The notes: a model not told the origin generated them from the letters alone. A stretch of DNA of 38,812 bases from an uncultured Prolixibacteraceae bacterium (GCA_964442545.1 CAYUAN010000220.1:1-38812); one strand, 5' to 3'. Shown: positions 1 through 38,812, numbered from the stretch's first letter. Program-made: numbers and translations.

Positions 1-2
1 AT

Positions 3-881
3 GTTGCCTACAAAGATTACCACTGGATGATGAAATTTGTGGAGCAGATGCTGGAGAAAGTGGCTATGGATGTTAACGGAACCACCGAACTGCAATATGG
101 TGAGCATAAAGTAAACTTTAAGGCGCCTTTTAAGCGGGTGCCGATGCTGGAAGCCATTAAGGAGCATACCGGCTACGACCTTACGGGAAAAAGTGAAGAG
201 GAAATTCGCAATATATGCCATGAGTTGGGTATCGAAACGGATCCTTCCATGGGCAAAGGAAAGCTGATTGATGAAATCTTCGGAGAGAAGTGCGAGCACC
301 ATTATATTCAGCCTACCTTTATTACCGATTATCCGGTGGAAATGTCGCCCTTGTGTAAAAAGCATCGCGACAATCCTGATTTAACCGAACGCTTTGAGCT
401 GTTTGTGAACGGAAAGGAATTGGCTAACGCCTATACCGAGCTGAACGACCCGATTGACCAGCGTGAACGCTTTGAGGAGCAGTTGCGCCTGTCGGAAAAG
501 GGAGACGATGAGGCGATGTTTATCGACCACGATTTCTTGCGTGCTTTGGAATTCGGTATGCCTCCAACCTCGGGAATGGGCATTGGCATCGACCGTTTGG
601 TAATGTTTATGACCAATAACGATTCGATTCAGGAAGTGCTTTTCTTCCCGCAAATGCGTCCCGAGAAAAAACCGGAAGTAACTTCCGATAAAGAGTTTAT
701 CGCTCTGGGTATTCCCGAGGTTTGGGTGCCGGTCTTGCGCAAGGCGGGAATCAATACCATTGAAGTTTTGAAGGAGCAAAACCCCAATAAACTGCATGGA
801 CAACTTTGTGGCTTACGCAAAAAGATGAAGCTTGATATTAAGAACCCTACCCCCGAAGAGGTGAAAGATTGGGTGGGATAG
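3..881 (+). CDS. lysS: Lysyl-tRNA synthetase, class II, C-terminal part (5' end lies outside the window)
   Basis: Frame 3 is open from the window edge (VAYKDYHWMMKF...). It carries class II LysRS core motifs FELFVNGKELANAYTELNDP and GMPPTSGMGIGIDRLVM. TAG stop at 879-881. About 70 aa extend beyond the usual ...FPQMRPEK end. Confidence 0.9.
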   Translation, partial: VAYKDYHWMMKFVEQMLEKVAMDVNGTTELQYGEHKVNFKAPFKRVPMLEAIKEHTGYDLTGKSEEEIRNICHELGIETDPSMGKGKLIDEIFGEKCEHHYIQPTFITDYPVEMSPLCKKHRDNPDLTERFELFVNGKELANAYTELNDPIDQRERFEEQLRLSEKGDDEAMFIDHDFLRALEFGMPPTSGMGIGIDRLVMFMTNNDSIQEVLFFPQMRPEKKPEVTSDKEFIALGIPEVWVPVLRKAGINTIEVLKEQNPNKLHGQLCGLRKKMKLDIKNPTPEEVKDWVG

Positions 882-1195
882 GGTTTATTCTCGAATTGTG
901 CTATAAAAATCGGAGTTAACAGATACATTCGTGTCTAGTAAGTTCTCGTATATAATAATACGTTTCGTAATTTTCTTTTGTAAACTTACAAAAAACAGCC
1001 CCCTGTTCAAAGTATTTATGTTGTGGCTATTATTTGAAATTTAAGAATTCAAACAATATTTATATAAGCGTTTCGGGCTGTTTATCAAAATATTATATGA
1101 GTTAATCAGACCAAGCGAGCAATAATTGTTGCACCGGCTTTTTGGAAAAACAAAAATTAGTTTAATTTTACGTTTTTATACCACTAATTGATTCT

Positions 1196-2605
1196 ATGAA
1201 AAAAATTGCGCTTCATTGGCAGATACTGATAGCACTTATCGCGGCTATTATTTACGGTATTGTTTTTAGTACTGAATATGAGGTGCGGGAAACCAGTATC
1301 GTACGCGCTCAAATAAATAACGTCAATCCGCAGGTTATTGCCCAATACGAACAGTTGAAAGGCCGGACATTCAAAACCAAAGCCGCATTAAAAAAGGCCT
1401 TGGCCGAAAATATTCAGATTGATTACAGCAAATACGAAAAGCAATTAATTAAGTTTGCCTATTACAATCCGTATATCCGTCATGTTAGCTGGCTGGGCGA
1501 TTTGTTTATGCGCGCACTGAAGATGTTGATTATACCCTTGGTGTTAAGCTCGCTGATTAGCGGGGTATCGAATCTTGGCGGCAGCGAGAATCTGGGGCGT
1601 TTAGGGATAAAAACGCTTTCCTATTATGTGCTTACCAGCACCTTGGCGATTATTACGGGTTTGTTTTTCGTTAATCTCTTAAAACCGGGTGTTGGAGTGG
1701 ATCGCAGTGCGGAAGGCCTGGTGGACGGATTAAGTACATCCGCCAATTCCATTGGGGAAACACTTCTGGACATCGTGCCGACGAATTTATTCGAATCCCT
1801 TAGTCGCGGCGATATGCTGTCGATAATATTTTTCGCCATTTTATTTGGATTTTTCATCACGAAAGTAGGAGATAAGCCTCGCATAATCATGACAGATTTT
1901 TTCAACGCCATGTTTGATGTGATGATGAAAATTACCATGTGGGTAATCCGTTTTACCCCGCTGGGCGTATTTGGAATTGTTTCAAAAGTAATTGCTGACC
2001 AGAATGATTTAATGGGACTGGCAGCACGTATGGGTTTATATATGCTTACGGTTTTGCTTGGGCTGTTTTTCCACGCCTTTATTACGTTACCCCTGCTGAC
2101 CCGTTTTATCGGCAAGGTGAATCCGTTAAAGCATTTCAAGGCGGTAACTACACCCTTGCTTACCGCGTTCTCCACTTCATCGTCGGGCGCCACCCTGCCC
2201 TTGACCATGACGGCCGTGGAACGTAATGACGGGGTATCGAACAAAATAACCAGCTTTACTTTACCGCTTGGCGCAACGGTAAATATGGACGGTACGGCTT
2301 TATACGAATTGGTGGTTGCCGTGTTTATCGCACAGGCCTATGGTTTCGATTTGAGCTTTGGCGAACAAATGATAATGGTGCTGACTGCTTTGTTGGCCTC
2401 CATTGGGGCTGCGGCCATTCCTATGGCCGGTATGGTAATGATTACCGTGGTGCTTACCGTGGCCGGATTGCCTTTGGAAGGAATCGGGATGGTACTGGCC
2501 GTGGACCGTATTCTGGATATGTTCCGCACTTCCGTTAATGTTTGGAGCGACACCTGCGGTGCTGTTATTATTGCCAAATCGGAAGGGGAAGAGCTTAAGG
2601 TTTAA
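1196..2605 (+). CDS. Dicarboxylate/amino acid:cation symporter (DAACS/GltP family)
   Basis: ATG start, 469 aa, multi-TM. Family signatures present: LGDLFMRALKMLIIPLVLSSL, SSSGATLP, NMDGTALYE, DRILDMFRTSVNVWSD. Confidence 0.85.
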   Translation: MKKIALHWQILIALIAAIIYGIVFSTEYEVRETSIVRAQINNVNPQVIAQYEQLKGRTFKTKAALKKALAENIQIDYSKYEKQLIKFAYYNPYIRHVSWLGDLFMRALKMLIIPLVLSSLISGVSNLGGSENLGRLGIKTLSYYVLTSTLAIITGLFFVNLLKPGVGVDRSAEGLVDGLSTSANSIGETLLDIVPTNLFESLSRGDMLSIIFFAILFGFFITKVGDKPRIIMTDFFNAMFDVMMKITMWVIRFTPLGVFGIVSKVIADQNDLMGLAARMGLYMLTVLLGLFFHAFITLPLLTRFIGKVNPLKHFKAVTTPLLTAFSTSSSGATLPLTMTAVERNDGVSNKITSFTLPLGATVNMDGTALYELVVAVFIAQAYGFDLSFGEQMIMVLTALLASIGAAAIPMAGMVMITVVLTVAGLPLEGIGMVLAVDRILDMFRTSVNVWSDTCGAVIIAKSEGEELKV

Positions 2606-4154
2606 TCAGGAATTTTCGCACTTTACTGATTAAGGATTTCACATCAATCGGCTTCGAAATACAGTCGTCAAACATTTCTTCTTTTTTTGTTTCTTCATTG
2701 TATTCCAGGTTTACCGCTGTTTGGGCAATCACGGGCAAATCGGGTTTCAGCCGTCGGATATGTTTAATGGCCTCATAACCATTCATCACAGGCATTTGAA
2801 TATCCAGCAACATCAAGTCGATACTGCTGTCCTTTTCCAATATGTCTATGGCTTCCTGCCCGTTGGTCGCTTTACTGATTTTTACATTTGTTTTGCTGAG
2901 AATAATACGCAAAAGCTCGTAGTTAATGGTATCATCATCTGCAATCAGAATGTGGTAATTACTCCAATCCTGTGAATCCACCCCACCGATTTTCATCGCT
3001 TGTTTTTTCTTGTAATTGGGGTTGTATTTCATGTGGTCCACCGGAACGCTGAAATAAAACTCGGACCCTTTTCCTTCTTGGGAATAGGCCCAAAGTCTTC
3101 CGCCCAACAACTCCGCCAGCCGTTTTGAAATATCCAGTCCGAGGCCCGTGCCTTTGATGTTTTGTGTTTTCGTTCCGCTTTCCCGCGAAAAACGATTGAA
3201 AATCTCATCCATATGCTCGCGGGCGATTCCGATTCCGGTATCCTTTACATAAAATTCTATCTGATGGGTATCTTTAACGGAATAGCCAAATTCAACATGG
3301 CCTTCATTGGTGTATTTGATGGCATTACTCAGTAAATTGGACAAAATCTGACGAATACGATCCGGATCGGATTGGATAACAAATTCCGGATCATCAATGG
3401 GTTTGTTTAAAATTAAACGGAGATTTTTACGCAATTTTACCTGTTTTTGAAACGATAAATACAGTTCTTCCATCAAACCGTTCAAACGGGTGTCCCGTTT
3501 GTGAATCATTAACTTGTTGGCCTCTATTTTACTGATATCAAGAATGTCGTTAATCAAATGCAACAGCATCTTTTCGTTGCTTTGCATCAACGAAACATAG
3601 TGCTTTCGTTCATCTTGCGACAGACTTTCATCCTCAGCCAGGATATGCGAAAATCCTAATATGGCATTCAAAGGATTCCGGATGTCATGCGACATATTAG
3701 CCAAAAAGTTTGTTTTCAGTTCCGCATTGCTTTTTGCTTGTTTAATTGCTTCCGTCAGTTCAAATTGCAATTGCTTTCGTTTGTTAATGTCGCGCACACT
3801 GGCCTGTGTAAAAAGCTCCCCATCAATTTCGAATCTGCTGAGGGAAATCTCCGTATAAAAATTTGTGCCGTCATTTTTTTGATGAATCCAATCGAATATC
3901 TGCCGCTCTCCGTCCTGAGCTTTTTCGATTTCCGACATAGCCAGGGTTTTTGATTGGCTCCCGTCTTCTTGTGTCTCCGGGGAAATATCCCAAGGTGTTT
4001 TCCCGATTAAATCGTCTGTTTTCTCATAACCAAACAAATCCACCGCCTGTTGGTTACATAATACAATCTTACCATTTTTCAGTATCAACAAAGCATCATT
4101 GGATCTCTCAAAAATTGTTTTGTAAAAATCTGACCCGGTAATAAGTTCCTTCAT
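2595..4154 (-). CDS. Hybrid sensor histidine kinase/response regulator (PAS-HisKA-HATPase-REC)
   Basis: N-terminal PAS-like region. H-box FLANMSHDIRNPLNAI, N-box LLSNAIKYT, G-boxes DTGIGI and GTGLGL. C-terminal receiver domain with ILIADDD and LMLLDIQMP. Lies 15 nt downstream of lgt on the same strand. Confidence 0.9.
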   Translation of the reverse strand: MKELITGSDFYKTIFERSNDALLILKNGKIVLCNQQAVDLFGYEKTDDLIGKTPWDISPETQEDGSQSKTLAMSEIEKAQDGERQIFDWIHQKNDGTNFYTEISLSRFEIDGELFTQASVRDINKRKQLQFELTEAIKQAKSNAELKTNFLANMSHDIRNPLNAILGFSHILAEDESLSQDERKHYVSLMQSNEKMLLHLINDILDISKIEANKLMIHKRDTRLNGLMEELYLSFQKQVKLRKNLRLILNKPIDDPEFVIQSDPDRIRQILSNLLSNAIKYTNEGHVEFGYSVKDTHQIEFYVKDTGIGIAREHMDEIFNRFSRESGTKTQNIKGTGLGLDISKRLAELLGGRLWAYSQEGKGSEFYFSVPVDHMKYNPNYKKKQAMKIGGVDSQDWSNYHILIADDDTINYELLRIILSKTNVKISKATNGQEAIDILEKDSSIDLMLLDIQMPVMNGYEAIKHIRRLKPDLPVIAQTAVNLEYNEETKKEEMFDDCISKPIDVKSLISKVRKFLIKP

Positions 4155-4169
4155 ATTCTTCTTATTGTT

Positions 4170-4970
4170 TTAGGGCGAAGCCGCCTTGTTTTTGGATGTA
4201 ATCAAAAAGTAAATCCCGGCTAAAACCAAGGGAATGCTCAATAATTGCCCCATATTCAAGATGGCGTCGTGGTTGATAAAACTACTTTGATGGTATTTCA
4301 AAAACTCGATAAAAAAGCGGAAACCGAACACCAAAATTAAAAACCAACCGAATAATTGGCCGTGGCGAATTTCCCCGTCCTTTTTTTTATACAGAAACCA
4401 TAAAAAGGCGAAGATTAAGAAGTAACCTAATGCTTCATAGATTTGCGTGGGATGTTTCGGAATAATTTCTCCGTTATTTACAAAAATAAATCCCCAGGGC
4501 AAATCGGTCGGGCCGCCGTAAATCTCTGAATTCATCAAATTTCCCAAACGAATTAAGCCGCCTGTGAGGGCCGTGGGAACGACCACCCGGTCCAGTGTCC
4601 ACAGGTAATTTCGTTTGAACTTCCGGGCATACAGATACACGGTAATCAGAATCCCGATTGCCCCGCCATGACTGGCCAGTCCTCCGTGCCATACTTTCAA
4701 AATTTCGGAAGGTTGTTGCCGGTATGCATCCCAATCGTAAAAAAACACATGGCCGAAACGTGCACCGAGCACAGCACCCAAAATAACATAAATGGTTAGT
4801 TTGTCCACTTCTTCCACTTCCAGCCCGGCCTTTTGATAGAAGTAACTTACGATATAAAAACTCAGCACAAAGCCGGATGCGAAAAGCAATCCGTAATAGC
4901 GTACCTGAAGCGGCCCCAGCTCAAAAATCACAGGGTCCAGCGACCAGGTTATTGCGTTTAATATTCCCAT
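4170..4970 (-). CDS. lgt: Prolipoprotein diacylglyceryl transferase
   Basis: Lgt motifs RYYGLLFASGF, HGGLASHGGAIG and PTQIYEAL. I chose the ATG at 4970, because the track start at 5000 is a TTG. Confidence 0.88.
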   Translation of the reverse strand: MGILNAITWSLDPVIFELGPLQVRYYGLLFASGFVLSFYIVSYFYQKAGLEVEEVDKLTIYVILGAVLGARFGHVFFYDWDAYRQQPSEILKVWHGGLASHGGAIGILITVYLYARKFKRNYLWTLDRVVVPTALTGGLIRLGNLMNSEIYGGPTDLPWGFIFVNNGEIIPKHPTQIYEALGYFLIFAFLWFLYKKKDGEIRHGQLFGWFLILVFGFRFFIEFLKYHQSSFINHDAILNMGQLLSIPLVLAGIYFLITSKNKAASP

Positions 4971-5238
4971 AGCAGGGCAAAGGTAATCAGATTCTGCCAA
5001 GAATTCCGTATTTAAATCGGTTTACCGGATGATGAAGGGGCGATTTCTCTTTTAGCTCCTGCCTGCCGCGGAAGGGCTTCATCTTTGTTCACAAATAAAT
5101 AAGCAAATCAATGGGTAAGCACTCCGTATCACATAAAATAAAATCCTTATTTACACGTTGATATAGCCAAAAGTCAGACAATATTCGGCAAAAGCGATTT
5201 TTTAGCTAATATTGGACTTTCATTTTTGCACGGGAATA

Positions 5239-6291
5239 ATGAACAAAAATCAAGGCATTTTATATTTGGGAATACTGCTTTTGTTTGCCGCTAACGCGAT
5301 GGCGCAACTCGGAGGCAGCAACACCTATATGTTTCTGAATATGACCAACTCGGCAAGAATATCGGCCCTTGGCGGCAACTTTGTCCCGGTATATGATGAT
5401 GATATTAACCTGGCTTACTCCAATCCGTCGTTGATTAGCAAGGAGATGAATAATCAGGTTTCCCTGAATTATCTGAATTATTTTGATGATGTGAACGCCG
5501 GTTTTGTGGCTTACGGACATCATTTCCAAAAAGCAGGTTCCTTTGTGGCCACTTTGCAATTTTTGGGCTATGGCGACTTTACGGAACGTGATGCTGCCGG
5601 CAATGAATTAGGAAGTTTTCGTGCGGGAGAATATTCGTTGAATATCGGCTGGTCGAAAATGCTGAGTGAGCATTTTGTGATGGGCGTAAACCTGAAAAAT
5701 ATTTATTCGCATTTGGATAAATATTCATCCTACGGAATTGCCGTGGATGTGGCGGCCAGTTATATCAACACCGGCCAACAACTTTATTCGTCGCTGATTG
5801 TAAAAAATATCGGACGCCAGATTACCACCTATACCGATGGCGATCATGAGTCGCTTCCCTTTGAAATTCAATGGGGAATTTCCAAAAAGTTCGAGCATGC
5901 GCCTTTCCGCTTGATATTATTAGTCAACGATTTGCAGAAATGGGATTTGACCTATAGCGACCCCAATAAAGAACCCGAGATAGACCCTTTTACCGGTGAA
6001 GAAATAAACACCACGGGTTGGGATTGGGGCGATAAGTTAATGCGGCATGCCGTAGTGGGCGTGGAATTTGTCCCCGGCAAAGGGAATTTCATGGTGCAAT
6101 TGGCTTATAATTATCGCCGGCGCCAGGAGCTGAAGCTGGCCAGCCGTACCGCCCTGGTGGGCTTTTCCTTTGGATTTGGCATTCGCATTTACAAATTTAA
6201 AATTAGTTATGCCCACGCGAATTATCATTTGGCCGGAGGTGCCAACACCTTTACCATCACGACCAATATTTCCGACTTCCTAAAGGAATAA
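5239..6291 (+). CDS. porQ: T9SS-associated outer-membrane beta-barrel protein, PorQ-like
   Basis: Signal peptide (LLLFAANAMAQ) followed by YMFLNMTNSARISALGG, which I associate from memory with PorQ. Alternating beta-strand pattern with an aromatic C-terminus. ATG at 5239; the track start at 5212 is TTG. Confidence 0.5.
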   Translation: MNKNQGILYLGILLLFAANAMAQLGGSNTYMFLNMTNSARISALGGNFVPVYDDDINLAYSNPSLISKEMNNQVSLNYLNYFDDVNAGFVAYGHHFQKAGSFVATLQFLGYGDFTERDAAGNELGSFRAGEYSLNIGWSKMLSEHFVMGVNLKNIYSHLDKYSSYGIAVDVAASYINTGQQLYSSLIVKNIGRQITTYTDGDHESLPFEIQWGISKKFEHAPFRLILLVNDLQKWDLTYSDPNKEPEIDPFTGEEINTTGWDWGDKLMRHAVVGVEFVPGKGNFMVQLAYNYRRRQELKLASRTALVGFSFGFGIRIYKFKISYAHANYHLAGGANTFTITTNISDFLKE

Positions 6292-6292
6292 C

Positions 6293-7294
6293 TTATTGCA
6301 CAAAGCCGTATTCTTTCCGCACATCCAAAGTGGTACTGTCCGCAGGCAAAATCCGTGGATCGGAAATTAGCGGGATATGTTGCTTTTCGATAATATCCAA
6401 AGCATCCTTCGTACGGATAAAATAATCCATAAATTTACCGGCACCAATGGCGTTTTTTCCTACATTAATCCGGCATATTGCATAGCGAATGGGAGCGCCT
6501 TTACGTTCCAGATACTTTCCCGGTTCCACATTATCCACTTTAACTTTTGCCATACTGTAATATGAACGCCATTTTTCAAGTTTCAGGTTTAATTGTTCGG
6601 GGAGTGTTACAAATTTTAAACCCAATTGTTGCGCTTCCGATTTATAAGTGAAAACATAATCTACCGAGGCCTTTTTTAATAGCGCAAACATTTGAGCCTC
6701 CGCATTAACAATAAATCGCTTGTCCTTAAAAAGCAGGAGGTCCTTTATTCCGTCTTCATTATAATAATTTTCCGCCAGTTTAATGGTGATTACCGCACGG
6801 TACCCCACCGGAGCATAATCGGGATCGGTGCGGCTGAAATGCACATTGGAATCGAGCAAAATCTGATACCAGTTTTCGGTATTGATGTCTTCTGCCCGGC
6901 GACTATTTTCGGTATAGGCAATTACCATTTCGTCTTGTGCAAATATATAATACCAATGTGTGTACCAGGGAATCAATAAATTTTCGATTACCCGAAAATC
7001 GCTGGTAATAAAAATATCCGCTTTTGCGGAACCGCGGGTGATGCGTTGTGCCATACGGCGGCTGCCATCGGCGATAAATACAGGATGAATACCCGGATTT
7101 TGCCGTTCAAAATCAGTAGCCAATATTTTTACCGCACGTTCCATTACCTGGTCGTAGGTAATCACAAGCTCGCCTTTTCCGGCAAGGGAATCGGCTATTT
7201 CTTGCATTCGGACTTCTTTTTTATCCAAGCTTCTCGTACACGAAAAACCAAGGACAAGCAGCAATAAAAAAGAGATTGGTATGATGTGTCGCAT
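6293..7294 (-). CDS. Periplasmic substrate-binding lipoprotein, WtpA/ModA-like oxyanion-binding fold
   Basis: Lipobox-like LLVLGFSC. The SRTDPDYAPVGYRA motif resembles the DPxxDPxGYR motif of tungstate/molybdate binding proteins. No permease or ATPase gene lies adjacent. ATG at 7294. Confidence 0.55.
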   Translation of the reverse strand: MRHIIPISFLLLLVLGFSCTRSLDKKEVRMQEIADSLAGKGELVITYDQVMERAVKILATDFERQNPGIHPVFIADGSRRMAQRITRGSAKADIFITSDFRVIENLLIPWYTHWYYIFAQDEMVIAYTENSRRAEDINTENWYQILLDSNVHFSRTDPDYAPVGYRAVITIKLAENYYNEDGIKDLLLFKDKRFIVNAEAQMFALLKKASVDYVFTYKSEAQQLGLKFVTLPEQLNLKLEKWRSYYSMAKVKVDNVEPGKYLERKGAPIRYAICRINVGKNAIGAGKFMDYFIRTKDALDIIEKQHIPLISDPRILPADSTTLDVRKEYGFVQ

Positions 7295-7319
7295 CAATCA
7301 GTGATTTAATAATTGTCGG

Positions 7320-7327
7320 CAAAAATA
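7320..7327 (-). promoter_or_regulatory. Candidate -7 box (TATTTTTG) for the binding-lipoprotein gene
   Basis: CAAAAATA on the + strand, 26 nt upstream of the ATG at 7294. Confidence 0.38.
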
Positions 7328-7355
7328 GAAAATATTCATTGTCTGTATATTTTTC

Positions 7356-8375
7356 CTAAAAAAAGCGGCCTGACAGCTCCGCATTATTGCTTTGCAGGGC
7401 TTTTAGTGGCTCCGACTTTTTCAGGATTTTCCGTTTGATAAGCCGAGCCAATGCCCGGGTGGTCCAATACTGCGCTTTAGAAATATTTTTCCGGAGCCGT
7501 TCCTCATAATCTTCGATACTGTCCTGCTGAAAGTGCAGTATATCATTTAGTTTATCACCATCGGCATAAATGCCGCAGTGAAAATTTTTACGGGCAAAAG
7601 CTTCCTCCGGGAAATCCATTTTCCCTAAACCGTAGATTTCGAAGTTTCGTTCCAGAAATTCACGGTAAGAAATACGGCATGACGGGCCGCCGCCCAAATT
7701 AAAAATACGGCCCTTAAGTTGTTCGCGTGCCTCGACGGCATTTATCAAAGCACGCGCGGTATCTTCCACAGTGGCTATTTCGAGCTGTGTTTTCAAAGGC
7801 ATATAAAACATGAGCTTCGACAAGCGGTGGTTCTTTATCCCCATAATGGCACTCAGGCGAAATATCGTCCAGTCGAGTTTGCTGCTTTGCACCAATTCTT
7901 CCGCTCTGATTTTTGTTTCTGCATAAAAATCGCCTTCGCTTGCTTGCAGTGGGTCGCCCACCCTGATTTCGGGATTTTTCAGGCGGTCGCCGTAAACGGC
8001 AATGGATGAGCTGTAAATAAAAAACGCATGAGGCGAATGTTTTTCAAGTGCCTGAATCAGGCTCTTCGTGCCAAACACATTTACACGTTCCGCCAATTTG
8101 GGTTGCTCTTCAGTCAAAGGAGGAATAACTGCCGCTAAATGAATAACGACATCGATATTTTTACAAATCCTTTCGGCCTGATGCAGATAGCTGAAATCCG
8201 CCGTGATAAATTGAGCTTGTTCGCGAAATTCGTTAAACACTTTTTTTGCCCGCCTTGAATTCCGGTTGACCACAATCACGTCATAGCGGTCATTCAAATG
8301 AACCAAGCGCTTCAGTACCTCCTTGCCGATGGTTCCCGAAGCGCCTGTTAAAAGAATTCGTTTTTTATCGCTCAT
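7356..8375 (-). CDS. NAD(P)-dependent epimerase/dehydratase-family SDR
   Basis: Rossmann motif LLTGASGTIG and catalytic YAETK (YxxxK). Lies 12 nt downstream of the C69 peptidase gene, so it is probably co-transcribed. Confidence 0.8.
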   Translation of the reverse strand: MSDKKRILLTGASGTIGKEVLKRLVHLNDRYDVIVVNRNSRRAKKVFNEFREQAQFITADFSYLHQAERICKNIDVVIHLAAVIPPLTEEQPKLAERVNVFGTKSLIQALEKHSPHAFFIYSSSIAVYGDRLKNPEIRVGDPLQASEGDFYAETKIRAEELVQSSKLDWTIFRLSAIMGIKNHRLSKLMFYMPLKTQLEIATVEDTARALINAVEAREQLKGRIFNLGGGPSCRISYREFLERNFEIYGLGKMDFPEEAFARKNFHCGIYADGDKLNDILHFQQDSIEDYEERLRKNISKAQYWTTRALARLIKRKILKKSEPLKALQSNNAELSGRFF

Positions 8376-8387
8376 AAAATTATGAGG

Positions 8388-10085
8388 TTATTTTACACGC
8401 AGTTTGTCGCCCGTATCCTCTACGATACGACGATACCAAGCCTCTCCATAACCGGGCTGCTCCACCTTTGGATTAACCATTTTATAGTTTTCCGGCACCT
8501 CTTGCGCCGTTTTCACGTTGCCGTCCATATATTTGACAAAGAGGTAGGTGTACAGCTTTTTCCAGGTTTCGAAGGTGCGCTTGGCCACTGCATCGGAATA
8601 ATTCGTTAAAAAGGCCACGGCTTTCTCCGGGTCCTGTTCATATAATTTCTGCGCGGCGGCATCTACACCGGGGGTATAATCGATAAAATCCGTCTCCAGT
8701 TCCGATTGTACTTTCGCAATGTCGGGATGAATCAGATTATAGCGGGTATAGGCGAAATTTTGCACCTGATTGAAAATCCAGAAACCGGAAGTTTCGGAAA
8801 ATTCCATCATCGAACCGTTGCCCACGGCGAAATTGTAAGGAATTTCGGTAATGCTTCCGTACATGGGCATATAAACCGTACCCGAGGCATCATCTACGCC
8901 CCACCAATGAATACCGCCAATGGCATCGGGCAGCCACGAACGCATTTGTGAAACGAAAGAGAAGCCCGTTTGCTGGGTGGCTGTCGCCCGCTCGTTGCAA
9001 TATTTCACGGAATCAACCTCCCAGGTCAGCGGCCGCCAGCGATAGGGATTACCAAAGGGACCCGCGCCGATATCCTTGCTCATGTCCAGGTCGGTGCCTT
9101 CCAGATGGTCGCGCATAAACATCATCATATCGTGTAGCGATATTTTACGGTCGGGTTTGATATATAAGGGCATGCGGTTGGTGGCGTAATTATTTGGGCC
9201 GGAATGCTGAATATTTCCTTTCACATATTCCCAATAGGCCATATTGTCCTCTACATCCTTGCTTACTTTATGAAACATGGAATAAACGCGCATTTCGCAA
9301 AAACGGGCGGCGCCGAAATCAACAGGCGCATAGGTATCCGAAAAGCTGAAATCGCTGTCGGCACCTTTGTACCAGCCTTTTTGCTTGGCAAAACTGATAA
9401 CATCGGGACTATTGAAAAACATCGCGTCCGGGTCGTCCCATTTGTTTTTGGTTTGAAAATCGAAAGTGGTAATCCGCGCCTGGTTGGCATGGCCCGAAAT
9501 ATAACCGTCGGGTATGCGCACGGCTACCCAAACAGCTCCTTTTTCGCCCTGGCCTTTGCCAATCATTTCCATAATCCATACTTCGTTTTTATCTACGATG
9601 GAAAAGGATTCGCCAGAGCTGTAATAACCGTATTCGGCGACCAAATCCGTCATCAGCTTAATGGCTTCGCGGGCATTTTTCGAGCGCTGCAGCGCGACAT
9701 AAATCAAGCTCCCGTAATCCATAATGGCACCGTCCTGATGATAGAGTTCGTGGCGCCCGCCATAGGTGGTTTCTCCGATACTTAATTGATGCTCGTTCAT
9801 ATTGCCTACCACATTGTAGGTTTCGGCGGCTTGCGGAATTTCGCCCAAAAGTTTCCCCGTATCCCATTCATAGATTTTCATCATGGTGCCTTCGGGATAT
9901 TTTGCGGCCGGCCAATGGTAAAGTTCTCCGTACAAAACATGAGAGTCAGCCGAATAACTTAACATTGTGGAGCCGTCGGCGGAAGCCCCTTTGGTAACTA
10001 AATAGTTGGTGCAAGACCAGGCGTTGTTTACCCCCAATAGCAGCAGAGCGACCAGGGATAAGGCAATTTTTCTTAGCATATTCAT
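8388..10085 (-). CDS. C69-family dipeptidase, secreted
   Basis: Signal peptide followed by the nucleophile Cys in AWSCTNYLVTKGASADGSTM, typical of peptidase C69. I chose the ATG at 10085. The upstream extension in the track to 10220 is Pro/Arg-rich and implausible. Confidence 0.85.
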   Translation of the reverse strand: MNMLRKIALSLVALLLLGVNNAWSCTNYLVTKGASADGSTMLSYSADSHVLYGELYHWPAAKYPEGTMMKIYEWDTGKLLGEIPQAAETYNVVGNMNEHQLSIGETTYGGRHELYHQDGAIMDYGSLIYVALQRSKNAREAIKLMTDLVAEYGYYSSGESFSIVDKNEVWIMEMIGKGQGEKGAVWVAVRIPDGYISGHANQARITTFDFQTKNKWDDPDAMFFNSPDVISFAKQKGWYKGADSDFSFSDTYAPVDFGAARFCEMRVYSMFHKVSKDVEDNMAYWEYVKGNIQHSGPNNYATNRMPLYIKPDRKISLHDMMMFMRDHLEGTDLDMSKDIGAGPFGNPYRWRPLTWEVDSVKYCNERATATQQTGFSFVSQMRSWLPDAIGGIHWWGVDDASGTVYMPMYGSITEIPYNFAVGNGSMMEFSETSGFWIFNQVQNFAYTRYNLIHPDIAKVQSELETDFIDYTPGVDAAAQKLYEQDPEKAVAFLTNYSDAVAKRTFETWKKLYTYLFVKYMDGNVKTAQEVPENYKMVNPKVEQPGYGEAWYRRIVEDTGDKLRVK

Positions 10086-10123
10086 AGGTATTTTGATTTG
10101 TTGTTTATTCCGTTTGAAAGGGG

Positions 10124-10131
10124 CAAATATA
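10124..10131 (-). promoter_or_regulatory. Candidate -7 box (TATATTTG) for the C69 dipeptidase/SDR operon
   Basis: CAAATATA on the + strand, 39 nt upstream of the ATG at 10085. Confidence 0.38.
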
Positions 10132-10380
10132 CGGAATCTTAAAATCAGTAGCGGACGACTTGTCGGGGTGATGGGATTTTGAAGCAATGGGGGGCGGTTT
10201 GGGAAGAAATACGGCAGCAAGTGTAAACCTTGTTTTGCACATTTACCGCTTGCGGAATAACCACTTTTTAATCACGAATTCTTACAAGTTCAAAACCGCC
10301 TCAAAAACACGAAAATAGCACCACTTTCACCCAGAAAATATTTTTGTTCAAATAAGTATTTTATATCTCAAATAAATTCT

Positions 10381-10388
10381 TATTTTTG
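10381..10388 (+). promoter_or_regulatory. Candidate -7 box (TATTTTTG) for the atp operon
   Basis: Exact TAnnTTTG match 37 nt upstream of the atpB ATG at 10425. Confidence 0.4.
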
Positions 10389-10424
10389 CAGCCAATTTAA
10401 TAGGAACTTTTGAGTCAAATACTT

Positions 10425-11570
10425 ATGATTATTAGGAAGTTTAGTACCAATTCAAATATTCTGATTACAGCACTTTTGTTGCTGTTTTTTCTTTTTAGTT
10501 TGCCTAACGCTTTCGCCCAGGAACATGAACCGGAGGAGCACCCTGCGATTCCGGAGCTGGAACACGCTACAACAGAGCCCGATGGCTTTAATGCAGGCGA
10601 GACGATTATGGGCCACGTTATGGACGATCATTCCTGGCATATTCTCGACTATAAAGATTCTGAAGGACACGAACACGCTTTGGCCATTCCGCTTCCTATT
10701 ATCATTTACGACAAAGTAAACAAAAGCTGGCATTTCTTTTTATCCTCAAAATTTGAGCACGGACATGCCGCTTATGACGGATTCAAACTTTTCAGTCAAA
10801 CAAAAATCGTTCGTGCCGATGACGAGTCGGAAGACGGTGTTACCGCGGCCGAGCTATACGACTTTTCCATTACCAAAACCACCTTCGCCGTGTTTATTTC
10901 GGCCTTATTGATGTTGTGGATTTTCCTGAGTATCGCCAAGGCGTATAAAAAACGCGAAGGCCAGGCCCCAAAAGGCCTACAGTCGTTTATGGAGCCGATT
11001 ATTCTGTTTATCCGCGACGATGTGGCCAAACCTTCCATCGGCAAAGATTATGAGCGTTATATGCCTTATCTGCTGACGCTCTTTTTCTTTATCCTGATCA
11101 GTAACCTGATGGGACTGATTCCGGTATTCCCGGGCGGATCGAATATCAACGGTAATATTGCCGTAACCATGGTGATGGCCATATTCACCTTCATCATTAC
11201 CACCGCCAGCACCAACAAAGCCTATTGGGTGCATATCGTAAATATGCCGGGTGTGCCTTGGTGGTTAAAATTCCCGGTGCCTTTGATGCCGATTGTCGAG
11301 CTGATGGGCGTATTTACCAAGCCTTTTGTACTTATGGTCCGGCTGTTCGCCAATATCCTGGCAGGCCACATTGTACTCCTGGGCTTTATCAGCATGATAT
11401 TTATCTTCGGAGCCATGAGCCCCGCCGCAGGATACGGTGTTAGTATCGTATCGGTAGGATTCTCGGTATTCCTGAGTTTATTGGAAATATTGGTTGCCTT
11501 TATTCAGGCCTATGTATTTACCTTGCTTTCGGCATTGTATTTCGGCATGGCCAAGGTTACCGATCATTAA
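10425..11570 (+). CDS. atpB: F0F1 ATP synthase subunit a
   Basis: C-terminal part carries the subunit-a signature RLFANILAGH (essential Arg). First gene of the atpBEFHAG series. ATG at 10425; the track uses a TTG at 10410. Confidence 0.9.
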   Translation: MIIRKFSTNSNILITALLLLFFLFSLPNAFAQEHEPEEHPAIPELEHATTEPDGFNAGETIMGHVMDDHSWHILDYKDSEGHEHALAIPLPIIIYDKVNKSWHFFLSSKFEHGHAAYDGFKLFSQTKIVRADDESEDGVTAAELYDFSITKTTFAVFISALLMLWIFLSIAKAYKKREGQAPKGLQSFMEPIILFIRDDVAKPSIGKDYERYMPYLLTLFFFILISNLMGLIPVFPGGSNINGNIAVTMVMAIFTFIITTASTNKAYWVHIVNMPGVPWWLKFPVPLMPIVELMGVFTKPFVLMVRLFANILAGHIVLLGFISMIFIFGAMSPAAGYGVSIVSVGFSVFLSLLEILVAFIQAYVFTLLSALYFGMAKVTDH

Positions 11571-11592
11571 TTTGTAATTCTTTTTTTATTAA

Positions 11593-11856
<264 letters not shown>

Positions 11857-11871
11857 AGAAACACCCAAACC

Positions 11872-11911
11872 GAACTTCCCGCTTGCGGCGGTTGGCCGCA
11901 AGGGGAAGTTC
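11872..11911 (+). promoter_or_regulatory. 17-bp GC-rich intercistronic stem-loop between atpE and atpF
   Basis: GAACTTCCC(G)CTTGCGGC, then loop GGTTG, then GCCGCAAGGGGAAGTTC. One bulged G. No T-tract follows on the + strand. Confidence 0.55.
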
Positions 11912-11954
11912 ACTTAAAAAAGAACCAATTAGAAACATATAAATACAGACAGAT

Positions 11955-12449
11955 ATGGATTTAGTAATGCCCGGAATAGGCCTGATTTTTTGGATGACAC
12001 TGACCTTTGTGTTGCTGTTAATCATTCTGAAAAAATTTGCCTGGAAACCGATTTTAGATTCCATTAAAGAGCGTGAGCACAAAATCTCTCATTCGCTGGC
12101 TATGGCCAAACAAACGCAGGAAGAAATGAAGCGTTTGAAAGCGGATAACGAGAAATTGCTGAAAGAGGCCCGTGCGGAGCGTGACACCATTTTGCGCGAA
12201 GCGAACAAAATGAAAGACAGCATCATCAACGAGGCAAAAAGCAAAGCGCAAACCGAGGCCGACCGCATCGTGGAAGCCGCTCGTCAAAATATCGAAAGCG
12301 AGAAAGCCGCTGCCATTGCCGAGTTGAAAAACCAGGTGGCCGACCTGACGATTGAGGTGGCCGAAAAAGTATTGGGTGCCGAGCTGAGCGATAAAGCCAA
12401 GCAAACATCCTTTGCCGAAAAGCAATTGGAGAAACTAAACTTTAACTAG
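11955..12449 (+). CDS. atpF: F0F1 ATP synthase subunit b
   Basis: Single N-terminal TM helix followed by a long charged coiled coil. Sits in the expected operon position. Confidence 0.9.
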   Translation: MDLVMPGIGLIFWMTLTFVLLLIILKKFAWKPILDSIKEREHKISHSLAMAKQTQEEMKRLKADNEKLLKEARAERDTILREANKMKDSIINEAKSKAQTEADRIVEAARQNIESEKAAAIAELKNQVADLTIEVAEKVLGAELSDKAKQTSFAEKQLEKLNFN

Positions 12450-12454
12450 AACAA

Positions 12455-12991
12455 ATGGGTGAAGTAAAAATATCAAAACGCTACGCCAAAGCTTTGTTCG
12501 AGTTTGCCACCGAGCAAAAGAAGGTAGAGGAGGTAAAAGCTGATATGGAATATATCGACCGCTTATGCCTTGCCGCACCCGATTTTGTTAAGCTGCTGAA
12601 AAGCCCTGTGGTGAAAGTGAGCAAAAAGGTGGAAATCCTGAAGGCGGTGTTGGAAAATAATATCTCGAAAATCTCGATGGAATATGTGCAAATTATCGCC
12701 AAAGCCCGTCGTGAGGTATATATTCCGGCCATTGCCCGCGAATATCTGGCTTTATACGACGACAGCATCGGATTGAAAACCGCACAGTTGGTATCGGCTG
12801 TGGAGCTGGATAAAAAGCTGAAAGAGCAAATCATCAAAACACTGAGCGAGCAAACAGGCAAACAGATTAAACTGGACGAAAAGATTGACGAGCGCCTTAT
12901 CGGCGGTTTTATCATCAATCTGGACAACCGTCAGTATGACGCCAGTATCAAAGCGCGTTTGACAAAGCTGAAAAAAGAATTTATTCAATAG
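12455..12991 (+). CDS. atpH: F0F1 ATP synthase subunit delta (OSCP)
   Basis: 178 aa starting RYAKALFEFA, with C-terminal LIGGFII..D.S, typical of delta/OSCP. Operon position fits. Confidence 0.9.
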   Translation: MGEVKISKRYAKALFEFATEQKKVEEVKADMEYIDRLCLAAPDFVKLLKSPVVKVSKKVEILKAVLENNISKISMEYVQIIAKARREVYIPAIAREYLALYDDSIGLKTAQLVSAVELDKKLKEQIIKTLSEQTGKQIKLDEKIDERLIGGFIINLDNRQYDASIKARLTKLKKEFIQ

Positions 12992-13025
12992 AAAAAAAGA
13001 GAAACAATATAAAATACCATAAGAT

Positions 13026-14609
13026 ATGGCAGAGATTAAACCGGCCGAAGTATCGGCAATATTAAAGCAGAAATTATCGGGCTTTGAAGGCGAAGCCAAT
13101 TTGGAAGAAGTAGGCACCGTCCTTGAAGTAGGTGACGGTATTGCCCGTATTTACGGACTCAACAAAGCGGAAGCCGGAGAATTGGTTGATTTTGAGAAAT
13201 CAGGACTCCGCGGTTTGGTGATGAACCTTGAGGAAGATAATGTGGGTGTGGTAATCCTCGGAGAGGCCACCAACATCCAGGAAGGCGACGTGGTAAAACG
13301 TTCCGGACGTATTGCTTCACTTGATGTGGGCGAGGGAATGTTGGGCCGCGTTATCGATACTCTGGGTAATCCCCTGGACGGTAAAGGCCCGATTGAAGGC
13401 GAGACTTTTGAAATGCCGATTGAGCGTAAAGCTCCGGGAGTAATCTTCCGTCAGCCGGTATCCGAGCCGCTGCAAACCGGTATCAAAGCTATTGACGCAA
13501 TGATTCCTATTGGCCGCGGACAGCGTGAGTTGATTATTGGCGACCGCCAAACCGGTAAATCAACCATTGCCATCGATACTATTATCAATCAGAAAGAATT
13601 TTATGACAAGGGAGAACCGGTGTACTGTATTTATGTTGCCGTAGGCCAAAAGGGTTCTACCGTTGCCAATATTGTTAAAACACTGGAAGAGGCCGGAGCT
13701 ATGGCTTATACCATCGTGGTAATGGCTACCGCTTCCGATTCTGCAGCAATGCAGTTTTATGCTCCCTTCGCGGGTGCCGCCATCGGCGAGTTTTTCCGCG
13801 ATACCGGACGTCCGGCATTGGTAGTTTATGACGACCTGTCGAAACAAGCCGTTGCCTATCGTGAGGTGTCCCTCTTGCTGCGCCGTCCTCCGGGACGCGA
13901 GGCCTATCCGGGTGATGTGTTCTATTTGCACTCACGTCTTTTGGAGCGTGCCGCCAAGATTATTCAGTCGGATGAGGTGGCTAAGAATATGAACGACTTG
14001 CCTCCTTCGTTGAAAGATAAAGTAAAAGGTGGCGGATCGCTGACTGCCTTGCCAATCATCGAAACTCAGGCCGGAGACGTTTCCGCTTATATCCCGACCA
14101 ACGTAATTTCCATTACCGACGGTCAGATATTCTTGGAAACCAACCTCTTTAACTCCGGTGTGCGTCCGGCAATTAACGTGGGTATTTCGGTATCACGTGT
14201 AGGTGGTAACGCCCAGATTAAATCGATGAAGAAAGTAGCCGGTACGCTGAAGCTTGACCAGGCACAGTATCGTGAGCTGGAAGCCTTTGCCAAGTTCGGC
14301 TCCGATTTGGATGCTTCAACCATGGCTGTTTTGGACAAAGGAAAGCGTAATGTGGAAATCCTGAAGCAAAATCAGCATTATCCGATGACCGTGCAAGATC
14401 AAATCGCAATTATCTATTGCGGAACCAAGGCTTTGTTGAACGAAGTTCCGGAAGAAAAAGTGAAGGCCTTTGAGTTGGATTTCTTGCGCGTGATGAACGA
14501 AAAACATGCCGATACCATGAGCGCTTTGGCAGCGGGAAAATATACCGATGCCGAAACTAAGGTGTTGGAAGATGTTGCTGCCGATGTAGTTAAAGGCTAT
14601 AAGGCATAG
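13026..14609 (+). CDS. atpA: F0F1 ATP synthase subunit alpha
   Basis: Walker A GDRQTGKS, plus [20 protein letters not shown] and ITDGQIFLE. Confidence 0.97.
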
Positions 14610-14633
14610 TATTAAGAATAAAAACATTGTCAG

Positions 14634-15509
14634 ATGGCAAACTTAAAAGAGATACGTATCCGGATTGCATCTGTTGAGTCCACCAAGCAGATTACGAGCG
14701 CTATGAAATTGGTAGCGGCCTCGAAACTGAAGCGGGCTCAGGATGCGATTACACAGATGCGGCCTTATGCAAATAAACTTACCGAAATATTGCAAGACCT
14801 GAGTTCGGGTAGCGATACCGATGGTAATGTTTATGCCGAACAGCGCGAAATTAATAAGGTATTGATAGTGCCTATTTCATCCAATCGCGGACTTTGCGGT
14901 GCTTTTAATGCCAATATTGTAAAGCGCGTAAAGCTGTTGCTCGAGGAAGATTATGCATCGCAATACCGCAGTGGTGATGTGGATGTATTAACCATTGGCC
15001 GTAAGGTGAGCGAGGCATTTGCCAAAACGGATTTGGATGTGATTGAAACCCATGACGATATCTGGAATGATTTGAACTGGGAGCATGTAATCGACCTGGC
15101 GGAAGGTATTTTGGAACGTTGGCGTGAAGGGGAATATGACCGTATTGACTTGGTGTATAATCAATTCAAAAATGCTGCTACGCAAATCCTTACACATGAG
15201 CAATTTCTTCCGGTAAAACCCGTCGAAGAAGACGAATTGGCCGGCAGCTCGAATCATGAGTACATCATGGAACCTTCGAAAGAGGTAATCGTAAATGAGC
15301 TGATTCCGAAAACGCTGAAAACACAATTGTATAAAGCGCTGCTCGATTCGCATGCCGCTGAGCACGGTGCCCGTATGACCGCGATGCATCAGGCCACCGA
15401 CAATGCTACCGAGTTGGTTAAAGAGCTTAAACTTACGTATAACAAAGCGCGTCAGGCGGCCATTACAAACGAAATTATCGAAATCGTTAGCGGGGCAAAT
15501 GCTCTGTAA
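14634..15509 (+). CDS. atpG: F0F1 ATP synthase subunit gamma
   Basis: N-terminal MANLKEIRIRIASVESTKQITSAMKLVAASKL and C-terminal ARQAAITNEIIEIVSGA. Confidence 0.95.
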   Translation: MANLKEIRIRIASVESTKQITSAMKLVAASKLKRAQDAITQMRPYANKLTEILQDLSSGSDTDGNVYAEQREINKVLIVPISSNRGLCGAFNANIVKRVKLLLEEDYASQYRSGDVDVLTIGRKVSEAFAKTDLDVIETHDDIWNDLNWEHVIDLAEGILERWREGEYDRIDLVYNQFKNAATQILTHEQFLPVKPVEEDELAGSSNHEYIMEPSKEVIVNELIPKTLKTQLYKALLDSHAAEHGARMTAMHQATDNATELVKELKLTYNKARQAAITNEIIEIVSGANAL

Positions 15510-15531
15510 GGCGACGAAACAAATAAACAAA

Positions 15532-15565
15532 ACCCGGATCACATTTCTGATTCGGGTTTTTTATT
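15532..15565 (+). terminator. Rho-independent terminator after atpG, probably bidirectional
   Basis: ACCCGGATC, loop ACATTTCT, GATTCGGGT (9 bp including one G-U pair), followed by TTTTTATT. The upstream flank is A-rich, so it could also terminate the convergent transporter gene. Confidence 0.6.
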
Positions 15566-15593
15566 GGGCAGACTATTGTCCCTGAAGCTCCGC

Positions 15594-17813
15594 TTATTTA
15601 ATCTCTACCGAACGATAGGCGCTCACAAATAACAAATCCTTAACGGCATCATAGTTTTGGAACACGGTTTCGCCTTCTTCTTTGAGCTGACTTTCGTTAA
15701 AACCGATTAGAACCAATCCGGAATCGGCAGAGTTTTCATTCACCAATTCCTTAAACGAAGCCCCGTCGGCCAGGCTGAAAGTTTCAATGTTTTTCTCCGA
15801 AATGGGCAGGCGGCTTTCCTGAATTTTATCAATCAGGTTTTGCTGTATGTAGTGCTGGTCTCCGGCATTGGACACGTAAAACAAGCGGATTTTCGACTTG
15901 CGCCAATCGGGATGGCCGAGGATGATAAAACTCAGCAGCAACATCAGATTCATATTGGAAAAATCCTGCGGACGGAACCAGATATGAATCCCTTTCCGAT
16001 AATTAATATCATCGGCCGAGCTGGCCAAAATGCAGGTGTCCATTGTAGCAGCCCGTACCAGAGGATAGTTCTCGATAATGCGTTGCAGGTTTTTCGGATT
16101 TTCCTTGAAAAATTCAAACAATACCATATTGTTTTCCATACCCGAAATTCCGGGTAACTGTACAATCTGCGCAATGGCCGAGGTATAGGAAGGCGATATC
16201 AGCGTGTCGATGTACACATTGTGTTTCTTGGTGTTGGCTTTGCGCAAAAGCTGTTTGAGAATTTGTTCCGAATCCCGCCGGGTTTCTTCGTTGAAATAAC
16301 CGTTAATTAAATGAATATAAGTTCCGTATCCATAGCGGTACGAAATCCAGTTCAGCAGGTCAAAAGCTTTTTCGCGTTGGAATGATTCTTCGGAAATACA
16401 TACGGCGGCCGGTCGCCATTTGTTGGCGCTTTTTGCCTTTTTACTTTGCTGCACAAACAGCTTTAAGCGCATACTCAGCTGGTATAAAGCGCCTTGAAAA
16501 ATTCCCTCAACTCCTTCGCGCTCACGATGTGATTTCTGAATCAGAAAATAAAGAATAGTCATGGCAATGAAAGCGATAATGGAGTAGAGGAAGTCCATTT
16601 TCAACATCAGCCAGAAACTCATCAAAAAGCCCAGTAATGAAATCCAGCGCGAGGTGCGGAATGATGGGCGGTAACTGGGATCGGCGCCCCAATGATAAAG
16701 GAATGAAATCAAATTCAGCGAGCCGTAGGTAATCATGAAAAACATTGAAATGATTTTACCTACAGCATCTACACTTCCCATAGCCACAAATACGAAGGCG
16801 ATGATGATGGTAAAAACACTGGCATTAAAAGGTTCGTTTTTTTCGCCTTTGCTTTTGGCTAAAAAGTTTGAAAACAGATTAAAAGGCAAGGTGCGGTCTT
16901 GAGCCAAAGCCTGCAGAGTACGGGGCGCAACCATGATTGACCCCAAAGCCGACGAAATGGTGGAGGCCGCCAAGCCCAAAGGAACCATAATGGCTCCGCC
17001 AATGGCAATCTTCCGCATAATGAGTTGGTCGCTCATCAACTCGGCCGGGGCTGCGGAAATCTTGAATTTCCAACTGATAAAAACATAAATCAGCATTCCG
17101 ATGATGGTTGCGGAAATACTGCCCAGGGGAATGGATTTAGCCGGATTTTTCAGATCGCCCGAAAGTCCTACACCGGCTGTCATCCCCGTAAAAGCAGGAA
17201 AGATAATGGCAAAGACAAAAAAGAAACTGTCTTGATTGCGGAAGTCAAAATCCATCGGATTAAAACTGTGGGTTTCCTGATATTCGGTGCTTCCCAAAAA
17301 GAAGAGTGCCAAAGAAACAAATAGAATACCCACTACAAAATAGAGGGCTTTTACCCCCAGATCGGCGCCTTTTTTCAGAATCAGCAATGCAAGCAAACCC
17401 ATGACCGGCAAACTAATAACCTGGCGCGGCAAATCAATCTGATGCGCCTCTTTCATCCAGGTGAAAAAGGGTTCAAAAGCCTCGGTAAAGGCGATTACAT
17501 AAAAGGCTACACTTATGGCTTGGGAAAAGAACAGGGCCAGGCCGATGGTGCCTCCGATATTCAATCCGAATGAACGCGAAATAATAAAATATTCGCCCCC
17601 CCCTTCCACCTTTTGATTGGTTGCGATTTCCGATAGGGAAAGCGCGGTGGGTATGGTTACCATATGGCCGACCAGGATGATTGCCAGCACCCCCCAAAAT
17701 CCGAGCGTGCCTACCGCCCAGCCAAAACGGAGAAAAAGAATGGCACCCAAAATTGTGGCAATAGCCGTGAAAAATACAGGAGCGGTTCCGAATCCGTTTT
17801 GTTTTTGTGCCAT
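15594..17813 (-). CDS. APC-superfamily transporter with a large cytosolic C-terminal domain, SLC12 cation-chloride cotransporter-like
   Basis: About 12 TM helices with GGGEYFIISRSFGLNIGGTIG, which matches the SLC12 GGG.Y.ISRSLG..GG signature. A ~280 aa soluble C-terminal domain follows. ATG at 17813, 16 nt after the udk stop; the track start at 17843 is TTG. Confidence 0.78.
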   Translation of the reverse strand: MAQKQNGFGTAPVFFTAIATILGAILFLRFGWAVGTLGFWGVLAIILVGHMVTIPTALSLSEIATNQKVEGGGEYFIISRSFGLNIGGTIGLALFFSQAISVAFYVIAFTEAFEPFFTWMKEAHQIDLPRQVISLPVMGLLALLILKKGADLGVKALYFVVGILFVSLALFFLGSTEYQETHSFNPMDFDFRNQDSFFFVFAIIFPAFTGMTAGVGLSGDLKNPAKSIPLGSISATIIGMLIYVFISWKFKISAAPAELMSDQLIMRKIAIGGAIMVPLGLAASTISSALGSIMVAPRTLQALAQDRTLPFNLFSNFLAKSKGEKNEPFNASVFTIIIAFVFVAMGSVDAVGKIISMFFMITYGSLNLISFLYHWGADPSYRPSFRTSRWISLLGFLMSFWLMLKMDFLYSIIAFIAMTILYFLIQKSHREREGVEGIFQGALYQLSMRLKLFVQQSKKAKSANKWRPAAVCISEESFQREKAFDLLNWISYRYGYGTYIHLINGYFNEETRRDSEQILKQLLRKANTKKHNVYIDTLISPSYTSAIAQIVQLPGISGMENNMVLFEFFKENPKNLQRIIENYPLVRAATMDTCILASSADDINYRKGIHIWFRPQDFSNMNLMLLLSFIILGHPDWRKSKIRLFYVSNAGDQHYIQQNLIDKIQESRLPISEKNIETFSLADGASFKELVNENSADSGLVLIGFNESQLKEEGETVFQNYDAVKDLLFVSAYRSVEIK

Positions 17814-17829
17814 AACTTGTTTCGCAGTT

Positions 17830-18435
17830 TTAAATGGAAGCAATAATTTTACTGGTCATAATATCAATGCCCACATGGTTTTTTCCGCCTTCGGGAATAA
17901 TGATATCCGCATAGCGCTTGGTGGGTTCGATAAATTGCAAATGCATCGGGCGAACGTATTTTGAATAGTGTTCAAGGGCGGCTTTCAATGAACGGCCCCG
18001 CTCCATCATATCGCGGTTGATAATGCGCATCAATCGCTGGTCGGCATCGGCATCCACAAATACTTTTACATTCAGCCTTTTCAGCAGCTCAGGATTGGTA
18101 AAAATCAAAATCCCTTCAAGTATCACCACCTTTTTGGGCACCACGGTAATGGTTTCATCTGCCCGGGCGCAGGTAACGTAAGAATATATCGGCATTTCAA
18201 TATTCTCGCCGGCCCGCAATTTATCCAAATCGCTGTTCAATAAATCCCATTCAATGGAATTGGGGTGGTCGAAATTGATTTTCAACTTTTCTTCTTTCGA
18301 GAGATGCCCGTTATCATAATAATACGCATCTTGTGATATTACTGCTACGGAATTTTCAGGCAAACGCTGAACAATTTCTTTTACTACGGTGGTTTTTCCG
18401 GAGCCTGATCCTCCGGCAATTCCAATTATTAACAT
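17830..18435 (-). CDS. udk: Uridine kinase
   Basis: P-loop IGIAGGSGSGKTT, NFDHP and ILEGI motifs, about 201 aa. ATG at 18435; the track start at 18483 is TTG. Confidence 0.92.
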   Translation of the reverse strand: MLIIGIAGGSGSGKTTVVKEIVQRLPENSVAVISQDAYYYDNGHLSKEEKLKINFDHPNSIEWDLLNSDLDKLRAGENIEMPIYSYVTCARADETITVVPKKVVILEGILIFTNPELLKRLNVKVFVDADADQRLMRIINRDMMERGRSLKAALEHYSKYVRPMHLQFIEPTKRYADIIIPEGGKNHVGIDIMTSKIIASI

Positions 18436-18461
18436 AGAATATGTGTGCTTTCTGGTTTGTT

Positions 18462-18469
18462 CAAAAATA
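18462..18469 (-). promoter_or_regulatory. Candidate Bacteroidota -7 box (TATTTTTG) for udk
   Basis: CAAAAATA on the + strand equals TAnnTTTG on the - strand. It lies 27 nt upstream of the udk ATG and just downstream of the C25 terminator. Confidence 0.4.
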
Positions 18470-18483
18470 AGGCTTTTTTCCAA

Positions 18484-18518
18484 ATAAAAAAGGAGGCCTC
18501 AGATTTGAGTGCCTCCTT
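18484..18518 (-). terminator. Rho-independent terminator after the C25 peptidase gene
   Basis: On the - strand: AAGGAGGC(A)CTCA, loop AATC, TGAGGCCTCCTT, followed by TTTTTATTT. Confidence 0.6.
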
Positions 18519-18541
18519 GGAATTCGTTTTGCTCTCCGAGC

Positions 18542-21500
18542 TTATTTGATAATAAGATTGCGGGTATCCAGGATATGCTCTTCGTCCTGAATTTGTAAAT
18601 AATAAATTCCGGCAGCATGATGGCTTAAATCCACAACTTCGCTATGTTTGCCATGCACCTCAATAGTTCGGGAATAGATAAGTTTTCCGAGATTATTATA
18701 CACCTTAAGTATGAAAGAGTGTTGCATATCGGTATTCAAACTAAGTGTAAATATCCCCGATTCACTTGGGTTGGGATAAAGTCCGATTTCCACCTCATTG
18801 GTAGCGGTATTTATTCCCACGGTATTATAAATCACGGTGGTTTTGTAGCTTTCACATTGATTACTGTCAAGAACTTTCACCTGATAAATCCCGGCACATA
18901 AGTTTGTTGCTGTTGCTGTAGTTTGGGCTCCCGGATCATTCCATAAATAAGTGTAGGGTGGAACGCCTCCGCTTACATTTGCCGTGGCCGATCCGCTGCA
19001 ATTTCCTGTTGCATCATCGACTGTGGCAATGTTTAATGATAATGCCGGCGGCTGATTGATTACAAATGTTTGTTGTGTCTGGCAACCTGCCGAATCCGTT
19101 ACCGTAACGGTATAGGTGTTTGCCGATAGATTGCTCAGATTTTGGGAAGTTGCCCCATTGCTCCATTGATAGGAATAAGGGCTGTATCCACCCTGGGTCG
19201 TCAATATAATACTGCCCGAACTGGTGTAGTAACATTTTGCATCATGGGTTTGACCGCTAACACTTAATGCGGCGGAAGGCCCGGTGACGATTATAGTGTC
19301 GGTTAATACGGTGTTCGCACTATCCTGAACGGTATAAATATAGGTTCCGGCGGGAAGATTATTCCGTAAAAAGTTCGTGTCACCGTCGGTCCAACTGATA
19401 TGGAAGGGCGGCGTGCCGCAAGATGGAATTACCTCAATACTTCCGTTGCTGTCATTCATGCAAATCGTTCCGCTAACAACATTATAAACCCCAAACTGCC
19501 CCCCACTTCCTTTACTGATGGGTTTAATCAGCGGGCGCATATCGCGCGCGCTTATGGTCAGGGTAAAGCTCATTCCTTGTAAATTAAACAGCGGAATACT
19601 TCCGTTGCCGTTCACCAATTGAATACGGGCCAGCAATTGGTTATTATCCGTAAGTGTAACAATAGCATTGGAATCATTGCAGTTGCTGATAACCAGAGCG
19701 GTATCGGTACAATTAAAAGTGGTGTCAAAGTTAGCCGTCAATTGCTGGGGCTGTTCCGTCCAAATACGCATGGCCGGATCGCCGAAATAGTGGAACAATT
19801 CATGTGTATAGCGTGTTCCCGTATTGTTCCCCTCCCAGGTCTGTACTTCGCGAATCAATCCATGATTCAATACATCGCCCATGGTTACGATATCGGTATG
19901 CGGTGTTATCCCCGGATTGTTGATTCCTCCATTACCAAAAACAGGAACCAGGCCGGGATTTGACCAAATGGCATCAATCATTCCAATGGATAAACCGTCG
20001 TTATAACCGCTGTAACTATAATAAGATGCCGCCACAACACCAACAGCTCCGCCATTGCTTTTACGCATAAAAGTTTCGGCAAAACATGAATTCAAGGTAA
20101 ATTCGCCGGTATGGCAATTAATACTAAAAACCACAGGTAATTTGTCGCCATTATTTAATAAACCGATTTTACTGTTTGTGAAATAGGGATGCGCCCATCC
20201 GGAGCCTCCCGAATATCCGTGGTCGCGGTGGAAAACATAAAACTTTCCTGCATTAATAGCATTCTTGATGTCTGTGGAACCTCCGTTCCAATTAAAGCCG
20301 TTTGATTTTTTCAGAACATTTGGGATCGCTGTTCCTGCGGGTGAGTAATAGCCGTTATTATAATATGTAGGATTAACGTTTGAAGCAGTATAATAAATGC
20401 GCTGTACCGCATATCCCTTGCTTGTCGTATAATTACGAATATCCTCACTAGTATGGGCAAACCGGCGATCGGCATAACCGTTGTTATCGTCATCTTGGTA
20501 TTGTGCGCAATTTAATCCGTTTTGATAAAAGCTGCTGTCGCTTACGGGATTACGTTCGTAATTGATAATTTTCGAAACCTGCAAAAGTGCATCCGCAGCC
20601 GTGTTGGCCGAAATACGGCCCTTGGCCATATCCGGCACATAATCACCGGTTCCGTCCATACACACATAGTAAAGGTCGGTACCAAATTGGTTGCCTCCGG
20701 AATTAGTAATCACCTTGGCCGGCACAAATTGATGGTCGCCCATAATCAGTAAATAATCAGGCTTAGGAGTCCAATTATTATATAATGCATGAACCGTACT
20801 GTCCACTTGAGCAGAGGTCCAAGTGCTTTGCGAAACCACTTCAACGCTGTAGCCCAGCTGGCGTTTCCAACGGGCCAAAGAATCCGCGGCCGCCAGGAAA
20901 TTCGCATGGGTAATGATGATATAATTTTTAGCATTTCCGGTGTTTTGCATGATGCCTTGATTTCCGGCGTATTGCTGAATATCAGATTTCAGGCTCTGTG
21001 CATTCAAAGGGAAATTACTCATATAATCCAAGGCGGATTTACTGTGTTGCCTATAATCCATAAAATGGCTTGCCCCCTTAAAACGGAGTTCATAAGTTAA
21101 ATTCTCATGCATAAAAATTTGACCTGTTGCCGGATTGTATTGAATAGGAGTAATTTCCACCATAGCGTAGCGAAGGCCGCGAATGCGAATAATTTCACGG
21201 ATGCGTATGGGCTCCGCGGGATAAATTTGATCTTTTTTATAGAAATCCCGGTCGATTTCAAATTCCGGCTCCGGGGCTCCTTCCGTATCACGGGCGGGCT
21301 GCAAAGCCGGATAAATACGGTAATTGTTTTTAACCAAAGCGATATCATGCTGAATGGTCAATTCGTAATCGGCTCCTTCGGGAATGGCAACCAGATCAAT
21401 ATGCGATGGGAGTGCGGGTTTCCCGACTTCTTGTAAATGACTGAAGTTTTTAATTGCCAAAACTTGATAGCGGTCATTCTTTTCCGTTTTATTTATAACG

Positions 21501-21676
21501 GCAGCATCATCAAAATGATAAGAAATATGGATTCCTTCAAGTCCGCGATCGTCAATTGCGCGAACCGGCTCATTTAGTGCGGTAGCTTTTTTATAGCCCG
21601 AAAAGCTTAGCAAATTGCTTTGAGAAAATCCGAAAATAGCAAGCAGGATTAAGGAAATAGTAAAAAAATATTTCAT
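18542..21676 (-). CDS. Secreted C25 (gingipain-like) cysteine peptidase with SprB-type repeats and a T9SS C-terminal sorting domain
   Basis: Signal peptide MKYFFTISLILLAIFGFS. Candidate catalytic His (VFHRDHGYSGG) and Cys (VFSINCHTGEF), spaced as in C25. Three Cys-containing ~70 aa repeats. The last ~83 aa (LYPNPS...GIYYLQIQ...) form a type A T9SS CTD. ATG at 21676. Confidence 0.85.
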   Translation of the reverse strand: MKYFFTISLILLAIFGFSQSNLLSFSGYKKATALNEPVRAIDDRGLEGIHISYHFDDAAVINKTEKNDRYQVLAIKNFSHLQEVGKPALPSHIDLVAIPEGADYELTIQHDIALVKNNYRIYPALQPARDTEGAPEPEFEIDRDFYKKDQIYPAEPIRIREIIRIRGLRYAMVEITPIQYNPATGQIFMHENLTYELRFKGASHFMDYRQHSKSALDYMSNFPLNAQSLKSDIQQYAGNQGIMQNTGNAKNYIIITHANFLAAADSLARWKRQLGYSVEVVSQSTWTSAQVDSTVHALYNNWTPKPDYLLIMGDHQFVPAKVITNSGGNQFGTDLYYVCMDGTGDYVPDMAKGRISANTAADALLQVSKIINYERNPVSDSSFYQNGLNCAQYQDDDNNGYADRRFAHTSEDIRNYTTSKGYAVQRIYYTASNVNPTYYNNGYYSPAGTAIPNVLKKSNGFNWNGGSTDIKNAINAGKFYVFHRDHGYSGGSGWAHPYFTNSKIGLLNNGDKLPVVFSINCHTGEFTLNSCFAETFMRKSNGGAVGVVAASYYSYSGYNDGLSIGMIDAIWSNPGLVPVFGNGGINNPGITPHTDIVTMGDVLNHGLIREVQTWEGNNTGTRYTHELFHYFGDPAMRIWTEQPQQLTANFDTTFNCTDTALVISNCNDSNAIVTLTDNNQLLARIQLVNGNGSIPLFNLQGMSFTLTISARDMRPLIKPISKGSGGQFGVYNVVSGTICMNDSNGSIEVIPSCGTPPFHISWTDGDTNFLRNNLPAGTYIYTVQDSANTVLTDTIIVTGPSAALSVSGQTHDAKCYYTSSGSIILTTQGGYSPYSYQWSNGATSQNLSNLSANTYTVTVTDSAGCQTQQTFVINQPPALSLNIATVDDATGNCSGSATANVSGGVPPYTYLWNDPGAQTTATATNLCAGIYQVKVLDSNQCESYKTTVIYNTVGINTATNEVEIGLYPNPSESGIFTLSLNTDMQHSFILKVYNNLGKLIYSRTIEVHGKHSEVVDLSHHAAGIYYLQIQDEEHILDTRNLIIK
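18830..19489 (-). repeat. Three tandem SprB-type domain repeats (protein level) inside the C25 peptidase CDS
   Basis: Each unit has C..S.GSI.....GG.PPY.Y.W.....T....NL.AG.Y.V.V.DS..C. Examples: CMNDSNGSIEV..PPFHISW, CYYTSSGSII..SPYSYQW, CSGSATANV..PPYTYLW. Confidence 0.55.
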
Positions 21677-21718
21677 GTGTTGAAATCTAATTAATTGTGT
21701 ATATTGTGTGTCTGGCGG

Positions 21719-21726
21719 CAAAAATA
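21719..21726 (-). promoter_or_regulatory. Candidate -7 box (TATTTTTG) for the C25 peptidase
   Basis: CAAAAATA on the + strand, 43 nt upstream of the ATG at 21676. Confidence 0.4.
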
Positions 21727-21834
21727 AGATTTTAATACTAATGATATTTGTTTTTCGAATATTTATCGCAATATACCCTATTTTAAAGCCGTTTCACCCT
21801 TGATTTTGCACTGCATCAATCAGCAATTATTTCC

Positions 21835-21842
21835 TATCTTTG
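21835..21842 (+). promoter_or_regulatory. Candidate -7 box (TATCTTTG) for the pigment cluster operon
   Basis: Exact TAnnTTTG match 80 nt upstream of the ammonia-lyase ATG. The nearest upstream TTTG (21805-21808) is spaced more widely than the usual -33 element. Confidence 0.35.
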
Positions 21843-21921
21843 CCTCTTAATGTAAAATACCCCGAATAAGGTTTTTATACATTTTTTATGCATAGGAATA
21901 TTCTCAGATAAAACACTAATA

Positions 21922-23460
21922 ATGACAAATATAGGAGCAAGTGAGCTAAGTCTGTCCGGAGTTTATGATATCCTTTTTAACGAAAAAAAACTCAGGATAG
22001 CTGAGCATACGGTGCAAGAGATGCAGGCCAGTTTTGATTTTCTGAAAGAAATATCGGAGAATAAAGTGGTATATGGTATTAATACCGGCTTGGGCCCGAT
22101 GGCACAGTTTAAAATCGAGCCGTATGAGCAGATAGATTTGCAATACAATCTTATTCGCAGTCATGCAAGTGGTACCGGTGAAGCCTTACGCCCCGTTCAT
22201 GTAAAAGCCGCTATGGTTTGCCGGCTGAACACACTTTCTCAGGCTCGTTCCGGTGTACATCCCGATGTGGCCGATGTCCTTATTGCAATGGTAAATAATG
22301 ATGTTACCCCACTGATTCCCGTGCATGGCGGGGTAGGGGCGAGTGGCGATTTGGTACAACTTGCTCATTTGGCCCTTACCGTAATCGGCGAGGGCGAAGT
22401 TTTTTATAAAGGTATGCGACGACCGACAGCAGAGGTGTTTAAGGAACTAAATATTAAGCCGCTAAAGGTCCGTCTGCGTGAGGGCTTGGGCATGATTAAT
22501 GGAACCTCCGTGATGAGTGGTATCGGTATTGTGAGCATTATTAAGAGTTACCATTTGTTGAATTGGTCCTTGGTGACTGCCGCGATGATTAATGAAGTGG
22601 TCAGTTCGTTTTCCGACCATTTTTCCGAAGAGTTAAACGAGGTAAAACATCATGCCGGACAGCAAAAGATTGCAGCGGCCTTGCGGACACAAATGGAAGA
22701 TAGTAAACTGATTCGTCAGCGTTGTGATTTTCCCTTTGACGGAACCCTGAAAGGAAATGAATACCAGCAAAAAATACAAGAATATTATTCCCTGCGCTGT
22801 ATTCCGCAAATTCTGGGGCCGATTTATGATACCATCGAAAATGCGGAGCAGGTGCTAATCGCCGAAGTAAATTCGGTAAGTGATAATCCGGTAATTGATT
22901 ATAAGCGGAAGAAAGTATTCCACGGCGGAAACTTTCATGGCGATTATGTTTCTCTGGAAATGGATAAGCTGCGTTTGGCCGTAATTAAACTTTCGATGCT
23001 GGCCGAGCGGCAGATTAATTATCTGATGAATGATAAGCTGAACGGTATCTTGCCGCCTTTTGTCAATCTGGGCAAAAAAGGATTGAACCTCGGTATGCAA
23101 GGCGTTCAATTTACGGCCACCTCAACGGTTGCCGAGAATCAAAGTCTGGGTACTTCGCTCTATATTCACAGCATTCCGAACAATAACGATAATCAGGATA
23201 TCGTGAGTATGGGAGCCAATTCAGCCTTGGCTACGGACAAGGTTATTGATAACAGTTTTGAGGTTATGGCGATTGAATTGCTTACGCTGGTGCAGGCGAT
23301 AGATTACCTGAAAATCCGGGATAAACTATCCACCTCATCACGGGCTGTTTATGATGACATTCGTGCTTTGGTTCCCACTTTTTCCGAAGATACAAGCAAA
23401 TACGGGGAATTGGCAAAGATTAAGGACTATTTGAAAACAAAAAAATTGAACATTATATAA
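21922..23460 (+). CDS. MIO-dependent aromatic amino acid ammonia-lyase (HAL/PAL/TAL family), probable tyrosine ammonia-lyase from its context
   Basis: ASG MIO triad at 22339-22347 (GGVGASGDLVQLAHLAL). Also YGINTGLGPMA, EYYSLRCIPQILGP and HGGNFHGDYVSLEMDKL. First gene of a polyene cluster, like FlxA in flexirubin clusters. Confidence 0.88.
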   Translation: MTNIGASELSLSGVYDILFNEKKLRIAEHTVQEMQASFDFLKEISENKVVYGINTGLGPMAQFKIEPYEQIDLQYNLIRSHASGTGEALRPVHVKAAMVCRLNTLSQARSGVHPDVADVLIAMVNNDVTPLIPVHGGVGASGDLVQLAHLALTVIGEGEVFYKGMRRPTAEVFKELNIKPLKVRLREGLGMINGTSVMSGIGIVSIIKSYHLLNWSLVTAAMINEVVSSFSDHFSEELNEVKHHAGQQKIAAALRTQMEDSKLIRQRCDFPFDGTLKGNEYQQKIQEYYSLRCIPQILGPIYDTIENAEQVLIAEVNSVSDNPVIDYKRKKVFHGGNFHGDYVSLEMDKLRLAVIKLSMLAERQINYLMNDKLNGILPPFVNLGKKGLNLGMQGVQFTATSTVAENQSLGTSLYIHSIPNNNDNQDIVSMGANSALATDKVIDNSFEVMAIELLTLVQAIDYLKIRDKLSTSSRAVYDDIRALVPTFSEDTSKYGELAKIKDYLKTKKLNII

Positions 23461-24188
23461 TGCGAACAGCTTTAGTAACCGGAGGTTCCCGCGGAATCGG
23501 ACGGGCAATATGCCAACAATTGGCAGCGGATGGTTTTCATGTTTTGATAAACTATCGTTCAAATCACGTTGAGGCGGAAGAAACATTATCGACTATTCAG
23601 GCCGGCGGGGGCTCAGCCGAATTAATGCCTTTTGATGTGGCGAACATTGAAGCGGTACGCGCGGCTTTGCGCGCTTGGAAAGAGCAGCACGCTGAAGATT
23701 ATATTTCGGTATTGGTTAATAATGCCGGTATCAGTCGCGATAACCTGATGGTGTTTATGAATGATGAAGAATGGGAAAGCGTATTGACGACCAATCTGGA
23801 TAGCTTTTTCTATGTGACGAAGGAATTGCTGCAGGATATGATTGTAAACAAGCACGGACGCATTATCAATATTGTTTCGCTTTCGGGCATGAAAGGACAG
23901 CCCGGCCAGGTGAATTATTCGGCGGCTAAGGCAGGCGTGGTTGGCGCTACCAAAGCTTTGGCTCAGGAAATCGGCAAGAAGAAAGTCACCGTAAACGCGG
24001 TGGCCCCCGGTTTTATCACAACGGATATGACCAGGGAAATGCCCGAAAAAGAATTGAAGCGAATGATTCCGCTGAACCGTTTCGGAAAGCCGGAAGAGGT
24101 GGCGCATTTGGTTTCTTTTCTTGCCTCGGACAAATCAGCCTATATCACAGGCGAAACCATACAAATTAACGGAGGATTATACACTTAA
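23460..24188 (+). CDS. 3-oxoacyl-ACP reductase (FabG/ApeQ-like)
   Basis: TGGSRGIGRA, NNAG and YSAAKAG (YxxxK). Its start overlaps the previous stop (TAATG). Confidence 0.9.
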   Translation: MRTALVTGGSRGIGRAICQQLAADGFHVLINYRSNHVEAEETLSTIQAGGGSAELMPFDVANIEAVRAALRAWKEQHAEDYISVLVNNAGISRDNLMVFMNDEEWESVLTTNLDSFFYVTKELLQDMIVNKHGRIINIVSLSGMKGQPGQVNYSAAKAGVVGATKALAQEIGKKKVTVNAVAPGFITTDMTREMPEKELKRMIPLNRFGKPEEVAHLVSFLASDKSAYITGETIQINGGLYT

Positions 24189-24207
24189 TTAATAGATAGA
24201 GAAGTAA

Positions 24208-25428
24208 ATGGATCGCAGAGTTGTCATCACCGGAACGGGTATTTATGCCACCATTGGTAAAAACCTTGATGAGGTAAAAGATTCTTTATACCACGGCAAG
24301 TCGGGCATCGGGTTTGATCCCGCCCGCAAGGAATTAGGCTTTCGTTCGGCCTTAACAGGCATTATCGAGCGCCCTGTGCTGAAGGGTGTGCTGCCGCGCC
24401 GCATGCGGATTGGTTTGGCCGAGCAAGGTGAATATGCCTATGTGGCCACGATGGAGGCTTTGAAAAACGCCCACATCGATGAAGCTTTTTTGGATGCCAA
24501 TGAAGTGGGTATTTTATATGGAAACGACAGCTCGGCAGTGCCCGTTATTCAGGCGGCGGATATTATTCGCGAAAAGAAAAATACGGTTATGGTGGGTTCG
24601 GGTTCTATTTTTCAGTCGATGAACTCGACCGTAACCATGAACCTTTCCGTAATTTTGAAATTACGGGGAATCAATTTTACCGTAAGTGGCGCCTGCGCCA
24701 GTGGTTCACATGCCATTGGTATGGCTTATCTGTTGATTAAACAAGGTTTGCAGGATATGATTATTACCGGAGGTGCTCAGGAAATCAATGCCCTGTCCAT
24801 GGGTAATTTCGACGCATTGAACGCTTTTTCCGTGCGTGAAGACGAGCCCACAAAAGCTTCCCGCCCCTTTGATAAAGATCGTGATGGCTTGGTTCCCAGT
24901 GGTGGAGCAGCTACCTTGGTGCTCGAAAGCTATGAGTCTGCGGTAAAACGCGGGGCGCCGATTCTCGCGGAGGTTTTGGGCTACGGTTTTTCATCTAACG
25001 GCGATCATATCTCGGTTCCCAATGTTGTAGGCCCCACAATCTCTTTGGAGCGGGCAATTAATGACGCCGGCATCGACCCTTCGGAAGTGGACTATGTAAA
25101 TGCCCACGCGACCTCGACGCCTGTGGGTGATATGAACGAAGCTCAGGCTTTGGATAATATCTTCGGGAAATACAAAACTCCGATTAGTTCAACCAAATCC
25201 ATGACCGGCCACGAAATGTGGATGGGTGGGGCCAGCGAGATAATTTATTCCATGATTATGGCGCAAAATTCATTTATCGCGCCCAATATTAATTTCGAAA
25301 ATCCTGATGAGTACTCCAAAAACCTGAATATTGTACGGGAGACCATGCAAGCGGAAATCAAGCTTTTCGTGTCCAATTCTTTTGGTTTTGGCGGCACAAA
25401 CTCATCCCTGGTTGTGCGGATGCTTTAG
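24208..25428 (+). CDS. Beta-ketoacyl-ACP synthase (FabB/F-like, stand-alone KS)
   Basis: Cys-His-His triad: SGACASGSHAIG, NAHATSTPVGD, GHEMWMGGASE. Ends with GFGGTNSSLVV. Confidence 0.9.
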   Translation: MDRRVVITGTGIYATIGKNLDEVKDSLYHGKSGIGFDPARKELGFRSALTGIIERPVLKGVLPRRMRIGLAEQGEYAYVATMEALKNAHIDEAFLDANEVGILYGNDSSAVPVIQAADIIREKKNTVMVGSGSIFQSMNSTVTMNLSVILKLRGINFTVSGACASGSHAIGMAYLLIKQGLQDMIITGGAQEINALSMGNFDALNAFSVREDEPTKASRPFDKDRDGLVPSGGAATLVLESYESAVKRGAPILAEVLGYGFSSNGDHISVPNVVGPTISLERAINDAGIDPSEVDYVNAHATSTPVGDMNEAQALDNIFGKYKTPISSTKSMTGHEMWMGGASEIIYSMIMAQNSFIAPNINFENPDEYSKNLNIVRETMQAEIKLFVSNSFGFGGTNSSLVVRML

Positions 25429-25511
25429 TCTCATTTTGTGCTATTTATGTAGTTTTGTGGTATTTCTATGCCTAAATTATTTGAAGGGGTTTAGAATTAA
25501 ACATTATTTAT

Positions 25512-25519
25512 TACTTTTG
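25512..25519 (+). promoter_or_regulatory. Candidate internal -7 box (TACTTTTG) upstream of ACP-1
   Basis: Exact TAnnTTTG match within the 128-nt gap between the KS and ACP genes, 38 nt upstream of the ATG at 25557. Confidence 0.3.
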
Positions 25520-25556
25520 CCGCAGTTTTTACGATAAGAATCAGTAGCAGAAAGAT

Positions 25557-25796
25557 ATGGATGTAAAATCAACCATTAACGAATTTTTAATTGACGAATT
25601 TGAACTGGAGCCGGACCAGCTGGTGCCTGATGCAAAGCTAAAAGACGATTTGGATATCGGCAGTTTGGATTTTGTTGATATTGCGGTAATTGTCGAAAAA
25701 GAGTTTGGCTTTAAAGTCAAAAGTGAGGATATGGTAAACATCCGTGTATTGCAGGATTTATACGATTATATCGAGCAAAAGGCCAATTCAAATTAA
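25557..25796 (+). CDS. Acyl carrier protein 1
   Basis: 79 aa, acidic. The phosphopantetheine-attachment region reads LDIGSLDFVDIAV. Confidence 0.85.
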   Translation: MDVKSTINEFLIDEFELEPDQLVPDAKLKDDLDIGSLDFVDIAVIVEKEFGFKVKSEDMVNIRVLQDLYDYIEQKANSN

Positions 25797-25808
25797 TAAA
25801 CTCCTCAA

Positions 25809-26723
25809 ATGCGTTCATGGAAAGGCAAAACGCGGGGAGGTCTCTGGGGATATAAATTCTTTATCTTAAGTCTTCGATTTTTCGGGCTCAATTTTGCTTA
25901 TTTCATACTCTATTTCGTAGTGGTATATTTCGCGCTTTTCGCCCCGAAAGCCACCCGTTCCATTTATTTCTACTTCCGTAAAGTACGCGGACAATCCGCT
26001 CTGAAATCCTTTTTCAATATTTTCCGTAATTATTATGTTTTCGGCCAGGTGCTTTTGGATAAAACCGCTTTGCTTGCCGGGTTTACTACCGATTTTACTT
26101 ACGATTTCGACGGCGAATACCGTTTGCACGATTTGGCGGCCAAAAAACAAGGCGCTTTGCTGGTGGGCGCCCATGCCGGGAATTGGGAAATCGCGGGCCA
26201 ATTGCTTGAACGTATCAATACCACCATTCATATTGTGATGCTGGAGGCCGAGCACGAACAGATCAAAAAACTCATGGATACGGTTTTGGTAAAAAAAGAT
26301 GTGGATATTATTCCCATAAAGAAAGATATGTCGCATTTGCTAAAAATCAAAGAGGCCTTCGATAATAACCATTTTGTGGCCATGCATGGTGATCGTTTTG
26401 TGGAGGGAAATAAATTCTTGCTTTGCGATTTTTACGGAAAAAAAGCGGCCTTCCCGACCGGCCCCTTTTATATGGCCACGAAATTTAAGGTGCCCATCGT
26501 ATTTGTATCGGCCATGAAAGTAAATCGCCGCCATTATCACTTTCACGCCACAGAACCCAAAGTTTATCCCTATCCTGCCAATCCGAAAAAACGTGACGAG
26601 CAAATCCGGGTGATATTGAAGGATTATATCGCCGAGATAACACGCATGCTCGACCAATATCCCCTGCAATGGTTTAATTATTACGAATTCTGGGAAGAGC
26701 AGAAAAAAGAAGCTAAATCCTAA
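25809..26723 (+). CDS. LpxL/HtrB-like lysophospholipid (lipid A-type) acyltransferase (ApeD-like)
   Basis: N-terminal TM segment, then the GAHAGNWE (HxxxxE) catalytic motif typical of LpxL-family acyl-ACP-dependent acyltransferases. Confidence 0.8.
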   Translation: MRSWKGKTRGGLWGYKFFILSLRFFGLNFAYFILYFVVVYFALFAPKATRSIYFYFRKVRGQSALKSFFNIFRNYYVFGQVLLDKTALLAGFTTDFTYDFDGEYRLHDLAAKKQGALLVGAHAGNWEIAGQLLERINTTIHIVMLEAEHEQIKKLMDTVLVKKDVDIIPIKKDMSHLLKIKEAFDNNHFVAMHGDRFVEGNKFLLCDFYGKKAAFPTGPFYMATKFKVPIVFVSAMKVNRRHYHFHATEPKVYPYPANPKKRDEQIRVILKDYIAEITRMLDQYPLQWFNYYEFWEEQKKEAKS

Positions 26724-26869
26724 CAGATAGTAGTTGAGGGGATTCAGCTTTGTTTGTTTCACCTTTGTTTACTGTTCAATCCCCATTGCCCACATGTAAA
26801 ATTCTAAAAAACCTTAGCCGAAAAAACTTATTTTAGCACCTTTATTATAGGTGTTTATTTTTAGCAATC

Positions 26870-27295
26870 ATGCAAGAACTTTTAAACCGTCCTGTTTTGG
26901 ATTTTATTCCCCAACGGCCTCCTTTTGTGTTGGTTGACCGCATTGTGGAATGTAATGAGGACTTTACCCGCAGTGAGTTCACGGTACAATCGGAACATCT
27001 GCTCTGCAAAGACGGTTTCTTGCAGGAGGGCGGCCTGATTGAAAATATCGCTCAAACGGCTGCCGCGGGCCATGGCATTTTAATGCTTTCCCAAGGCAAA
27101 GAAGTGGTGCGCGGCTTTATCGGTTCGGTAAAAAATCTGTTGCTTCACAAGCTGCCCCCGGAGGGTACGCTCTTGACGACCACGGTCGATAATGTAAGCG
27201 AAGTGATGAATGTAAACATCGTGAAAGGACGGGTGGAGGACGAATCGGGCGTGCTGTATGCCGAGGGCGAAATGAATATATTTTTAGAAAACTGA
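26870..27295 (+). CDS. Hotdog-fold dehydratase, atypical FabZ-like (ApeP-like)
   Basis: The N-terminal IPQRPPFVLVDRIVE resembles the FabZ LPHR.PfLLVDR motif with H replaced by Q. GHFP is absent. SEH and IENIAQ are retained as possible His/Glu sites. Confidence 0.65.
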   Translation: MQELLNRPVLDFIPQRPPFVLVDRIVECNEDFTRSEFTVQSEHLLCKDGFLQEGGLIENIAQTAAAGHGILMLSQGKEVVRGFIGSVKNLLLHKLPPEGTLLTTTVDNVSEVMNVNIVKGRVEDESGVLYAEGEMNIFLEN

Positions 27296-27726
27296 TGGCA
27301 GAACAAAAGAAAACAATCAAGGATATTTGTGAAACGCGCATCCGTTTTAGCGAGGTGGATTCGATGGGAATTTTATGGCACGGCAATTATATCAAGCTCT
27401 TCGAAGACGGGCGCGAATCCTGGGGGTTGAAATACGGAATGCATTACATCAATTTTTACGAAAACAAGGTGATGACACCCATTGTGCATACTTCCATCGA
27501 CCATAAACAGGTTATGCGTTATGGCGATACTGCCATTATCGAAACGGAATATATCGATACGGAGGCCGCTAAAATAAAATACAAATACCGCATTCGCCGT
27601 AAGTCTGATTATAAGGTGGTTGCCGAGGGCGAAACGGTACAGGTATTTACTGATATCGAAGGAAATTTACTGCTGACAATACCTGCATTTTTTCTGGAGT
27701 GGAAACGTAAACAAGGCCTGCTGTAA
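27295..27726 (+). CDS. 4HBT/YbgC-type acyl-CoA/ACP thioesterase (ApeK-like)
   Basis: IRFSEVDSMGILWHGNYIKLFEDGRE, i.e. a hotdog thioesterase with an N-terminal catalytic Asp. TGATG overlap with the previous gene. Confidence 0.8.
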   Translation: MAEQKKTIKDICETRIRFSEVDSMGILWHGNYIKLFEDGRESWGLKYGMHYINFYENKVMTPIVHTSIDHKQVMRYGDTAIIETEYIDTEAAKIKYKYRIRRKSDYKVVAEGETVQVFTDIEGNLLLTIPAFFLEWKRKQGLL

Positions 27727-28880
27727 TGGAACGGGAAGTATATATCGCCGGAGGAGAAATGATCAGCGCTTTGGGGCCTTCATTGGCGGCTAATATGGAG
27801 CGCATCCTGCAAATGAATAGCGGGGTGCGGCTGAATGAAAACCGCGAACTCTCCAATGAGGCTTTTTATTGTGCGGCTTTGGAACCGGAGCAATTGCAGC
27901 CGTTATTCGAACAAGCGGGCCGGCACGAAAACTATACCCCTTTTGAGCAAATAGCAATTTATGTGGCCGAGGCCGCATGGAAAAACACTTCCGTGGACAT
28001 TCGTTCACCGCGAACAGCTATTATCCTGTCCACTACCAAGGGGAATATCGACCTCTTGGATAAAGGTCAGGCTGGAAAATATCCCGCAAACCGGATTCAT
28101 CTGTGGGCTGCCGCCGATGCCATCGGCAAATATTTTCAAAATCCGAATAAAGTTTTGGTCGTGTCCAACGCTTGTGTTTCCGGTGTTTTGGCCATCAATA
28201 CGGCCGCTTCCCTGATTCGGGCCCGCAGCTATGACCACGTGCTGATAATCGGCGCCGATATGTTATCGAAGTTTGTGGTATCGGGATTTCAATCCTTTCA
28301 GAGTTTGAGCGCCGGAGTATGCAAACCCTTTGACCGCGACCGCGACGGATTGAATCTGGGGGAGGCGGCAGGCTGCCTGATTCTGACGGCAGAAGCTACG
28401 GGCAGTATCAAGGTTTTGGGTGGTTCCACACACAACGACGCCAATCATATTTCAGGCCCTTCACGTACGGCGGAGGGATTTTACCTCGCGGCCCGCTCGG
28501 CTATTAAAGCCTCGGGCATTACGCCTGCGCAAATCCAATATATATCGGCCCACGGAACGGCAACTCCCTACAATGATGAGATGGAGGCTATCGGCATTGG
28601 ACGTTTGGGGTTGGAGCATGTTCCGGTGCATAGTCTGAAAGCTTTTTGGGGGCACACGCTGGGGGCGGCCGGAGTGATTGAGGCCTTAGTACAAATCGAA
28701 TCGATGAAGCGCGGAATTTTATTGCCCACTTTGGGATGCGAAAAGCCGGGTGTTTCCGTGGATATTAATATCAGTCGAAAACCGGAACAGAAAAAAATCC
28801 GCTATGCCCTCAAAGTGGCTTCGGGTTTTTCCGGAGTAAACTCATCGGTGGTTTTTGAAAATACGGAGGGCGCGAAATGA
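27726..28880 (+). CDS. Beta-ketoacyl synthase (ApeO-like KS)
   Basis: Cys-His-His triad: SNACVSGVLAI, SAHGTATPYND, GHTLGAAGVIE. TAATG overlap upstream and ATGA overlap downstream. Confidence 0.88.
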   Translation: MEREVYIAGGEMISALGPSLAANMERILQMNSGVRLNENRELSNEAFYCAALEPEQLQPLFEQAGRHENYTPFEQIAIYVAEAAWKNTSVDIRSPRTAIILSTTKGNIDLLDKGQAGKYPANRIHLWAAADAIGKYFQNPNKVLVVSNACVSGVLAINTAASLIRARSYDHVLIIGADMLSKFVVSGFQSFQSLSAGVCKPFDRDRDGLNLGEAAGCLILTAEATGSIKVLGGSTHNDANHISGPSRTAEGFYLAARSAIKASGITPAQIQYISAHGTATPYNDEMEAIGIGRLGLEHVPVHSLKAFWGHTLGAAGVIEALVQIESMKRGILLPTLGCEKPGVSVDINISRKPEQKKIRYALKVASGFSGVNSSVVFENTEGAK

Positions 28881-29497
28881 GTGTGATTACGAGCCATATA
28901 CGCATTGCCGATTTTAAACTGTGGAAAGACGGAACAGTGGTTTTTGCTTTTGACGAAAGCCGGGATACCGGTAAATTTCTGAAAGCCGCCTACAAATTTC
29001 TGGGCATGAAGTATATGAAATTCTTCAAGATGGACAGTTTGAGTAAATTGGGGCTGCTCGGGGCCGAAATGCTTTTGCAGGATAAGGATATACACGCCAA
29101 ATATACCGAAGAAGAAATCGGGGTGGTTTTGGCCAACGCCTCGGCATCATTGGATGTGGACCGCAAATATTACGACACCATAAAGGACCCGGAAAATTAT
29201 TTCCCCAGCCCGGCGCTTTTTGTTTATACGCTGCCGAATATAGTTTTGGGCGAAATATCAATACGCCACGGTTTTAAGGGCGAAAATGCATTCTTTGTAC
29301 AGCAAAATTTCGATGCCGGATTTATGCATTTTTACAATGAAGACCTGCTGACCCGGAAAAGCCAGAAAGCACTGATTAGCGGCTGGGTTGAGGTAGGTGA
29401 AAACGGATTTGAAGCCCGGATGTATTTGATTGAACAAAATGGGGCGGGAATGAAACATCTGCCCGAAAACATTAAAAGCTTATTTTTGACAAAATAA
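28877..29497 (+). CDS. Half-size ketosynthase-like partner lacking the active-site Cys (ApeC/CLF-like)
   Basis: 206 aa. The segment SPALFVYTLPNIVLGEISIRHGFKGENAFFVQQNFDAG aligns with the KS region that leads into the catalytic Cys, but no Cys is present. No C-terminal thiolase half. 4-nt overlap with the KS upstream. Confidence 0.6.
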   Translation: MSVITSHIRIADFKLWKDGTVVFAFDESRDTGKFLKAAYKFLGMKYMKFFKMDSLSKLGLLGAEMLLQDKDIHAKYTEEEIGVVLANASASLDVDRKYYDTIKDPENYFPSPALFVYTLPNIVLGEISIRHGFKGENAFFVQQNFDAGFMHFYNEDLLTRKSQKALISGWVEVGENGFEARMYLIEQNGAGMKHLPENIKSLFLTK

Positions 29498-29508
29498 AGA
29501 ACAGAACT

Positions 29509-29763
29509 ATGGACGAATTGATACAAAAACTTAAAGTCGAGATAATAGAAGCCCTGAATCTGGAAGATATTGAACCCGATGATATTGATGAAAAAGAGCC
29601 CCTTTTTAATGAAGGCCTGGGCCTGGATTCCATTGATGCCCTTGAGCTGATTGTGTTGCTGGACCGCACCTACGGGCTCAAGCTGGATAATGAAAATGAG
29701 GGTAAGGAGGTTTTCTACTCCGTGGAAACCATGGCGAAATATATCATGGAGCACCAAAAATAA
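29509..29763 (+). CDS. Acyl carrier protein 2
   Basis: 84 aa, acidic, with a canonical GLDSIDALELIV attachment motif. Confidence 0.88.
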   Translation: MDELIQKLKVEIIEALNLEDIEPDDIDEKEPLFNEGLGLDSIDALELIVLLDRTYGLKLDNENEGKEVFYSVETMAKYIMEHQK

Positions 29764-29769
29764 AAAGCC

Positions 29770-30966
29770 ATGCCCGGAAAGCGGATTGTAATTAGCGGAA
29801 TGGGGGCCATCAGTGCCCTGGGCGATGATGTGGCGGCTCATTTGGATGCGCTGCAAAACGGACGCCACGGTATCAGTATGACCGACTATCTGGAAACAGC
29901 ACACCGGTATACTTTTCCCGTAGGCGAAATCAAGCACAGTAACGATGAGTTGATTGCCTTGCTTGATTTGCCGCAAGGCGCTTATTCGCGTACCGAACTT
30001 TTAGGTTTGTTCGCTGTTCGGCAGCTTATCGCGAGCCTGCAATTGAAAACCGGTGGCCGGACGGGATTGGTATCGGCCAGTACGGTGGGCGGAATGGATC
30101 AAAGTGAGCGCTTTTTCGAAGATTATATACAAGGAGAAAAACTGGAATATGCCCGCCGTCATCCTTTGGGCGTAAGCACGGAATTTATCGCCGCCAACAC
30201 CGGTATTAAAGGATTTCGCAGTACGGTAAGTACGGCCTGCTCTTCCTCGGCCAATGCGATGATTATCGGTGCCCGCCTGCTTCGGCAAGGGGTGGTTGAC
30301 CAGGTTATCGTGGGCGGAACGGATGCGCTCTCGGCCTTTACCATAAATGGTTTTAACAGTTTGATGATTTTGGATAAAAATCATTGCAAGCCTTTTGATA
30401 ACCGGCGTAAAGGGTTGAACCTCGGGGAGGCGGCCGCCTTTCTGCTTTTGGAAACCGAGGAAAGTGCCCGTGCCGCCGGACGCAAAATATGGAGTGAGCT
30501 GAAAGGCTACGCCAACACCAATGACGCCTATCACCAAACGGCTTCGTCGCCGGAAGGAAATGCCGCTTTTGCCGCGATGGAAGGCGCTTTGCAAAAGGCG
30601 GGAATGACCATTGCGGAAGTGGATTATGTGAATGCCCACGGAACGGGTACCGCCAATAATGATTTGGCCGAATCGCGGGCGATGGAACGTCTGTTTGACG
30701 GGGCGAAAATACCCTTCAGCTCCACAAAAGCCTATACCGGCCACACTTTGGGTGCCGCAGGTGCCATTGAAGCCGTTTTTGCCAATTTGTGCATCGAACA
30801 TAAGATTGTGCCTGCCTCACTCAATTGTGCGCATCCGATGGAAGAGGTGAACATTTTCCCCGAAACCAAGCGGAAAACCTTGGATAAGCTGAATACGGTT
30901 TTGTCCAATTCTTTTGGTTTCGGCGGAAATAACACATCGCTTTTATTCTCATCCCTAAATGATTAG
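29770..30966 (+). CDS. Beta-ketoacyl-ACP synthase II-like KS
   Basis: Cys-His-His triad: STACSSSANAM, NAHGTGTANND, GHTLGAAGAIE. Ends with GFGGNNTSLLF. Confidence 0.9.
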   Translation: MPGKRIVISGMGAISALGDDVAAHLDALQNGRHGISMTDYLETAHRYTFPVGEIKHSNDELIALLDLPQGAYSRTELLGLFAVRQLIASLQLKTGGRTGLVSASTVGGMDQSERFFEDYIQGEKLEYARRHPLGVSTEFIAANTGIKGFRSTVSTACSSSANAMIIGARLLRQGVVDQVIVGGTDALSAFTINGFNSLMILDKNHCKPFDNRRKGLNLGEAAAFLLLETEESARAAGRKIWSELKGYANTNDAYHQTASSPEGNAAFAAMEGALQKAGMTIAEVDYVNAHGTGTANNDLAESRAMERLFDGAKIPFSSTKAYTGHTLGAAGAIEAVFANLCIEHKIVPASLNCAHPMEEVNIFPETKRKTLDKLNTVLSNSFGFGGNNTSLLFSSLND

Positions 30967-31894
30967 CCTTATGAAAAACGAATTGTATATAACGGGTTTG
31001 GGAATGATTTCGGCACAGGAAAGCCTCGGTGTGAAAAACACGAAGGCCTTCACGGCCAAGGAGGATTTCCACTGCATCGAACCCGATTACAAAGCATATA
31101 TTCCGCCGGCCAAGGCGCGCCGTATGAGCCGCATATTGAAATATAGTTATGTAGCTGCCAAACAGGCACTGACGGAAGCCGCCCTGGAACAACCGCAAAC
31201 CATCAATGTGGCGACGGCGTTGGGCTGCCTGAAAGACACAACGCTTTTTGTGCAGGATATGATTGAAAGCAAGGAGCAGGTTTTGAAACCCACGCCTTTT
31301 ATCAATTCCACCCATAATACGGTGGCCGGATTGCTGGCGCTGACCTATGGCGCCAAAGGCCAGAATTTCACTTTTTCGCATACTGATTTTAGTTTCGAGC
31401 ACGCCCTGCTGGATGTTATGATGCGGATGGAGGAAGGGGAAATAGAAAATGCATTGCTGGGTGCTGTTGAAGAACTTACCGAAGAAACGGAATTGATTAA
31501 GCGGCATTTGCATATGGAAAACCAGGGCGAAGGTGCGAGTTTTTTTGCGGTTTCCGGTACCGGAGGCAGCGATTACTATGCACGGGTAAAGGCCGTGGCT
31601 TTTGCTTACGAATTAGAGGGTGAAGACGATTTATATTATGCGGTAATGGATTTTCTTAAATCGGCCGGTGCAGATGCGGCACAAGTGAATACGGTAGTTA
31701 GCGACCATGACCTGACGCATGTTTTCGATATCGAAAAGCAAATCCTATATAAAGAATATTGCGGTGATTATATGACGGCTTCGGGCTTTGGTTTCGGGAT
31801 GGCCGCCTTGGAAGTATTCAACCGGCAGCAAGACGTATTGCTGATCAATCACAACAATAAAAACAGCTATTCATTGGTATTATTAGGACGTTAG
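30959..31894 (+). CDS. Ketosynthase-like chain-length-factor-type partner (no catalytic Cys)
   Basis: KS-like segments ARRMSRILKYSYVAAKQAL and FINSTHNTVAGLLALTYGAKGQNFTFSHTDFSFEHAL, with the catalytic Cys position replaced. 8-nt overlap with the KS upstream. An alternative ATG lies at 30971. Confidence 0.7.
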   Translation: MISLMKNELYITGLGMISAQESLGVKNTKAFTAKEDFHCIEPDYKAYIPPAKARRMSRILKYSYVAAKQALTEAALEQPQTINVATALGCLKDTTLFVQDMIESKEQVLKPTPFINSTHNTVAGLLALTYGAKGQNFTFSHTDFSFEHALLDVMMRMEEGEIENALLGAVEELTEETELIKRHLHMENQGEGASFFAVSGTGGSDYYARVKAVAFAYELEGEDDLYYAVMDFLKSAGADAAQVNTVVSDHDLTHVFDIEKQILYKEYCGDYMTASGFGFGMAALEVFNRQQDVLLINHNNKNSYSLVLLGR

Positions 31895-31895
31895 T

Positions 31896-32687
31896 ATGAG
31901 CCGGTTTGCGATTCTCAATATGCTGTTTATCGCAGGAGCCGTGCTGACCGGCTATCTGGTGTTCAGTGGTTTTACATCCTGGTACAGCTTGTTGTTTTTG
32001 GCCCTGGCCTATTTGCTGATTCTTATCGCAGGTGTGAGCCGTGTGGATTTCGAACTGTTTATGGATATCGAAAATTCGGGAGATAACCGCTACAACAAAA
32101 TCGCCCTCTCTTTTGATGACGGCCCTAATCCCGAAATTACTCCTGAGGTATTGGATAAACTGGCACGCTACGGCGTGAAAGCGGCCTTTTTTTGCATAGG
32201 CGGCAAGGTGGAAGAACATCAGGCGCTGGCCGGGCGCATCCATCGCGAAGGCCATATTTTGGGCAATCATTCCTTTTATCATAAAAACGATTTCCCTTTT
32301 CAAAAGGTGGAGGCCATAAAAGAAGAACTGCAAAATTGCAATAGAGCGATTGCCCGTGCCTGTGGTTTTGAACCTCTGTTTTTTCGTCCGCCATTCGGCG
32401 TAACAAATCCACGTATTGCCAAAGCGGTTAAGGAGCTTGAAATGACAACAATTGGCTGGAGCTTGCGCACTTTCGACACCGCCAAATCACCGGAAAAGGT
32501 AATAAAAAAGCTCCGCAAAAAACTTACGGGCGGCGATTTGATTCTTTTGCACGACAATCATCCGGGCGTATTGGAGATACTGGACTTTTTAATTCCTTAT
32601 GCCGAGCAACAGGGATTGGAATTCGTCCGGCCCGATGGGTTGCTTGCTAAGGACGGCGAACGTGCACTTGTTCAAAAGGAGAAATAA
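31896..32687 (+). CDS. Membrane-anchored polysaccharide deacetylase (NodB homology/CE4 domain)
   Basis: Two N-terminal TM helices. NodB motifs LSFDDGP, GNHSFYH and FRPPFG are all present. Confidence 0.85.
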   Translation: MSRFAILNMLFIAGAVLTGYLVFSGFTSWYSLLFLALAYLLILIAGVSRVDFELFMDIENSGDNRYNKIALSFDDGPNPEITPEVLDKLARYGVKAAFFCIGGKVEEHQALAGRIHREGHILGNHSFYHKNDFPFQKVEAIKEELQNCNRAIARACGFEPLFFRPPFGVTNPRIAKAVKELEMTTIGWSLRTFDTAKSPEKVIKKLRKKLTGGDLILLHDNHPGVLEILDFLIPYAEQQGLEFVRPDGLLAKDGERALVQKEK

Positions 32688-32689
32688 AG

Positions 32690-34573
32690 TTATGGTAGTA
32701 CAACTTTTTTAACGTGAAAACTATCTTGCTGCCCAAAACGGACAAAGTATAAACCGCCTGTCTTGACAGGAATACGATATTGGATGCTTTTTATTTCTCT
32801 TTTGAAAATTCGGCGTCCTGAACTATCAAAAACCTCCAAACGTCCTTTTGCCGGGGCTTCAAATTGTACGACGATATTTTTTCCTTCGGCAAATGTCCGA
32901 AATGCTGCTTCTTGATGATTATCAGTTTCGTCGATTCCGATATGCGTATCACGTGTATATTTAAATTGTTCGATAAGCGACCCGTCTGCGCGGATGGCGC
33001 TAAAGCTTAACGTATCCTGATTAATATCCAATTTGCAAAAATGCAGCGATTTATCTACCACAACAATACTATCTGCATTCGGATTGGGGGTGTATAGCGG
33101 AGCTCCGCCGCCTCCAGTAGTGATATGTTGTACTCCCATAACCGAAGCACGCGCATAATAATGGTTATGGCCCGCGATGACAAAATGAACGCCGTATTTC
33201 AAACAAAGCGGTTGAATGGTCTTTTGTGTGGTTCCGCTATTGGAATGCCCGCCGCCCGCACTCCATCCGGGTTTGTGCAAAAGGATGATTTTCCATGGTT
33301 TGCCGGTGGACGAAAGGTCGTTTACCAACCAGTTGTATTGGGGGCTGCCACTGCTGTAAGAGGTGTATTGATCTAAAACCGTGAAATGAATCGGGCCATA
33401 ATCAAATGAATAATAGTATTGTCCGTTGACGAACATTGGATAATAAAAATATTTGGCAAATAAAACCCCCTGTCCTTCGTGATTTCCCACCGCAGCCAGG
33501 TAAGGTAATGTGGATAACATTTTTTGCAGTCCGCTATAATTCGCGCTGAAGAGTTGATTATCCCAATCATCTTCGTTATCTCCGTCGGCAACAATATCGC
33601 CACTGGAAACAATTAATGTTTGTGAAGCCGGATCTTGCACAATAGCGGAGAGAATGGCACGTGCTACCGAATCGTGCAAATGCGGATAGGTGCGGGTATC
33701 GCCATAAGCATAAAAACTAATTTGATTCGCCTGATTGTTGGCACCGCTTATAAAATCCCCGCTTTTTACTTCTTGTGAATTACATTCGACTTTATAAAAA
33801 TAATGTGTGTTTGGTGTTAATCCCGTTAATATGATTTTATGTTGATGGTCGTTGCCATATTCTTGTGTGGTATCAATACCCACACTATAGCTTGTGTCGG
33901 TTCCCCAACGGATAACGCAATTTTTTTGCTGACGGAGTTGCCACATAATCAGCATTTCGCTATTAATACCGGTATAAAGTAAGTAGGGTGCTTTGCGGAA
34001 AGCAGAATAATTAATAAACTCCATTTTCAGGTCAAAGCTGATATCCGAACTTGAACTGCTGCGTTGATGTAGCTCAACGGCAATAACATTTTGCCCGCTG
34101 TCAAGTAATGTGGAGGGGAAATCGTAATTGTAAAAAGCATCTTCGGCCGATCCGGCTACAGTGCTTGCTGCCGTAGTGGTATAGGTAATAGTTCCCGATG
34201 GCATATTAGAACGAAGCAGCTCAGTGCCGTTTAAGTAAACGACAGCACCGTCGTCACGCAATACGGAAACTCGAAACCCGTTTTTGACTGCCGGATTGGA
34301 AATATTAAAACTTTTGCGGAAATAATAACAGATATGTTTATTCGAAGAATTGTTTCCATAACTCAATACGGTGGTTTCGTCTCCGTCGCCATAACCCAAT
34401 TGTGCAGTTCCTTGAGCCCAGGCAGAATCATTGAAATTTATCCCAATCCAAGCCGTGTTTTGATTGGAGCCGTCGTCCAGATATTTCCAATTTGCTCCTT
34501 GTGGAATAATGGTTTGTCCGTAAATACTTAAGCTGAACAAGCTTAAAAGCATAAAGTTGATTAGATTTTTCAT
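32690..34573 (-). CDS. Secreted calcineurin-like/purple-acid-type metallophosphoesterase with an N-terminal beta-sandwich module and a T9SS C-terminal domain
   Basis: Signal peptide. Metallophosphoesterase motifs YGDTRT, SSGDIVADGDNEDDW, VGNHE, LLHKP and AGHNHYY. The C-terminal ~73 aa (LEVFDSSGRRI...GLYFVRF...) look like a T9SS CTD. Confidence 0.85.
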   Translation of the reverse strand: MKNLINFMLLSLFSLSIYGQTIIPQGANWKYLDDGSNQNTAWIGINFNDSAWAQGTAQLGYGDGDETTVLSYGNNSSNKHICYYFRKSFNISNPAVKNGFRVSVLRDDGAVVYLNGTELLRSNMPSGTITYTTTAASTVAGSAEDAFYNYDFPSTLLDSGQNVIAVELHQRSSSSSDISFDLKMEFINYSAFRKAPYLLYTGINSEMLIMWQLRQQKNCVIRWGTDTSYSVGIDTTQEYGNDHQHKIILTGLTPNTHYFYKVECNSQEVKSGDFISGANNQANQISFYAYGDTRTYPHLHDSVARAILSAIVQDPASQTLIVSSGDIVADGDNEDDWDNQLFSANYSGLQKMLSTLPYLAAVGNHEGQGVLFAKYFYYPMFVNGQYYYSFDYGPIHFTVLDQYTSYSSGSPQYNWLVNDLSSTGKPWKIILLHKPGWSAGGGHSNSGTTQKTIQPLCLKYGVHFVIAGHNHYYARASVMGVQHITTGGGGAPLYTPNPNADSIVVVDKSLHFCKLDINQDTLSFSAIRADGSLIEQFKYTRDTHIGIDETDNHQEAAFRTFAEGKNIVVQFEAPAKGRLEVFDSSGRRIFKREIKSIQYRIPVKTGGLYFVRFGQQDSFHVKKVVLP

Positions 34574-34675
34574 AAAGCTGTTGTTTCGTTAGGTGGGATA
34601 AAGATACGGTTTTATTTTTTTGGGAATTTGTCGGGTACAAATAGAATCCCGGATTAAATACTCCGAAAAAAAAGG

Positions 34676-34683
34676 TAATTTTG
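34676..34683 (+). promoter_or_regulatory. Candidate -7 box (TAATTTTG) for the distal part of the cluster
   Basis: Exact TAnnTTTG match 70 nt upstream of the LolA-like ATG at 34753. Confidence 0.35.
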
Positions 34684-34752
34684 GAACGATTATTTATCTT
34701 CTTTCGGCCTGCTTTTTGCATCTGTGGCGCACATCAAAAAAGGAATTATATA

Positions 34753-35397
34753 ATGACAAAGCAAATTTACCATTGGGGAATAATTTTACTTCTTATAGTT
34801 GTTAGCGGTTTTTCTAATAAGAAAGATGATGATTTTCGTCGTGTGCAAAATGAACAGTTTATACGAGAAAAGATTATTGAGAAAGCCCGCAATACCCGCA
34901 CGATTCGTAGCGATTTTACCCAGGAAAAGCATTTGACGATGTTCGAAGAAGTGCTGGTAAGTAATGGTGAGTTTCTGTTCAGCGAACCCAATAAAGTACG
35001 CTGGGAATATCTGGAACCGATTTCGTATATAATTGTGCTGGACGGTAAAAAAGTACTGATAAAAGATGAGGACAAGGTGAAATCATACGATATGAATTCC
35101 AATCCGATTTTTAAGGAGGTAAACCGTCTTTTGGTAAACTCGCTAAGCGGAGAAATTCTGAGTGATAAGGATTTTCGTATTGAATATTACGAAAGTGCGG
35201 ATGCTTATATGACGCGCCTTTTTCCGAATAATGAGGATATGAAGCAGGTGATTGACAATATCGAACTGTATTTTAATAAAATAGATTTCGGGGTAACCGG
35301 ATTGCGAATTAATGAATTCAGCAAGGATTTTACCCTGATAAAATTCCAAAACCGCATTTTGAATGAGGATATTGATAAGGCTGCTTTTAAGCTTTAG
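34753..35397 (+). CDS. LolA-like outer-membrane lipoprotein carrier family protein (ApeL-like)
   Basis: N-terminal hydrophobic signal/anchor. FTQEKHLTMFEEVLVSNGEFLFSEPNKVRWEYLEPISYIIVLDGKKVLIKD matches the LolA fold pattern. ATG at 34753; the track start at 34681 is TTG. Confidence 0.68.
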   Translation: MTKQIYHWGIILLLIVVSGFSNKKDDDFRRVQNEQFIREKIIEKARNTRTIRSDFTQEKHLTMFEEVLVSNGEFLFSEPNKVRWEYLEPISYIIVLDGKKVLIKDEDKVKSYDMNSNPIFKEVNRLLVNSLSGEILSDKDFRIEYYESADAYMTRLFPNNEDMKQVIDNIELYFNKIDFGVTGLRINEFSKDFTLIKFQNRILNEDIDKAAFKL

Positions 35398-35956
35398 TTT
35401 TTTGTGGGCCACGGCCAATGTACGGGCCGGAGACAGCCTGGTTTTGGCGCAGCAGCGAATTTTTCCGCAGCATTCGTTCCGGGCGGTGTATAAAACCCGT
35501 ATTCATTTTAAGGATAAAGATTTGAGCGGCTTGCTCCTGGTGCGCCAAAATGCGGATTCTTCTTTTCGGGTGGCTATGGTAACCGAAGTGGGAATGAAAA
35601 TTTTTGAGTTTAAGTTTTTCGCCCGCAAAAAGGATAATTTCCAGGTGGTATCCATTTTAAGCTATATGGACCGCAAGATTATAATCAATACCTTGCGCCG
35701 TGATTTCGAATCATTGTTTATGACTTTTGCAACGTATAAAAATCCGCATATCAGGGGGAATGAGCTATGCTATCGCTACGGGGGGCGGAGGATTTATCAA
35801 TTGAATGAGGGAAGCATCACGCGAATGCTGCGAAAGAAACTGCTATTTAAAAAAGAGCAAATTGAAATTGAATCCGAAAAGGGCGCGCTGCCGCAAAAGA
35901 TTTTTGTCCGGCATTATGGCGTAGATTTGCAAATCGAAATGGAGTGGATTAAGTAA
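35363..35956 (+). CDS. Secreted protein of unknown function (possibly the DUF3261/ApeN-type partner of the LolA-like protein)
   Basis: Signal peptide MRILIRLLLSFSFLWATANVRA, 197 aa, with no motif I recognise. 35-nt overlap with the LolA-like CDS. The DUF3261 assignment rests on position only. Confidence 0.45.
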   Translation: MRILIRLLLSFSFLWATANVRAGDSLVLAQQRIFPQHSFRAVYKTRIHFKDKDLSGLLLVRQNADSSFRVAMVTEVGMKIFEFKFFARKKDNFQVVSILSYMDRKIIINTLRRDFESLFMTFATYKNPHIRGNELCYRYGGRRIYQLNEGSITRMLRKKLLFKKEQIEIESEKGALPQKIFVRHYGVDLQIEMEWIK

Positions 35957-35957
35957 T

Positions 35958-36326
35958 ATGGAATTATATAAAATACGTAATACAGAACATTCGGAAGGCA
36001 CGGCTTTAGTGCGTTTGGAGCTGAATCCCGCACATGCGGTATATCAGGGGCATTTCCCCGGAATGCCGGTTCTGCCGGGTGCATTGCAGGTGGAGATTAT
36101 TAAAGAATTGTTCGCTAAAATATTGGACGCGCCCCTTCGGCTGGACTCGGCGAAAAGCATTAAATATCTGGGTTTTGTGGTCCCCGGCGAACATCCTGTT
36201 TTGGACGTAGAGCTGAAATATAAAACTACGGAATCGGGCTACGGATTGCGTGCGCAAATACGTTCCGCGAATGACAACGCGCCTAAAATATTTATGAAAT
36301 TTTCCGGACAATTTTCAAAAAAATAA
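35958..36326 (+). CDS. FabZ-like 3-hydroxyacyl-ACP dehydratase (ApeI-like)
   Basis: Canonical YQGHFPGMPVLPGALQVEIIKEL (His and Glu present). 122 aa hotdog fold. Confidence 0.8.
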   Translation: MELYKIRNTEHSEGTALVRLELNPAHAVYQGHFPGMPVLPGALQVEIIKELFAKILDAPLRLDSAKSIKYLGFVVPGEHPVLDVELKYKTTESGYGLRAQIRSANDNAPKIFMKFSGQFSKK

Positions 36327-36344
36327 AACCAAAGCACGCCCGAG

Positions 36345-37592
36345 ATGCCTGATTTCAGTCATAAGGAACTATTCGAAAAACATAATGCTTGTGTGCTGAT
36401 GGCCACCTTCAATAATGCGGGAACCATCGAAGACATCATCCGGCGGGTGCTGAACATAACACCTCATTTAATTGTTGTAAACGACGGCTCGACGGATGAA
36501 ACTCCGGAAATACTGCAGCGTTTGCAAGCGGAATTTGGTTTTCAGGTACACGGCTACGAAAAGAATCGCGGAAAAGGCTATGCCTTGCGCACGGGCTTTT
36601 CCGAAGCCCGCAAGTCGGGCTATGATTATGCCCTGACGCTGGACTCCGACGGGCAACATTTCCCCGAGGATACTCCGCTTTTTTTAGAGAAATTGGAGGA
36701 AGTGGGAGAGCCTTGCCTGATATTGGGTAACCGTAATATGAATACGGCGGAGGGGATTCCCGGGAAAAGCAGTTTCGGGAATAATTTTTCCAACTTCTGG
36801 TTTTGGGTGGAGACCGGCCAAAAACTGCCGGATACTCAAACGGGTTTTCGCCTATACCCCATACTGCTTTACGATAAGATTAAATGGCATACGGTGAAAT
36901 TCGAGTTCGAAATCGAGGTTTTGGTGCGTTCGGCCTGGCGGGGCATTACCATCACCTCGGTTCCGGTGCAGATTGTTTATTTCGAAGGAGATGAGCGGGT
37001 GTCGCACTTCCGTCCGTTTGCCGATTTTTCCCGCATCAGCGTGTTGAATACCGTATTGGTTACTTTGGCGCTGCTGTGGTATTACCCGCGGAAATCGCTG
37101 CGCTATTTTGCCGAAAACAAACCCTTGGATATCATCAAAGAGCAATTGAGCAAGCATAATGAAAGTAAGCTCAAAATTAGTTTTACGATGGGCTTCGGTT
37201 TTTTTATGGGCATCGTTCCCATATGGGGCTTTCAAATGCTGGTTGCCTTTTTCCTGGCGCAATGGATGAAACTCAATAAAACCCTGGTTATCCTGGCGGC
37301 CAATATCAGTTTGCCTCCCTTGATACCCTTTATTGTATGGGGCAGCTTTTGGTTTGGCGGATTGCTGTTGCACGGTGACCCCGAGCGCATCGGACATTCC
37401 ATAAAGGATAATGTGGCGCTGTTTCAAAACGAGGACTTTCTCACCGCGCTTGCCGCTTTGGGCGATGATATATGGCAATATCTGGTGGGGGCCTTCGCTT
37501 TGGCGCTGGTGACTGGTTTTATAGGTTTTGCCGCGACTTATATCATTATCAGCATCAAAGAGCGCGTTTGGAAAAAAGAGCAGATGAATTAG
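36345..37592 (+). CDS. Family 2 glycosyltransferase fused to a C-terminal multi-TM DUF2062-like domain (ApeJ-like)
   Basis: GT-A motifs VVNDGSTDET and LDSDGQH. After about residue 230 come several TM helices (VLVTLALLWYY, GFFMGIVPIWGFQMLVAFFLA, LVILAANISLPPLIPFIVW), as seen in DUF2062. Confidence 0.82.
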   Translation: MPDFSHKELFEKHNACVLMATFNNAGTIEDIIRRVLNITPHLIVVNDGSTDETPEILQRLQAEFGFQVHGYEKNRGKGYALRTGFSEARKSGYDYALTLDSDGQHFPEDTPLFLEKLEEVGEPCLILGNRNMNTAEGIPGKSSFGNNFSNFWFWVETGQKLPDTQTGFRLYPILLYDKIKWHTVKFEFEIEVLVRSAWRGITITSVPVQIVYFEGDERVSHFRPFADFSRISVLNTVLVTLALLWYYPRKSLRYFAENKPLDIIKEQLSKHNESKLKISFTMGFGFFMGIVPIWGFQMLVAFFLAQWMKLNKTLVILAANISLPPLIPFIVWGSFWFGGLLLHGDPERIGHSIKDNVALFQNEDFLTALAALGDDIWQYLVGAFALALVTGFIGFAATYIIISIKERVWKKEQMN

Positions 37593-37616
37593 GTCTTTAC
37601 TTCCATACAAAAACAT

Positions 37617-37624
37617 TACTTTTG
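37617..37624 (+). promoter_or_regulatory. Candidate -7 box (TACTTTTG) for the S41 peptidase gene
   Basis: Exact TAnnTTTG match 35 nt upstream of the ATG at 37659. Confidence 0.4.
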
Positions 37625-37658
37625 GCTTTATAAAACAGAGCTTGACAAATCATTAACT

Positions 37659-38812
37659 ATGCAGCGAAAACATATATCCTCCGGTCTGATTATTCTATTT
37701 TTATTTTTTGCCGTGCCTTCCCGGGCGCAGGAAAGTATCGACTGGGAAATGACCAAAAACCTCGATATTTTTACCAATCTGTATCAGCAGTTGAACCGCC
37801 ATTATGTAGATGATATTCAGCCCGGAAAGCTGACCAATACTGCCATTAAGGCCCTTTTGAAAAGCCTGGACCCCTACACCGTTTATTATCCCGAAGCCGA
37901 TATTGAGGATGTGCGCTTTTTGCAAACCGGAAAATACGGAGGTATCGGCTCGTATGTGCACATTAAAAACGACACCCTTTATGTGGGAATGCCTACGCCG
38001 GGCTATCCTTTTTACAAAGCGGGCTTACGTGCCGGTGATATTATTCTGAAAATTGACGATGTGGAAACCTCAGGCAAAAAGATGAGCGAAATATCGGATA
38101 TGTTGCGCGGCCCTGCCGGCACCGAGCTGAATATAACTTTTTTGAAGGCGGGAAGTAATGCTCCGCAAACCCTGACCCTCACGCGCGAGCAAATCAAGGT
38201 AAAGAATGTGCCATTTTATAAGAAGCTGGACAATGAAACCGGCTATATCAAACTAAGTGGTTTTACGGAAACCGCTGCGCAGGAGGTTTTGGATGCTTTG
38301 AACGATATGAATAAAGACCAAAGCCTGAAATCGGTGGTGCTGGATTTGCGCGGCAATGGTGGCGGATTATTAGGCCAGGCGGTGGGGATAATGGATCTTT
38401 TTGTTCCCGCTAACGAACTAATCGTGAGTACTAAAGGTAAGCTGGAAAGTGAAAATATGGAGTTCAAAACCCAAATGCCTGCCGCCTTCCCGGATATGAA
38501 AGTGGTGGTTTTGGTAAACGGACGTTCGGCCTCGGCCTCGGAGATTGTGGCCGGCTCGTTTCAGGACCTCGACCGCGGAGTGATTATGGGACAGAAATCT
38601 TTTGGTAAAGGGCTGGTACAGAAAGTTTATAAGCTGAGTTATAATTCGCAGGTGAAGATTACGGTTGCCAAATATTATATTCCCAGCGGACGTTGCATAC
38701 AGGCACTGGATTATCAGCACAAGGATGCCGGCGGCCATGCTTCGCGCACGGCGGATTCCTTGCAGGCGGTATTCAAAACCCACAATGGTCGCCCGGTAAA
38801 AGACGCCGGAGG
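37659..38812 (+). CDS. S41-family C-terminal processing (tail-specific) peptidase, 3' end outside the window
   Basis: Hand translation gives MQRKHISSGLIILFLFFAVPSRAQES..., a PDZ-like GLRAGDIILKIDD, LDLRGNGGG, the nucleophile region GRSASASEIVAG and SFGKGLVQ. The frame stays open to the window end. It is absent from the ORF track because it has no stop codon. Confidence 0.88.
   Translation, partial: MQRKHISSGLIILFLFFAVPSRAQESIDWEMTKNLDIFTNLYQQLNRHYVDDIQPGKLTNTAIKALLKSLDPYTVYYPEADIEDVRFLQTGKYGGIGSYVHIKNDTLYVGMPTPGYPFYKAGLRAGDIILKIDDVETSGKKMSEISDMLRGPAGTELNITFLKAGSNAPQTLTLTREQIKVKNVPFYKKLDNETGYIKLSGFTETAAQEVLDALNDMNKDQSLKSVVLDLRGNGGGLLGQAVGIMDLFVPANELIVSTKGKLESENMEFKTQMPAAFPDMKVVVLVNGRSASASEIVAGSFQDLDRGVIMGQKSFGKGLVQKVYKLSYNSQVKITVAKYYIPSGRCIQALDYQHKDAGGHASRTADSLQAVFKTHNGRPVKDAG

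What the first reader, a model, noticed from the sequence alone, without database searches (positions are those of the whole stretch)
21922..37592. Flexirubin/aryl-polyene-type type II PKS-FAS pigment cluster with an unusual gene complement
Sixteen same-strand genes, many with overlapping stop and start codons, encode an MIO ammonia-lyase, a FabG-type KR, three Cys-His-His ketosynthases, two Cys-less KS partners, two ACPs, two hotdog dehydratases, a YbgC-type thioesterase, an LpxL-type acyltransferase, a NodB deacetylase, a LolA-like carrier, an unknown secreted protein and a GT2-DUF2062 fusion. This parts list matches aryl polyene (Ape) clusters, plus the ammonia-lyase that marks flexirubin clusters. 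Several expected genes are not visible in the window. These are the dialkylresorcinol genes (DarA/DarB) that define true flexirubins, an aryl-acid adenylating or CoA-ligase enzyme, a methyltransferase or halogenase, and an MMPL/RND exporter. The cluster is bounded by unrelated protease genes on both sides. The predicted product is therefore a hydroxyphenyl-polyene acyl chain on a lipid or glycolipid anchor that is neither a classic flexirubin nor a proteobacterial APE.
Basis: partly seen in the sequence, partly recalled or inferred. Interest (0 to 1): 0.72.

Follow-up and report, generated by a model that had tools for sequence, protein, structure and literature searches.

The report
Flexirubin-type pigment gene cluster, core part
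This is a recognisable flexirubin-type pigment gene cluster from an uncultured Bacteroidia bacterium, with the same gene order as a characterised cluster; the genes that look missing are often encoded elsewhere in relatives, so a new kind of pigment is not shown.

Summary
The gene inventory is largely confirmed, but there are 17 plus-strand genes, not 16.

The 17 genes are collinear with flxA-flxT of the characterised Chitinophaga pinensis flexirubin cluster, minus flxG, flxJ and flxK. The lyase scores as NCBIfam equivalog FlxA (807.8 bits, cut-off 700). The "unknown secreted protein" is LolB2_flexi (91.9 bits, cut-off 60).

No relative of FlxU, FlxW, FlxY, DarA, DarB, DarG or DarH is in the 38.8-kb contig. 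FlxV and FlxX could not be tested because I had no reference sequences. The contig is one piece of a MAG.

Absence from the locus does not show absence from the genome:
- C. pinensis keeps darAB far from flx.
- The nearest lineages carry flxABC alone or flxF-T alone.
- 25 of 51 surveyed loci end after flxS.

The claim of "neither flexirubin nor APE" therefore does not follow. Three real peculiarities of this clade remain:
- FlxT is never followed by FlxU (4 of 4 loci, against 26 of 26 in comparators).
- LolB2 lacks a lipobox cysteine.
- There are no ring-tailoring genes.

Verdict: an ordinary member of a known cluster family, of low-to-moderate interest.

The parts
21922..23460 (+). flxA: tyrosine ammonia-lyase (MIO enzyme)
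   Evidence: PF00221 at 3.4e-162. NCBIfam equivalog NF053541 FlxA_rubin_TAL scores 807.8 bits, cut-off 700. The ASG motif that forms the MIO group is visible in the translation.
23460..24188 (+). flxB: FabG-type ketoreductase
   Evidence: adh_short_C2, adh_short and KR domains. 57% identical to the Chitinophaga flxB position.
24208..25428 (+). flxC: FabB/FabF-like ketosynthase with Cys-His-His
   Evidence: PF00109 plus PF02801. Catalytic Cys, His and His are kept in alignment A2.
25557..25796 (+). flxD: acyl carrier protein 1
   Evidence: PP-binding domain at 1.1e-08.
25809..26723 (+). flxE: LpxL-type (lipid A biosynthesis family) acyltransferase
   Evidence: PF03279 at 4.5e-12. Sits at the position of flxE.
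26870..27295 (+). flxF: hotdog dehydratase (ApeP-like)
   Evidence: PF22817 ApeP-like in the precomputed Pfam hits for the identical gene. Weak FabZ match.
27295..27726 (+). flxH: 4HBT/YbgC-type thioesterase
   Evidence: PF13279 and PF03061.
27726..28880 (+). flxI: ketosynthase with Cys-His-His, probable partner of flxL
   Evidence: PF00109 and PF02801. Cys/His/His kept. Its stop codon overlaps the flxL start codon.
28877..29497 (+). flxL: truncated Cys-less ketosynthase-like partner (chain-length-factor-like)
   Evidence: Best PDB sequence match is the actinorhodin chain length factor 1tqy_B, E = 6e-4. AlphaFold model has pLDDT 87.6. Top Foldseek matches are ishigamide CLF 6kxe_B, actinorhodin CLF 1tqy_B and ApeC 6qsp_B. 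Asn occupies the catalytic Cys column.
29509..29763 (+). flxM: acyl carrier protein 2
   Evidence: PP-binding domain at 5.2e-08.
29770..30966 (+). flxN: ketosynthase with Cys-His-His, ApeO-like
   Evidence: PF00109 and PF02801. Matches PDB FabF 4ls5 at 2e-61 and ApeO 6qsp_A at 2e-56, with the catalytic residues aligned.
30959..31894 (+). flxO: Cys-less ketosynthase-like partner (chain-length-factor-like)
   Evidence: PF00109 and PF13723, N-terminal domain only. Asp occupies the Cys column and both His are missing. No PDB sequence match.
31896..32687 (+). flxP: NodB-type polysaccharide deacetylase
   Evidence: PF01522 at 9.8e-31.
32690..34573 (-). Inserted gene, probably not part of the pathway: purple-acid-phosphatase-like metallophosphatase with a weak T9SS C-terminal domain
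   Evidence: PF00149, PF16656 and a weak PF18962 match. Present only in the window species (L001-L005). Absent at this site in relatives L086-L090, where flxP overlaps flxQ. No homologue found in the surveyed loci L006-L092 or, by tblastn, in L093, L094, L096 and L098.
34753..35397 (+). flxQ: LolA2 (LolA-like periplasmic carrier)
   Evidence: PF03548 at 3.2e-19. The gene is called from ATG 34753 in identical contigs. The longest ORF starts at TTG 34681.
35363..35956 (+). flxR: LolB2 (LolB-like protein of flexirubin loci)
   Evidence: NCBIfam equivalog NF053540 LolB2_flexi scores 91.9 bits, cut-off 60. It has a signal peptide without a lipobox Cys, unlike four comparators.
35958..36326 (+). flxS: hotdog dehydratase (ApeI-like / FabA-like)
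   Evidence: PF07977 and PF22818.
36345..37592 (+). flxT: GT2 glycosyltransferase fused to DUF2062 membrane domain
   Evidence: PF00535 at 1.3e-20 and PF09835 at 2.6e-19. 48% identical to Chitinophaga FlxT.
18542..21721 (-). Left boundary: C25 (gingipain-family) peptidase with SprB repeats and a T9SS sorting domain
   Evidence: PF01364, PF08126, PF13573 and PF18962. The same neighbour is found in relatives L086, L087, L089 and L090.
37659..38812 (+). Right boundary: S41 C-terminal processing peptidase (runs off the contig)
   Evidence: PF03572 plus PDZ domains. The full gene, followed by a Wzy_C gene, is seen in L002 and L003.

Best explanation
The locus is the core operon of a flexirubin-family (flx) aryl-polyene pigment pathway in an uncultured Bacteroidia bacterium.

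Shown by homology:
- FlxA is a flexirubin-type tyrosine ammonia-lyase that makes 4-coumarate.
- A type II PKS/FAS set is present: FlxC; the ketosynthase/chain-length-factor-like pairs FlxI-FlxL and FlxN-FlxO; ACPs FlxD and FlxM; ketoreductase FlxB; dehydratases FlxF and FlxS.

Inferred:
- This set builds a 4-hydroxyphenyl-polyenoyl-ACP.
- The ring is left unsubstituted, because no methyltransferase or halogenase is present.
- FlxH (thioesterase), FlxE (LpxL-type acyltransferase), FlxT (GT2-DUF2062) and FlxP (deacetylase) handle release and attachment to a lipid or glycolipid. This is by analogy with ApeD and ApeJ of the proteobacterial aryl-polyene lipids.
- LolA2 and LolB2 (FlxQ and FlxR) carry the product to the outer membrane.

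The steps with no gene here are activation of coumarate (FlxY-type ligase), the FlxU exporter/acyltransferase/methyltransferase, FlxW, and dialkylresorcinol synthesis and esterification (DarA/B/G/H). I judge these most likely to be encoded on other contigs of the same genome, as in a split flexirubin pathway. The end product would then be an ordinary flexirubin-type pigment. The minus-strand phosphatase gene is a species-specific insertion that splits the array into flxA-P and flxQ-T.
For: Family identity. NF053541 FlxA scores 807.8 bits (cut-off 700) and NF053540 LolB2_flexi 91.9 bits (cut-off 60). Gene order is identical to C. pinensis flxA-flxT minus flxG/J/K. Identity to a Chitinophaga flx locus is 28-64% across all 17 genes.

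Enzymology. Cys/His/His is kept in three ketosynthases. FlxL has a chain-length-factor fold. The dehydratases are ApeP-like and ApeI-like.

The cluster is maintained. The same 17-gene layout with intact ORFs is found in a lineage 50-88% identical per protein (L086-L090).

Split loci are normal.
- darAB lies far from flx in C. pinensis.
- flxABC stands alone in L096 and L098.
- flxF-T stands alone in L093 and L094.
- 25 of 51 surveyed loci end after flxS, and others begin at flxH or flxL.
- The FlxY ligase sits upstream of flxA in Mucilaginibacter-type loci.

The window is a single 38,812-bp MAG contig.
Against: No FlxU, FlxW, FlxY or Dar homologue is in the 38.8-kb contig, nor in the roughly 4 kb further downstream seen in L002.

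In 26 of 26 comparator species FlxU directly follows FlxT. In this clade it never does (window, L089, L093, L094). Real loss of FlxU is therefore possible.

I could not show that any genome of this clade carries dar, flxU or flxY anywhere. I also could not show that the flxABC-only and flxF-T-only loci of relatives occur together in one genome.
Confidence: 0.55

Rival explanations
1. The lineage has no dialkylresorcinol module and no FlxU. The operon makes an unsubstituted 4-hydroxyphenyl-polyene that FlxE, FlxT and FlxP attach to a lipid or glycolipid anchor, a Bacteroidota counterpart of the proteobacterial aryl-polyene lipids. A housekeeping ligase would activate the starter.
For: The locus keeps the lipid-anchoring and Lol-like genes (E, P, Q, R, T) but holds none of DarA/B/G/H, the ABC transporter, FlxU, FlxW or FlxY.

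The survey suggests separable modules. Mucilaginibacter-type loci carry chromophore plus dar genes without E/P/Q/R/T/U nearby. This locus carries chromophore plus E/P/Q/R/T without dar.

Clade-specific traits hint at altered handling of the product: FlxT uncoupled from FlxU in 4 of 4 loci against 0 of 26, and LolB2 without a lipobox Cys.

ApeD and ApeJ homologues build a GalNAc-phosphoglycerol-linked aryl polyene in Xenorhabdus.
Against: Absence is shown for only one contig of a fragmented MAG. Relatives scatter flx genes over several loci.

A dedicated TAL with no activating enzyme anywhere in the genome is biochemically awkward.

Every chemically characterised product of a FlxA-containing cluster is a dialkylresorcinol ester.
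Confidence: 0.33
2. A decaying remnant. The pathway lost its exporter, ligase and dar genes, and the remaining operon, now interrupted by an inserted phosphatase gene, no longer makes a pigment.
For: A foreign minus-strand gene interrupts the array. Several genes that accompany the cluster elsewhere are missing.
Against: All 17 ORFs are intact with catalytic residues kept. The same layout is conserved in a diverged sister lineage without the insertion. Nearly identical copies recur in four independent metagenome assemblies. The insertion lies between genes and disrupts no reading frame.
Confidence: 0.07

Closest known systems
Chitinophaga pinensis flexirubin cluster flxA-flxY (Cpin_1853-1877; Schoner et al. 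2014, PMC3992019)
   Same: Same order for A, B, C, D, E, F, H, I, L, M, N, O, P, Q, R, S, T. The lyase is FlxA-type. There are three true ketosynthases plus two Cys-less partners, two ACPs, the LolA2/LolB2 pair and GT2-DUF2062. The dar genes are not in the cluster in C. pinensis either.
   Different: Lacks flxG, flxJ (methyltransferase) and flxK (halogenase), and the whole flxU-flxY tail is not at the locus (FlxU, FlxW and FlxY checked by tblastn; flxV and flxX not tested with references, but flxT is followed directly by a peptidase gene). Carries an inserted minus-strand phosphatase gene. LolB2 has no lipobox Cys. Protein identity to a Chitinophaga locus is only 28-64%.
Flavobacterium johnsoniae flexirubin cluster (Fjoh_1075-1110 region; McBride 2009, cited in PMC3992019)
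   Same: Same core genes in the same relative order.
   Different: Flavobacterium loci embed darA, darB, darG, darH and an ABC transporter between flxE/F and flxH. They add beta-barrel outer-membrane protein genes, and flxT is followed by flxU (L076 and relatives). None of these is present here.
Proteobacterial aryl polyene (ape) cluster and its aryl-polyene lipids (Xenorhabdus doucetiae / E. coli CFT073; bioRxiv 10.1101/2020.12.19.423268)
   Same: ApeO/ApeC-like ketosynthase/chain-length-factor pair, ApeI-like and ApeP-like dehydratases, ketoreductase, two ACPs, thioesterase, LpxL-type acyltransferase, glycosyltransferase, and LolA-like and LolB-like proteins.
   Different: Has a tyrosine ammonia-lyase (coumarate starter) instead of a 4-hydroxybenzoate starter loaded by ApeH. 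Has a second ketosynthase/partner pair. There is no ApeH, ApeM (RND exporter) or ApeB (methyltransferase) at the locus.

Membership tests
Flexirubin (flx) biosynthetic gene cluster | FlxA-type tyrosine ammonia-lyase | tested here: met
   NF053541 equivalog scores 807.8 bits, cut-off 700.
Flexirubin (flx) biosynthetic gene cluster | Type II ketosynthase / partner / ACP / ketoreductase / dehydratase set collinear with flxB-flxS | tested here: met
   Pfam and NCBIfam assignments. Order compared with Table S4 of PMC3992019 and with 80 related loci.
Flexirubin (flx) biosynthetic gene cluster | Dedicated LolA2/LolB2 pair | tested here: met
   PF03548. NF053540 LolB2_flexi scores 91.9 bits, cut-off 60. 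PMC11885536 reports that this pair is always found in flexirubin loci.
Flexirubin (flx) biosynthetic gene cluster | FlxY-type 4-coumarate-CoA ligase | tested here: not met
   tblastn with three FlxY-like references gave no hit better than E = 2 in the window. No AMP-binding domain was found in any window ORF scanned. The rest of the genome could not be tested.
Flexirubin (flx) biosynthetic gene cluster | FlxU (MMPL/acyltransferase/methyltransferase) next to FlxT | tested here: not met
   No tblastn hit. FlxT is followed by an S41 peptidase. In comparators FlxU follows FlxT in 26 of 26 loci.
Flexirubin (flx) biosynthetic gene cluster | Dialkylresorcinol genes darA/darB (and darG/darH) in the genome | not testable with these tools
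   Absent from the 38.8-kb contig. The other contigs of the MAG could not be reached. In C. pinensis these genes lie at a distant locus.
Flexirubin (flx) biosynthetic gene cluster | Product is a polyene-dialkylresorcinol ester with a KOH colour shift | not testable with these tools
   Needs culture or heterologous expression and chemistry.
Proteobacterial aryl polyene (ape) cluster | ApeO/ApeC ketosynthase/chain-length-factor heterodimer and ApeI/ApeP dehydratases | tested here: met
   FlxN matches 6qsp_A at 2e-56. The FlxL model matches 6qsp_B and other chain length factors. PF22817 and PF22818 are present.
Proteobacterial aryl polyene (ape) cluster | ApeH acyl-ACP synthetase that loads a hydroxybenzoate starter, with no ammonia-lyase | tested here: not met
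   No adenylating enzyme is in the window. A FlxA-type TAL is present.
Proteobacterial aryl polyene (ape) cluster | ApeM RND/MMPL exporter in the cluster | tested here: not met
   No MMPL domain in any cluster ORF. No hit to FlxU.

The most novel reading that the evidence does not exclude
An uncultured Bacteroidia clade (window, L089, L093, L094) has uncoupled the chromophore and lipid-anchoring genes from FlxU and from the dialkylresorcinol module, and has turned LolB2 into a protein that is not a lipoprotein. It would make a dialkylresorcinol-free, unsubstituted 4-hydroxyphenyl-polyene glycolipid. That would be the first aryl-polyene lipid of Bacteroidota built from a tyrosine-derived starter.
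Probability: 0.3. Interest if true: 0.5.

Novelty: new member of a known kind. Interest (0 to 1): 0.24.

Why it matters
Flexirubin-type pigments are chemotaxonomic markers and antioxidant or UV shields of Bacteroidota. This locus extends the family to an uncultured Bacteroidia lineage.

It also shows a compact form of the cluster with no tailoring genes. That form keeps the lipid-anchoring and Lol-like genes (E, P, Q, R, T), whose role is still unexplained even in the model organisms.

If the lineage truly lacks the dialkylresorcinol genes, the operon would be a clean system for asking what those genes attach the polyene to. On present evidence it is mainly a caution: gene absence on one MAG contig should not be read as absence from a pathway whose genes are commonly scattered.

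Tried and rejected
1. Reaching the rest of the genome failed.
It returned relatives of at most 52% identity and not the source MAG.
- The look-up of encoding contigs indexes only shorter ENA, JGI and Logan copies of the contig.
- Listing more places for P0023, to test whether flxF-T and flxABC loci share one MAG, collapsed them as 'similar places'.

2. I did not run the metagenome-contig scan for DarB or FlxU.

3. The promoter and terminator scan of the cluster was at chance level: 34 promoter-like sites against 32.0 expected, and 24 terminator-like sites against 20.8. The scan models sigma-70-type promoters only, which may not fit this organism, so no operon boundaries were drawn from it.

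4. Rfam found nothing in the window.

5. FlxO has no PDB match by sequence, and I did not model it.

6. I considered whether the inserted phosphatase is a conserved pathway member, because a '5'-nucleotidase' orthologue group is listed with flavobacterial APE genes in PMC5932025. It has no homologue in the surveyed loci L006-L092 nor in four further relatives checked by tblastn, and it is missing from the sister lineage. I therefore treat it as an insertion.

7. Taxonomy by AtpA gave only unnamed 'Bacteroidetes/Bacteroidales/Vicingaceae bacterium' MAGs at about 80% identity. No cultured relative with a recorded flexirubin test could be named.

Full report
**Observation**

The window is a complete 38,812-bp contig of an NCBI MAG. 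The FlxL protein is found 100% identical on a contig of exactly that length. Between 21922 and 37592 there are 17 plus-strand ORFs, and many have overlapping stop and start codons.

An alignment of the five ketosynthase-like proteins shows the following:
- FlxC, FlxI and FlxN keep the Cys/His/His triad.
- The 311-aa protein has Asp at the Cys column and lacks both His.
- The 206-aa protein has Asn at the Cys column and ends soon after it.
- FlxN aligns residue for residue with FabF and matches ApeO (6qsp_A) at 2e-56.

Four corrections are needed:
- A 627-aa minus-strand gene for a purple-acid-phosphatase-like metallophosphatase, with a weak T9SS tail, lies at 32690-34573 between the deacetylase and LolA genes. 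It was overlooked.
- The 'unknown secreted protein' is LolB2_flexi, NF053540, at 91.9 bits against a cut-off of 60.
- The LolA gene probably starts at ATG 34753.

A C25 peptidase with SprB repeats and a T9SS domain lies on the left, and an S41 peptidase on the right. The other 21 kb of the contig hold housekeeping genes such as an ATP synthase operon, Lgt and a sensor kinase.

**What it is**

The lyase passes the NCBIfam equivalog model for the flexirubin tyrosine ammonia-lyase FlxA, at 807.8 bits against a cut-off of 700. It falls far below the cut-offs for histidine ammonia-lyase.

I compared the gene order with Table S4 of Schoner et al. 2014 (PMC3992019). It is flxA, B, C, D, E, F, H, I, L, M, N, O, P, Q, R, S, T. 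That is the C. pinensis cluster minus flxG (hypothetical), flxJ (methyltransferase) and flxK (halogenase), and it stops before flxU-flxY.

A Chitinophaga locus fetched here (L055) shows 28-64% protein identity for all 17 genes.

FlxL gives a confident AlphaFold model (pLDDT 87.6). Its best structural matches are chain length factors: ishigamide 6kxe_B, actinorhodin 1tqy_B and ApeC 6qsp_B. Its best PDB sequence match is also the actinorhodin chain length factor.

The enzymology is therefore two ketosynthase/chain-length-factor-like pairs (FlxI-FlxL and FlxN-FlxO, each pair translationally coupled) plus one FabB/F-like ketosynthase. The same set is present in the characterised flexirubin clusters.

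**The missing genes**

I took reference proteins from related loci and annotated them: FlxU, DarA, DarB, DarG, DarH, the ABC transporter, FlxG, FlxJ, FlxK, the FlxY-like ligase and FlxW. None has a tblastn hit in the window. I had no reference sequences for FlxV and FlxX, so those two were not tested. Contigs identical to the window extend about 4 kb further downstream and show only an S41 peptidase and a Wzy_C gene.

The question is what that absence means.

**Comparative evidence**

*The same lineage.* Contigs with 61-71% FlxL identity and 83-89% FlxA identity keep exactly this layout: C25 peptidase, then flxA-T, then unrelated genes. The downstream neighbours differ, and the phosphatase insertion is absent (L086-L090). 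The compact form is thus conserved. The phosphatase is an insertion specific to the window species. Its stop codon lies 2 bp from the flxP stop, and a 179-bp AT-rich gap precedes flxQ.

*Eighty species from GTDB* show at least four architectures:
- Flavobacteriia embed darA, darB, darG, darH and an ABC transporter inside the cluster.
- Chitinophaga and Cytophagales have A to U without dar.
- Ferruginibacter, Terrimonas and other Chitinophagaceae end after flxS and are followed by unrelated genes, for example a porin and an ammonium transporter, or an M3 peptidase.
- Mucilaginibacter has a minimal set, FlxY-A-B-F-I-L-N-O-S, next to a convergent dar/ABC block.

Twenty-five of 51 loci with flxS have no flxT after it. 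Several operons begin at flxH or flxL.

*The next-nearest lineages are split.* L093 and L094 (FlxL 52% identical) carry flxF to flxT with unrelated genes on both sides. L096 and L098 (FlxA 69-71% identical) carry only flxA-flxB-flxC between unrelated genes.

*Published precedent.* darAB of C. pinensis (Cpin_6850/6851) lies far from flx (Cpin_1853-1877).

Scattering of flexirubin genes over several loci is therefore the rule around this lineage. Absence from one MAG contig is weak evidence for absence from the genome.

**What remains distinctive**

- In all 26 comparator loci where sequence downstream of flxT is available, flxU follows directly. In the window, L089, L093 and L094 it does not.
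- LolB2 has a lipobox cysteine in the Chitinophaga, Flavobacterium, Cytophagales and Ferruginibacter loci. It has only a Cys-free signal peptide in those same four loci of this clade.
- No ring methyltransferase or halogenase is present.

These traits define a sub-architecture of the flx family. They do not on their own change the predicted chemistry, apart from an unsubstituted 4-hydroxyphenyl ring.

**Mechanism**

Shown by homology:
- Tyrosine is converted to 4-coumarate by FlxA.
- The cluster encodes the parts for iterative elongation, reduction and dehydration on ACPs: the ketosynthase/partner pairs, FlxB, FlxF and FlxS.

Inferred:
- The product is a hydroxyphenyl-polyenoyl-ACP.
- FlxH releases or edits the chain.
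- FlxE, FlxT and FlxP attach it to a lipid or glycolipid. This is by analogy with ApeD and ApeJ, which build a GalNAc-phosphoglycerol-linked aryl polyene in Xenorhabdus.
- LolA2 and LolB2 deliver it to the outer membrane. PMC11885536 finds this pair always in flexirubin loci, with the function still untested.

No gene here activates coumarate or makes and esterifies a dialkylresorcinol.

My estimates are:
- 0.55 that these genes lie elsewhere in the genome and the product is a normal flexirubin-type ester.
- 0.07 that the operon is a non-functional remnant. Intact ORFs, kept catalytic residues and conservation across the lineage argue against this.

**Comparison and novelty**

The locus meets the tested defining features of the flexirubin family: FlxA, the collinear PKS core and LolA2/LolB2. 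It lacks the FlxY, FlxU and dar features at the locus. Their genome-wide status cannot be tested here.

It resembles proteobacterial ape clusters in the ketosynthase/chain-length-factor, dehydratase, acyltransferase, glycosyltransferase and Lol-like parts. It differs from them in the starter chemistry (TAL rather than ApeH) and has no RND exporter.

Taxon-specific diversity of flexirubin clusters is already documented (PMC10734526). The idea that flavobacterial APE genes yield flexirubin only when dar genes are present is also in the literature (PMC5932025).

I therefore rate this as a new member of a known kind, from an uncultured Bacteroidia lineage. Its AtpA is at most about 83% identical to anything outside its own species group, and the named hits, at about 80%, are all MAGs. 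Interest is low to moderate.

**Limits**

- I could not reach the other contigs of the MAG.
- I could not prove that the split pieces seen in relatives occur together in one genome.

Noticed in passing
window 32690-34573 (minus strand): A 627-aa purple-acid-phosphatase-like metallophosphatase with a weak T9SS sorting domain is inserted between flxP and flxQ. It is convergent with flxP, and the two stop codons are 2 bp apart. It is present only in the window species. In sister-lineage contigs flxP overlaps flxQ at this site.
   Followed up: partly
window 35363-35956; L089 14409-15041; L093 14696-15310; L094 14647-15303: FlxR/LolB2 of this clade has a signal peptide without a lipobox cysteine. 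The Chitinophaga (L055), Flavobacterium (L076), Cytophagales (L035) and Ferruginibacter (L012) orthologues have L-x-[GS]-C lipoboxes. LolB2 may be soluble rather than lipid-anchored in this clade.
   Followed up: partly
L096 7962-11466; L098 10001-13509: Sister lineages carry flxA-flxB-flxC (TAL, ketoreductase, ketosynthase) as an isolated three-gene operon next to gcvH/VanZ/TonB genes, with no other flx gene within 10 kb.
   Followed up: partly
L093 6886-16896; L094 7993-16901: Related uncultured Bacteroidia carry flxF-flxT alone. L093 has an O-methyltransferase gene in front. There is no flxA-E upstream and no flxU downstream.
   Followed up: partly
L042, L067, L021, L024, L054, L077 (Mucilaginibacter-type loci): A minimal flexirubin layout: FlxY-like ligase, then A, B, F, I, L, N, O, S, facing a convergent ACP/ABC/darH/darG/darB/darA block. 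No flxC, D, E, H, P, Q, R, T or U lies within 10 kb. This suggests that the chromophore, dialkylresorcinol and lipid-anchoring/Lol genes behave as separable modules.
   Followed up: partly
L009, L015, L066, L010, L030: In some Ferruginibacter/Chitinophagaceae loci a second, convergent ACP plus ketosynthase plus Cys-less partner set (M, N, O on the minus strand) lies a few kb after flxS. In L015 and L030 it is followed by ABC and, in L030, dar genes.
   Followed up: no
window 18542-21721 (minus strand): A 1059-aa C25 (gingipain-family) peptidase with propeptide, SprB repeats and a T9SS sorting domain is the conserved divergent neighbour of flxA throughout this lineage (window, L086, L087, L089, L090).
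   Followed up: partly
window 5212-6291: A 359-aa ORF has a sub-threshold PorV (T9SS) match: 24 bits against a cut-off of 27.
   Followed up: no
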